64,000 bases of DNA from Octopus sinensis (GCF_006345805.1 NC_043004.1:41168001-41232000); one strand, 5' to 3'. Shown: positions 1 to 64,000, numbered from the stretch's first letter. Made by a program: numbers and translations. Notes: generated by a model from the letters alone, not told the origin.

Positions 1-69
1 TTCCTTCAGCGGTGGCTCAACAGGTGTTTTTGGACAGCAGTCTCCTAACGCCACTCCAGGTTTTGCTAA
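1..69 (+). CDS. NUP214: FG-repeat nucleoporin (Nup214-like) coding exon, 5' end outside window or uncertain
   Basis: Frame from base 2 reads SFSGGSTGVFGQQSPNATPGFA; ends at phase-2 donor AA|GTAAGT (70-75) and splices in frame to 954. Confidence 0.8.
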
Positions 70-108
70 GTAAGTACAGACCTTTATGTATGTCATTGTA
101 TATATTAG

Positions 109-288
109 TGTGGCACATAAAAAGCACCTACTATACTCTCGGAGTGGTTGGCGTTAGGAAGGGCATCCAGCTGTAGAAACACTGCCAAATCAAGATTGGA
201 GCCTGGTGCAACCATCTGGTTCGCCAGCCCTCAGTCAAAATCGTCCAACCCATGCTTGCATGGAAAGCGGACGTTAAACGATGATGAT
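109..288 (+). mobile_element. SINE-like family D (GAT-tailed), in Nup214 intron
   Basis: ggcacataaaaagcacc...ggttggcgttaggaagggcatccagc...gacgttaaacgatgatgat; more than 10 copies in the window. Confidence 0.85.
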
Positions 289-953
289 TTGTGTTTGCCA
301 TCATTATTTAATGTCTGCTTTCCTTTCTCGCAGAAGTTAATGGTTTGACAAGAGCTGGCAAGTAAGAAAGATTGCACCAAGCTCTCTCTGCTTTCGTGCA
401 TGGCTTCTACAGCTGGATGCTCTTCTTAATATCAACTACTTTGCAGATTGTTTGTGTGTGTATAAATCCCTTCCAAGTGGTAGTGTATTGTAAGGATGGT
501 TTTATGAGCAGCTGATCCCAGCCCTAAATGTTAATAAAATGCTCATCAGATTTTACATTGCTTCTGTTGCTTGGTGTTGAGTTGTTCCTACCCTCTTTGC
601 AAAATCCATACCTGCTAAAGAGGTTCTGTGCTTTTTTTTTAACACTTTACATCTATAATGGATACTATCTCGAGATAAACATTGCAGTTTTGTGGCTTTC
701 TACATCGTATCCATGTTAAATAAGATATGCTGAATACTATCAGTCATATTTATTTTATCAACCTTGAAAGCACTGTAAAAGTTATGGGCACTGTCCCTTC
801 CTTCTGACAAAGCAATACAAAATATTGTACAGAGCATTTAGTCTGGTGCAGTACTGTTCCTATCAACTCGTTGTCTTAACCCAGACCACTATTAAACAAA
901 TTTTTGTTCTATAATCATGTATAATTCATTCATTTATTTATTTGTGTATTCAG

Positions 954-1096
954 TTTTGCACAGAGCAGCAGTCCGACATTTGGCAGTTTAGCACAGACTT
1001 CTCCAGTCCAAGGTTTCAATGAAGCACCTAGCCCTCCGAATACTGGTTTCGGTGGATTTGCTTCAGGTTCTGCATTTGGAGGCGGAAGTAGTGGAG
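954..1096 (+). CDS. NUP214: Nup214-like FG exon
   Basis: Acceptor ttcag at 949-953, donor G|GTAAAA at 1097; reads (N)FAQSSSPTFGSLAQTSPVQGFNEAPSPPNTGFGGFASGSAFGGGSSG. The PTFGSLAQ block resembles the Nup214 C-terminal APTFGSLSQ. Confidence 0.85.
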
Positions 1097-1110
1097 GTAA
1101 AAGTTTCCGT

Positions 1111-1697
1111 TTAACCCATTTGCATTCACATTACTCTGTCAAATATATGCCTTTTTATTCACATTGTTTTGAACTAATCATGCATTATCTTGTAACATAG
1201 CGATTTTAATGATGTGATTGTTTATTTTTAGAATAACATAGTAGACAGGTGTGATTTTTGTTTTTCTTTTTTATTTCCCACAAGGGGACAACATAGATAA
1301 GGGCCAATACAATCTGATTGGGGTCAGATGGACGGATGAATATAACATAAAGATGACATTAAAAATTCACAAAAGTATAAATAAATCGAATGATAGGACA
1401 GTCCGGAAGACGTTACGGATGGAGTGAGAAGGCGGGTTCAATTCGGACCCCACGAGCCCCGCCTCACCACTGATACCTGAGATATGCCCTGCATCGCATT
1501 CATGAGGTTACATTCACTCGCAACATCCGTGCTACATTCTTCCATCGATTTTCAAACATTTTCACAGTCAGGCATTTCCTTTCCAGCCCTTATCTTATTG
1601 TAGACAGGTGTGAGAGGCTAGGATCTAGCTGGTTTGAACGACAAAACAAGTAGAAAATTTGGGCTGGGTATGGCCTGTTTAAATGCTAAAGGATTAA
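1111..1697. mobile_element. TTAA-bounded MITE family F (piggyBac-like ends), interrupted by a LINE fragment
   Basis: Ends ttaaccc(a/t)tt(t)gcatt ... atgctaaagg(a/g)ttaa; internal sequence shared with copies at 1960, 2239, 33900, 37324, 40263 and 58092. Confidence 0.7.
1255..1599 (-). mobile_element. 5'-truncated Tx1/L1-like LINE 3' end
   Basis: 14-bp TSD gtagacaggtgtga (1241-1254 / 1600-1613); minus strand reads GLERKCLTVKMFENRWKNVARMLRVNVTS* then a 3' UTR ending ccccttgtgggaaataaaaaa. Confidence 0.7.
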
Positions 1698-1959
1698 GGC
1701 TTGTAGTTTCCTCCCTGGGTAATTAACTGATGACACCAGCTCTAGGTCTTCCTTGTCCCTTGCCTGACTGAAAAAGTTGCCTCTACTCTATGTGGTCTCC
1801 ATTTGTTCAAGGCAAGCATGTCCATAAGGGTGAATAAAGACAATAAGTGTGATGGTGGGGAAACGCACATAAGAGCAAAGGATTGGTAGCAGTGGAAGTA
1901 ATAGAGGACAGTAATGATGCTGTCCCTCAACCCTGCTTGAAGTAGTACCCAAATGTTCT

Positions 1960-2181
1960 TTAACCTTTTAGTATTCAATTTGATCTGTTAAATGTATTCC
2001 TTATTTATTCACATTGTTTTGAATTGCCCATTGCTTTTAAGGTTTTGATGACGTGGTAGTTTATTTTTAGAATGACATTGTAGGGTAAGTGTGAGAGGCC
2101 AGATTTGACCAGTTTGATTTGAACATAAAGCAGGTAGAAGATTTTGACCAGATATAGCTGGTTTAAATGCTAAAGAATTAA
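1960..2181. mobile_element. MITE family F
   Basis: TTAA at both ends; body similar to the 1111 copy. Confidence 0.7.
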
Positions 2182-2238
2182 ATCACCCCTTTTAAAAAAA
2201 AATGCACACACCCAAGGATAAATTGAACAGTGTGTTTC

Positions 2239-2447
2239 TTAACCCATTACCATTCAGATTACTCTAACGTAATACTTATCTGTTCACATTGTTTTGAATT
2301 AGTCCTGCATTATCTTGTATCTCTGAGATTTCAGTCCTGCCTCTTACATTGTAGGATAAATATGAGAGGCTGGATCTGGCCAGTTTGAACATAAAATGAG
2401 AAGAATATTTGCATTGGATATGGCCAGTTTAAATACTAAAGGGTTAA
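2239..2447. mobile_element. MITE family F
   Basis: ttaacccattaccattcag ... aatactaaagggttaa. Confidence 0.7.
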
Positions 2448-2597
2448 TATACTACTTTTGAAAACAAGGTTATGTTCCCGAAAAGCCTTTAATTATAGAT
2501 TTATTTATTCATTGCCAAAAATGACTACCACCATAGGAAAATACTATTTAGTATCATCCATGCGCCAACTGCAATAGAAACTTACTACACAAGCATG

Positions 2598-2770
2598 TCT
2601 GCATGGTAAGAAGTTTGCTTCCTAACCACAAGGTTCTGGGTTCAGTCCCAGTGTGTGAAACCTTGGGCAAGTGTGTCTTCTACTATTGCCTCAGGCTGAC
2701 CAAAGCCTTGTGAGTGGATTTGGTCAATGGAAACAGAAAGAAGCTCGTCACACGTGTGTGTGTGTGTGTC
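2598..2770 (+). mobile_element. SINE family A, partial
   Basis: tRNA-like head plus ccttgggcaagtgt core; truncated at the microsatellite. Confidence 0.7.
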
Positions 2771-2997
2771 TTTGTATTTAATCTTAAGTAGTTGCTTTCT
2801 CGAGGTTATACACTAGCTTGATTAGCTGCATAAATAAAAACACAGATGAAAAAATATACTTCAAAGAATATGATTAAACAGTAAGAGTTTATTCTAGAAT
2901 CATTTACGAATATATTACACACACACACACACACTTTTACTTTATTTTCATTTTATTTTTTCAACACTAATTATTTTCAATTTTTTTTGTTTTTAAG

Positions 2998-3022
2998 GTT
3001 TTGGTTCTGCACCAGCATTTGG
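2998..3022 (+). CDS. NUP214: Nup214-like 25-nt FG microexon
   Basis: Long T-rich tract then aag acceptor (2995-2997); reads (G)FGSAPAF(G); donor GG|GTAAGT at 3023. Phases 1 and 2 match the flanking exons. Confidence 0.8.
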
Positions 3023-3851
3023 GTAAGTTACCATATTTGTTTTCAGTTAAATCACTACACCTAATCTGATGCTGTAGGCTGAGTTTTTAATCATCCTTAT
3101 TATCATCATCATCATTTAATGTCCGTTTTCCATGCTGGCATGGGTTGGATTTAATATCTATAATAATAAAAAGTGAAATTCTGTCTGTCCGTCTGGGACC
3201 CCTCCTGTATCTCAATCTACATTTGCTTTACATAGACATATTATACCTCTTTGGAACCAGGATGATCCCAAGATTGAAAAACTGCCCTTCACTTAGTTCA
3301 AGAACATCCAGCATTGGGATCTGATTTAAAAGCATTTAGGTTGATATTTCTATTTCTCAATAGATTAAGGTAGCAAGCTGGCAGAATCATTAACATCTAC
3401 TTACACACTCCACTGAAATGGCTGGCCTTGTGCCAAAATTTGAAACCAGTATTTTCAATAACCTATCATCTCTTCCATTCTTCTTTTGTAAGACTCATAA
3501 AATCTTTTTCTTTCTCTCTCACATCTGCATGTAAATTTACTCTTTGACTGGCTCTTGCATTTGAACTGTGGCCATGCAGAGGCATGCAACACTACACCAC
3601 ACTACTTGTTGAACTGGCAAAGATGGACATGTTATATTAAGATTTGCATGATTTCATTGGAGAATCTTAGAGGGTCTGTAATCATGAAATTAGTGCAAGT
3701 TTGAGGGGAGAGGTATTTTAGATTGCATGTACAGAAGGCTTGTGTGTGGTGTGAAGATTAGAGGGGAATGAAGGGGTATAACATCTGCATTGAAGCTAGT
3801 ATTATTGGCGGTGATTGCAAGTGGGTAATTAATGTCTAGAAATCATTGTCA

Positions 3852-4175
3852 TGGTCAGTGCTGGTGTTATATAACTGGCACGTAAAAAGCACCCTTTGAA
3901 CATTGGGCCTCACAGAGGCAATGATAAGTGTCCAAGACCTTTGGCGATATGCTATGCTTGAGGAAACCTGCCAAGCCAAGTGAAATTGTAGTCATGGTCG
4001 ATATCGGTGTCATGCCAGTGGCACGCAAAAGGCACCCGTTACACTCTTGAAGTGGTTGGCATTAGGAAGGGCATCCAGCCATAGAAATCATGCCAAAACA
4101 GATTGGAACCAGCTTGCCAATTTCAATCATACTGTCTAACCCATGCCATCATGGAAAGCAGACACAAAATGATGA
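3852..4175 (+). mobile_element. SINE-like family D, diverged long form
   Basis: Repeated ggcacgtaaaaagcaccc units; ends ggaaagcagacacaaaatgatgat. Confidence 0.7.
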
Positions 4176-4858
4176 TAAAAGAAAAACGTAGGAAATAAAA
4201 ATCAGAAGTGTAGGGTACTCCAGAATCAACCAGTTTTTATTAACTTTCATTGCTAAGTATCATTTGTTACACTAACTTTCTATGAGAGAGGATAGGAAGT
4301 GTGGTGAATTTTAGTTCTTTGTTGGGTGATTTGGGAAAGGAAACTGTTTTAATCTATTAAGACACTGCAAATGTTTGAACTTGCAGAAGAATCCATTGAC
4401 TAACACCAACTTTTCTAACAACTACAGGTTCAACACCATCTTCAGTCCAAATAAATTATGAGAGAGGTCTTGGAATTCCCATGGTCACCAGTCTGGTTCA
4501 TTGTGTAACCACAGTTGATGTGTGTAACGTGTATTTACACGCATAATTGATACTACACTTATTAGTAATGATACCAAAATATTGAGAGACCTGCCCTTCT
4601 TTCCCTCTGCTTATTTAGTTTAAAGTTACCCATAGCCATAGTTATTACAGATAAAAGGACTGTGAGCATCTGTGCTAGTGCCCAGCGTAAACACCAATCC
4701 ATATTGGTCCAAGTAAAAGATGAGCTACATTGAAAATATGGACTGTGGTGATTCAGTATGTAAGCTGTCTGGGGGTAGGCAGGATCATGGTTATGATATG
4801 ATTTGTGGTCTTTGCTAAATTTCCATATAATTTTGCTTATTTTATTTTTTCTTTGCAG

Positions 4859-4892
4859 GCATTCTGCTTCTTTCACTGATTACCGATCCTGA
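4859..4892 (+). CDS. NUP214: Nup214-like terminal coding exon
   Basis: Strong polypyrimidine tract and ttgcag acceptor ending 4858; phase-2 join gives (G)HSASFTDYRS* with TGA at 4890-4892. The F-x-x-aromatic-RS ending resembles vertebrate Nup214 (FGGWRS). Confidence 0.8.
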
Positions 4893-5415
4893 ATGGTTGG
4901 AAGCAAAGAAACCATTTAAAAGACTAGTTTATCACCATTTTGCTGGTTCTTTGGCAAAAGAAAATTCTTCCAGACAAACACATTCTTTTACATGTATATA
5001 TTAATATACATATATATGTCTCTCTCACACACTCCATTTATCATACCTGTTGTACACTAACTATAGCCAAAGCCTCCATCAGTCACATTTAAATTCCTGT
5101 GTCTAATTAGCTTTGTTATATTAAAACGCTTTTTTTCTTCTCTCAAACAGACCTTTATGATGATGATAATGATGGTGGTAGTGTTTGTGCTCTGGTGTTG
5201 TATAGGCAGTTGGATGAGGTTGAGTAAAGAAACGGAGTTAAATGACAAAACAATGCGGAACAAAGAGATGGGTTTCTCTCCATTTATTATTTCTAGGAAT
5301 TGGATTGGACACAGAACATTATGAACCGGTTTCTGCATTACCATTTTTTTGTACATATTTTTTTTCTTTTAATTTGCTAAAAACAGACTGAACAATTGAA
5401 AGACTTTTTTTTTTA

Positions 5416-5421
5416 AATAAA
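5416..5421 (+). terminator. candidate polyadenylation signal of the Nup214-like gene
   Basis: AATAAA about 520 nt after the stop; other AATAAA copies lie near 5850, so the site is not unique. Confidence 0.3.
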
Positions 5422-6197
5422 TGATTGTATGTCAACATACAAACTTTCTTATGTTGACATAGCAAATTTCCAAGACTGTAAACATTGTTTTCACTTTTTC
5501 ATGTATTTGTGTATATATATATATGTATGGTATGTATGTATAGAGCAGAACTCCACAACCTATTTTCATATGCGGTACACCTATATTCTTTTCAAAATTC
5601 GGTGGCACACCTGAACTAGAAATATAACTAAAAGTATGGGAGGAAAAAATTATATTCAGGTTTTACTGTGGCACACCAGTGTGCCATGGCATGCCGTTGT
5701 GCAGCACTGGTATAGAGCCAACAGATGGGATCCAGAGGTTCTCAATATAGAAAACACTTTGTAGTGCTCAAATGATTTGAACTTGTCTATGGGTAAACAG
5801 TGGCTATAAGAGGAATCCTGGTGAGTAGATATGGAAACAATGATGCAAATAAATAAATAAAACTGCTTGGGTTTGATGTTAAAAAAAATATGTAAGTATA
5901 CATATAAATAGAGAGAAAGCAAAGACTGAAAATTTTCAGACAATGAATATTCATATATAAATATATATTCGTATATAAACAGAACAAACTTTCACAGAAT
6001 ACAAATGACACTAAAAATTAAAGGAGAGAGGGGTATGGTATTACAAATCTGACAGCTGTTTCTGGGGGCTCGGAGTTCCTTCACAATGTTGGCAGATGTA
6101 GCTCACTAGAATATGCAACCAGTAATGGAAGCAAATAATAAACACTGGATAAATTGAGTCTCGGTGTAGAAAAAAAAATTCTGACCATATATGTATA

Positions 6198-6582
6198 CAG
6201 GAGTGGCTGTGTGGTAAGTAGCTTGCTAACCAACCACATTGTTCCGGGTTCAGTCCCACTGCGTGGCATCTTGGGCAAGTGTCTTCTGCTATAGCCCCGG
6301 GCTGACCAATGCCTTGTGAATGGATTTGGTAGACGGAAACTGAAAGAGGCCTGTCGTATATATGTATATATATGTGTGTGGGGGGGGTGTCTGTGTTTGT
6401 CCCCCTAGCATTGCTTGACAACCGATGCTGGTGTGTTTACGTCCCCATCACTTAGCGGTTCGGCATAAGAGACGGATAGAATAAGTACTGGGCTTACAAA
6501 GAATAAGTCCCGGGGTCGATTTGCTCGACTAAAAGCGGTGCTCCAGCATGGCCGCAGTCAAATGACTGAAACGAGTAAAAGT
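6198..6582 (+). mobile_element. tRNA-derived SINE family A (CORE-like centre, internal microsatellite)
   Basis: A box (tggctgtgtggtaag), B box (ggttcagtccc), ccttgggcaagtgtctt core, central (TA/TG)n, tail gcagtcaaatgactgaaac(a/g)agtaaaag; about 15 copies in the window. Confidence 0.88.
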
Positions 6583-6613
6583 GTACACACGCACACACAC
6601 ACACACACACACA

Positions 6614-6871
6614 TCACGTGACTAACCACACCATCAGATGTTGTTACACATTGCTGGTCACAATGCGTTTGCATTGTTTTTGCCCTCGAATGACGCCACC
6701 CCGCTGGCTAAGCAAGCAGGCCAACAGAAGAAAGAGTACATCAGGGATCACCACCCCCTGCTGGAGCATCGTGCAGCTTTTAGGTGTTTTCGCTCAATAA
6801 ACACACAACGCCCGGCCTGGGAATCGAAACCGCGAGTCTGCTGCCCTAACCACTGGGCCATTGCACCTCCA
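6614..6871 (-). mobile_element. tRNA-derived SINE family B
   Basis: Minus strand ggaggtgcaatggcccagtggttagggcag...ggtttcgattcccagg; same family at 26176, 32790 and 56326. Confidence 0.85.
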
Positions 6872-7370
6872 TATATATATACACCACACATATATATATA
6901 TATACATACACACACACATATATATATATATACACACACACATATATATATATATACACACACACATATATATATATATACACACACACTATATATATAT
7001 ATACACACACATATATATATAATATACACACACACATATATATATATATACACACACACATATATATATATATACAACACACACATTATATATATATACA
7101 CACACACACATATATATATATACATATACACACACACATATATATATATATATACATATACACACACACATGTATATATATATACATATACACACACACA
7201 TGTATATATATATACATATACACACACACACATATATATATATATACACACACATATATACATATATATATACACACACATATATACATACATATATATA
7301 TACACATATACATACACATATATACACACATACCTATATATATACATACATACATACACATATATACATG
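6872..7370. repeat. compound (TA)n/(CA)n microsatellite
   Basis: About 500 bp of alternating TA/CA runs; source of the spurious YIYTH/YVCV ORFs. Confidence 0.95.
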
Positions 7371-7914
7371 GAGGTGGAGATTTGATGATAAGCCATGGCA
7401 AACGATAACAGAAGTTACTAGCTCCATTTTTGAGGAGAGAGTGCATTAGGGTTCAGTAGAGGAAAGATAGAATGGTAGACGTATTAGATGTCAGCATCAT
7501 CCAGACTCTAGATATTAAGAATGGGAGGGAGGGGGTTATGATGGTATTAAAGAGGTTATAAAAGACAATGCATGGCCAACAGACATTAAAGGTGATGATG
7601 AATACACTTCTTAAATTAAAGCCCCAACAACAGCGAGTGTGATGCAACTAATGTTGAGGGGAGATTTAAGGATCACCTGGTTATAATGGTGCTAGAAACA
7701 TGCAAATAATACAAAAATTTTTTTTAATTTGTAGTCTTAGTGAAAGTGTATGTTCATTGAGAATAAATGAATTAAAAAAAAATTTAAGCACCTTCTGCTA
7801 GTGGTTTCTCATGAAAAATAAAATTCTTGTCTAATATTAAAGCTTAAGAACTATCTAGCTCAATAAGATTCTAATTCTACTCCCTGCAAAACTACAAATA
7901 TAACAGTTCTTACT

Positions 7915-8148
7915 CATCATCATCATCATTTAGCGTCCGCTTTCCATGCTAGCATGGGTTGGACGGTTCAACTGGGTCTGTGAAGCTGGAAGGCTTCGTC
8001 AGGCCCAGTCAGATCTGGCAGTGTTTCTATGGCTGGATGCCCTTCCTAACGCCAACCACTCCGTGAGTGTAGTGGGTGCTTTTTACGTGCCACCTGCACA
8101 GGTGCCAGACAGAGCTGGCAAACGGCCATGAACGGATGGTGCTTTTAC
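7915..8148 (-). mobile_element. SINE-like family D
   Basis: (cat)n tttagcgtccgctttccatgctagcatggg...ggatgcccttcctaacgccaacc. Confidence 0.85.
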
Positions 8149-8496
8149 TATAGACAAAAACGTTCTCATTACCCTGAACCATAAGCAACATCCTGGGTAT
8201 ATCCAACTGCCTCTCCCATACCTTATACATACATATACACACACATATACATGGCAAATGAAGAGGACTGCTTTACCAGTAAGCTACCAGGTGTAAAACA
8301 TTTTATTATCTGTCGTCATCATCGTTTAACGTCTGCTTTCCATGCTTGCAAGGATTGGGCGATTTGACTGAGGACTGGCGAACCAAATGTGTGTATATAT
8401 ATATACATATAACAATTTAACAAATAAAACATACATACATACATATATGTACATACCTACATCTATATGTATATATACATGCATATATATATATAT

Positions 8497-8830
8497 GAGT
8501 ACAGGACACCACAAAAAAACGTAGAACACGAGAAACGAAAACAAAAACAAACTAGGAAACGGACTTTTTTTAACAACGAAAAAACAGTAAAAGACAAACA
8601 ATACAAGGAATATTCCCCTTCATCAGCTGCCCCTGGTTCGACTCAATGTGTGTTTCGAAGGTAAGGGCAGAACATGATCCGGCCGAAGCAGTCCTTCCTG
8701 CAAAATGAATTAAATAAAATTCTTTTGCAGAGGGGTAAAACAAGGAAAGAAAAAAAGTGACCAGAACATAACGTAAAAGCAATACAAATAAAAATACAGT
8801 ACACATAAAGAATAAAAACAGGACAAGGAA
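8497..8830 (-). mobile_element. unclassified repeat fragment (family H, possibly a Penelope terminal region)
   Basis: Shares caggacaccacaaaaaaac...gaaacgaaaac...caaggaa(t/a)attccccttc(a/t)tcag with 10560-10708; family identity is inferred. Confidence 0.5.
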
Positions 8831-9039
8831 ACTAACATTGAGGGCTTTTTAAGCCCAGACGGTGGAAAAATTCGTTGGAATGCAATTCAGAAGATCGACT
8901 TGCTAGAGACAGAAGTCGATGTTGACTTGGTGTATATGTATGTATGTATATATATATATGTGTATATATATATGTGTGTGTGTATATATATGTATATGTG
9001 TGTATATATATGTGTGTATATGTATGTATATATATATGT

Positions 9040-10398
9040 CTATATATGTATTGCATTCAGAAACTGCAGATACAGTGTTTACGTCCATTATCGAACCTCT
9101 GGCAGCATATTTAATATCAGGCACCTTGCTGCAAAAACAAAGGTATTTACCTCTATCATAAGAGACGTTTTGTATGCAGATGATTGTGAGCTAGTAGCAC
9201 ACACAGAGATTGATATGCAACACATTTTGAATGCATTCTCTGATGCTTGCACTGCTTTAGGATTGACAGTCAATCTCAAGAAAACTTGTCATGGTAAGAA
9301 AACCTGCCCCTGGTAAGCAGTATAGTGTACCAAATATCTAGGTGTATGGTAAATGACTTGATGTAGTTGATCAGTTTGTCTATCTGGGAAGCACTATTAA
9401 TAGATATAGCAATTTGGATGATGAAATTCCATATAGAATTAGGAAAGCAAGTGTTGCTTTCGGAAGGCTAGAAAAGCGCCTCTGGAGTCGGCGAGACATA
9501 TGCAGAAAGACAAAGATAAAAGTGAACAAGGCATGTGTGCTCCCTTCTCTTCTCTATGCTTGTGAGACGTGGGTCACATATCGATACCACCTTAAACAAC
9601 TGGAACATTTCCATCAGATGTGCCTCAGACGGATCTATGGCATTAAGTGGAAGGATCGCATCAGTGATCTTGAAATATTGGAAGGCTCTCGGTGTGAAAG
9701 TATAGAAGCTCTTGTGCAAAGATGGAGTGGTCAGGATGAAGGATTCAAGGATGCCAAAACAACTCTTTTATGGAGAGTTAGCTAAAGGAGAACGACTTCC
9801 ACATAAACCAAAAAAGAGGTATAAGGACTTGCTGAAAGCATCCTTAAGAGATGCTTGCATCTCTACTGACACATGGGAAGGCATAGCTATTGATCGTAGC
9901 AGGTGGAGAAGGATTGTGCACGAGGGGACAGCCACTTTTGAGAAATCTCGAGTTGCACATGAGAAAGTAAGGAGGGATGTCAGGAAGGGCATCGCTGTTA
10001 CACTTCCAGATGAGAAGGGTCTTCCTTTGATGCTGACATGCAATGTCTGTGCAAGACCCTGCCTCAGTAATGCTGGACTCAAGAGTCATCTTCATAGTCA
10101 TAAAGCGAGACGGATGAGTGACAACCTGGCCACTGGTGGTGGTGTAACACACCATAGTAATCGTATCTGTCGGGCATGTGGAAGAGAGTGTAATTCGGCA
10201 GGAAGACTTAAACGACATGCAAAGGTACATGAAGCCCAGTTACAACTACAGCCGGCTATTACCGGTAAAGGTATTAGTTGCCAATTCTGTACAAGACATT
10301 GTAGATCTTTAGCTGGGCTAAAAAGTCACATTCAGTCACAGCACCAGTAACAGTTAAGCTTCGTGCAATGGCCATACTCGATAACAAGGGGGCAGCCA
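9040..10398 (+). mobile_element. RTE-clade (BovB-like) LINE, 5'-truncated, with three C-terminal C2H2-like fingers
   Basis: YADD RT motif (DVLYADDCELVAH), RIRKASVAFGRL, LLYACETW, RMPKQLFYGEL, then CxxC..H..H three times; broken by frameshifts and stops. Confidence 0.92.
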
Positions 10399-10559
10399 TA
10401 ATATATATATGTATGTATATATATATATATATATATATATAAGTACAATCTTACTTAGAAATGGATGCGTGCGTTCCGTCATGTAAGAAATTAATAGATA
10501 AATAAAACATATGCATATATACATACATATATGTACGTACCTACCTCTACATGCATATA

Positions 10560-10708
10560 TGGGTAAAGGACACCAAAAAAACATCAAACACAATGAGAAA
10601 CGAAAACATAAACACAAAGTCAAGGACATTTTTCTTAAACAATGAAAAAATAGAGTACAGGACATACAAAACAAGGAAAATTCCCCTTCTTCAGTCGCCT
10701 TTGTTTCA
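10560..10708 (-). mobile_element. family H fragment ending in a 20-bp inverted repeat
   Basis: Similar to 8497-8640; its end is mirrored at 10720-10739. Confidence 0.5.
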
Positions 10709-10989
10709 CGTGGAGTAGATGAAACAAAGGCGACTGAAGCGGCTGACCTCCCCTGTTCGAAAGTCTATAATGGACGCAGATTGTGTGTCAAATAGCTAGC
10801 TTGAGGCGGTGGCCTCTTGGAGCTAATCGACAGCTTTAGTCTTATATTTATAAGATTGCCATATTAGTATGGCGATAACTATTAATATATATGTATGTAT
10901 ATATATATATATATATATGTAAATGTGTATATATATTTATTTTTTATTTTATTTTATTTTATCTAGTTTCAGCTCATGAGCTGTGGCCA

Positions 10990-11912
10990 TGCTGGTGCAC
11001 CACCATTCGGTGTTGCTACATGATTTTACTTCACGAATGCTTTTTAGCAATTGACATTTGGTGTATGATAGAGTTAGAAGCAGCTGCCCTCATCTGCACC
11101 TCCTGCCGTGAAGTTGGTTCATCTGGGACAACTGACAGGAAGAGATCCAGTTTTATTTTAAAGACATCTGCATCCACCCCATGCAGGTCTCTCAGGTCCT
11201 TCGGGAGGATATTGAAGAGCTGTGGACCTATGAAGTCCAGGCTATCACAGTATCTTGTCCTACATCTTGATGGCAAATTTGGAGTCCTTGGCTCTATGCA
11301 GTGGCGCCCAGTTCTGGTATTTGTGTAACTCTTGATGCCAAAGTTTGGGACAAGTCCTTCCAGGATCTTCCAGATGTATATTATGGCATATCTTTCTCGC
11401 CTACGCTCTAAGGAATAGAGTCTTAATCTCTTGAGTCTTTCCCAATAGCTTATATGCTGCATAGAGGCTATCTTCTTCATGTAGCTTTGTTGGATCACCT
11501 CAAGTTTTGTGATTAATTTGATACTGGATGGTGACCATAGCTGAGAGCATAGTCAAGTGGCTAGGACAAATGTCCTCCAGAGGACCATCATGGTTCCTGG
11601 TCTCTTGTTCTAAAGGCTCTAAGAATCCATCCAGTCAGCCGCCTAATTTCATTGCCCAATTAGCAACATGCACATGAAAGGTTGCATCATCACTCATGTA
11701 AATACCAGGTCTCGCACTGATTGTGCCTCTGGGATTGCAGTCCCTCCAGGTCCAGTGTATTATTGGGTATTGCATTAGTTTTGCATGCTGATGATAGCAT
11801 AGAGCTTGAAACTTTCAGCATTGAACTGCATGCTATTCTTTTCAGTCCACTTGTATATTTGTTCCAGCTCACATTGCTGGTGCATAGTGTCTTCGGGTTC
11901 TGTATATACCTG
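10990..11912 (-). mobile_element. CR1-group LINE, 3' part of an element split by a nested insertion
   Basis: IQNPED...QIYKWTEKNSMQFNA then SYWERLKRLRLYSLERRRERY...GPQLFNILP...FKIKLDLFL; continues the RT at 13984-14495. Confidence 0.88.
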
Positions 11913-13983
11913 ATGATGTTGTCCTCAGTGACGAACTATGGTCATCCCTCAAAGCATATGTAATCTGTTTGACTGACAGGCAGTTCCCGTTGGGCTTCCC
12001 AAGAGGAAGAAACACAAGGCCTGGGTGACGAGAGGGTTAAACGAGAACGTCGACTCAGAGATATTGCTTGGGCTGAATCAAAAATCTGGATTCGACTGCA
12101 GCTTTTGAGGTGTACAAAACACAACGAGACCGAGCCGTGAAAATCGAAAAGAAAGAACGCTTCAGTTATGAATACAAAATGCAGCAAATGCCAGTAGCAA
12201 TCCAAAACCTTCTTGCCCATGTCCAGCGGAATTCCCGCTTGAACAACCAGATTGCAACGTTGGTAGACTCAACAGGCGTATCGATTGAGGACCCTTATCA
12301 ACAGAGTCAATTATTTGCCGAGGCATTTTCAACTATTTTCAAACAAGATGATGGTCGTGAACCCCCTCCATTTGATAGATCGGTACCTCCAATGCTTCGA
12401 TTGGTCATCACGCGGGACGAAGTCAAACGTGTCATTCAAGGCCTCGATGTCAACAAGGGTCACGGCCCTGACGGCATACACCCACGGGTTATCAAAGCGT
12501 TGGCTCCGGTCATCTGCGAGCCCTTAACGCGACTATTCAATATGTCATTGGCGACGGGTGTTATACCTGCAGACTGGAGAACAGCGATAATCTGCCCAAT
12601 TTTCAGAAAGGGAGCCGCGAAGACCCGCTTAACTACCTACGGTTTCCCTTACATCAATAATCAGCGAGATGTTCGAAACCATCCTTAAGAAAAGTATGAT
12701 GCTCCACCTCCTAAACACAGCCTCTATCTCTGATTCCCAACACGGCTTCGTGCCGAAGAGATCATGCTTGACCAACTTACTAGTAATGGAAGAATTGGTG
12801 ACGCGCATCCTCGATGATAGTGATGCTGGTTGACATCGTTTTACTGGACTTTGCCAAAGCTTTTGACTCGGTAAACCACCGCCTATTACTTGTCAAGCTT
12901 CAAGCATATAGTTTCCATCCGGATATTGTACGATGGGTTGGTGCCTTCCTCTCAGATCGCTCCTTCCAAGTCCAAGTTAATGGTTCGCGGTCCGACGTCT
13001 CCAGTGCGAGCAGTGGCGTGCCTCAAGGTTCAGTGCTTGGGCCCTTGTTGTTCTTAGTCTTCATAAATGACTTGCCCGACGACCTCACGCAACACACCCT
13101 TCTATTTGCCGACGATATCAAACTGGTCGCTCCTCGCGGTAATATAGAGGATCTTCGTCGATGCCTCCACCAAATTTGGAAGTGGTCTAACGATTGGGAC
13201 CTGTGTCTGAACGTGTCAAAGTGCTGTCATCTGCCTGTCGGCTCTACTCCTGCAACTCAACTTGATTTCGAGCCGGGTCGTCTGCTGCTGGAGAGGACCG
13301 ATCAGGTAAAGGACCTAGGTATCTTGGTGGATTCCTCCTTTTCGCCTTCGGCCTAGTGCGTCCATGCTGCCAACAAAGCACGCGGAATTCTGTTCTTGAT
13401 TCGACGGTCATTCGGAATGCTCACAGCAGCCATATTCCTACCACTCTATGTCACGCTGGTGAGATCCATATTGGAGTATGGGATTCAAGCCTCTTCTCCT
13501 TATCTCCTCAAAGACATACAGCATCTCGAAAGAGTCCAGAAGCTGGCTACCCGCATGGTTCATGGTCTCAAAAATTTGTCCTACGAAGAAAGGCTGAGGA
13601 CGCTCGACCTTTATTCTCTTGAAAAACGCCGCCGCTGTAGTGATCTCATTCTCGCCCACAACATCATAAGCGGAAAGTGTAACCTCTCAAAAGAGCTGTT
13701 CTTCACTCCTGCTCCAGAGCGTCGGCTGTGGGGTCATTCCGAAAAGCTCTACCTGCGACGATTTCATCTCAATCGAAGGAGAGGAGCTTTCTCCGTCCGG
13801 GTTGCGGATCCGTGGAACAAGCTGCCAGACGAGATGGTAAAGATGCCGACGACCGCCTTGTTCAAAGCCTCCCTGGACCTCAAGTGGCCTGAACTCTTTA
13901 CATGAACACCACCCTGTACTTAACTCCATGTCCCCTTACATGGCCTTGCTATTTGCTTTTGAGCCAAATTAACTAACCAACTA
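11913..13983 (+). mobile_element. CR1-group LINE, 5'-truncated, nested in another CR1-group element
   Basis: KGHGPDGIHP, DWRTAIICPIFRKG, LDFAKAFDSVNH, GVPQGSVLGPLLF, LFADD, ERVQKLATRMV, YSLEKRR; (ctaac)n-like tail; flanked by acctg (11908-11912 / 13984-13988); few disablements. Confidence 0.93.
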
Positions 13984-14495
13984 ACCTGTGAAACTTTTGT
14001 ATCATCTGCATAACTTGTGATCATGGCTCTCTGCGTGGCTGAGGGCATGTCCGAGAGGGCCATTATGAATAGTAGTGGTCCCAAAACAGTTCCCTGCGGA
14101 ACACTGCTCACTATTTGCGTGTTAATGGAGGTGGCCCCATTGGCTACTACCACCTGACTTCTATCCTTCAGAAAGTCATGAAGCCATTCTCCCAATTTTC
14201 CAACTATGCCGAGATCACGCAGTTTGTGACATATCATTCCATGATCGACATTATCAAAGGCCTTCGCAAAGTCGAGATATATCACTTCCACACTTGAGTG
14301 GTTGAGCAGTTGTTTCAGCACCCATTCATAGTGTTGTAGGAGCTGAGTTAGGCAGCTTCTTCCTGGTCGGAAACTATGTTGGGTGTCAGGCAGCAAGGTA
14401 TTTTCTTCAAGGAAGCCGATTAGTTTCCTTCTGACTCTTTGTTCCATGACCTTACTGATGTGTGAGGTCAGAGAGATAGGTCTGTAGTTCTTATC
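13984..14495 (-). mobile_element. CR1-group LINE RT, 5' part of the split element
   Basis: QHSFRPGRSCLTQLL, YLDFAKAFDNVDHG, VPQGTVLGPLLF, YADDTKVSQ ending exactly at the insertion junction. Confidence 0.9.
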
Positions 14496-14837
14496 AATTT
14501 TTCAGTTAGAGGGCTCGCACTTTATATGGTTATTCAAAACTGTCCAAGGGTGGTCGTGCACATCTTTACATTTCCCCAGTCACCCCGCAAAGCCATTAAA
14601 AAATCAATAGATGTGACATTTTTGTGAATTTTCTGTCCAAAACCCAATCAAAATGCCCAAAACTTGATACGCCAATTGAATGCCAGCTAGCTGTATGAGA
14701 CTGATTGGAGATTTGGACAGTACTCGCGTGTATGTGCGCATGCACGCAGCTGTATATGCATGCACTAGCACTATGACCCGGTGACGCCAGGTCATAGTGC
14801 TAGTAAGTTTACAATAAGCAAGTTAATCAAGTACTAT

Positions 14838-15248
14838 ACTCTTTTACTCTCTTTTACTTATTTCAGTCATTTGACTGTGGCCATGCTGGAGCACCGCCTT
14901 TAATCAAGCAAATTGACCCCGGGACTTATTCTTTGTAAGCCCAGTACTTATTCTATCGGTCTCTTTTGCCAAACCGCTAAGTGACAGGGACATAAACACA
15001 CCAGCATTGGTTGTCAAGCAATGCTAGGGTGACAAACACAGACACACAAACATATATACACACGTACATATATATATATATACGACAGGCTTCTTTCAGT
15101 TTCCGTCTACCAAATCCACTCACATGACTTTGGTCGGCCCGAGGCTATAGTAGAAGACAATTGCCCAAGGTGCCACGCAGTGGGACTGAAGCTGGAACCA
15201 TGTGGTTGGTAACCAAGCTACTTTTCACACAGCCACTCCTGCGCCTAT
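14838..15248 (-). mobile_element. SINE family A
   Basis: Full copy, reverse orientation. Confidence 0.88.
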
Positions 15249-15812
15249 GCTTTCACTGATAAAGAGATATGTTAAATAAAGTCATAAAATGATAAGCTTG
15301 TTGTTTAAATAAGGAAATACTTTTCTATCTATACTCCAGGAGATTTTATTGTCACTTAATTTCCATACATTTTAAGCTGAGGATGTGATTCAAACATTAA
15401 ATGATAAGACAATTGTGTACGAGACGAAGAGACAAAACACAAAAACACAAACGAAAACGTGATGCTTGTGGAAGCACCTACATTGGAATGGAGTTGAAAA
15501 AATTCCAAATTCATAGATATTTACGAATATGGAAAATTGTTATCTAATGAATGTGAGTGGTGCAGAAACATATGCATGAAGAAATTATATGAATTTCCAT
15601 CCACAAGTTATTATTGTTATTATATTTACCCTAAGCTGAAAGGAGTTCCATGCTGTGTAATCATACTGTCCGATTACCTGGGGAGGTGGAATTAACAGGT
15701 GGTAGGTGACAAAGAGGAGCATAGGAGCTTTTAAGAGCACTTCCAAGACCTTTGCCCAAACAAAAGTAAATGGATATATATGTATAATTAGGACATTATT
15801 TACATATATATA

Positions 15813-15856
15813 CAGGCATATGGCGTAGTGGTTAAGAGCGCGGGCTACTAACCCCA
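15813..15856 (+). mobile_element. head-only fragment of tRNA-headed element E
   Basis: ggcatatggcgtagtggttaagagcgcgggctactaacccc matches the head at 21930. Confidence 0.65.
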
Positions 15857-16106
15857 ATTGTTTCTAACACAGTGGAGGAGGGTGATATCACAACATCACC
15901 TCCCTCTTCCTTCATCCTTTTAAAATATTCCTGCAACATATCTGCCGAGATATCAATATTTTCGGTTGCCACTGCGGCAACTGCCGAAAACTTTTTCACA
16001 GTGTTGGCGCAATTGCCAACATCAACATTGCTCTCTACAAGAGCACATTTTTCTCAAATGATTTCAACCGAAATGGTTGAAATAAGTATAATTCAAGAAA
16101 AATTGG

Positions 16107-16543
16107 GGATCTTTTCCGTTTGAACGGCAGTTTTTAACATAATTTCTAGGTAACTAAATATTTTAAACGTCGTATACTGGTAGAATGTGTTTATAAAACA
16201 TCTTTTTCTCTTGGCTTTATTGAGAAAATTCTATAGTTTGTAAGATATTTGTTGTTTTTTTCCTTCAATTTCTGCAATTTCAACCAATCAGTGACGTCTA
16301 TTGTGTTAAAAAGCATTCTGTGCCATATGAATATGTCCCTCGTTTAAGAAACAGATTGGGTTTAATTTACATTTGTGAAGAAAAAAAGATACCTTTCCCC
16401 CACTCCTAACCCTTACCCTAATCCTAACTAACCCTAACCCTAAAAGAGATTGAAATGCAATAGATCGAATCTAGGGTCATAATTATGGGTGACATTTCAT
16501 ATGACACTGCTAGAAAAAACTGCCGTTCAAACTGAAAAGATCC
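16107..16543. mobile_element. MITE family M (28-bp TIR GGATCTTTTCGGTTTGAACGGCAGTTTT, 8-bp TSD)
   Basis: TIRs at both ends; flanks aaaattgg / gaaattgg; internal (ccctaa)n tract. Confidence 0.9.
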
Positions 16544-17214
16544 GAAATTGGCTTCCCACAAAACTGGGAAACCTATAGAAAAGGTTTTCCTCTCGCAGAG
16601 GACAAAAATAATCAATTTGTATTACAGCAGTCCAAAGTTCAAATTCCACTCCCGCTGGGGGGGCCAGACGTTGCAACAAAGTCTACAATTTTCGAAATTA
16701 ATTTTTTCCACACAATAATGAAATATAGAATCCCCAAAAAGGAGAAACCTATAATATTTTTTTCTCTCACGAGGACAACAGTTCAAATCTCATCTATGCA
16801 ACGGGCGGATGCCACAATAGAGCCAACAACGGCTAAAATTTAAATTTTCTAGCAATAATTAATTGCTTATGCCAAAAAACCTATAATATTTTTTTCCTTT
16901 TAATGAGGATAAAAGTTCAAATTCCACCCCCGCTGCGGGGGGGGGGGGGCACGACAATAAAGCCTACAAGTTCAATATTAATAATATTAATAACTTCAAT
17001 ATTTCAACAATTACTCCTTCCCGTCACCGGGAAAAAGCACAAAAATTTTCAAAGTTCACGAAAATATTCAACAATAAACATTCAACAATAGAAAAATTAT
17101 CCACGTACAACAAAACGTTTGACTCACCGCCGAAAAAAGACGTCTGTCCACAACAAAGGTAAACGAGCTACTTACCCCACAGCCACTACTGCGCCTATTA
17201 TGTATGTATATATT

Positions 17215-17580
17215 TCTTTTATTCTTTTACTTGTTTCAGTCATTGACTGTGGCTGAGCTGGAGCACCACTTTGAAGGGTTTTAGTCAAACAAATCGACTC
17301 TTGGTACTTATTCTATCAGTCTCCTTTGCCAAGCTGCAAAATTACAGGGGTGTAAACACACCAACACTGGTTTTTGAAGCAGTAATAGGAGGTGGGGCAA
17401 ACAAAGATACCATACACACATACACACACACACACACACACACATACAACAGGCTTCTTTAAGTTTCTATCTACCAAATTCACTCACAAGGCTTTGGTTG
17501 GCCTGTGGCTATAGAAGACGCCTGCCCAAAGTGCCATGCAATGGGACTGAACCCGGAACTATGTAGTTGGGAAGCAAACA
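17215..17580 (-). mobile_element. SINE family A (plus head fragment at about 17163-17197)
   Basis: Diverged reverse copy. Confidence 0.8.
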
Positions 17581-18214
17581 CACACATATATATGTGTGTA
17601 TAGACGTACATATATATATACTGTGTGATATGATTTTCAATAAGTAGCATAGCACTCAGTCAGTTAAGAGAGTAAAGATATCATTATAAGGCTTGTGAAA
17701 TACGGCTACCCAGGGTTTCCTGGTTAAAATATTAACTTATTTTGACATTTAACAGGCAGGTAAATGCACATGTTTATCTAAATGCTGACTGCATCAAATG
17801 CAGTAAACCAAACTGCCTTGTTTTTATTAGCTTGATAAATAGCATAATTAATGAATATTTTGGTTAGGAATCCTTGGGTCGCTATATTTCACAAGGTTTT
17901 GTTTTGGTTTTTATTATGATGATGATAATGATGATTTCAAATTTTGACAAAAGACGAAAAACATTTTTCCTGGCATGCTAATGATTCTGCCAGCTCACTG
18001 CTTAATAATAATAATAATAATTTCTATGTAATCCCAAGGTTTAAAACAAACATAATTTTCGTTTTTTTTTTTTAGACATTCACTAGACAACACAAAAAAC
18101 CCCCCAAATATATAGGCATAACAACAACATGAACTTCCAACCTGTTGTCTCTTGAGGTCTCTGGGTGAGACTTGGAGCCAACTTGTACAAATATAAAGCA
18201 AAAGTCAAAACATA

Positions 18215-18271
<57 letters not shown>

Positions 18272-18274
18272 TGA

Positions 18275-18492
18275 TAATAATAATTTCTATTATAGTCACA
18301 AGAACTGAAATTTGGGGGGAGGGGGTTAGTCGATTATATTGACCCTAATGTTTCACTGGTATTCAATTTATCAACCCCAAAAGGATGAAAGGCAAAGTCG
18401 AACTTCACGTAATTTGAACTCAGAACATGGTAGCAGGCGAAATACCGCTAAGCATTTTGTCCAGCGTGCTAACAATTCTGCCAGCTCACCAT
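18275..18492 (-). mobile_element. tRNA-derived SINE family C
   Basis: Reverse copy of ggtgagctggcagaa...gagttcaaatt...tttgcctttcatcctttcggggtcgataaattaagtaccag. Confidence 0.8.
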
Positions 18493-18733
18493 TAATAATG
18501 ATGTGTGTATGTATATATCAAATTAACGGACCTCTTGACCAAAGATATGAAGACAGGGAAGGCCCCTGGTCCATCAGGAGTTATTGCCAAGATGCTTAAG
18601 ATATCTGGTGGAGTTGAATACAGTCTAGTCCCCCACATGGTTAATCAGGAGGATGTAATCTCTATTGACTGGCACAGTAGCATCATAGTCAGCTGCTACA
18701 AGGGCAAGGGAGATGCCTTAGATAGAAGTAATT

Positions 18734-19113
18734 CTTCTTCTTCTTTATCCACTCAGTCAACTCTCGGTTACTCGTTGGATCAGTGTCCTCCAGTCAGTTC
18801 TATCCTGGGCTGCTTCTTTCAGATTGGCTATGTCCATTCCGGTATCACTCTTGATGGTGTCAAGCCAGTGGGTTCTTGGTCGGCTTCTTCCTCTCTTGCC
18901 ACTGACCATTCCAAGCATGATGTCCTTCTCCAGGGATTTTCTCCACATAATATGACCGAAATATGCCAATCTATGCTTGGTGATCCTAGCTTCTAGCGAC
19001 ATTTTCGGCCTGATCTGCTTAAGAACTTCTCCATTGGTGAGCCTCGCTGTCCATGGAATCCGTAAAAGTCTTCTCCAACGCCAAATCTCGAATGCATTAA
19101 TTCTCTTCTGGTC
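18734..19113 (-). mobile_element. RTE/BovB-type LINE 3' end, 5'-truncated
   Basis: KRINAFEIWRWRRLLRIPWTAR...YFGHIMWR...DRTDWR; (gaa)n tail; 10-bp TSD agaagtaatt (18724-18733 / 19114-19123). Confidence 0.92.
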
Positions 19114-19569
19114 AGAAGTAATTATAGAGGCATCAAATTGCTGGACCAAGTGATGAAAGTTACAGAGAGAGTTTATATTAATTAGGAACACAACAAGACT
19201 AAATGAAATGCAGTTCGACTTTGTACCAGGAAGAGGCACCGTGGATGTTATTTTCATAGTTAGGCAACTAAAAGAGAATTATTAAGCTAAAAACAAGCTG
19301 TTGTACTTGGTATCTGTTGATCTAGAGAAAGCCTTTGACAAAGTACCATGCTCTGTGATACGATGGGCTCTGAGGAAGCTAGAGATAGACGAATGATAAG
19401 TGAAAGCAGTACAGTACAGGCCATGTACGGGTGGGTGGGTGGCTGTTAGTAAGGTAAGAGTTGGTCATCAGTATAGTGATGGATTTAGTGTGTGAAGGTA
19501 GGTTTTCCTAAAATTTTCATTGCATCTTGCAACCTTTTCAATAGTCTTGACTCAAGACAATAAAAAAAA

Positions 19570-19798
19570 GGCGGTGAGCTGGCAGAAACGTTAGCACGCC
19601 GGGCAAAATGCGTAGTCGTATTTCATCTGGCATTACGTTCTGAGTTCAAACTCTGCCGAGGTCGACTTTGCCTTTCATCCTTTCGGGGTCGATAAATTAA
19701 GTACCAGTTACCACTGGTTTCGATGTAATCAACTTAATCCGTTTGTCTGTCCTTGTTTGTCCCCTCTATGTTTAGCTCCTGGTGGGTAATAAAGAAAC
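19570..19798 (+). mobile_element. SINE family C, full length
   Basis: A and B boxes; central cctttcatcctttcggggtcgataaattaagtacc, recalling the Meta-type SINE domain (from memory); tail gtgggtaataaagaaa; insertion bounded by TSD aggtaggttt (19496-19505 / 19799-19808). Confidence 0.88.
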
Positions 19799-20150
19799 AG
19801 GTAGGTTTCCAACAAAGGCCGGTCCTCAGCCCACACCTACTCACCATCGTCCTCCAGACCATAACAGGAATTTAAGATAGGAAACCCATGAGAACTACTG
19901 TATGTTGATGATCTTGCCCCAATAGCAGAATCTAAAACAGAATTAAAAAATAAATTCCAGGTGTGGAAACAGAACCTGGAATCAAAGGCTCTTAAAGTAA
20001 ACTTAGCAAGGATCCTTCACTCTTCTACTAAATAGCCCTGTTTGATATGTAGGAAATGCATAGGCAGAAATTCTGTTCGATGTACCCAGTGCAAGCTATG
20101 GACACACAAGAGATGCAGTGGGATAGTAGGAAGGTTAACAGAGAAAGTAG

Positions 20151-20563
20151 GGATCTTTTCGGTTTGAACGGCAGTTTTTTCTAGCGGTGTCATATGAAAT
20201 TGTCACTCATAATTATGACCCTAGTATCGATCTATTGCATTTCAATCTGTTTTAGGGTTAGGAGTGGGGGGAAGGGTATCTTTTTTTCTTCGCAAATGTA
20301 AATAAACCCAATCTGTTTCTTAAACAAGGGACATATTCATATGACACAGAATGTTTTTTTTTACCTCAATAGACGTCAGTGATTGGTTGAAATTGCAGAA
20401 ATTGAAGAAAAAAACAACAAATATCTTACAAACTATAGAATTTTCTCAATAAAGCCAAGAGAAAAAGATGTTTTATAAACACATTCTACCAGTATACGAA
20501 GTTTAAAATTTTTTAGTTGCCTAGAAATTATGTTAGAAACTGCCATTCAAACCAAAAAGATCC
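20151..20563. mobile_element. MITE family M
   Basis: TIRs plus perfect 8-bp TSD gaaagtag (20143-20150 / 20564-20571). Confidence 0.93.
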
Positions 20564-21270
20564 GAAAGTAGTATTTGTATGAAGATGTTTGGGAGTTATA
20601 ACTATGACAGAAACATGAGAAACTGATTTTCTTAAATGCCCTGGTGGATCTCTGAAAGTTGTAGATAATTTGTGCTACCTAAGTAACCTAATTAGCAACA
20701 GAAGAAGGAGGTTGTACAGACGGTATAATTGCTAGAATAAGAATAGGATGGAGAAAGTTCAGAGAGCTTTTACCAAAGGTGCCTCTCTTTCTCTCCAAGT
20801 GAAGGGAAAATTGTATGCTGCACATGTATGAACTGCAATGCTGAATGGTGGTGAGATGTGGGAGCTGAATGTAGAGGACATGCAAAGGTTGAAGAAGAAC
20901 AAAGTTGGTACGCTCCACTGGATATGCAATATCAGTATGCATGTAGAACAGAGCATAGATGTATTGAGAGAGAAGTTGGGCGTTAGAGGAATTATTTGCA
21001 GTGTGCAAGAGAGGAGAGTGTGCTAGTTTGGTCGTATGATGCAGATGGATGAGAACAGTTGCATAAAGAAGCACTGATTACTCAAAGAAGAGAGAAGTTG
21101 TTGAAGAGAGAGATTCAAGAAAGACATGAAATGAAGTATTAAAGTATTAAAGACCAATCTCAAAACGCTAAACCTTACAAAGGAGAGGGACAGAGGACGG
21201 AGATATGTGGTGCAATACTGTACTTGAAGAGACCCACCCAACACAACAGAATTGAGATTTTGAAACCAAG

Positions 21271-21450
21271 GTTCCATGTAAAAAGTACCCAGTACACTCT
21301 GTAAAGTAGCTGGCATTAGGAAGGGCATGCAGCCATAGAAACCAAGCCAAAACAGTCTATGGAATCCAGTGCAGTTTCTGGCTTCACCAGTTCCTGTCAA
21401 ACTGCCCAACCCATACCAGCGTGGAAAATGGACGTTAAATGCTGCTGCTG
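21271..21450 (+). mobile_element. SINE-like family D
   Basis: Diverged copy. Confidence 0.75.
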
Positions 21451-21929
21451 CTAATATATATATATATATAAAATTAGAAAATAACCACCTTTTATCAATT
21501 CAAAATGAACAATTAAATTACACCATCCAAAAAATTTCATATAATAGAAAAGTTAAAATTAAAATAATAATAAAATGTAAAGAATAAGTAAGGCGCAAAA
21601 ATAATAATAAAAACATATATAATATTATTATTATTTTTGCATTTTACTTATTCTTTACATTTAACTGTTATTTTAATTTTAACTTTTCTATTATTTGTAA
21701 TTTTCTGGATGGTGTAATTTAATTGTTCATTTTGAATTGATAAAAGGTGGTTATTTTCTAATTTTATATATATATATTATATTGTGTGAAATTTGATTCC
21801 TTATTCCTTAAGCATTTAAGCCAGCCATATCCTGTCTGAATATTCTACTGGTTTTATTTTATATTCAGATTGGCCAGATCTGGCTTCTCACACTGAATCT
21901 ACAATGTCATTCTAAAAATAAACAACCAT

Positions 21930-22340
21930 GGGCATGTGGTGTTGTAGTTAAGACCGTGGGCTACTAACCCCAAGATTCCGAGTTTGATTCCAGGCAGTGA
22001 CCTGAACAACAACAACATCAACAGCAGCAGCAACAGCAACAACAACAACAACAACATCGAAAAATACCTTAGGAATGAGAACCCAGGTTCAAAATTTTTC
22101 CGAGACACCTGATGAAGGGTGGAGGATATATCAGCTGAAACGTTGTGTTAACAACAAGCAAGATGAGGACAAATATCCGTCAAATGTAAATAGTGTAAAT
22201 AATGTACATATGGAGCCTGGTGCAGCCATCTGGCTCACCAGTCCCCAGTCAAACCGTCCAACCCATGCCAGCATGGGAAGCGGATGTTAAACGACGATGA
22301 TGATGAGGAGGAGAGATTCCTCATCTCTTAAATATAGAAC
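21930..22340 (+). mobile_element. tRNA-headed element E with (AAC)n spacer and hammerhead-bearing tail
   Basis: tRNA-like head 21930-22003, (aac/agc)n 22005-22056, tail with CTGATGA...GAAACGTT; a D fragment interrupts at about 22210-22310. Confidence 0.65.
22104..22149 (+). ncRNA. minimal type-I hammerhead ribozyme motif (degenerate stem II)
   Basis: gacac-CTGATGA-A-gggtg..cagct-GAAA-CGT-T-gtgtt: stem I gacac/gtgtt, palindromic stem III ACGT. Confidence 0.6.
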
Positions 22341-22494
22341 CACATCACTGAAATCTTGAAGTTACAAAATAATGCATGAATTAATTCAAAACATTTTTGA
22401 CTAAATAAGCATTATATTTGACAGAGTGAGCTGAATTATAAATAGTTAATAGGTGGCGGTAATAAAACCAATTAAATATATCTTAAAAATATAT

Positions 22495-22500
22495 TTTATT
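22495..22500 (-). terminator. candidate polyadenylation signal of the FAM78-like gene
   Basis: AATAAA on the - strand about 640 nt past the stop; motif only. Confidence 0.25.
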
Positions 22501-22782
22501 CCTGCAAAAATGTACCCGAATGCTTTTTATCATTTCTTGTACATTAAGATATCTAATGACCTGGATAGTTTAGATGATAACACTTGTGTGGCTTTATTCA
22601 TTATGTCTTTGTTACTTCCTCACAGAATTGCAGCTTTTAAATTCTGTTACCGTGTGTTAATATTATATATACATTCACATTCAACTTAAACAGAGCCTGT
22701 TGTATGTGTACATGTTTTTATATCTATACACATACATACAGATATGACTCATTAAAAAAAAAAAAAATTTATAAGAATATTT

Positions 22783-22814
<32 letters not shown>

Positions 22815-22943
22815 ATGTGTGTATGTGTGTGTGTGCATGTGTGTATGTGTATCTGTGTCTGTGAAAATATTGTTTAAAAAAAAATTATATGAGTAAATAT
22901 TTTTGAGTTTAAACTTTTGGAATGCTTAAAATATTTATAGTAA

Positions 22944-22979
<36 letters not shown>

Positions 22980-23141
22980 AATATATGAATGTATGTATAT
23001 GTCTCTCTCTCTATATATACATATGTTTTTATGTATATGTGTATTATATATATATATATATAGAAATATATATATACATATATATGCATGCATGTATGAA
23101 TGTAAGTTATGTATGTATGTAAATATATAATCAGCAGTTCA

Positions 23142-23721
23142 TCATAATTTACTGTCATGTTTTTGTATCTGACTCTCTGCCGATTTTTTACTGTTCCATA
23201 CAGGGGGGATAATCACAACAGGCCGACCCCGTTTTGGGTTCCACACCAGTCTCTGGGCACTGTTTGCATTCGGTGGGGAAAGAGCACAACGAGGTATTGG
23301 TATTTTCTCTTTGAGGATAATAGGCTGTTCTGGGAATTGAGGGCTGACTAACTTGGCACGTTCGCCAAGCTTCTTGTGTGGGTCAACAACAATTTCTAAG
23401 TTCATAGTCCAGTATATGTTCATCAGGATGTAAGATTTTCCTGTGGTCATGTTCCATGCAAGCAACCAAACATAGAAACTTTGGTTGCGAATGATATTGG
23501 TGAGATTTGGTTCTATTTGGTTTTCATTGGCTGGGTTTCGCCACGTTACATGTGGATGGAAATTGTCATTCATTACTAGTGTAGTTTCCTGTGTTTTTAA
23601 TGAAGGGCAATGAAAAACAACCGTTTCATCTCGAGCACCATACCATGGATAATAACAACCATCGCAGTCACTAATCATTGGCTGTTTATTGCTGGTTAGT
23701 TCTTGGAATTCCCAACTTGTA
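23142..23721 (-). CDS. FAM78: FAM78-family protein, terminal exon
   Basis: Acceptor ttttatttcag ending at 23722; reads [28 protein letters not shown]...[12 protein letters not shown]...[11 protein letters not shown]...[24 protein letters not shown]...HDSKL*. SWE, ISDxDG, YPWYG, MNDNF, RxQSF, PNANxAQ and IPP are FAM78A/B hallmarks. The ORF-track N-terminus (23722-23900) is intronic. Confidence 0.93.
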
Positions 23722-23907
23722 CTGAAATAAAACAAACAAAGGTACTTTAGTTTATGCATGGTGAGAGGATAACAGTACTTTAAAGGAAAGAAGTGGTTGT
23801 TAAAACAAAGACAAAATTTACAATGTCCAAACACAGATACTGCAAAAGTATCCTCAATGTATTTGACTTTATGAAAAAAATGAATATATTTTATCATCAT
23901 TTAACCT

Positions 23908-25085
23908 CTGTACCTGGCTTTCATTGACATGGAAAAAGCCTTTGACAGGGTCCCCCGATCCCTTATCTGGTGGTCAATGAGGTAACTAGGGATAGATGAA
24001 TGGTTAGTAAGAGCTGTGCAAGCCATATACAGGAATGCTGTCAGTAAGGTGAGGGTTGGCAATAAGTACAGTGAAGAATTCTAGGTAGAGGTAGGGGTCC
24101 ACCAAGGTTCAGTCCTCAGCCTCTTCCTATTTATCATAGTCCTCCAAGCAATAACAGAGGAATTCAAGATGGAATGCCCCTGGGAGCTCCTCTATGCTGA
24201 GGATCTTGCTCTAATTGCTGAGTCACTATTAGAAGTAGAGGAGAAGTTTCAAGTGTGGAAACAAGGATTAGAATCGAAGGGCCTTAGAGTCAACCTAGCT
24301 AAAACCAAAGTCCTAATAAGTAGGAAGGCAGACAAACCACAAATCTCTTCAGGTAGATGGCCCTGCTCGATCTGTAGAAAAGGCATAGGTAGAAACTCTA
24401 TAAGATGTACCCAGTGTAAGCTATGGACACATAAAAAGTGCAGCAATATCAAAGGAAGGCTAACTGGGAAGATAGTTTTTGTATGTGGCAGATACTCAGG
24501 AGCAATAAACACTGAAAATGCGTAGAGAACAACTTCCACCACATTCCAAGGAGAAAAACTAGAAGTAGTTGATAGCTTCCATTACCTCGGTGACCAAGTC
24601 AGTAGCAGGGGAGGGTGTGCTGAAAGTGTAACTGCTAGAATAAGAAAAGCTTGGGTAAAGTTCAGAGAGCTCTTACCTCTGCTGGTGACAAAGAGCCTCT
24701 TGCTCAGAGTAGAAGGTAGACTGTATGACGCATGTGTATGAACAGCCATGCTACACGGCAGTGAAACATGGGCCGTGACTGCTCAGGAGATGCGTAAGCT
24801 CACAAGGAATGGAGCCAGTATGATCCAATGGATGTGTAATGTCAGTGTGCATACTCGACAGAGTGTAAGTACCTTGAGAGAAAATTGACCTAAGAAGCAT
24901 CAGTTGTGGTATGTAAGAGAGACAACTGCGCTGGTATGGACATGTGGTGAGAATGGATGAAGATAGCTGTGTGAAAAAGTGCCACACCCTAGCAGTTGAG
25001 GGAACCTGTGGAAGAGGTAGACCCAAGAAGACCTGGGATGAGGTGGTGAAGCACAACCTTCGAACATTAGGCCTCACTGAGTCAA
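23908..25085 (+). mobile_element. RTE-clade LINE fragment with Cys/His finger insert, in FAM78 intron
   Basis: DMEKAFDRVP, GVHQGSVLS, ELLYAEDL, VNLAKTK, WPCSICRKG..RCTQCKLWTHKKCS..FVCGR, LHGSETW, GRGRPKKTW. Confidence 0.9.
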
Positions 25086-25086
25086 T

Positions 25087-25256
25087 GAACTCAATGAAAA
25101 TCAGAAACAGCAACGTTTGGAAGTCTGCATTATGCTACTTTCTCATCACAAAAATGAATCATTTTTTAATCAAATTCTAACATGTGATGAGAAATGGATC
25201 CAATAAAAGAACTGTAAATGCTCAGCACAATGGTTGGAAAAAGATGAGTCACCAAA
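25087..25256 (+). mobile_element. mariner transposase fragment
   Basis: ELNENQKQQRLEVCIMLL...FFNQILTCDEKWI (TxDEKW first-D motif). Confidence 0.8.
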
Positions 25257-25393
25257 ATACATTCTACATTCTAAATGTAGAAGAATATATGTATATATTT
25301 GATTCTGTGAGTGGTTATTAATTATGTTCCTCTAATTTCTGCTTGCATTGCCTCTATTCAGATTATTAAGCGGTATATATGTATATATACACA

Positions 25394-25439
<46 letters not shown>

Positions 25440-25599
25440 CATACATATACATATATACATACATATATAACGGGAAGCTTTATGAAAATAAACAAAAGAC
25501 GAAGGCAGGTGGAATACAAACAAACAATTGTATTAGTATGGCGCTCAGGAATATAAATAAAAAATATACATATATACATACATATACATATATGATGGC

Positions 25600-25855
25600 C
25601 GTCCACTCGTGACCGAGGAAGACCATTGCCGACCTTCAGGAACATGGTGCGCTCTAGGACTAACTTATATTTTGCATTTGCGGCTCCGTTGGTGGCTAAT
25701 GAGCCCTGCTCTTGACAAGCATACACGACTGCAAACATTGCAGACCAAGCTTTCCTCATTCACTATACGAGCCGTGCGCTTTCGCGCAGCTCGCTTAAGT
25801 TCTTCGTGCTGGATACGTGCTCTCTCAAAAGTGTCGATCCCCTCCTTAACCTGTA
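25600..25855 (-). mobile_element. RTE/BovB-type LINE 3' end with one C2H2-like finger
   Basis: [24 protein letters not shown]...LVCNVCSRVCLSRAGLISHQRS. Confidence 0.82.
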
Positions 25856-26175
25856 ATACATACATATACATATATACATACATATACATATATACGTACA
25901 TATACATATATACGTACATATACATATATATATGTATATAGACATACATATATATGTACACATATATATATACATATATATATATACATATATATACATA
26001 TATATATACATATATATGTATATAGACATATAATAATATTAGGGAGTAAATCCAAACTTACAGGGAAAAATTAGATTTAAGATTAAATCTAATTTTATAG
26101 TATATAGTATATCTCTAATTTGGCTAGCATGGAAAGTGGACGTTAAACGATGATGATGATGATGACATATATATA

Positions 26176-26493
26176 TATATATATATCACCGTGATCACCG
26201 TGACCGACCAGGCTATCAGATGTTGTTACACATCACTGGTCACAATGCGTTTGCATTGCTTTAGCCTTCGAATGACGCCACCCCGCTGGCTAAGCGAGCA
26301 GGCCAACAGAAGAAAGAGTGAGAGAAAGAGTGGTGAAGGAGTACAGGAGGGATCACCACCCCCTGCCGGAGCGTCGTGGAGCTTTAAGGTGTTTTCGCTC
26401 AATAAACACACACAACGCCCGGTCTGGGAATCAAAACCGCAATCCTACGACCGCGAGTCCGCTGCCCTAACCACTGGGCCATTGTGCCTCCAC
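26176..26493 (-). mobile_element. SINE family B, full length
   Basis: tRNA-like head; tail ...ctggtcggtcacggtgatcacggtgat. Confidence 0.88.
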
Positions 26494-26543
<50 letters not shown>

Positions 26544-26688
26544 TATATATATGTATACATATATATGTATGTATGTATGTGTATATATATACATATATAT
26601 ATATGTATGTATGTATGTGTATATATATACATATATATATGCATATATATATGTGTATATAAATATACATATATATATATATAGTGTA

Positions 26689-26720
<32 letters not shown>

Positions 26721-26871
26721 TGTGTATATATATATATATGTGTATATATATATATATAATATATATATATATGTGTGTGTATATATATATATATGTATAT
26801 ATATATATGTATATATATATATGTGTGTATATATATATATGTTATATATTATATATATATGTGTGTATGTG

Positions 26872-26903
<32 letters not shown>

Positions 26904-26920
26904 TATATATATATGTATCT
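26494..26920. repeat. (TA)n-rich compound microsatellite
   Basis: About 420 bp of TA/TG repeats. Confidence 0.95.
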
Positions 26921-26921
26921 C

Positions 26922-27123
26922 TTTTACTCTTTTGTTTCAGTCATTTGACTGTGGTCATACTGGAGCACTGCCTTTAGTTGAGCAAATCGACCTCAGGACT
27001 TATTCTTTGTAAGCCTAGTACTTATTCTATTGGTCTCTTTTGCCGAACTGCTAAGTTACAGGGACGCAAACACACCACCATTAGTTGTCAAGTGATGTTG
27101 CGGGGACAAACACAGAAGCACAA

Positions 27124-27160
<37 letters not shown>

Positions 27161-27333
27161 TATATACAGATATACAACAGGCTTCTGTCAATTTCCGCCT
27201 ACCAAATCCACTCACAAGGCTTTGGTATGCCCGAGGCTATAGTAGAAGACACTTGCCCAAGGTGCCAAGCAGTGGGGGTGAACACAGAAACATGTGGTTG
27301 GTAAGCAAGCTACTTACCACACAGCCACTCCTG
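26922..27333 (-). mobile_element. SINE family A
   Basis: Full reverse copy. Confidence 0.87.
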
Positions 27334-27399
27334 TAAAATTTCAAAAATATTTAAATGTACAGGTGACAGTATGTAGGCATGATACACAAGGTCTAATCT

Positions 27400-27900
27400 A
27401 TTATTAACCAGGTTGCTCTTGTCCCTATACTTAAAAATTTCATAAGTTTCCATAGAGTTCGTGGAGCATGTTAAAAGCATATGTCAATTAGTAAACAAAT
27501 GTGACAGACCCAATTGTGGGATATGCGTCAATTTAATTGAGGGAACAGAGTCTTCCTTCAAACAGGGACAACGTTTCACAGTGAAAAGTAGCTTCACATG
27601 TGCTTCAGAAAACCTGATATATGCACTAACCTGCTCTGGGTGTCAAGAGCAATACATAGAGCAAATAAAAAACAGTCTATGTCAAAGGATAGCTGTACAC
27701 AGATACCAGATAAAAATTCTGAAAAACAGAAAAGTGGCATTCAACTAACACATCGACATTTGCGCCAATAACAAAAATCCAAGCTTCAGAATCTTTCCCC
27801 TCTATCAATTCAGGGATGATACAACCTGTAGCCAATGAATTAGTAAAGAGTCGTTCTTTATCACAAAATACAGACCCCTTTTGAACATATCTACAACAAA
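27400..27900 (+). mobile_element. Penelope-like element, GIY-YIG endonuclease remnant
   Basis: KCDRPNCGIC...FTVKSSFTCASENLIYALTCSGCQEQYIEQ...RIAVHRYQI...HIDIC...PSFRIFP, the Cys-rich linker plus xIY..YIG pattern of PLE endonucleases; contains stops. Confidence 0.85.
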
Positions 27901-28889
27901 TGACATATCCACCATGACCTTAGAATAACACACAAGCAAATATTAAAAATGATACATTTAAAAGAGATACCCAAGAATTCATTTAAAACAGTCCCAATCA
28001 CTACTATAATCCACAAGGAACCACTTTTAGGTCACTTGACTATTTAACATCCTACTACTATCATACCACTTCTGTTTTCTTTTATTATTCTTTCTCTTCT
28101 TCTCCATCCCCTTCTTCGTCTTCTTCTTCTTCCTTACTTTACTACTACTGCTGTTTAGAATAACACCCATGCAAATATTAAAAACAATACATTCAAAAGA
28201 TATATCTCAAGAATTCAATCACTACTACCATCCACAACAAGTCACTTTCAGGGCACTCCCACATTCTCTTCTTCTTCTTCTTTGCCAAAAATTCACAATG
28301 ACCTCAAATCCACAAGAGTAAGCAGAAGAGACAGAGACAGGTAGAAACAAGGAAAATGCCCCTTGTATTTGAATACTATGCAAATATTCTTTTAAAAAAA
28401 CTTTTCATTTAATTTTTCCAAAATTTAATTGTCTTCCATACTTACAGTTGAAAAAGTCTCAATGACTGAAACCAATACTAGAATGTTTTTTATGATAAAA
28501 TTATTTTAGCATTTTCTACCTTGACTTTTTTTCTTTATATACATACATACCCCACCCGGTCTTTCCCCACTCTCGCCTCCCCCACCTCCCAACAACATCA
28601 CACCACACCACACATTACACATCACATCACAACACACCACCCACACACCCATCCCCACATTTTCACACCTACACATACATACACGCACCCGCCCAGACCA
28701 CTAGCCCTCTTTCACATGCACATACATACTCTCTTATACACACACGCACCTTCGTGTTGGGAGTCATCTTTGCCTTGTTATCTCCTCTACTTTCCTTCTC
28801 ATGTGTGACCCTTCTGTCCGGCACTAGTCGCCATGATAGATCGTTAGCCACTACACACATTTTTTTCTCTCCTTGTTTTTTCTGTGTCC

Positions 28890-28925
28890 CTTTCTGTAGA
28901 AGAACGTAGGCTCGAAACGTAAAAG
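28890..28925 (+). ncRNA. minimal hammerhead motif, copy 1 (stem II mismatch)
   Basis: cttt-CTGTAGA-A-gaac-gtag-gctc-GAAA-CGT-A-aaag. Confidence 0.5.
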
Positions 28926-29043
28926 ACTTTTTCTATTCCTGAGCATTATACTAATACATCTGTTTGTTTTGTACACCACATGTCATCGTCTTTTGTTTTT
29001 TTCGTAAACTCTCCCTGTATATATATATATATATATTATATAT

Positions 29044-29074
<31 letters not shown>

Positions 29075-29094
29075 CTCCTTGTTTTTTCTGTGTC

Positions 29095-29132
29095 TCTTTC
29101 TGTAGAAGAGCGTAGGCTCGAAACGTAAAAGA
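29095..29132 (+). ncRNA. minimal hammerhead motif, copy 2
   Basis: tcttt-CTGTAGA-A-GAGC-gtag-GCTC-GAAA-CGT-A-aaaga: stems I and II perfectly paired; core has U at position 6. Confidence 0.6.
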
Positions 29133-29284
29133 CTTTTTCTATTCCTGAGCGTTATACTAATACAACTGTTTGTTTTGTACACCACCTGTCATCGTCTTTT
29201 GTTTTTTTCGTAAACTTTCCTATACACATATATGTGTGTGTGTGTGTGTGTATATGTATATGTATATGTGTGTGTGTGTGTGTC

Positions 29285-29330
<46 letters not shown>

Positions 29331-29486
29331 TATCTTAATTTATAAAATCCGTTCCATCTGTCTGTCTGTGCGCTTATAACTTGAGTAGTGTTCATCCTAT
29401 TGTGTTGAAATCTTAAACATGGATACAAGAGAGAGCTAGGCGTTCCATAATCTCTCACTGTATATATATATATATATATTATATAT

Positions 29487-29517
<31 letters not shown>

Positions 29518-29537
29518 CTCCTTGTTTTTTCTGTGTC

Positions 29538-29575
29538 TCTTTCTGTAGAAGAGCGTAGGCTCGAAACGTAAAAGA
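29538..29575 (+). ncRNA. minimal hammerhead motif, copy 3
   Basis: Identical to copy 2, 443 bp downstream. Confidence 0.6.
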
Positions 29576-29722
29576 CTTTTTCTATTCCTGAGCGTTATAC
29601 TAATACAACTGTTTGTTTTGTACACCACCTGTCATCGTCTTTTGTTTTTTCGTAAACTTTCCTATACACATATATGTGTGTGTGTGTGTGTGTATATGTA
29701 TATGTATATGTGTGTGTGTGTC

Positions 29723-29757
<35 letters not shown>

Positions 29758-29909
29758 GCATATCTTAATTTATAAAATCCGTTCCATCTGTCTGTCTGTG
29801 CGCTTATAACTTGAGTAGTGTTCATCCTATTGTGTTGAAATCTTAAACATGGATACAAGAGAGAGCTAGGCGTTCCATAATCTCTCACTGTATATATGTA
29901 TATATATAT

Positions 29910-29941
<32 letters not shown>

Positions 29942-29944
29942 CTG

Positions 29945-30228
29945 GCATGCCATTGTTTACAATGACAAGGGTTCCAGTTGATCTGATAGATAAAACAGCC
30001 TACTCAAGAAATTAGCATGCAAGTAGCTGAGCACTCCACAGACACACAGTCTTTTAACGCAGTTGTGATGCAGAATGTGACAAGGTGGGCACCTTTGAAT
30101 GACAGGTACAGCTCACTTTTACCAGTTGAGTGGACTGGAGGAACAAGAAATAAAGTGAACACAACATGCAGCCAGGAATTGAACTCACGACCTCACAATT
30201 GTGATCTGATTACTCTAACCACTAAGCT
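29945..30228 (-). mobile_element. tRNA-derived SINE family G
   Basis: Reverse head with gagttcaattcc and gagtggactggag...aaataaagtg; related to 31198 and 62632. Confidence 0.65.
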
Positions 30229-31197
30229 GCTCACACAAACACACACGCGCGCACACATACACATGCACACACTCACTCACACACATGTCATAACTTCAAC
30301 AGCTGTCTTTTGCAGTAGTCTCAGATTGACCGATGCCTTGTGAATGGAATTTTGAAGACAAAGCTGTATGGTAACTTACAGATAAGAATTTATGTATGCA
30401 TGGCCATTTGGTTAAGAAGTTCGCTTCATAACCACATGGTTTCAGGTTCAATCCCACCAGACAGTACCTTGGGCAAATGTCTTATTCTAACTCTGTCATG
30501 CGAGAGAATTTTGTAAATGAAAACTGTATGGAAGGCCATAGTGTGTGTGTGTGTGTGTGCGTGCATGTGTGCGCGTGCGTGTGTGTGTGTGTGTGTGTGT
30601 GTCTCACTGCTTGACAACTGGTGTAGGCTTGTCTGTGTCCCAATAACTTAGCAGTTTTACAAAAAGAGACCGATAAAAAAGGCATCAGACTTATTAAGTA
30701 GTGCAATTGAATCTGTTGAATGTGTAAGTGCAAGCATAGCCTTAGCCAATGTACAGCATCTACTTCTATAATAAGTCCAAATATTTTATTCTTGATTTTA
30801 ACTGAAAAAAAAAATAAATAAACTGGGATACAACTTATACATGGACTAAAACTATAAAAGGAAAAAAAAATTTGCACCAAGATTTAACACTAAATTATGG
30901 ATGTAACTTATATATGATAAAATATGGTATATTACCATCCAAAAAAATGCTAATAGTGTATGTCAGATGGTAACCATAAAATAAACTGAATGACTATCAA
31001 GATGGGATCTTAAAGGACTGTGAATATTTCATTAATTAAACTGTGTCGCTCAATCTCAAGAATAATACAACCAGTTTATATTCTGTTTCATAATAATTCA
31101 AATTACTTGGGCAGCAAGTTTGTAAAATTGATGGTGCATCAGAAATAATGTTTAATGGCATTTCTTGTGGTTCTTTATATTCTGATTTCATATTCTA

Positions 31198-31545
31198 CTG
31201 AGGTTGACTTTGCTGAGACGCCCTTTGGTCATGACTGACCATGGGATTGCACCTAGAAAGTTACCCTCCCAGGCACAAGTCTGGGCAAGGTTGTTTATGG
31301 AAGACCAGCAGTCGCTCAGCATACCAGCCTCCCTTCTCCATGCCACCGATGTTATCCAAGGGAAAGGCAAAGACCGATACAGCTTGGCACCTGTGACGTC
31401 GCAACTCATTTCTACAGCTGAGTGAACTGAAGCAACGAGAAATAAAGTGTCTTGCTCAAGAACACAACATGCAGCCTGGTCTGGGATTCGAACTCACAAC
31501 CTCACGATCATAAGCTCAATGCTCTAACTACCGAGCCATGCACCT
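31198..31545 (-). mobile_element. SINE family G
   Basis: Minus strand ggctcggtagttagagc...gagttcgaatccc...gtgttcttgagcaagacacttt (CORE-like). Confidence 0.78.
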
Positions 31546-31694
31546 TCACTTTACCTTTACCTTTCATTATTTTGTGGTTGATAAAATAAATACCAGTTAA
31601 GCACTGGGGTTGATGTAATCAGCTAAACCTTTCCCTTGAAGTTGCTGGCCTTGTGACAAAGTTTGAAACCAATAATTTAAATTACTGAAGAACA

Positions 31695-32070
31695 TAGGTG
31701 CAGGAGTGGCTGTGTGGTAAGTAGCTTGCTTATCAACCACAAAGTTCCGGGTTCAGTCCCACTCCATGGCACCTTGGGCAAATGTCTTCTATTATAGCCT
31801 CGGACTGACGAAAGCCCTGAGAGTGGATTTGGTAGACAGAAACTGGAAGAAGCCCATCGTGTATATATGTGTGTGTAAATATATATGTGTTTGTGTGTCT
31901 GAGTTTGTCCCCCACCCCCACCATTGCTTGACAAACCGATGTTGTAACTTAGTGGTTTGGCAAAAGAGACCAATAGAATAAGTACTAGGCTTACAAAGAA
32001 TAAGTCCTGGGGTTGATTTCTTTGACTAACGGTGGTGCTCCAGCATAGCCACAGTCAAATGACTGAAACA
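31695..32070 (+). mobile_element. SINE family A
   Basis: Full copy. Confidence 0.87.
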
Positions 32071-32789
32071 AAAAAAAACAACAAAAAAACATGCCAAAAA
32101 TATTACGTCGAAGACATTATTTATAGCAGTGTAATGATGATATCTTTTGTTTACTGTTATTAAAAGTACTATGTATTGGTCTGATGGGGAAAAAACCCCC
32201 AAAAAACATCAGGATAAGACTTTTGAATAGCACTTTCAAATGAAGTCACAGCAGTCAGGACTGTCATTCACATGTGGGTCCCTATAGCCACAGGATATGC
32301 TGTTCTACCAACATGTGCAGATCCATGGTCTTGCTAACCTGACAGTTGCCTCCAATATTTGTCTGGTTGGTTTATTAATTTCATTTCAATCAGTTACTTT
32401 TAATCGTTAAAATAATTTCAACACATAAATGTAGAACTTTATTTCGAGTACACATCGTCCAACCCATGCTAGCATGGAAAGTGGATGTTAAATGATGATG
32501 ATGATAATGATGATGATCTGTTAGAAGTAACCAAGTTTGTTGCTGTTACCATGTCAACGAAATGAAAGTGAACACCACTGCCAGTTGAACAGAAAAAGTA
32601 AGATTTTACAACATCTGGAGCATGGTGAAAAAACAAAGATTTCATATGGGAAAAATCAACAGTGTTCAGAATCAAGACAGCCTTGACTGGTGACTGGGAA
32701 ATACTCAGCCACTTTGATTGCATTAAAAAGAAAGTCGATGGAAGTCTGGGAAAGTACAGATGCTAAGGATATTTTTTCCTTCTTGAGCC

Positions 32790-33027
32790 ATGCCTGGCTC
32801 ATAAGGGCTGGTTTCCAGTCCGTCGCAGGTGAGCTGCAAGATGTAGGAAGAAAGAGTGAGAGAAAGTTGTGGCGAAAGAGTCAGCAGAAGTTCGCCATTA
32901 CCTTATGCCAGAGCCATGTGGAACTTAGGTGTTTCACTCATAAACACACATCACCCGGTCTGAGATTTGAACCCTCGATCCCTCGACCGCGAGTCCGCTG
33001 CTCTAACCACTAGGCCATGTGCCTCCA
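32790..33027 (-). mobile_element. SINE family B-related copy
   Basis: Same head (ggaggcacatggcctagtggttagagcagcggactcgcgg). Confidence 0.8.
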
Positions 33028-33461
33028 GTATGCTAAGGATATAAAATGGAATGATATACTGATACCCCCCTCCCCAGTGCCCATTAGCAAAGCTGCTGAC
33101 AGTTTGAAACTTTTCATGGAGTGGCATGTTGAACAAGAGGAAGCCAATATTAAGTTGATACCTCTTAGTCAAATGTTACAGCTAGTAAAATATAAGGAAC
33201 AAGCACCTGAAGTAACAGCAACTGGATATTTTCTTTGCAAAATAATGATCAACCACCACCTCAATTAATTTTATTTACATGAACTTACCATTTTCAATGA
33301 TCTCTGTGAACTCCTTGTACAAGTACATATTTTATAATTACGAAGACATATTATGTGATTCTGTTTGTTAAATATTATGAATTGTTAAGCAATATCCTGT
33401 GTCTGTGGACATTTTATTGATTGAATAGCTCAAAATGTTTGTTTGTAGGCTTCCTAGTGAG

Positions 33462-33700
33462 GTCATTGCCAGTACCACCTGACTGCCCCCCCCCCGTGCC
33501 GGTGGCACGTAAAAAGCACCCACTACACTTTCAGAGTGGTTGGCATTAGGAAGGGCATCCAGCTGTAGAAATTCTGCCAGATCAAGACTGGAGCCTGGTG
33601 CAGCCATCTGGTTGCCAGCCCTCAGTCAAAATCGTCCAACCCATGCTAGCATGGAAAACGGACGTTAAACGATGATGATGATGATGATGATGATTGATGA
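33462..33700 (+). mobile_element. SINE-like family D
   Basis: Ends with a long (gat)n. Confidence 0.85.
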
Positions 33701-33899
33701 TGTTTAGACCAAACAAAATGCTTCCTGCCTTCCTTGTTTAGATAACTGGGACAAAGTATCTTTTGAAGAGATGTGACTTTTGAACAAAATCACAGGCTGA
33801 TCTATTGACTTTACCAATCTTTGATGATTATAAGTGATGATAACAAATTATTTTCAGTATTAGAATGAGGAAAAAGAAAATGTTTAGTATTGTCATTTA

Positions 33900-34119
33900 T
33901 TAACCCTTCAGCATGTGCAGATTTATTAACCCTTCAACATGTGCAGATCCATGGTCTTGCTAACCTGATAGTTGCCCCCAATATTTGTCTGGTTGGTTTA
34001 TTAATTTCATTTCAATCAGTTACTTTTAATCGTTAAAATAATTTCAACACATAAATGTAGAACTTTATTTTGAGTACATATCATCCAACCCATGCTAGCA
34101 TGGAAAGCAGATGTTAAAC

Positions 34120-34155
<36 letters not shown>

Positions 34156-34410
34156 CTGTTAGAAGTAACCAAGTTTGTTGCTGTTACCATGTCAACGAAA
34201 TGAAAGTGAACACCACTGGTCATATCTGGACAAAATATTCTACCTGTTTTATATTTTTATATACAAACTGGCCACATCTAGCCTCTTACACCTGTCCTAC
34301 ATTGTCATTCCAAAAATAAGCAATCATATCAAAATCTCAAAGCTACAAGATAATGCATGATGAATTCAAGCATTACATTAGATGAAATAATCTGAATGCT
34401 AAATGGTTAA
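33900..34410. mobile_element. MITE family F carrying an about 285-bp templated insertion
   Basis: ttaacccttcagcatgt...[copy of 32309-32580]...ggtcatatctgg...gctaaatggttaa. Confidence 0.7.
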
Positions 34411-34945
34411 ATCAACAAGATATTGTACTTTAGAAGAATTTATTTAGAAGTGGTAACTTTATCAAAAAAACTTCACTTTAGTACTGTCAATATTTTTCAT
34501 GAAGAGTGAGATATTTGATCCAATACAATTCACATGATGTTATTGTTGTTGTTGCTGTGACATCTTTATCATCTCCACTTAATCAGCCTTATGATATGGA
34601 GATAGCTAATCAAACGAAATGTTCTTTCAATGTTCAACAAATACTTGATTGGGGTACCAAAAGGTCATCTTCAGTTTGATGGCTGGCCTAATCTTGATCA
34701 GTAATAGTGTCCTAAGATTTTGATGCTACAAACAGGTGATCCTTAATTTCAGAATGATAGGGTACTTATTGAAGAACATTTTAGCCTGTTATACTGACAA
34801 AACAGCTGTACAGAAACTCCCTTATAGGCTCTATCATCTGAACATTGTTAAATTGTTAAGGACAGTGCTATCTTAAGCCATGGGCAGACTGGGTAGTTAA
34901 CTGGGGGCTTCACAGGCCTAAGGGCCCTATGTGTTGATTTGCTCA

Positions 34946-35362
34946 GGAGCGTAGGACTGGCTATGTGGTAAGTAGCTTGCTTACAAACCACATGGTTCTG
35001 GGTTCAGTCCCACTGTGTGGCACCTTGGGCAAGTGTCTTCTACTATAGCCTCGGGCCGACCAAAGCTTTGTGAGTGGATTTGGTAGACGGAAACTGAAAG
35101 AAGCCCATCGTATATATGTTTATATATATATGTGTGTGTATATGTTTGTGTGTCTGTGTTTGTCCCCTCAACATTGCTTGACAACTGATGCTGGTGTGTT
35201 TACGTCCTCGTAACTTAGTGGTTCAGCAAAACAGACCACTAGAATAAGTACTAGGCTTACAAAGAATAAGTCCTGGGGTCAATTTGCTTGACTAAAGGCG
35301 GTGCTCCAGCATGGCCGCAGTCAAATGACTGAAACAAGTAAAAGAGTAAAAGAGTAAAAGAG
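34946..35362 (+). mobile_element. SINE family A
   Basis: Full copy with (gagtaaaa)n tail. Confidence 0.88.
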
Positions 35363-36054
35363 GGTCTATAATGTTGCTAAAGTGAGTAAAAGGGCAGAGT
35401 TTTTTTTATCTTGGATAAGATACATACTAGAATGTTCTTTATTTAGAGACTATTTAGATAAAAGGAAAATAGCTTGCAGACAACAATAGACAAGTACTGC
35501 AATTTCGGTGACCGTAATCAGTGCCAAGTGTTGGATCTATAGAAACCAGTGAGACTAAGATGTGAAAGACATGGAACAAGATACATTTCCCCGAGAAAAA
35601 CAGTTACATCACAAACTCTACATCATGTTCAATCTAGAAAAGAATACATCTACGCAAAAGCCAGAATCAAGACTTTTAAGTTTATTAGCTCTAAACACTA
35701 TGTCAAGACAAATGTCCCCTTGTTCACCTTTCTGTGGACATCAGTAGAATCTATTGGCATCTAAAAATAGTCTGAGCAGTGCAAAAGAAATAGCAGTGGT
35801 AGTGGTGGTGGTGGTGGGAGGTATGCTCAGACAACTGCATGGTACTTGATACTAGAAACAATAGTCTCTGTTATAGCATGGTTCTGCACTTATTGGAGGA
35901 TGGCATTACTATGAACACAATGGAATCTGTGGAATAAACATAGTCATTTCGGCAACTACCTATGTTTCTATAAGGTTGAAAAGTGTGTCTGAGAAGGTGG
36001 TGATGGCCTGTGGTGACAAAAAGTATAGAGTGAACTTGGACAAATCATAATAAG

Positions 36055-36141
36055 AAGAAAGGAAGAAAGAAAGAAAGAAAGAAAGAGAGAGAAAAAGAAA
36101 GAAAGAGAAAGAGAGAGAGAAAGAAAGAGAGAGAAAGAAAG

Positions 36142-36172
<31 letters not shown>

Positions 36173-36190
36173 GAAAGAAAGAAAGAAAAT
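36055..36190. repeat. (GAAA)n/(GA)n purine tract
   Basis: Direct observation. Confidence 0.95.
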
Positions 36191-36481
36191 GGCCCCTTGT
36201 GTGGGAGGGAGAAAAAATTCTTCAGCAGAAAATACTTTTCTCACCCAGACAAAATGTCTTTCCCAAGATGCCACATTCTTCTCCTTACAATATACAGACT
36301 TATCCAAACTCATGAACTTCACTGTGTGCTGTAAGTCTGATTGATCATGTGAAAGAAAACTAAACAAGGCATACATGATCAATGTAATAATGTATGTGGT
36401 GGAATTAGAGCAGTCAGAGGGAGAAGTCACGCATGATGTTGGGTGATGGATATGCAATATCAATTTACAAGGAAAAGATGG

Positions 36482-36650
36482 TAGGCTGGCACAAGCTTCA
36501 GGGCATCAGACGAAATGCTTAGCAGTATTTCTTCCAGCTCTTTACGTATTGAGTTCAAGTTCTTCTAAGACTGACTTTGCTATTCATCCTTATGGGATCA
36601 ATAAAATAAGTACCAACCAAGAACTGGGGTCAATATAATCAACTTACACC
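36482..36650 (+). mobile_element. SINE family C, diverged
   Basis: Head and central domain recognisable. Confidence 0.65.
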
Positions 36651-36689
36651 CCCTATTCTCACCCCAACAGAAAAAAAAAAATGATGGCC

Positions 36690-37104
36690 TTACTCTTTTA
36701 CTCTCTTTACTCTTTTACTCGTTTCAGTCATATGACAGTGGCCATGCTGGAGCACCACCTTTAGTCAATCAGATCGACCCCAGGACTTATTCTTTGTAAG
36801 CCTAGTACTTATTTTATCGGTCTCTTTTTTGTCGAACCGCTAAGTTACGGGGACGTAAACACACCAGCATCGGTTGTCAAGCGATGTTGGGGGGACAAAC
36901 ACAGACACACAAACACGCACATACATATATATACATATATACGACAGGCTTCTTTCAGTTTCCGTCTACCAAATCCACTCACAAGGCTTTGGTCAGCCCA
37001 AGGCTATAGTAGAAGGCACTTACCCAAGGTGCCACGCAGTGGGACTGAACCCGGAACCATGTGGCTCGTAAGCAAGCTACTTACCACACAGCCACTCCTA
37101 CGCC
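36690..37104 (-). mobile_element. SINE family A
   Basis: Full reverse copy. Confidence 0.88.
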
Positions 37105-37126
37105 TGTGCCAAAATTTGAAACCCGA

Positions 37127-37300
37127 AGGCAGTGAGCTGCTAAGAATTGTTACTAGATGGGACAAAATGCTTAGGGGCATATCTTCTGGCTCTTTGCATT
37201 CTGAGTTCAAATAGAGTTGAAGTCAACTTTGCCTTTTATCCTTTCAGAGCCAATAAAATAAGTACCAGTTGAGCACTGGGATCAATGTAATTGAATTGCC
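37127..37300 (+). mobile_element. SINE family C, diverged
   Basis: ggcagtgagctgctaagaa...gagttcaaat...aagtaccagttgagcactggg. Confidence 0.65.
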
Positions 37301-37323
37301 CCACTAAACTAAAAATTTATGAC

Positions 37324-37551
37324 TTAACCCTTTAGCATGTAAACTGGCCATATCCGGCCTAAATATTCTACCTATCTTATGTTCAAACTTGCCAGATTTC
37401 ACCTCTCACACCTACCCTACAATGTAATTCTAAATATAAACAATCACACCATCGAAATCCCAAAGCTATGAAACAATGCATGATTAATTGAAAGCAATGT
37501 GAATGCATAACCATTTCATTTGGCAGATTAATCTGAATGCAAAAGGGTTAA
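37324..37551. mobile_element. MITE family F
   Basis: ttaaccctttagcat ... atgcaaaagggttaa. Confidence 0.8.
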
Positions 37552-37662
37552 TTGTCAAGATTAGAAATCATTAATTAACAAGAAAATTACAGAGAATCAA
37601 AAACATTTGGTGAGGTATGAAGAAGAGATGACTTTATGGGAATCCTAATCATTTAATGACCA

Positions 37663-38064
37663 TAGGTGCAGGAGTGGCTGTGTGGTAAGTAGCTTGCTTA
37701 CCAACCACATGGTTCCAGGTTCAGTCCCACTGCATGGCACCTTGGGCAAGTGTCTTCTACTATAGCCTCGGGCCGACCAAAGCCTTGTGAGTGGATTTGG
37801 TAGGCGGAAACTGAAAGAAGCCCATCATATATATGTATGTATATATATGTGTTGTTTGTGTCTGTGTTTGTCCACCCAACATCGCTTGACAACCGATGCT
37901 GGTGTGTTTACGTCCCCGTCACTTAGCGGTTCAGCAAAAGAGACCGATAGAATAAGTACTAGGCTTACAAAGAATAAGTCCCGGGGTCAATTTGCTTGAT
38001 TAAAGGCGGTGCTCCATCATGGCCGCAGTCAAATGACTGAAACAAGTAAAAGAATAAAAGAATA
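37663..38064 (+). mobile_element. SINE family A
   Basis: Full copy. Confidence 0.88.
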
Positions 38065-38292
38065 AAATTTTTGTCCATGCTTGAAAGGGTTAAACAGAGT
38101 TCATTGAATCAGGTTGTCTATGGCTGGATGCCTTTCCTGTCGTCAACCCTTACTCATTTCCAAACAAGATAATATTTCTCCTTGACCAGATGTGTTCTTG
38201 TAGAATATTGGAAGGGAATGACAATGCTTGTGTGACAGTGACATTAATTTACAGTCGTCGCACAATGTCAAAGCATGCAGACATACAGACAC

Positions 38293-38708
38293 TTATTTCT
38301 TTATTACCCACAAGGGGCTAAACACAGAGGGGACAAACAAGGATAGGCAAAGGGATTAAGTTGATTACATCGACCCCAGTGCGTAACTGGTACTTAATTT
38401 ATTGACCCCGAAAGGATGAAAGGCAAAGTCGACCTCGGCGGAATTTGAACTCAGAACGTAGTGGCAGACGAAATACCTATTTCTTTACTACCCACAAGGG
38501 GCTAAACACAGAGGGGACAAACAAGGATAGGCAAAGGGATTAAGCCGATTACATCGACCCCAGTGCGTAACTGGTACTTATTTAATCGACCCCGAAAGGA
38601 TGAAAGGCAAAGTTGACCTCGGCGGAATTTGAACTCAGAACATAGCGGCAGACAAAATACCGCTAAGCAATTCGCCCGGCATGCTAATGATTCTGCCAGC
38701 TCGCCACC
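38293..38708 (-). mobile_element. SINE family C, tandem dimer
   Basis: Two head-to-tail units; the one at 38293-38478 lacks its head. Confidence 0.88.
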
Positions 38709-39138
38709 AGACACACACACATACATACCACTCGCACATACATACCACTCGCACATACATATATGATGGGCTTCTTTTAGTTTCCATCCACTAAATCCAC
38801 TCACAAGGCTTTGTAATTTGAATGGATGATATGGGGGTTACAAGACTGGAACCTGAGTTGACAAATTCCCAAGTTAAAATCACAGCACAACAACCGTTTG
38901 GTCAAATGAGCAGAGACATTACATGATAGGTCATGCTAGGAGTTTCTAGAAAGTTCTCCTAACAAGGCCTATAAATAGGCACCTTTTTGAGTGCCAATCT
39001 TTAGTGTGTGGCAACCTGCAGCTCAGCTCCACATACTCTCTTGCTGATTTTAATTACAGCTCTAACTCAACCTCAATCAGACTAAAACCTACAGAGTGAT
39101 ATAAGGAGGCTCAAACTGCTATAAATATCAGTCAAATC

Positions 39139-39570
39139 GGATCTTTTCGGTTTGAACGGCAGTTTTTAACATAATTTCTAGGTAACTAAAAAATTTTAAA
39201 CTTCGTATACTGGTAGAATGTGTTTATAAAACATCTTTTTCTCTTGGCTTTATTGAGAAAATTCTATAGTTTGTAAGATATTTGTTGTTTTTTTCTACAA
39301 TTTCTGCAATTTCAACCAATCAATGACGTCCATTGAAGTAAACAACATTCTGTGCCATATGTATATGTCCCTCGTTTAAGAAACAGATTGGGTTTATTTA
39401 CATTTGTGAAGAAAAAAAGATACCCTTCCCCCCCACCCTAACCGTAACCCTAACTAACCCTAACCCTAAAACAGATTGAAATGCAATAGATCGATACTAG
39501 GGTCATAATTATGGGTGACAATTTCATATGACACTGCTAGAAAAAACTGCCGTTCAAACCCAAAAGATCC
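39139..39570. mobile_element. MITE family M
   Basis: TIRs; flanks gtcaaatc / aacaaatc. Confidence 0.9.
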
Positions 39571-39715
39571 AACAAATCTCGCTCAAATCACACCAAAAAA
39601 GAAAAAAAGATGACACTCCAAATAATGTAGTCATAGATACACTAACAAAAACATGGACTGGTCATGACTGGAAGAGCTTTCATCATAATTCTGCTAAATC
39701 AGAGCAACAACAATA

Positions 39716-40227
39716 CCGTAAATCCTTGAGTATAGTCCGCCCTTGAGTATAATACGCAGGGGATTTTTAGGGGGCTGTACCTCTGAAAAACCTAAACCTT
39801 GTGTGTAATATGCACCCCTTTTTTAACTTGAGTCAAGGAGGTCTATATAACATCCTTAGTTTGTAAAAATGTATACGGTAACATCCTTTATTATTATTGT
39901 ATATATAACATAATGCAAACGTGTAGCTTTTTTGTGCATTTTGTTTGCAGAAAATAAAGAAATAACGGTAATAACGTTTAATAAATGTTGCTTACTGCAA
40001 GTCATGGATTATTCTTTTATGACTTCATTGCTTTCAGGCTTAGCTTAAGGTATTTTCGCGCCCGACATCACAAAATGCGTTTGAATAAACATTGCCGGAC
40101 AGCAAATAGAGACTCGGACATTGCTTAGAAAATAATTTTCATTTTTAACCTCGTATATAGTATGCACTAGGGATATTGACCTTTAAATTTTGGGGAAAAA
40201 ATGCGGATTATACTAGAGGATTTACGG
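39716..40227. mobile_element. TA-flanked MITE (Tc1/mariner-pogo type)
   Basis: TA-CCGTAAATCCTTGAGTATAGTCCGC ... GCGGATTATACTAGAGGATTTACGG-TA, about 25-bp imperfect TIR. Confidence 0.82.
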
Positions 40228-40262
40228 TATATGAAGTTTTGTTGTATAATAATCCAATCCAC

Positions 40263-40478
40263 TCTTTAGCTCTTTATCATTTAAACTGGCTATGTCTGAC
40301 TGTTTTATATTCAAACTGACCAGATCCAGACTCCTACGCACACCCTATAATGTCAATGTAAAAATAAACAATCACATCACCAAAATCTCGAAGCTACAAG
40401 ATAATGCATGATTTATTGAAAATAATGTGAATAAATAAGCATTACATTTGACAGAGAAATGCGAACACTAAAGGTTAA
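40263..40478. mobile_element. MITE family F, diverged
   Basis: Body similar to 37324; right end aaggttaa. Confidence 0.65.
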
Positions 40479-40533
40479 GAACAGCTTGGAGGCAAAAAAA
40501 ACCCCCACAACAAAAACAAAACTTTAATTATGA

Positions 40534-40950
40534 TAGGCGCAGGAGTGGCTGTGTGGTAAGTAGCTTGTTTACCAACCACATGGTTCCGGGTTCAGTCCCA
40601 CTGCGTGGCACCTTGGGCAAGTGTCTTCTACTATAGCCTCGGGCCGACCAAAACCTTGCGAGTGGATTTGGTAGATGGAAACTGAAAGAAGCCCGTTGTA
40701 TATATGTATATATATATATATGCGTGTGTGTGTTTGTGTGTCTGTGTTTGTCCCCCTAGCATTGCTTGACAACCGATGCTGGTGTGTTTATGTCCCCGTT
40801 ACTTAGCGGTTCGGCAAAAGAGACCGATAGAATAAGTACTGGGCTTACAAAAGAATAAGTCCTGGGGGTCGAGTTGCTCGATTAAAGGCAGTGCTCCAGC
40901 ATGGCCGCAGTCAAATGACTGAAACAAGTAAAAGAAAAAAGAGAAAAAGA
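40534..40950 (+). mobile_element. SINE family A
   Basis: Full copy. Confidence 0.88.
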
Positions 40951-41364
40951 GAATATTAATGAGGTAAAATCATATCTAATGGCTCATTATGTGGGTTACT
41001 TGACCTGTGGTATGTACTTAGAGAGCTACAAGCTAACAAGGGAGCCCCCACATAATTACTGAGGGTGTGGGGGGAGAAGAGGGCTGTGCTCTACGTGATC
41101 ACTTGAGACATGCTTGTCTGGGATTTTTATTAATAGTTTCATTAAGCAAGATTCTAACAGAATTAACATCTTGTTGTTTTAAGAGCTTAATTTTAATGAA
41201 TAGTTTGTTATATGCTTTAATGTGTGTATGTGTGTGTGTGTGTACGCACACATATATATGTCTATGTACACAAGTGTATGTGTGTATATGTCTGCATGTA
41301 CACAAGTGTGTGTGTGATGTCAATGTTAACATGTCTATGTGTCAGAGTATTCGTGGGAGTTACA

Positions 41365-41406
<42 letters not shown>

Positions 41407-42129
41407 TGTGTGTGTCTGTATGTGTGTGTGAGGGTGTTTGTGTGTATATGTTCATCTATGTCAGCCTGCAGTATCACTATTAAAACATATTTAAAATATC
41501 AAAAACATATAAAATATAAAAGAAGAAGAAGACTTATATAAAACTGTCTACATATGGTAAAGCAAGTAAACTGATATTAAAAACATCTTATAATATAACT
41601 CAATAGAATTATAACATGTTCCACTGTGTAATTTAGCTGAAATGTTTTCAGCTGTGTATACAAAACTCTGCTGAAAGTGTACGACCAATCTAACTCAAAC
41701 AGCCAGTTGTGTTTTTAAAACATTTTAAAACTCAGAGATATTTAAATTATTTTATGAAGCTCCTGATATCAAATTACTAACTATACTCTGTCTGCAGATA
41801 ATTTATTAAGTTATATGGAATTTGTGTGTCCAGTTACCTACTAATTTTATGAGCCAAGTAAAAAAAAAAAGGGAAAAGAATCATATTTTGGTATTTGCTA
41901 AGATAATGTTACTAGTAAATATGTCGTGAATTAGTTTCATGCTATCTTGTAGAGAGAAGCTATCACTAGTGGCAACCACATGGTTCCAGGTTCAGTCCCA
42001 CTGCATGGCATCTTTTCTTTACAACTTCAATCACTGTTCTTTCATCTTTACATAATGGCAATCAGTGAAGAACCAATCCTTACAAACTGATATGTTCCTA
42101 TTACCATTACACAAATAAATATCTACTGT

Positions 42130-42583
42130 TACAAATTGATGACCCCGATGTTGCACCATATCAGGCATCGATTACAAAGGAGTGACTCCAGCCATACAAA
42201 CTCATAAACTTCTACCGTTACAACTTTGTCCACATTCCCAGCCTCGGGATCCACGTCCAGGACCATATCCTCAATGCCCTCCATGTTCGGATCGGCAGCA
42301 GCCCCAGGAATGTCTGGCAAGAGTTCAACTTTTGTACCAAACTGCATAAATGCCTTAAAGTTTTTGCTGTTGTCCATCATGTCTTGCAGATGGAATTTGT
42401 AATGGGTGTCCACCATGGCCTGGGCAAAAACATCAAAGGTGTGATGTCCTCTGAGCCGATATGGTGTGTTGTCTCGTGCAGGTCTTGGGATCCAGCCAGT
42501 GTGCTGTCATCCTGAGGTAGGACCTGTTGTGGGCTGACCAACAGTCTGCAGTGGTTGCCACCAAGGAGACATCCTTGAGCAAT
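42130..42583 (-). pseudogene. hAT transposase remnant, second segment (catalytic D region)
   Basis: LLKDVSLVATTADCWSAHNRSYLRMTAHWLDP...(frameshift) RLRGHHTFDVFAQAMVDTHYKFHLQD..DNSKNFKAFMQFG, matching hAT TxDxW..Y..TxHW and TDN..N..KA motifs. Confidence 0.88.
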
Positions 42584-42901
42584 CTGTAATTCACTCTGTT
42601 AATGTTATGGAAAATACCATTGGAATCAGTGACTGATTTCACAAAATGGCAATGTGAAAATTATAAAATAATCAACAACAAGGAAATAATTCACTATCAC
42701 TATATATAAACTGACACAGTGTATGATCAAGGCCTACTAAAAGTTAAAAAAAACTAGCCTCTCATCAGCATCTCCATGCAAACTGCAATGGTTTTTGTGA
42801 GCATGTGATCTGTAAAATTTTTTGTGGGTAGGAAGGAGGCAGGACATTTGATTGCAGTATCTTATAACCATATTTTGTTTATAGAAATCACACAGATTGC
42901 A

Positions 42902-44509
42902 TTGGGTCATCCCATAAATAATTCAGCTTTTTTATACTTCTTTAATTTTTCAAAATTAAGATAAACAAAGTTCTTTTTAAACCTAAAATAGACTCTCCTT
43001 TATCCTTTATTTTTTACCATGTTCTTCCAGCTATCTGGTAGCCTTTCAAGGCCCCTCTTCCCATGTTCACTTGTCTATGACAAAACATTATTCTCCAGTG
43101 CTGTTCTGACCTCGTCTACAGAATTCATATTTTTTCCATCCGTGCAGGTGGCACGTAAAAAGCACCATCCGATCGTGGCCATTGCCAGCCTTGCCTGGCC
43201 CCCAGCACCGCCCCAACTGGCCTCCGTGCCGGTGGCATGTAAAAAGCACCATCCGATCGTGGCCGTTGCCAGCCTTGCCTGGCCCCCGTGTCGGCAGCAT
43301 GTAAAAAGCACCATCCATCCATGGCCGTTCGCCAGCCCCATCTGGCACCTGTGCGGGTGGCATGTAAAAAGCACCCACTACACTCACGGAGTGGTTGGCG
43401 TTAGGAAGGGCATCCAGCCGTAGAAATACTGCCAGATCAGACTGGGCCTGGTGCAGCCTTCTGGCTTCACAGACCCCAGTTGAACCGTCCAACCCATGCT
43501 AGCATGGAAAGCGGACGCTAAATGATGATGATGATGATGAAATGATTTTGAAGACTGCAGAATAAATGATAATCAGATAGGTAATGTCGGTGAATATGGT
43601 GGGCGGGGCATTGTTTCTCATTCAAACTGCTCCAGCCTTCTGAATGTCATCCTAACTGTATGTGGCCAAGCATTATCTTGATGGAAGAACACCTTTTGTC
43701 TTGAAACCAAAGATAGTAATTTTTCACAGTAGATCTTTGTTATCGCTTGGTTTGGGTTTAAAAGTTCAAAGTGGACTAAACCATTCATATCCCACCAAAC
43801 AGATAACAACACCTTATATAGGTGAAAACCTTCTTTAGACTGGGATGCTGGTGTTTCTCCTTTTCCTATCCACTGTTTACAGTGATTGATATTTTTATAG
43901 AGAACCCATTTCTCATCACCAGTCACTATTTGGTCCAAACAAGGTTCATCCATGAGATGTGACAGCAAAGAAGAGCACACATTCATCTGCGAGGAACCCA
44001 TTGACTCAATTTGCTGACTTTTCTAATGGCACACTGGTGTCGATGAATGGTTGAATAACCAAATCCAAGTTTCTCTGCTAGTTCCTCAATAGTTACGATG
44101 GGACTTTGTTCCACCAGGGTTTGCAGGACATCCTCATCAAGCTCTACAAATCTTCCAGGATGAGACTCATCTAGGCTGTAGTTTCTGGCTCAGAATTTCT
44201 GGAACCACTGTTGACACTGGCTTACACTTATTGTCCGATCCCCGTATACTACATTAATATTCCTCACACTTTCTGTTGTGTTGTTGACTTTGTGGAACTC
44301 ATAAAGCAAAATATGCTAAATATGCTCCTTTATCACTTCCATTATAACTTTGAAAAAAACTACACTCTTCAAAACTTGCACTAAGACTAAGTACATGGTA
44401 AAATTACTACCTGTTTAAATAGCAAGTTGATGCAGGTAGTTTGTCCCTTCTCCCTCCAACTTTTAGTTCATGCAACTGGAAAAACAGCATTATTTATGGG
44501 ATGACCAAA
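42902..44509 (-). mobile_element. mariner element with both TIRs, decayed, inside the hAT intron
   Basis: TIR ttgggtcatcccataaata at 42902 and its near-perfect reverse complement at 44491-44509 followed by TA; HILLYEF..HTH, IVTGDEKWVLY, VLLSVWWD, FHQDNAWPH; SINE D inserted within it. Confidence 0.88.
43122..43540 (+). mobile_element. SINE-like family D with four internal tandem units
   Basis: (ggtggca[c/t]gtaaaaagcacc...) x4, then the standard D body and (gat)n. Confidence 0.88.
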
Positions 44510-44935
44510 TAGTTTAACGTTTGTTACTAGGGTGTTCTAAATTCATGGAAATATTGCTTATAATTTAAAACCTTTTTATCAAATTTTTGAAAATAGTGAC
44601 CCTACCTTGATAAATGACACATTGGGGGTGATGAATAACCAAGATGAGGGATGGAATGATGGTTGGAGATTGATAAGTTCAGAACTTAAGGTTCTTTTAT
44701 TCACTAATTCATTAAAGACTGCTGTTTTGGCTGTGCAGACTTAATCATGAGTGGAATATATATATATAGTCAATAATAAGGGTAAAATTAATTAATTAAT
44801 TAGTAATTAATAATTTTACCAAATTTCAGTATGTAAAAGGACCATTTACGGTAAATTTAAACATTACTTTGAGGTTACTCAAATCAGATGGGCATGTTCA
44901 ATTTTTTGTGCTCTCAAATTTAAATTTAATGAAAT

Positions 44936-45018
44936 CTTGTGCTGATGACGGGAATGTTAGAATAGGGATGTATTTCTAGCATCTCTATATCTGACTAATC
45001 CAGAAACGCGTTCACAAG
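44936..45018 (+). ncRNA. type-I hammerhead motif with canonical core and extended stem II
   Basis: cttgtg-CTGATGA-...-GAA-ACGCGT-T-cacaag: 6-bp perfect stem I, palindromic stem III ACGCGT, inner hairpin atgttagaa/ttctagcat. Confidence 0.68.
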
Positions 45019-45387
45019 TAATCTAATTTCGAGTGAACTTTCGTTATTTTTCTGTCAATGCCTACATGAATTGTTTTTGAGTATACATTGTCTGGGAGAC
45101 TCTTCTTATAGTAGAGGAAATAGCTAAATTCTTTGGCTGCTATTTCTAAAAGTTCGGTAGGTGGTAAAGCAAATTTTTTTGCTGAACCCTAATTATATAA
45201 AGTAATGTTTATATATATATATACTGTATATTATATATTATGACATTTATTTCTAATAGCTATTATACATTTTATTACATCAATTAAGAAAATGATTATT
45301 TAAAAAATGATTAAATTAAATTAAGAAAATGTGAAGTACACCATAATAATTATGTAATAATTTGGTATAATTTTAATTTATAAATAC

Positions 45388-46425
45388 CTTTTAAGATACT
45401 CCTCCAGCTGTTTATGGCTGGCCAAGATCATTTTGCCCAAAGTGCAACAGGACATCGATGTCTTGCTGGGGTTCAGCGTTTTGATCAGGCCAACTAAAGT
45501 GGAGGACTCCACTACATGCAGTCGTAGCATGTTCTTGACAAACAGGTCTACAATCCTTCTGTCCACCATGGACTGACAAATCCCAGTGCCAGCAGTTTGA
45601 GTAAAAATGCCTCACCAATGCTGAGCTGGCCTGCTTTCTTTGCACATGGCTGCGATGACTGGCTACTGGCACTGCTACCAGAAGATTGTCTATTTCCCAC
45701 AGGAAGAGCTGGCCTTGATCCTCTCCTCAAACTGGATGGCATGTGTTGGGTGTTTCCTCTTGACGTGCGACTTCAAGTTGTAAAGGCTCGCCACTTGTCC
45801 ACTGATGGTGGTCTCCTTGGGCTGGTACGTGACACACCAGAAGTACAGGATTTTGGCGTTCCTCTTATCCCTTGATGTGAGAACAAAGCAGTCCTCCTTG
45901 TGAGGCCATGAGTTCTGAGACTCCTGGCTCACAACCTGAGTGACCAGTGCCTCACCCACAGCTGTTGCAGACTCCTCAACATTCTCTTCATTCTCAAGCT
46001 GAACAAAGACATCTTCACCTTCCATGACGATAAGCAATAACTTGATAAACTGATAATGGACACTGCTGTTGCTGACACTGTAAGACTGTCAGTAACGTGA
46101 CAACGTCGTAAGTAAACACAACTTAAAACTGTAGAATTACACAATGCAGCTCAGCTGGCTACTGCTGTGTCAGCCAATCACATCTTGACACATGTACACG
46201 TAATCAGCCAATAGCATGCCTGACAGACTCTTTGAGACACACCCGCAACAGACAAGAACAAATGTATGAATTTTGTTAGCGGATTTAAAAGTTAGTTGAA
46301 CTAAATTTAGCAAAAGGTAATTAGTCTGCTAACGGTTTCCTAAGTTAGCGAAATGTCAAATCCACCAAACAAAAAGTTAGCTTCGCTAATTAGCTGTTAG
46401 ATTTGCAGAACTGTGCCCACCACTG
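45388..46425 (-). mobile_element. hAT element 5' end and first transposase segment (BED finger), frameshifted
   Basis: Terminus CAGTGGTGGGCACAGTT at 46425; W..F.L...(YFWCVTYQPK)...NLKSHVKRKHP; IVDLFVKNMLRLHVVESSTLVGLI...LNP...TLGKMI; two frameshifts; ends AG|GTATTT. Confidence 0.85.
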
Positions 46426-46591
46426 TATTGGTAAAATATCTCTTTACCTTCACCCATTTAATACACTAGGTAATGTAATTGCAATGCAATAAAAAACACT
46501 TGTGTATTAATAATTGGGTATTCTACCAGCAGTATATTGGATAGATATTATCCCTTAGTGGGTTGGATTCTCAACCTCTAACTTTCTTGGA

Positions 46592-46660
<69 letters not shown>
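46592..46660. repeat. pure (TA)n microsatellite
   Basis: Direct observation. Confidence 0.95.
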
Positions 46661-47239
46661 CACATATATATATTACATATACACATATCAAAGCTTGAGT
46701 GGATTTGGTGTGTCTTTGTGTTTGTCTTCTACTACCATTTGACGAGCAGGGTTGATGTGTTTACAACCCCATAACTTAGCAGTTTGGCAAAAGAGACCAA
46801 TAGAATAAATGCGAGGCTTTTAAATAAAACAAAATGCTGGGGGTGATAAGTTCGATCAAAATTCCTCAAGGCAGTGCCCCAGCATGGGCACAGCCTAATG
46901 ACTGAGACAAGTAAAATAAAAAAGAACTTTTTAGTATTGGGGTGGGGTGGGGTAAATTGTTTTGGTGATGAAAATCCCACTTAGTTGGATTTCCATTTTT
47001 TACTTGAGGTGGGTGTGTGTGTGTGTGTGTGTGTGTGCATGCGTGTGTGTGTGTGTGTGTGTGTGTACACATGACAGGTTTCTTTCAGCTTCTGTCTACC
47101 AAATCTACTTTCAGGGCTTTGATTGGCCCTGGGCTTTTGTAGAAGAGACTTGTCCAAGCTTCTGTGCAGTGGGACTGAACCCAAGACCAGATGGTTGGGA
47201 TACAAGCTTCTTAACCACACACTCATACCTGCACCTATC

Positions 47240-47665
47240 TTTTACTTGTTTCAGTCATTAGACTGTGGCCATGCTGGTGCACTGATTTGAAGTACTTTTA
47301 GCTGAGTGAATCAATCCCAGGACATATTTTTTAAAGCTTTGTGCTTATTCGAACAATCTTTTTGCCAAACTACTGACTTATGGGGACATAAGTACACCAG
47401 TACCATTTGTCAAGTAGTGGTGGGGGACAAACACAGGCACAAAACACACACAGATCCATGCACACGTGCACACACACACATGCACCCCACCACACACACA
47501 CACACACACACATGCAACAGGTGTCTTTCAGTTTCTGTCTACTAAATCCGCTCACAAGGCTTTTGGTTGGCCCAAGGTTATAGAAGCAGACACTTGCCCA
47601 AGGTTCCACAAAGCAGGATTGAACCCCAAACTATGCTATTGGGAAACAAGCTTCTTACCACACGA
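47240..47665 (-). mobile_element. SINE family A, diverged (further partial copies at 46690-46925 + and 47060-47235 -)
   Basis: Recognisable tail, microsatellite and core. Confidence 0.75.
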
Positions 47666-47897
47666 TATCTACTGAAACAGATTCCACTTCTTGTATGATG
47701 ACAACATTGGCACAGTTCATATATTCCACTGAAGAAGGCCCTAGTATGACCTTGGAACAAGGTCATATAGCAATAGCTGAGAGATGCAACATTCCCAGAG
47801 GTATATCCAGGTTCTAAAGTTTAGTGGGAGCAAGCACATAAAAAAAAGGTGCCAAACAATTTTTGACTCATTTTCGTTATAATATGCAAAATATTTC

Positions 47898-48322
47898 GGA
47901 TCTTTTCGGTTTTGAATGGCAGTTTTTTCTAGCAGTGTCATATGAAATTGTCACCCATAATTATGATCCTAGTATCGATCTATTGCATTTCAATCTATTT
48001 TAGGGTTAGGGTTAGGGGTGGGGGGAAGGGTATTTTTTTTTCTTCACAAATGTAAATAAACCCAATCTGTTTCTTAAACGAGGGACATATTCATACGGCA
48101 CAGAATGTTTTTTTACCTCAATACACATCATTGATTGGTTGAAATTGCAGAAATTGAAGAAAAAAAAAAAACAACAAATATCTTACAAACCATAGAATTT
48201 TCTCAATAAAGCCAAGAGAAAAAAGATGTTTTATAAACACATTCTACCAGAATACGAAGTTTAAAATTTTTTAGTTACCTAGAAAATTATGTTAAAAACT
48301 GCCATTCAAACGGAAAAGATCC
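47898..48322. mobile_element. MITE family M
   Basis: TIRs plus perfect 8-bp TSD aatatttc (47890-47897 / 48323-48330). Confidence 0.93.
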
Positions 48323-48632
48323 AATATTTCATTAGTTATAAAATATGTAATTGTGCTCTACATACATTAATTTCATGTTTTGGTAAAAATGTCATTATGA
48401 ATGAAACTTATAACTACTAATATAGGTAACTAAAGAGTTAAAAAAGATTTTTGAAAAGGAGCCAATTTAGATAAATGTATTCCTGGGAAACAATCGCTCC
48501 CCTTGCTCCTCTATTAGCTATGCCCACTGACCAGTTCCCAAACTTTTGCCTCTTGGAGAAACCATGAAATGCATTCTATGTCTCAGAGAGCCCTTACATC
48601 AAAAATATTATATACCTTTATTAATCTTCTTT

Positions 48633-48946
48633 CATCATCATCATCATCGTTTAACATCCGTTTTCCGTGCTAGCACAGGTTGGACAGTTCGACCGGGGTC
48701 TGGGAAGCCAGGAGGCTGCACCAGGCTCCAGTCTGATCTGGCAGTGTTTCTACAGCTGGATGCCCTTCCTAACGCCAACCACTCCGTGAGTGTAGTGGGT
48801 GCTTTTTAAGTGCCACCGGCACAGGAGCCAGAGTAGGCTGGCAGCGGCCACTTTCGGATGGTGCTTTTTACGTCCCACTGGCACAGGAGCCAGAGCAGGC
48901 TGGCAGCGGCCACTTTCGGATGGTGCTTTTTACGTGCCACTGGCAC
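48633..48946 (-). mobile_element. SINE-like family D with internal tandem units
   Basis: (cat)n...ggatggtgctttttacgt repeated. Confidence 0.87.
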
Positions 48947-49154
48947 ACTCTTTTAAAAATATAAATTTCTTTAGAGATTAACTAGCTCATAAAACTATCT
49001 TTGAAAGGTTTCCCAGTATTCTACATCAATGTTCCATGAGAAATCACAGAGAAATTAAAGAAATTTCATTTTAAGCAAAACCTTGATTTAATCAAATACC
49101 ACAATTCCCTAATAAGCAGTCTTCTGTGTTGAAGTCCATTGTATAAACATATAT

Positions 49155-49361
49155 GAGAAGGTGGTAAAGTTCCTGGCTTTAAGGGTATCGTGAAAGGCCT
49201 GGTTGGAGGCCCAACCTTCTGAAGTTCTTTTACAGGGTTTAGAAAAACTGAAGGACTGCTGCAATAAGTGGGTGAATCTGAGAGGGGAATATGTTGAATA
49301 AAATCATACCCAATCCTCCTGTATTTTCTTTTACCCAAAGCCAGGAACTTTTCAGCACCCC

Positions 49362-49362
<1 letters not shown>
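49155..49362 (+). mobile_element. short mariner derivative (transposase C-terminus between TIR-like ends)
   Basis: aaagttcctggcttt ... aaagccaggaacttt inverted ends; GLEKLKDCCNKWVNLRGEYVE* resembles mariner C-termini. Confidence 0.7.
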
Positions 49363-49403
<41 letters not shown>

Positions 49404-49830
49404 TTGTATGTATGTATGTATGGATGCATGTTTGTATGTATGTATGTATGTATGTTTGTATGCATGTATGCATGTTTGTATGTATGTATGTATGTATGCA
49501 TGTTTGTATGTATGTATGTATGTATGTATGTATGTATGCATGTTTGTATGCATGTTTGTATGTATGTATGTATGTATGTATGCATGCATGTACGTACGTA
49601 CGTTTGTATGTATGTATGTATGTATGTATGTATGTATGTATGTGTGTATGTATGTATGCATGCGTATGTATGTGTGTATGTATGTATGTATGTATGCATA
49701 TTTGTATGTATGTATGTATGCATGTTTGTATGTATGTATGTATATATGTATGTATGTATGTATGTATGCATGTGTATGTATGTATGTGTGTGTGTATGTA
49801 TGTATGTAAGTGTATGTGTGTGTGTGTTTG
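49363..49830. repeat. (TG)n/(TATG)n compound microsatellite
   Basis: About 470 bp; source of the MYVC ORFs. Confidence 0.95.
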
Positions 49831-50644
49831 TCTCCCCAGCTATTTGACAATCAGTGTTGCTTTGTCTATGTCCCTGTATCTTGATAGTTCAGCAAAACAG
49901 GTCAATATAATAAGCACCATACTTGAAATTAAGTACTGGGTCTAATCTGTTTGCCCAAACCCTCCAAGATCGTGTTCCAGTATGGCCACAGTCTAATACT
50001 GAAACATGTAAAAGATAAAGGATAAAGATATGACATGTGGGAGATTTAGTGTAACTAGGACTACATTTGTCAATGTTTCATTCCTTTTTTTAAAAAAAAG
50101 CTAGAGCGTGATATGCTGTTGATTTGGCTGCTATTTCTAGCATGTGGAGGCTTTGTTATTTGCTTATTTGGCCTTTTTCTCAGTCACAGTTTATGGAAGA
50201 TTACCTTTTTCAACATGCTCTTTCATTCTGAATGTGACAGGGTGTGATATGATAGAGATTTGGCTGCTGCTTCTAGCACGTTGAGCAACCATGAACAAAC
50301 TTTCTCAAGACTCCAATTTCCAAAGTATAATTTTCATATCTGGCTTTGATTATAGAGCTCAATGTAGTTCATATGTTTAGAATGCAGAAAACGAAAACAA
50401 AATAACTTAATCACCACCATCTTTAGAAAAATCCTGTGGAAATATGAGAGTATGATATAAATTTACATAATTACAGCCACATGTTTGGAAAGAGGAGAAA
50501 GTGAGGAGGGGGAGGGGGAGGAAAAGAATTAAGAAGCAGAAGAGATGAGAATAGTAAGGTAGATGATAAAGAGAATGTGTAAATGTCCTCTAGTCTCTCA
50601 ACCCAAATTCATCTGGTACTCATCTAAAAATAATAATAATAATA

Positions 50645-50862
50645 ATAATCCTTTCTACTATAGACGCAAGATCTGAAATTTTTGGAGAGAGGAATAGTCA
50701 ATTACATCGACTCCAGTGTTTCACTGGTACTTAATTTATCGACCCGGAAAGAATGAAAGGCAAAGCTGACCTCAGCGGAATTTGAACTCAGAACGTAGCA
50801 ACGGATGAAAAACTGCTAAGCATTCTGTTCGATGTGTTAACAATTCTGCTGGCTCACCGCCT
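50645..50862 (-). mobile_element. SINE family C (second diverged copy at 50890-51095)
   Basis: Reverse copy. Confidence 0.75.
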
Positions 50863-51099
50863 TTTTAACAACAATAATAATAAGCCTTTCAACTAAAGGC
50901 ACAATGCCTGATTCTTTTCAGAAGGGGTTAAGTCAATTACATCGACTCCAGGATTTTGCTGTCACTTAATCTATCAACCCCGAAAGGATGAAAGTCAACG
51001 TCAGCCTTGGTGGAATTTGAACTCAAAACATGAAAACTGATGAAATGCCGTTAAGCATTTTGTCCAGCGTGGTGGCAATTCTGTTGGCTCACTGCTTTT

Positions 51100-51152
<53 letters not shown>

Positions 51153-51229
51153 AATAACAACAACAAGAGTACTCAGAGAGTACAAACTTCTGCCAACACA
51201 ACACCCCTCTCAATAATTAACCAGAGATG

Positions 51230-52260
51230 ATTATTAAAATGAGAATATATGAAAAAAATGGCAAGACTTTCACCCGTTCCCCACCAAAAAAAACACCCTG
51301 TTGGTCATTTTGTTTCTCAGGTGTTCTTTTTGTTTTCATGAATTTTGTGGTTGTGAATATGTTTGTAAAAATTGGTTGTCTTGTGATGAAGATGCTGATG
51401 TTTGTGTTTTGTTTTTAAAGTGGAGTGGTGATAGATTTTGCTTTTACTGTCATATCTTAGGGCTTTCGATTTGGGCTGGTCTCTGTTTCATAATCAGTTT
51501 TTCTCTTATCTCCAACAAAGGCCTTTTGGTGTGATATCAATGAGGACTTTGCTTTTGTGAGGCCTGAGTTGGGAGAAGGAGGTAGACTCGAGGTAATAGA
51601 TTTGTCCCCACCTTGAAGAGTTGTTAGCAATGGTGGAGAGCTTCATGCTTCTCCACTGTGGAGCAAAAGACTTTGAGGTGATTTGTATTCCCATGCACAC
51701 TAAACACTTCTGTTTTTACCCCTCCATAGAAACTGGCATCTGTTCACATTCCCCGAAACAGATAAAATTAGGAATGTAATTTAGTTCCTCTGGAGAAACT
51801 AGAATCTGGAATTCCATAAGAATTCCAGTCCTGTTGAGTTGTGGAGTGGACTTCACCTCCACAATCTCCCCATGTTCTTCCAGAATGGCTAAAACCTTCG
51901 CCAGATCACAGTAATCCAGCATGTTCTTGACTTGAATTCAAATTAACCTTTTATCCATGTAATAGGGAATCATTAAAAAAGCCTGGTTATAGTAGCCATT
52001 ACAAGTTATAGTAACCATTCTCTTGGCTTCTTGCTCACTGCTGCATACAGCAGCAACCATCCCACATTGTTTACCTTTCAGTATGTGTAGCACTGAGTGC
52101 CACACATCATCGAGGCAATTTTCAGTCTCTGCTGGAGAAAGAAATTTAAACTTCTTCTCCGTGCGAGAAACACATTTATAAACAATTGTTTGTCTTTCGG
52201 AGGTTTTTATCTCCTCCTCACTAAGGCACATAACACCTGGTTTCATAATGTCATTCTTGT
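51230..52260 (-). mobile_element. probable Tx1/L1-like LINE ORF1 remnant
   Basis: Adjacent frames read ...IPYYMDKRLI*IQVKNML...LEEHGEIVEV...MPVSMEGRKQKCLVC, an RRM-like region followed by V.EGR..C..C typical of L1/Tx1 ORF1; degraded. Confidence 0.55.
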
Positions 52261-52282
52261 ATTTCGGTGCCTTATTTTAAAG

Positions 52283-52682
52283 TCATCATCATCATCATCA
52301 TCGTTTAACGTCCGCTTTCCATGCAAGCATGAGTTGGACGGTTCAACTGGGGTCTGGGAAGCCCGAAGGCTGCACCAGGCCCCAGTCAGATCTGGCAGTG
52401 TTTCTACAGCTGGATGCCCTTCCTAATGCCAACCACTCCGTGAGTGTAGTGGATGCTTTTTACGTGCCATCGACACAGGTGCCAGACGAGGCCACACTCG
52501 GATGGTGCTTTTTACGTGCCACCAGCACGGAGGCCAGGCAAGGCTGGCAAACGGCCACGATCGGATGGTGTTTGTTACGTGCCACCGGCACGGAGGCCAG
52601 GTGATGCGGCGCTGGCTAAGGCCACGTTTGGATGGTTCTCTTACGTGCCACTGGCACTGGTATCACAACTACAAATTCCATT
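52283..52682 (-). mobile_element. SINE-like family D, long form with tandem units
   Basis: (cat)n head on +, three to four ggatggtg..tttacgtgccac units. Confidence 0.87.
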
Positions 52683-53214
52683 GATGTTGATCGATTTTGA
52701 TTTTTAGAAAAAAATAGTCCAATTGCTAATGGTTTTAGAAAAGGAATTAACTTTGTTGAGGTTCATTGTGTTATTATTGCTGCTATTGTTGTTGTTGTTG
52801 TTGTTTTCAATCTTGTTCATGTTACTTTTCTCGCTTTTGATCTTGTTGTTAATGTTGTCATTGATACAGTTGCTATTATTGTTTTTGTTTCTGCTGTTTG
52901 TAGTGGTGGTGGTGCTGCTGCTGGTATTGTTTACATTGTTGCTGCTGGTACTTTTGCACTTCTTACTCTCGTTGTAGCAACAAGAGGAAATTATATTTCT
53001 CTTTGGCAAGAAACTAATCTCACCTTCAGCTGCATTTGCTTTCAGAGTTTCAACTGAGTCAGCAGATTGCTGCTCTTGGTCAATTATTATTACTATTTTT
53101 CTGTCATCCAACATTTTTCAAAATTGGAAAAATGAATAAAATCTTGTCTTCACAAAAAATGCAAAACAATTATTACACCTTCAAAAAGTGGGGTGCAATT
53201 ACACAAAATGTTAC

Positions 53215-53445
53215 CTATTTCTTTATTACCCACAAGGGGCTAAACACAGAGGGGACAAACAAGGACAGACATAGGTATTAAGTCGATCAGATCGACCCCA
53301 GTGTGTAACTGGTACTTAATTTATCGACCCCGAAAGGATGAAAGGCAAAGTCGACCTCGGCGGAATTTGAACTCACAACGTAACGCAGACGAAATACGGC
53401 TACGCATTTCGCCCGGCATGCTAACGTTTCTGCCAGCTCGCCGCC
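53215..53445 (-). mobile_element. SINE family C, full length
   Basis: Near-consensus reverse copy. Confidence 0.88.
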
Positions 53446-53905
53446 TTTTGCAAAAGTTACCACACAAAATGTTACCACCACAATCAAGCAAAATACTCGT
53501 AAAATAGAATTTTGAATGACCGGGCTGCAACCAGCTAAAATGCTTGATTAAACACTTACAAGTTATAGAATTCCAACTTGTATGACTTCACAGGCTGACA
53601 GCCATAATGATAATAATAACAACAACAATAATGGTTTCAAATTTCGACACAAGGCCTGAAATTATGGGGAAGGGACCAAGTCGATATCATTGATCCCAGT
53701 ACTTGATTGGTACTTATTTTATTGATCCCAGAAGGATGAAAAGCAAATTCAGAACGTACATCGACCCCAGTGTTTCACTGGTACTTACATCAACTCCTTT
53801 GTGTTTTACTGGTATTTAATTCATCACTCCCCAAAAGATGAAGTGCAAAGCCAACGATGGTGGAATTTGAATTCAGAACGTAAATTCTGCAAGTTCACTG
53901 CCTTT

Positions 53906-53947
<42 letters not shown>

Positions 53948-54740
53948 TTTACTATAGGCACAAGGCCTGAAATTTGGGATGAGGGGACTAGTCGATTATA
54001 TTAACCCCAGTATGCAACTGGTACTTATTTATCGACCCCGAAAGGATGAAAGGCAAAGTCGACCTCGGCGGAATTTGAACTCACAACGTAACGCAGACGA
54101 AATACGGCTACGCATTTCGCCCGGCATGCTAACGTTTCTGCCAGCTCGCCGCCTTTTGCAAAAGTTACCACACAAAATGTTACCACCACAATCAAGCAAA
54201 ATACTCGTAAAATAGAATTTTGAATGACCGGGCTGCAACCAGCTAAAATGCTTGATTAAACACTTACAAGTTATAGAATTCCAACTTGTATGACTTCACA
54301 GGCTGACAGCCATAATGATAATAATAACAACAACAATAATGGTTTCAAATTTCGACACAAGGCCTGAAATTATGGGGAAGGGACCAAGTCGATATCATTG
54401 ATCCCAGTACTTGATTGGTACTTATTTTATTGATCCCAGAAGGATGAAAAGCAAATTCAGAACGTACATCGACCCCAGTGTTTCACTGGTACTTACATCA
54501 ACTCCTTTGTGTTTTACTGGTATTTAATTCATCACTCCCCAAAAGATGAAGTGCAAAGCCAACGATGGTGGAATTTGAATTCAGAACGTAAATTCTGCAA
54601 GTTCACTGCCTTTTTAATAATAATAATAATAATATAATAATAATAATAATAATACTTTTTACTATAGGCACAAGGCCTGAAATTTGGGATGAGGGGACTA
54701 GTCGATTATATTAACCCCAGTATGCAACTGGTACTTATTT
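53310..54740. repeat. about 708-bp near-exact tandem duplication
   Basis: ORFs 53321-53530 and 54029-54238 are identical (offset 708); the whole block repeats, differing mainly in an (aat)n run. Confidence 0.93.
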
Positions 54741-55346
54741 TATCAACCCTGAAAGGAAGGGCAAAAATCACCCTTGGTGGTATTTGAACTCAGAATGTAA
54801 AGAAGGACGAAATTCTGCTTAGCATTTTCTCTGGTGCAGTAATAATTCTTCTAGTTTGCTGTCTTAATAATAATAATAATAATAACAATGGTTTCAATTT
54901 TGGCACTAGGCCAGCAATTTCAGGGAAGGGAGTAAGTTGATTATGTCAACCCCAGTATTTGACTGATACTTATTTTATCAACCCCAGTAACATTGAAACT
55001 CAGAACATAAAGTCAGAAGAAATGCCGCTAATCATTTTTTCTTCCAGTGCAGACATTTGAAAGAATTCTTGGGTAAGCAGAACCTTGTTTTAAAAAAAAT
55101 GGCCTGCTATTAATCTTGTACAGGTTTTGTACATTTTATACTTTCGATCTGTAATCTATTTTCTTGACCAACAATTGCAATTAAAGAGAAAGTTGCTAGG
55201 ATAATACAATTATAAGTTGCACATCAAATTTAGGCGTTTAACATTTAGTTGATACATTAAAGGTCCTATGAAATTCTCTCTTTATTCAACTTTCACATAT
55301 TTTCACACCCTTCTTCTTTTCCACAATTCTCCCGCACTGTATTTGC

Positions 55347-55556
55347 TCTTTTACTCTTTTACTTGTTTCAGTCATTTGACTGTGGCCATGCTGGAGCACC
55401 GCCTTTAGTCGAGCAAATCGACCCCAGGACTTATTCTTTGTAAGCCTAGTACTTATTCTGTCGGTCTCTTTTGCCGAACTGCTAAGTTACAGTGACATAA
55501 ACACACCAGCATCGGTTGTCAAGCGATGTTGGGTGGGGGAACAAACATATACACAC

Positions 55557-55595
<39 letters not shown>

Positions 55596-55650
55596 CACAT
55601 ATGTGACGGGCTTCTTTCATTTTTCATCTTCCAAATTCACTCACAAGATT
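55347..55650 (-). mobile_element. SINE family A, 5'-truncated
   Basis: Tail, microsatellite and part of the core in reverse. Confidence 0.82.
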
Positions 55651-55847
55651 TTTGGTCGATTTTTGCTATTTACTTATTTTAATTATTTTCTTTATTTTTT
55701 AATCATTTCTAAGTATTTTAAATAATATTTTCAAATTTTAAATTTTTATCTAACATAGTTAACAGAGAATTCATCTCGTTATATCATCTATTTCATAATT
55801 TGTAAATTTACTTATACAGTTTTAGAATAATTTATTATTCATTTAAA

Positions 55848-56032
55848 TCATCATCATCATCATTTAACATCCGCTTTCCATGCTAGCATAGGTTGGATGG
55901 TTTTGACTGAAGGCTGGCAAACCAGATGGCTGCACTAGGCTCCAGTCTTGATCTGGCAGAGTTTCTACAGCTGGATGCCCTTCCTAATGCCAACCACTCC
56001 GTGAGTGTAGTGGGTGCTTTTTACATGCGACC
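55848..56032 (-). mobile_element. SINE-like family D
   Basis: Standard D body. Confidence 0.85.
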
Positions 56033-56325
56033 TGACAAATAGATCAACTGAACTAGTTTCAATACCTGACAAATGGGATCAACTGGACTAGTTTCAACAT
56101 TTGTTGAGATTATATAAACATCAACTGCCCTTCCCTAGCTGTCCATAGTCATACTGTAATTGAAGCCACTATTGTTAAAGGTTTTATTGCATGGGGTACA
56201 TCAATTTACATAAATGAGACATTTTTAGCAACTATTTTGCTTAATGAATTACTGTTAGCAATGTTTGTTTTTAATGCTATGATGTACTTAAAGAGTAAAC
56301 TTTTTTAGCCAATTTATGTATAAAT

Positions 56326-56632
56326 TGTGGAGGCGCAATGGCCCAGTGGTCAGGACAGCGGACTCGCGGTCGGAGGATCGTGGTTTCGATTCCCAGGCCG
56401 GGCGTTGTGTGTGTTTATTGAGCGCAAATACCTAAAGGTCCATGAGGCTCCGGCAGATGGTGGTGGTGACCTCTGTTATACTCTTTCGCCCCAACTTTCT
56501 CTCACTCTTTCTTCCTGTTTCTTGGGTAACGCTGTGATGGATTGACGTCCCGTCTAGCTGGGGAGAACACATACGCCACAGAAACTGGGAAACCGAGCCC
56601 ATGAGCCTGGCTAGGCTTGAAAAGGGTGCATA
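56326..56632 (+). mobile_element. SINE family B
   Basis: ggaggcgcaatggcccagtggtcaggacagcggactcgcgg...ggtttcgattcccagg. Confidence 0.85.
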
Positions 56633-56814
56633 AATATAAAAACATGAATAAATTAATTAAGCTTAATTAAAAACAGAGGGCATCATAAATGACTGACTTT
56701 TTTTTCATTTTATACAGTTTTATTGTGAGCAAAAAGGAATCAACTGTATTAACAACTGACTACCCTTCTCTAACAAGCCATAATAAGATTATATTTATAC
56801 CCAGTAAAGCACTG

Positions 56815-57015
56815 AGCCAGCAGAATCACTAGCATGTCAGGTAAAATGCTTAGCAACATTTTGTTTGTCTTAATGTTCTGAGTTCAAATTCCACCGAGGG
56901 TCAATTTTGCCTTTCATCCTTTTGGGGCTGAAAAAATAAGAATCAGTCATGTACTGGGGATTGATGTAACTGACTAGCCCCTTCCCCTAAAATTTCAGGC
57001 CGATACTAGAAAGGA
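56815..57015 (+). mobile_element. SINE family C, diverged
   Basis: gagttcaaattcc...ttttgcctttcatcctttgggg. Confidence 0.65.
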
Positions 57016-57179
57016 TTATATTTATACCAAGTATTATTAAGAGCTTTATTCAATCAAGACACAGATTTCTATAAATCAGACTCGTTTTAGATATTAATTG
57101 TTATAAAACAATTAATATTGCGATGTATAATTTTAAAACAAATTCTTTCTTATAATGATGATAATGTAGACATACTTAC

Positions 57180-57293
57180 AATCCTTCATTACTGTAGGTA
57201 TTCCGAAATATCATTTTGGTACAAGCCTGGATCCATCCAATTTTCCATGACTCTGAACGCATACTTGGAGCCATTTGGACTGTAGCACTAGCT
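57180..57293 (-). CDS. FAM78: FAM78-family protein, internal 114-nt exon
   Basis: Acceptor ttttccttgcag, donor TT|GTAAGT; reads ASATVQMAPSMRSESWKIGWIQACTKMIFRNTYSNEG, matching FAM78 ASA..V..P....W.VGWIQAC..M.F.NTY. The phase-2 join to 23721 gives EG-F-TSWE in frame. Confidence 0.93.
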
Positions 57294-58091
57294 CTGCAAG
57301 GAAAAATTTTGAATAAATAATAAATTGACAGATTTTTTTTTTATAGCCAAAAAATGATAATCATAATAATAAGTCTGATTCCACAAAACAGAGAAAATAT
57401 TCACCTAATTGAGTGGGCAGTGGAGATTGTAATGGAGGAAATCATGTACATTCAGATGCACACACATACATACATATGCATATACACACATATATACATA
57501 CATACACATGCAAACACACACACATACATATGTATATGCATGCATGTATAGGCACACACACATATGCACAAACAAACAAAAGGGAACGCAGTGTAAATAA
57601 CGGACAGAGTCAAGACTATTGAAAAGGTTGCAAGACACAATGAAAATTTTAGAAAATAAAAATAAGAAATAAGTGGAAATTTTACCGGTGAGTGTGTTAA
57701 ATAATAAGGCACTAAAAGAGAATTACTCTTCCCAGAGAACAGAATACTAGTTGAGGTTATAAAGGTAATAGAGCAATTATAAAACTGACAGAATTATAAC
57801 ACCATTTGTGCTCAGACAACTTGAAAGGTAATTCTGTGTGGCCTGCAGGTAAAAGACCTCACCAACAATATGAAGTTTCCAACTGATAAGGAAGCATAAT
57901 GGCAGTAACAGAGTTGAGGCTTTTGCCTGTAAGTTAATATCTATTATCCCTTGATCCCCATCTTTAAAACCACTTTATTCAACTTTTGGCATGCTAGAGA
58001 GAGCAGCTAAATTCCCTCAAATAACATCACACTGCTGTAGAAAAAGACATTTCAGGTCAACATGATTCTAGATAATTTATATTGTAATTAT

Positions 58092-58323
58092 TTTACCCTG
58101 TATCATTTAACCCAGTCATATCTGGCCCCAAATATGCTACTTGATTTTATGTTGAAACCAGCTTGATCAGACCTTTCACACCTGGCCAAAAATGTCACCC
58201 TAAAAATAAGCAATCCCAAAATTGAAATATCAAAGCTACAAGATAATGCATCATTAATTTAAACTACAATGTGAATAAAATAACATTATATTTGAGAGAG
58301 TAATCTGAATGCTAAAGGGTTAA
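58092..58323. mobile_element. MITE family F, diverged
   Basis: Right end atgctaaagggttaa. Confidence 0.65.
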
Positions 58324-58337
58324 AGTTTTATATTCAA

Positions 58338-58728
58338 CTAGCAGTATTGCCCGGCATTGCTCGGGTTTGTAAGGGAAATAACTATATAAGCATTTTTAGA
58401 GAGTTACTTCCCTTATGTAATAGCAAAAAATGCATTAAAATGGGAAAAATTATGGTAAATTTTTTTTAAATCGTAGACATTTTTAGAGAGTAACTTCCCT
58501 TATATAATAGCAAAAAAAAAATGCATTAAAAATGGAAAAAAATGATGGTAAATTTTTTTTAAATCGTAGACTCATCGTAGATGCGCGCTAATACCCAGAA
58601 GGGCTCGATATGAATCACGACTATAAGATACCCACTTTTGGTTAAACTACACCGCAAAATGTGGGAGTAGTTAGGAATCTAAATCGTAGGAGACAGACAC
58701 CACACAACTTTTCTTTTATATATATAGA
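58338..58728 (-). mobile_element. non-autonomous Helitron
   Basis: Minus strand A|TCTATATATATAAAAG ... CCCGAGCAATGCCGGG hairpin ... CTAG|T: TC start, subterminal hairpin, CTRR end, A|T target, no TSD. Confidence 0.85.
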
Positions 58729-58974
58729 TAATTTTTACAAATTTTAATGTTTTCATGTTCCACATAATTATCAGCATCAACATCATTTAGCTTCCATATT
58801 CCATATTATTGTAAATAAAGGTTATTTGGCAGTGACTTTGAGTTTTGTACAAGGGTGCAGGTTTCAAGTTCAGTCCCACTGCATGCACTTTCAGCAAGTA
58901 TATTCTGCTATAGTTCTTGGTTGATCAAAGCCTTCTAAAATGGATTTAGTTTGGCTGAAACTGAAAAGAAAACT

Positions 58975-59305
58975 GTTGTCTGCACTGGCCATGTCATCAG
59001 AATGACTAGATAGCTGTTGTATGGCAAAATCATGCAAGGCTCATGCAGTCAAGGAAGGCCTAAGCTGAGGTACATGGACGCTTGGGAAAACGATCTCAAA
59101 TGGAGTGGCATTTGTCCATGTGAACATGAAGACTCTGCTGCAGACAGATCACAATGGAGATTTCTCACCTCATGGGAAGCAGTAGCTGCCTTCAAAGAGA
59201 ACAGGGAAGCATCTGTTTCAAAAACAGAGTATCGTTGCGACACCTGTGGGTGCCTGTGTGCTTCCAGCTCTGGGCTACAGAGTCACATGCACTCTCATCA
59301 TTGAG
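58975..59305 (+). mobile_element. RTE/BovB-type LINE 3' end with C2H2-like finger
   Basis: GHVIRM..LLYGKI..GRPKLRYMD...DRSQWR...YRCDTCGCLCASSSGLQSHMHSH. Confidence 0.82.
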
Positions 59306-59341
59306 AACACAGATTTTGTCATCATCAAGCACCAATATATA

Positions 59342-59519
59342 TCAGGAGTGGCTGTGTGGTAAGTAGCTTAGTAACCAACTACATGGTTCCGGGTTCAGTC
59401 CCACTGCGTGGCATCTTGGGCAAGTGTCTTCTGCTATAGCCCTGAGCCGACCAATGTCTTGTGAGTGGATCTGGTAGACGGAAACTGATAGAAGCCTGTC
59501 GTATATATGTGTGTGTGTG

Positions 59520-59552
<33 letters not shown>

Positions 59553-59752
59553 CTGTGTTTGTACCCCTAGCATTGCTTGATAACCGATGCTGGTGTGTTT
59601 ACGTCCCCATCACTTAGCGGTTCGGCAAAAGAGACCGATAGAATAAGTACTGGGCTTACAAAGAATAAGTCCCGGGGTCGATTTGCTCGACTAAAGGCGG
59701 TGCTCCAGCATGGCCGCAGTCAAATGACTGAAACAAGTAAAAGAGTAAAAGA
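59342..59752 (+). mobile_element. SINE family A
   Basis: Full copy. Confidence 0.88.
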
Positions 59753-60462
59753 ATATATATACAATAAAATTAGGGTGAATACTTGATAAGTGTAAGCACC
59801 TGTATACGCCAGCTAGTAGCAGAGGTGAGAGGGTATATGTATCAAATGAAATCAAAAACAGAACACAAAGGATGTCGCGGTACGCGTGTTTCAAGCTTTA
59901 TAAACGACCTATTCTTACATCAGTGTATAATCGACATAAAGGATGGTTTAAAGCACTCTTCAGCCGCATGCAATTATTATACCAAAGAACATAAAAATCC
60001 AAAAGGTACGTTTAGTGTTACCCATAATGATAGTTGATGTAATCGACTTAATCCGTTTGTCTGTCCTTGTTCGTCCCCTCTGTGTTTAGCCCCTTGTGGG
60101 TAGTAAAGAAATAGGTTATGATGATGATGGATTTGTAAATATTCTTGTGTATAGGGTGTGACTAGTGCCATGTTTTTGAAAGCTGCCTTTCTCTTGAAAG
60201 TGAACTATGAGTAACAATGTCGATACTAAATCTGGAAAGTTCATTCTTAAACAGAAGCGGATGTACAGAAATTGGGTGTGTATGTGTGTGTGATTGTATG
60301 CTTGTTTTGATCACTGTGTGTGTGTGTGTGTGTGTGTGTGTGCATGAGTGTGTGAGTGAGTATTCAGAAAAAAGTTTCCATAACAACAAACTATAAGAAA
60401 CTTTGTTCATCAGACTAATAGTTATGTACACACACACAAATACATTCACATAGGCACAGACT

Positions 60463-60514
<52 letters not shown>

Positions 60515-60581
60515 CTGATGGCATAATTACATGTTTGTTTTGATCAGCATGCATGTGTGTATGTATGTATGTATGTATGTA

Positions 60582-60612
<31 letters not shown>

Positions 60613-60887
60613 ATGCATGTGTGTATGTGCATGCACGTGTGTATGAATGTGTGTGAGCGCAGGTATGAATGTGTGTGTGCATGTATGTGTGTGTGAGTGC
60701 ATGTATGAATGTGTGTGTGCATGTATGTGTGTGTGTGAGTGCATGTATGAATGTGTGTGTGCATGTGCAAATATGCACAAATTATATCTCATAGCTTTGC
60801 TTGTCATTGACTGAGTGAAACGGTGACATGATGTTGACATTCCTTGCTGATATTACAACCAGTTGCTTTGCACTTTCAAAGGCTTCC

Positions 60888-61426
60888 TCATCATCATCGT
60901 TTAACATCCGTATTCCATGCTGGCATAGGTTGGATAGTTTGATATGGAGCTGGCCAGCTGGGAAGCTGTCTAGACTCTAATTGTTTAACGTCACATGGTT
61001 TCTATGGCTGGATGCCCTTCTTAATGCCAACCACTCTACAGAGTGCACTGGGTGCTTTTTATGTTCCACTGGCACAAGTGCATTTTATGTGACAGTGGCA
61101 CCTGAGAAGGTCAAGCCTGTGTGTATGGATGACAGTGATTCTACTGAGCTTGATGCATCTTTAAAAATTAGCCCTTGTGCCGGTGGCATGTAAAACGCAC
61201 CATCTGAGCATGGCTGTTCGCCAGCCTTGTCTGGCACCTGTGTCGGTGGCACGTAAAATGCACCCACTACACTCACAGAGTGGTTGGCGTTAGGAAGGGC
61301 ATCCAGCTGAAGAAACACTGCCAGATCTGACTGGAGCCTGGTGCAGCCTTCGGGCTTCCCAGACCCCAGTTGAACCGTCCAACACATGCTAGCATGGAAA
61401 GCGGACGTTAAACGATGATGATGATG
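60888..61426. mobile_element. two family D copies in head-to-head inverted arrangement (60888-61110 -, 61176-61426 +)
   Basis: (cat)n tail at the left, (gat)n tail at the right. Confidence 0.82.
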
Positions 61427-61967
61427 AAAAGCATTTAAGAGTTGGAAACAGGAAGAGCATCTTAAACATAAAATATCCCCTCAAATAAATCCTCATCCAC
61501 CCATGATAGCATGGAAAAGCATACATTAAATGAACTGAAAATACTCTATTATGACAATAAAAAAGACTTTGTGGAGAACTAATCTTACATTTTTTTTCTG
61601 TCATTGATTCCGGCATATATTTCACCCTAGTGTCACATCATCATCACCATAATCATTCCCATCATCAATGTCATCATCATGGTCAACATCATCATCATTA
61701 CCATTATCAATTTAATGTCCACTTTGCATGGCCCAGGCAAAATTTATTGAGGCTGATTCCCTACAACTGGATGCCCTTGCTGTCACCAACCCTCACTTCT
61801 TTCCAAGCAAGGTGATATTTCAGAATGGAAGACAAAAAATGAACAACACCACTAGTATGACAGTGATGCTCATTTACAGTTATGATCATATCATTGATTT
61901 TTTTAAAATTTCATATTCATTCTTCTTTCTTTAAAGAAAGTAGTGTGTGATAGGAGGAAAATTGGAC

Positions 61968-62395
61968 GGATCTTTTCGGTTTGAACGGCAGTTTTTAACA
62001 TAACTTCTAGGTAACTAAAAAATTTTAAACTTCATATACTGGTAGAATGTGTTTATAAAACAGCTTTTTCTCTTGGCTTTACTGAGAAAATTCTATAGTT
62101 TGTAAGATATGTTTTGTTTTTTTTCTTCAATTTCTGCAATTTCAACCAATCAATTACGTCTATTGAGTTAAAAAGCATTCTGTGCTGTATGAATATGTCC
62201 CTAGATAAAGAAACAGATTGGGTTTATTTACATTTGTGAAGAAAAAAAAGATACCCTCCCCCCCACCCCTAACCCTAACTAACCCTAACCCTAAAACAGA
62301 TTGAAATGCAATAGATCGATTCTAGGGTCATAATTATGGGTGACAATTTCATATGACACCGCTAGAAAAAACTGCCGTTCAAACCGAAAAGATCC
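61968..62395. mobile_element. MITE family M
   Basis: TIRs; flanks aattggac / aattggat. Confidence 0.92.
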
Positions 62396-62631
62396 AATTG
62401 GATTGCTATTTGTAGCAAGTCAAGTGATCATGTAGGGATTCTTACAATGGGACTTGGTGTAATTGGTAAGGCAGTCACCTTGAAGTATGTTTGACCCTTT
62501 AGAATTCAAATTATTGTCAAATGTTATGTTTATATATTTACATTGTTTTAAATTAATCAAACATTATCTCCATAACTTGGAGATTTTGATGACATGACTG
62601 TTTATTTTTAGAATGACATAGTAGGTAAAAG

Positions 62632-62870
62632 TAAAGTTACTTTCTCGATTCATACGAACTCATTAGGGCTGGTTTTCCAGTTTCATGGCGTATATATTCC
62701 CCACCTGGATAGGATGCCAGTCCATCACAGGATTACTCCTTTTAGTTAGCTGAGTGGACGAGAGCAATGGGAAATGATGTGCTTTGCTCAAGAACACAAT
62801 ACATCATCCAGTCCAGGAATTGAAATCACAATTTTAGGATCATGAGTCCAACATCCTATCCACTAAGCCG
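62632..62870 (-). mobile_element. SINE family G, inserted in a family F MITE remnant
   Basis: gctgagtggac..gagcaa..gtgctttgctcaagaacacaa; F-like sequence on both sides (62470-62970). Confidence 0.65.
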
Positions 62871-63095
62871 TATACTTCCCTGAAAGTGTGAGAGGCTGGA
62901 TCTGGATAGTTTGAACATAAATCAGAATACATGGGCTGGATATGGTCAGTTTGAATGCAAAAAGGATTAGCTACATGATGGATCTGGGGGGTAGACTTCT
63001 AGGGATCAACATCATTTTGATTTCACTAAGCTACAAGTTAGTTAAAGGAGATTTCTGTCTTACTATAGACATGTCATAACTAAAATCTTGCACAG

Positions 63096-63260
63096 TAGGA
63101 GTGGCCGTGTGGTAAGTAGCTTGCTTATGTACCACATGGTTCCGGGTTCAGTCCCACTGTGTGGCACCTTGGGCAAGTGTTTTCTACAATACCCTCGGGC
63201 CGACCAAATCCTTGTGAGTGGATTTGGTAGACGGCAACTGAGAAGCCCGTCGTATATTTG

Positions 63261-63299
<39 letters not shown>

Positions 63300-63505
63300 G
63301 TGTGTGTGTATGTGCTTGTTCCCCGAACATCACTTGACAACAGATGCTGGTGTGTTTACATCCTTGTAACTTAGCGGTTCGGCAAAAGAGACTGATAGAA
63401 TAAGTACTAGTCTTACAAAGAATAAGTCCTAGGGTCGATTTGCACGACTAAAAGGCGATGCTCCAGCATGGCCACAGTCAAATGACTGAAACAGGTAAAA
63501 GAGAG
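63096..63505 (+). mobile_element. SINE family A
   Basis: Full copy. Confidence 0.87.
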
Positions 63506-64000
63506 TATTTGGTTCAAATCATCAATATGAGACAGAAGAGAGAAACACTTCTCTGACATGTTCCCCTTTTCAATCTCAAATGGGTGATATGCTTTAAAAG
63601 CATATCGCTTTACACTGAAAATCTTAACAGTTAATTCATTCAAAATATCCCTTTTGATAAACTCCTTTAGAGTGAAATGTAATTGATATCTATGTTTATA
63701 TTCACACCAGCTCGTGTTAGCTTCTTTCTTAGCTAAAGCAGTAAGGAATTAATGCAATATATTAGAAGACTGCTCTGGGTAGGGATATAGAATGTACTTG
63801 GTATGATATATTACAGACTATAGTCAAATAATACACAAACACATTAGTAAAGTGCCCTGTATGTTTGGATGTGTGTGTGTTTGTGTGCGTGTGTACATAC
63901 ATACGTATATGTGTATGTGTATATATATATATATAAATAAATGAAAGAATGGAGTCGAACGAAGATGTTAACAAAATTCCTTTACTCTCAACACATTTCA

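Follow-up and report, generated by a model that had tools for sequence, protein, structure and literature searches.

Convergent Nup214 and FAM78 genes in Octopus sinensis, and the conserved neighbour at the other end of FAM78

Among conserved ancient gene pairs, 5'-5' pairs whose spacers are short are enriched (Irimia et al. 2012, PMC3514665). In the cephalopod Euprymna, 275 metazoan microsynteny blocks are retained (Schmidbaur et al. 2022, PMC9023564). At the locus closest to the one studied here, the gene order LAMC3, NUP214, FAM78A, PLPP7 has been reported for cattle (PMC12171144; the coordinates are given in PMC8391191). The protein FAM78, still uncharacterised, has bacterial homologues and a confident all-beta fold with no relative among solved structures. 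In mouse muscle, Fam78a and Ppapdc3/Plpp7 are down-regulated jointly by exercise. For the octopus, it was originally predicted that a Nup214-like gene and a FAM78 gene stand tail-to-tail, that this linkage may be ancient, and that it may be actively constrained.

The window analysed in this study is a stretch of 64,000 nucleotides of Octopus sinensis (GCF_006345805.1 NC_043004.1:41168001-41232000). Nup214 contributes its last three coding exons on the plus strand and FAM78 its last two on the minus strand; the genes stand tail-to-tail, with 18.2 kb between the two stop codons. Both are ordinary, real genes whose 3' ends face each other. The features of the window are as follows (a slash marks a splice boundary).

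1..953, plus strand: intron that precedes the third-from-last coding exon of the Nup214-like gene
954..1096 (or start at 964), plus strand: Nup214 FG-repeat exon, third from last, encoding (F)AQSSSPTFGSLAQTSPVQGFNEAPSPPNTGFGGFASGSAFGGGSSG-G
2998..3022, plus strand: Nup214 micro-exon of 25 nt, aag/GTTTTGGTTCTGCACCAGCATTTGG/gtaagt, encoding G-FGSAPAF-G, phase 1 in and phase 2 out
4859..4892, plus strand: Nup214 terminal coding exon, (G)HSASFTDYRS, with TGA at 4890-4892; needs phase 2
4893..23141, no strand: 3'-3' interval of 18.2 kb, with two unmapped 3' UTRs and transposon remains
8816-9313, plus strand: LINE-type reverse-transcriptase fragment in the interval (Pfam RVT_1 match)
9706-10347: zinc-finger LINE tail in the interval
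12802-13353, plus strand: LINE-type reverse-transcriptase fragment in the interval (Pfam RVT_1 match)
13923-14501, minus strand: LINE-type reverse-transcriptase fragment in the interval (Pfam RVT_1 match)
23142..23721, minus strand: FAM78 last coding exon, residues 187-378 of P0001, TSWEFQEL...KHDSKL (tblastn, 99.5% identity)
23722..57179, minus strand: FAM78 phase-2 intron of 33,458 bp, packed with transposon remains
24085-24522, plus strand: RT/PHD fragment in this intron
43621-44022, minus strand: mariner transposase fragment in this intron
57180..57293, minus strand: FAM78 penultimate coding exon, residues 148-186, RASATVQMAPSMRSESWKIGWIQACTKMIFRNTYSNEG-F
57294..64000, minus strand: part of the FAM78 intron that precedes the penultimate coding exon; residues 1-147 are encoded by one or more exons outside the window

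SINE-like copies and microsatellites are also present in the 3'-3' interval, and about 32% of it recurs elsewhere in the window. Rfam and tRNA searches of the interval gave zero matches, and the reference annotation calls no further gene within 10 kb of octopus FAM78. The earlier description of the interval as only transposon debris is fair, when the two 3' UTRs are allowed for.

The spliced FAM78 peptide of the window differs by one residue from 'protein FAM78B isoform X1 [Octopus bimaculoides]' (P0001, 378 aa), and its stop codon is TAA at 23144-23142 on the minus strand; the gene thus ends where it was predicted to end. It has full-length similarity to annotated FAM78 proteins, 55-65% identity to FAM78 of other molluscs, and the invariant motifs GW.Q, SDxDG..PWYG, R.Q.F..WL and P.AN..Q, together with a cephalopod-specific, low-confidence N-terminal extension. 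A tblastn search of the whole window with residues 1-147 of P0001 gave no match. Since these residues are encoded outside the window and the annotated gene spans 105 kb, position 57293 is an internal exon boundary and not the start of the gene. The intron of 33,458 bp splits a Phe codon (TT/T), which confirms the phase 2 predicted for the EG-F/TSWE junction. Many SINE-like and microsatellite copies lie within this intron, at least 45% of which recurs elsewhere in the window, and there are transposon ORFs inside it.

The FG-repeat exon of the plus-strand gene has its acceptor at 952-953 or 962-963 and the donor GAG/GTAAAA, and no FG-type coding segment was found before 954 in any plus-strand frame. 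This exon ends in phase 1, while the terminal exon needs phase 2. The micro-exon, which ranked first of 135 phase-compatible candidate exons and has 100% FG-type composition, reconciles the two; the end of the gene on the plus strand at 4892 is therefore right, with three exons, canonical splice sites and compatible phases. The 3' end of the gene encodes a C-terminal FG-repeat domain; the spliced tail reads ...SSSPTFGSLAQTSPVQGFNEAPSPPNTGFGGFASGSAFGGGSSGGFGSAPAFGHSASFTDYRS-stop, and the predicted C-terminus is ...GGFGSAPAFGHSASFTDYRS.

The N-terminal beta-propeller and the central coiled coil of Nup214 fall outside the window, and the identity of the gene was judged from its 3' end. The octopus tail aligned to Xenopus Nup214 with z = 5.8 (0/2000 shuffles reached the score) and to residues 2008-2090 of human NUP214 with z = 3.1 (11/2000). 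A search with the spliced peptides, proposed earlier as the way to confirm orthology, was decisive for FAM78, but the octopus FG exons gave no significant Nup214 match by word-indexed search, by phmmer (PDB) or by composition-adjusted BLASTP (E = 0.4). Such a failure is expected for low-complexity FG sequence. It could also be explained if the plus-strand segments belonged to another FG nucleoporin or were chance open frames, and the location of the remainder of the gene beyond the window would leave room for this view. The splice sites and phases of the three exons, however, argue against it, and so does the comparison with Lottia gigantea.

In Lottia, a previously unannotated, orthologous Nup214 3' end was located near FAM78. 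It is collinear with residues 1867-2090 of PDB-verified human NUP214 at z = 13 (Smith-Waterman score 343 against 156 +/- 14 for shuffles, with 0/500 shuffles as high), and the alignment covers the GLFSGLGGxPS..AN.N.F motif. The three-exon end structure is common to Lottia and octopus. The FG exons share an identical SPTFGSLAQ; the Lottia counterpart of the micro-exon has 34 nt, the same phases and the same ending, TTTGG/gtaagt; and the terminal exon, (G)TSSSFSSYR-stop in Lottia, has the same phase-2 acceptor and the common pattern SxSFxxYR. The C-terminus of vertebrate Nup214 is ...GWRS. Nup214 has 2090 aa in human and 2037 aa in Xenopus, and the gene at the same position in Argonauta hians encodes 2106 aa. 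C-terminal FG repeats and a neighbour of this size would fit the size and domain order of Nup214 and not those of Nup98, Nup62, Nup153 or Nup358. We therefore consider another origin of the FG segments very improbable; the names Nup214-like and FAM78 both stand.

The neighbours of FAM78 were compared in 13 species, with flanks of 10 kb around the gene, a range that would miss a looser linkage. In Argonauta, the 2106-aa gene, a presumed Nup214 by its size and position, is convergent with FAM78 at a distance of 5.4 kb. In Lottia, the convergent Nup214 and FAM78 are 7.3 kb apart, and a GH10 gene lies between them. The tail-to-tail orientation is thus conserved in the octopus window, Argonauta and Lottia. 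Linkage of NUP214 to FAM78 is also seen in goose, and the order matches that of vertebrates, where NUP214 and FAM78A are taken to be convergent, as in the human annotation. In nine of the ten non-cephalopod invertebrates, no Nup214-like gene or FG exon was found within 10 kb downstream of FAM78. These nine, from seven phyla, are scallop, chiton, Bugula, amphioxus, Saccoglossus, Lingula, Capitella, Owenia and Priapulus, so that a lack of the linkage in other spiralians and invertebrate deuterostomes, named in the original prediction as a sign of coincidence, is seen at this distance in most of the other taxa. The pairing, with the genes 5-36 kb apart, is found in two phyla only among those sampled. 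The claim of an ancient linkage is partly supported, by Argonauta, Lottia and the cattle order, and not by the nine other bilaterians at this range.

The arrangement is not private to the octopus of the window: Argonauta shares it, and so does Lottia, where one gene has been inserted. It therefore probably goes back at least to the divergence of cephalopods and patellogastropods. Our preferred reading, which we hold to be somewhat probable, is that the arrangement was inherited and persists passively as what is left of an old neighbourhood. The mollusc and vertebrate arrangements would then share a common descent. With nine of ten invertebrates lacking Nup214 within 10 kb, this descent needs many independent breaks, or distances beyond the view of the survey.

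It is worth considering that the tail-to-tail position of Nup214 and FAM78 arose separately in vertebrates and in an ancestor of molluscs. If the two genes belonged to the same ancestral linkage group, scrambling of gene order would give a few dozen chance adjacencies between any two distant genomes. The nine species without Nup214 within 10 kb, from amphioxus to chiton, point the same way, as does the fact that the 3' neighbour of FAM78 is different in each of them while the 5' neighbour is stable. In addition, the enrichment seen in conserved ancient pairs does not extend to 3'-3' pairs (PMC3514665). On the other hand, the same gene recurs on the same side and in the same orientation in octopods and Lottia, and vertebrates share the gene and the side, their orientation being taken from the human annotation. 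Flanks of 10 kb would also miss a Nup214 gene one or two genes further out, as the inserted gene in Lottia illustrates. Finally, the gene on the other side of FAM78, PLPP6/7, is demonstrably ancestral, which means that the region as a whole is old. Coincidence is thus unlikely, although it deserves more weight than any other alternative to passive inheritance.

The original prediction went further and proposed shared regulatory elements, or enhancers in the very large FAM78 intron. The position of this intron is indeed conserved: an intron of phase 2 directly before (T/S)SWE was found in nine of the ten invertebrates checked (Lottia, scallop, chiton, amphioxus, Saccoglossus, Lingula, Capitella, Owenia and Priapulus) and is missing only in Bugula. 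We take it to sit at the vertebrate junction quoted in that prediction (GM-SSWE). Its length is another matter. In Lottia the homologous intron has 255 bp, scallop and Lingula lie with it in the range of 255-437 bp, and amphioxus has about 17 kb. An intron that is so short in three of these animals and absent in Bugula cannot be an ancient reservoir of enhancers, and the repeated share of the octopus copy likewise gives the enhancer proposal no support.

Active regulatory constraint, in which shared enhancers, or enhancers of one gene inside the other, forbid breakpoints between Nup214 and FAM78, would account for the survival of the pair both in the heavily rearranged octopod genomes and in vertebrates. 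However, the nine other bilaterians lack the pair within 10 kb, Lottia tolerates an entire GH10 gene between the two, and the octopus intron and intergenic spacer are mostly transposon remains. Genomic regulatory blocks are anchored by developmental regulators of a kind to which neither Nup214 nor FAM78 belongs. Ancient microsyntenies are, moreover, about equally numerous in cephalopods and scallop (275 vs 216; PMC9023564), so that the survival of one pair in cephalopods is not remarkable. Active constraint on the pair thus finds no support, and we regard it as quite improbable. Under passive inheritance, the 3'-3' pair would be free of selective constraint, and its junction would have been broken or stretched in most of the lineages sampled.

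The comparison revealed a more stable neighbour at the other end of FAM78. In seven of the ten non-cephalopod invertebrates (Lottia, Ylistrum, Liolophura, Branchiostoma belcheri in two assemblies, Lingula, Capitella and Owenia), a PLPP6/7-type phosphatase gene stands head-to-head with FAM78, with the coding starts 0.5-2.7 kb apart. The pair spans Mollusca (three classes), Annelida (two species), Brachiopoda and Cephalochordata. The phosphatase genes, named PLPP6-like or phospholipid phosphatase 6 in the sources, are mutual homologues with a common intron position. PRDX6 flanks PLPP6 in Lingula and Owenia, and PLPP6, FAM78B and PRDX6 are listed together in a window of chicken chr8. In the octopods (octopus and Argonauta), PLPP6/7 was not found within 10 kb of the FAM78 5' end; the junction itself is situated outside the octopus window. 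FAM78-PLPP6/7 is an ancient conserved head-to-head microsyntenic pair, found in this analysis. The expectation that a conserved neighbour would be a useful clue to FAM78 was therefore correct in that such a neighbour exists, but it is PLPP6/7 at the 5' end and not Nup214. The widely conserved neighbour of this uncharacterised gene is thus a lipid phosphatase gene.

The most likely reading of these arrangements is an old neighbourhood PRDX6 - PLPP6/7 <-> FAM78 -> <- NUP214, of which the octopus would keep a remnant. The part that looks constrained would be the head-to-head junction of FAM78 and PLPP6/7, where the spacing of 0.5-2.7 kb could be the signature of a shared bidirectional promoter; the two genes may well share one. 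A bolder version, in which the four genes formed a block in the bilaterian ancestor and FAM78 is functionally tied to PLPP6/7 through a bidirectional promoter, seems doubtful to us. If it were true, FAM78 would be linked to the handling of polyisoprenoid or lipid phosphates in the ER and at the nuclear envelope, and its place between two nuclear-envelope genes, PLPP7/NET39 and NUP214, would be no accident.

Among described systems, the vertebrate locus of the 9q34 type, NUP214 - FAM78A - PLPP7 (PPAPDC3/NET39), has Nup214 on the same side of FAM78 as the octopus. It differs in that octopod FAM78 is without PLPP6/7 in the 10 kb at its 5' end, and in that the octopus gene extends over 105 kb and carries the low-confidence extension particular to cephalopods. 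Genomic regulatory blocks resemble the octopus locus in having a large intron in one gene beside a conserved neighbour, but the octopus pair contains no developmental regulator, and the intron is tiny in other phyla and filled with transposons here. The metazoan microsynteny blocks of cephalopods (Schmidbaur et al. 2022, PMC9023564) are likewise old linkages that outlast the reorganisation of coleoid genomes; such blocks, unlike the Nup214-FAM78 pair, need several genes common to at least six distant species, and FAM78, Nup214 and PLPP6 do not appear in six supplementary files of that study. The main text of the work on ancestral bidirectional-promoter pairs (Irimia et al. 2012, PMC3514665) names neither FAM78-PLPP6/7 nor Nup214-FAM78. 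The latter differs from that co-regulated class, being 3'-3', 5-36 kb apart and seen in only two phyla, whereas FAM78-PLPP6/7 fits it, with a 5'-5' orientation, a spacing of 0.5-2.7 kb and a distribution over four invertebrate phyla-level groups and vertebrates. The joint regulation of the two genes in mouse muscle also fits this class.

The window carries the AT-rich, repeat-laden sequence of an animal genome. Two exons of the minus strand, when joined, encode a peptide that matched protein FAM78B isoform X1 of Octopus bimaculoides (P0001, 378 aa, used here for FAM78 numbering) with an E-value of 3e-152. In tblastn, residues 187-378 of P0001 aligned with 23720-23145 and residues 148-186 with 57295-57179, and residues 1-147 had no match anywhere in the window. 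Reading of the junctions gave the features below, with exon boundaries and a phase-2 intron in a Phe codon exactly as the original prediction had described them.

57293..57180, minus strand: penultimate FAM78 coding exon in the window; acceptor cag before A, donor TT before gtaagt
23721..23142, minus strand: last FAM78 coding exon; acceptor cag before T, stop codon TAA at 23144-23142
Between these exons, minus strand: phase-2 intron, 33,458 bp long, that splits a Phe codon

The two exons encode residues 148-378. Since residues 1-147 are unmatched in the window and the annotated gene in the reference covers 105 kb, position 57293 must be the boundary of an internal exon, with FAM78 running past 64000. 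The octopus and Argonauta genes each exceed 100 kb, and FAM78 of Argonauta hians is 96% identical to the window peptide. The window peptide differs from P0001 at one residue, K in the window versus M in the reference. At this codon, that of residue 309 in exon 23721-23142, the window reads Lys (GERAKLVS), as does Argonauta, and the reference reads Met (GERAMLVS). Either a polymorphism or a difference between assemblies accounts for this; the change is not A-to-G and hence not of the RNA-editing type.

The 3' end of the putative Nup214 gene lies on the opposite strand.

Open segment in frame 1 ending at 1096, plus strand: FG-rich; polypyrimidine/AG acceptor at 952-953 (alternatively 962-963), strong donor GAG before GTAAAA
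2998-3022, plus strand: micro-exon of 25 nt, GTTTTGGTTCTGCACCAGCATTTGG, preceded by aag and followed by gtaagt; encodes FGSAPAF; best of 135 candidates
Acceptor at 4857-4858, stop codon TGA at 4890-4892, plus strand: terminal segment, translated as (G)HSASFTDYRS

A two-exon end was rejected, because the phase-1 end of exon 954-1096 does not fit exon 4859-4892, which requires phase 2. The micro-exon was sought by enumerating all AG...GT segments between these two exons whose length class fitted and whose frame was open. With it, the predicted mRNA ends in ...GGFGSAPAFGHSASFTDYRS and the spliced C-terminus in ...SSSPTFGSLAQTSPVQGFNEAPSPPNTGFGGFASGSAFGGGSSGGFGSAPAFGHSASFTDYRS-stop. An exon so short would easily be overlooked by gene predictors.

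In Lottia gigantea, the Nup214 3' end was absent from the called genes. It was found by a de novo FG-exon scan, on the strand opposite FAM78.

Lottia locus L001, 18720-20930 and beyond, minus strand: Nup214 3' end; FG exons 20930-19510, stop codon 18722-18720, 7.3 kb from the FAM78 stop
Lottia locus L001, 15083-17780, plus strand: GH10 (glycoside hydrolase family 10) gene between the FAM78 and Nup214 3' ends; the sole annotated downstream gene

The Lottia and octopus ends are built alike: an FG exon ending in phase 1 is followed by a micro-exon and then by a phase-2 terminal mini-exon. The micro-exon is 34 nt in Lottia (L001 about 19077-19044, minus strand) versus 25 nt in the octopus; its phases are conserved, and in both species it ends in the same way (TTTGG before gtaagt). 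The mini-exon reads TSSSFSSYR-stop in Lottia versus HSASFTDYRS-stop in the octopus, and SPTFGSLAQ in the Lottia gene is identical to the octopus exon.

Standard search tools were uninformative on the FG exons because of their low-complexity sequence. The 45-aa octopus FG peptide gave zero candidates in a word-indexed search, phmmer against the PDB returned nothing for either the octopus or the Lottia tail, and composition-adjusted BLASTP of the octopus tail against the human NUP214 tail gave E = 0.4. The FG identity was tested instead by shuffle-controlled Smith-Waterman alignment against PDB-verified Nup214 segments. The human segments were verified in chain 7r5j_V0 (residues 2008-2090 with 136 bits, 1867-2015 with 265 bits), and the Xenopus tail was taken from chain 7tdz_s. 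The octopus tail was collinear with the final ~55 residues of each protein and outscored shuffles that preserve composition (human, z = 3.1, score reached by 11/2000 shuffles; Xenopus, z = 5.8, 0/2000). The Lottia 3' end scored 343 against human NUP214 1867-2090, where shuffles scored 156 +/- 14 (z = 13, 0/500). The alignment includes a non-FG motif, GLFSGLGGQPSAEKANTNVF, that matches the vertebrate (F/L)FSGLG(G/A)KPSQ(D/E)AANKNPF. The Argonauta gene at the same position encodes 2106 aa, and human NUP214 has 2090 aa. The plus-strand gene is almost certainly Nup214, the Lottia 3' end giving the decisive evidence; its propeller and coiled coil would lie outside the window.

Exon structure and the Lottia-anchored identity thus bear out the proposed tail-to-tail arrangement of the two 3' ends. 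The stop codons are 18.2 kb apart, and reverse-transcriptase fragments and a LINE zinc-finger tail lie between them. About 32% of this interval is repeated elsewhere in the window, and it contains no Rfam family or tRNA. The reference annotation calls no other gene in the 10-kb flanks of FAM78.

The original prediction suggested that this adjacency may be ancient and shared with human NUP214-FAM78A, the order and convergent orientation of which we take to be standard annotation. We compared FAM78 orthologue loci with 10-kb flanks in twelve other genomes. A convergent Nup214 was found near FAM78 in two species, Argonauta, where the 2106-aa gene is 5.4 kb from FAM78, and Lottia. The statement that the linkage is absent from all non-cephalopods was rejected, since the FG-exon scan revealed the unannotated Lottia gene. 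The same scan and a permissive tblastn detected no Nup214 in the 10-kb flanks of scallop, chiton, Bugula, amphioxus, Saccoglossus, Lingula, Capitella, Owenia or Priapulus. The annotated FAM78 3' neighbours in these nine species are all different (a kinase, a 204-aa gene, a 7TM receptor, a 434-aa gene, FtsJ, Tim17, etc.). In cattle, the gene order is ...FIBCD1, LAMC3, NUP214, FAM78A, PLPP7 (PMC12171144), with a gap of 36 kb between NUP214 and FAM78A (PMC8391191). A goose SNP has also been annotated to NUP214/FAM78A. Deep Nup214-FAM78 synteny thus has partial support: Argonauta, Lottia and the cattle order favor it, and the nine other invertebrates show no Nup214 within 10 kb.

It is worth considering that the adjacency could be shared by chance between distant genomes. 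By a rough, inferred estimate, if genes were freely scrambled inside linkage groups that hold from several hundred to a thousand of them, a few dozen chance-shared adjacencies would result. On this estimate, we keep coincidence as a less likely, but far from negligible, explanation of a linkage found in Argonauta, Lottia and cattle. An adjacency common to two distant genomes is insufficient by itself to show constraint. Cephalopods retain about as many ancient microsyntenies as the scallop (275 versus 216; PMC9023564), so the survival of one linkage in cephalopods is unsurprising. FAM78, Nup214 and PLPP6 are unmentioned in the supplements of that study (Schmidbaur 2022), and neither the Nup214-FAM78 nor the FAM78-PLPP6/7 linkage was found discussed in any paper.

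Enhancers in the large FAM78 intron had been suggested to constrain the pair. The intron, in phase 2 before (T/S)SWE, is kept in all the bilaterians checked but Bugula, in which the exons have fused. It measures 33.5 kb in the octopus and 17 kb in amphioxus, but 255 bp in Lottia, 418 bp in scallop and 437 bp in Lingula. These small introns contradict the enhancer idea, and active constraint on Nup214-FAM78 is unsupported. The octopus intron is large because transposons accumulated: at least 45% of it is repeated within the window, and RT/PHD and mariner fragments lie inside. It also holds open frames of 70-130 aa, with no Pfam match.

51719-52276, minus strand: open frame
45381-46088, minus strand: open frame
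42132-42660, minus strand: open frame

On inspection, some of these resemble transposases or BED fingers, and the open frames are probably the decayed remains of DNA transposons.

Pfam has no family for FAM78. A profile search gave 563 representative clusters (family members P0137, P0144, P0158, P0168 and P0173). Some of these are full-length homologues from metagenomes that carry signal-peptide-like leaders, and one was contributed by an Abditibacteriaceae MAG; the family thus extends beyond animals. In the AlphaFold2 model of P0001, residues 113-370 form an all-beta core with pLDDT above 90, and residues 1-112 are of low confidence. No extension as long as the latter was seen among the other molluscan FAM78 sequences read. 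Foldseek of the confident model against the PDB gave no convincing match (best E = 1.5e-3, query-normalised TM-scores below 0.2). Conservation of FAM78 reaches from bacteria-like homologues to humans, but it has no known function, and few clues are available besides a conserved neighbour.

Such a neighbour was observed on the other side of the gene, outside the window. A PAP2-family gene lies directly upstream of FAM78 on the opposite strand in Lottia, scallop, chiton, amphioxus (two assemblies), Lingula, Capitella and Owenia (loci L001, L003, L004, L005/L006, L008, L009 and L010, with FAM78 at locus position 10001). This head-to-head arrangement with PLPP6/7 (phospholipid phosphatase) thus occurs in three mollusc classes, two annelids, one brachiopod and amphioxus, with 0.5-2.7 kb between the two coding starts. 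The PAP2 genes are mutual homologues, with 42-54% identity in the catalytic exon, a common intron position and the KxxxxxxRP, PSGH and SRxxxxxHxxxD motifs. In the sources they appear as 'PLPP6-like' or 'phospholipid phosphatase 6'; the amphioxus exon model had no exact database entry match. The flanks in Bugula, Saccoglossus and Priapulus yielded no PLPP6-like sequence, and neither did the window. The counterpart adjoining FAM78A in cattle is PLPP7 (PMC12171144). In two loci, a peroxiredoxin gene lies next to the pair.

Lingula locus L008, 1628-5862, plus strand: peroxiredoxin gene, best match PRDX6
Owenia locus L010, 1-815, plus strand: peroxiredoxin gene

The genes listed for a chicken chromosome-8 candidate region likewise include PLPP6, FAM78B and PRDX6 (PMC9412053). 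These facts suggest a three-gene ancestral cluster, PRDX6-PLPP6-FAM78. In amphioxus, a fibrinogen-domain gene (L005 1-1385, minus strand) adjoins the PLPP6-like gene, and cattle FIBCD1 is three genes from NUP214. This could be a coincidence, such genes being numerous in amphioxus.

In mouse, electrical stimulation places Fam78a and Ppapdc3/Plpp7 in the top ten of down-regulated genes, and the expression of both is also lower with exercise (PMC9731977). The informative conserved neighbour of FAM78 is PLPP6/7, paired with it head-to-head in four invertebrate phyla and also in vertebrates; joint regulation of the two is hinted at in mouse muscle. The expectation that a neighbour would offer a clue to FAM78 holds in this form, but Nup214 is not that neighbour.

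The old neighbourhood was most probably PRDX6, then PLPP6/7 head-to-head with FAM78, then NUP214 convergent with FAM78. The 5'-5' junction of FAM78 and PLPP6/7 would have been held together, plausibly via a shared promoter, and the 3'-3' junction of FAM78 and NUP214 would have been free to break. The latter persists in octopods and vertebrates, persists in Lottia with the GH10 gene inserted, and has been broken or stretched in the other species.

The FAM78-PLPP6/7(-PRDX6) cluster beyond the window is more informative than the Nup214-FAM78 pair. The gain for genome evolution is modest, namely one further old linkage that partly survived the reorganisation of cephalopod genomes. Conserved gene pairs as such are a well-known kind of feature, and ancient conserved pairs are enriched for the short-spacer head-to-head class, which has been attributed to shared promoters (PMC3514665).
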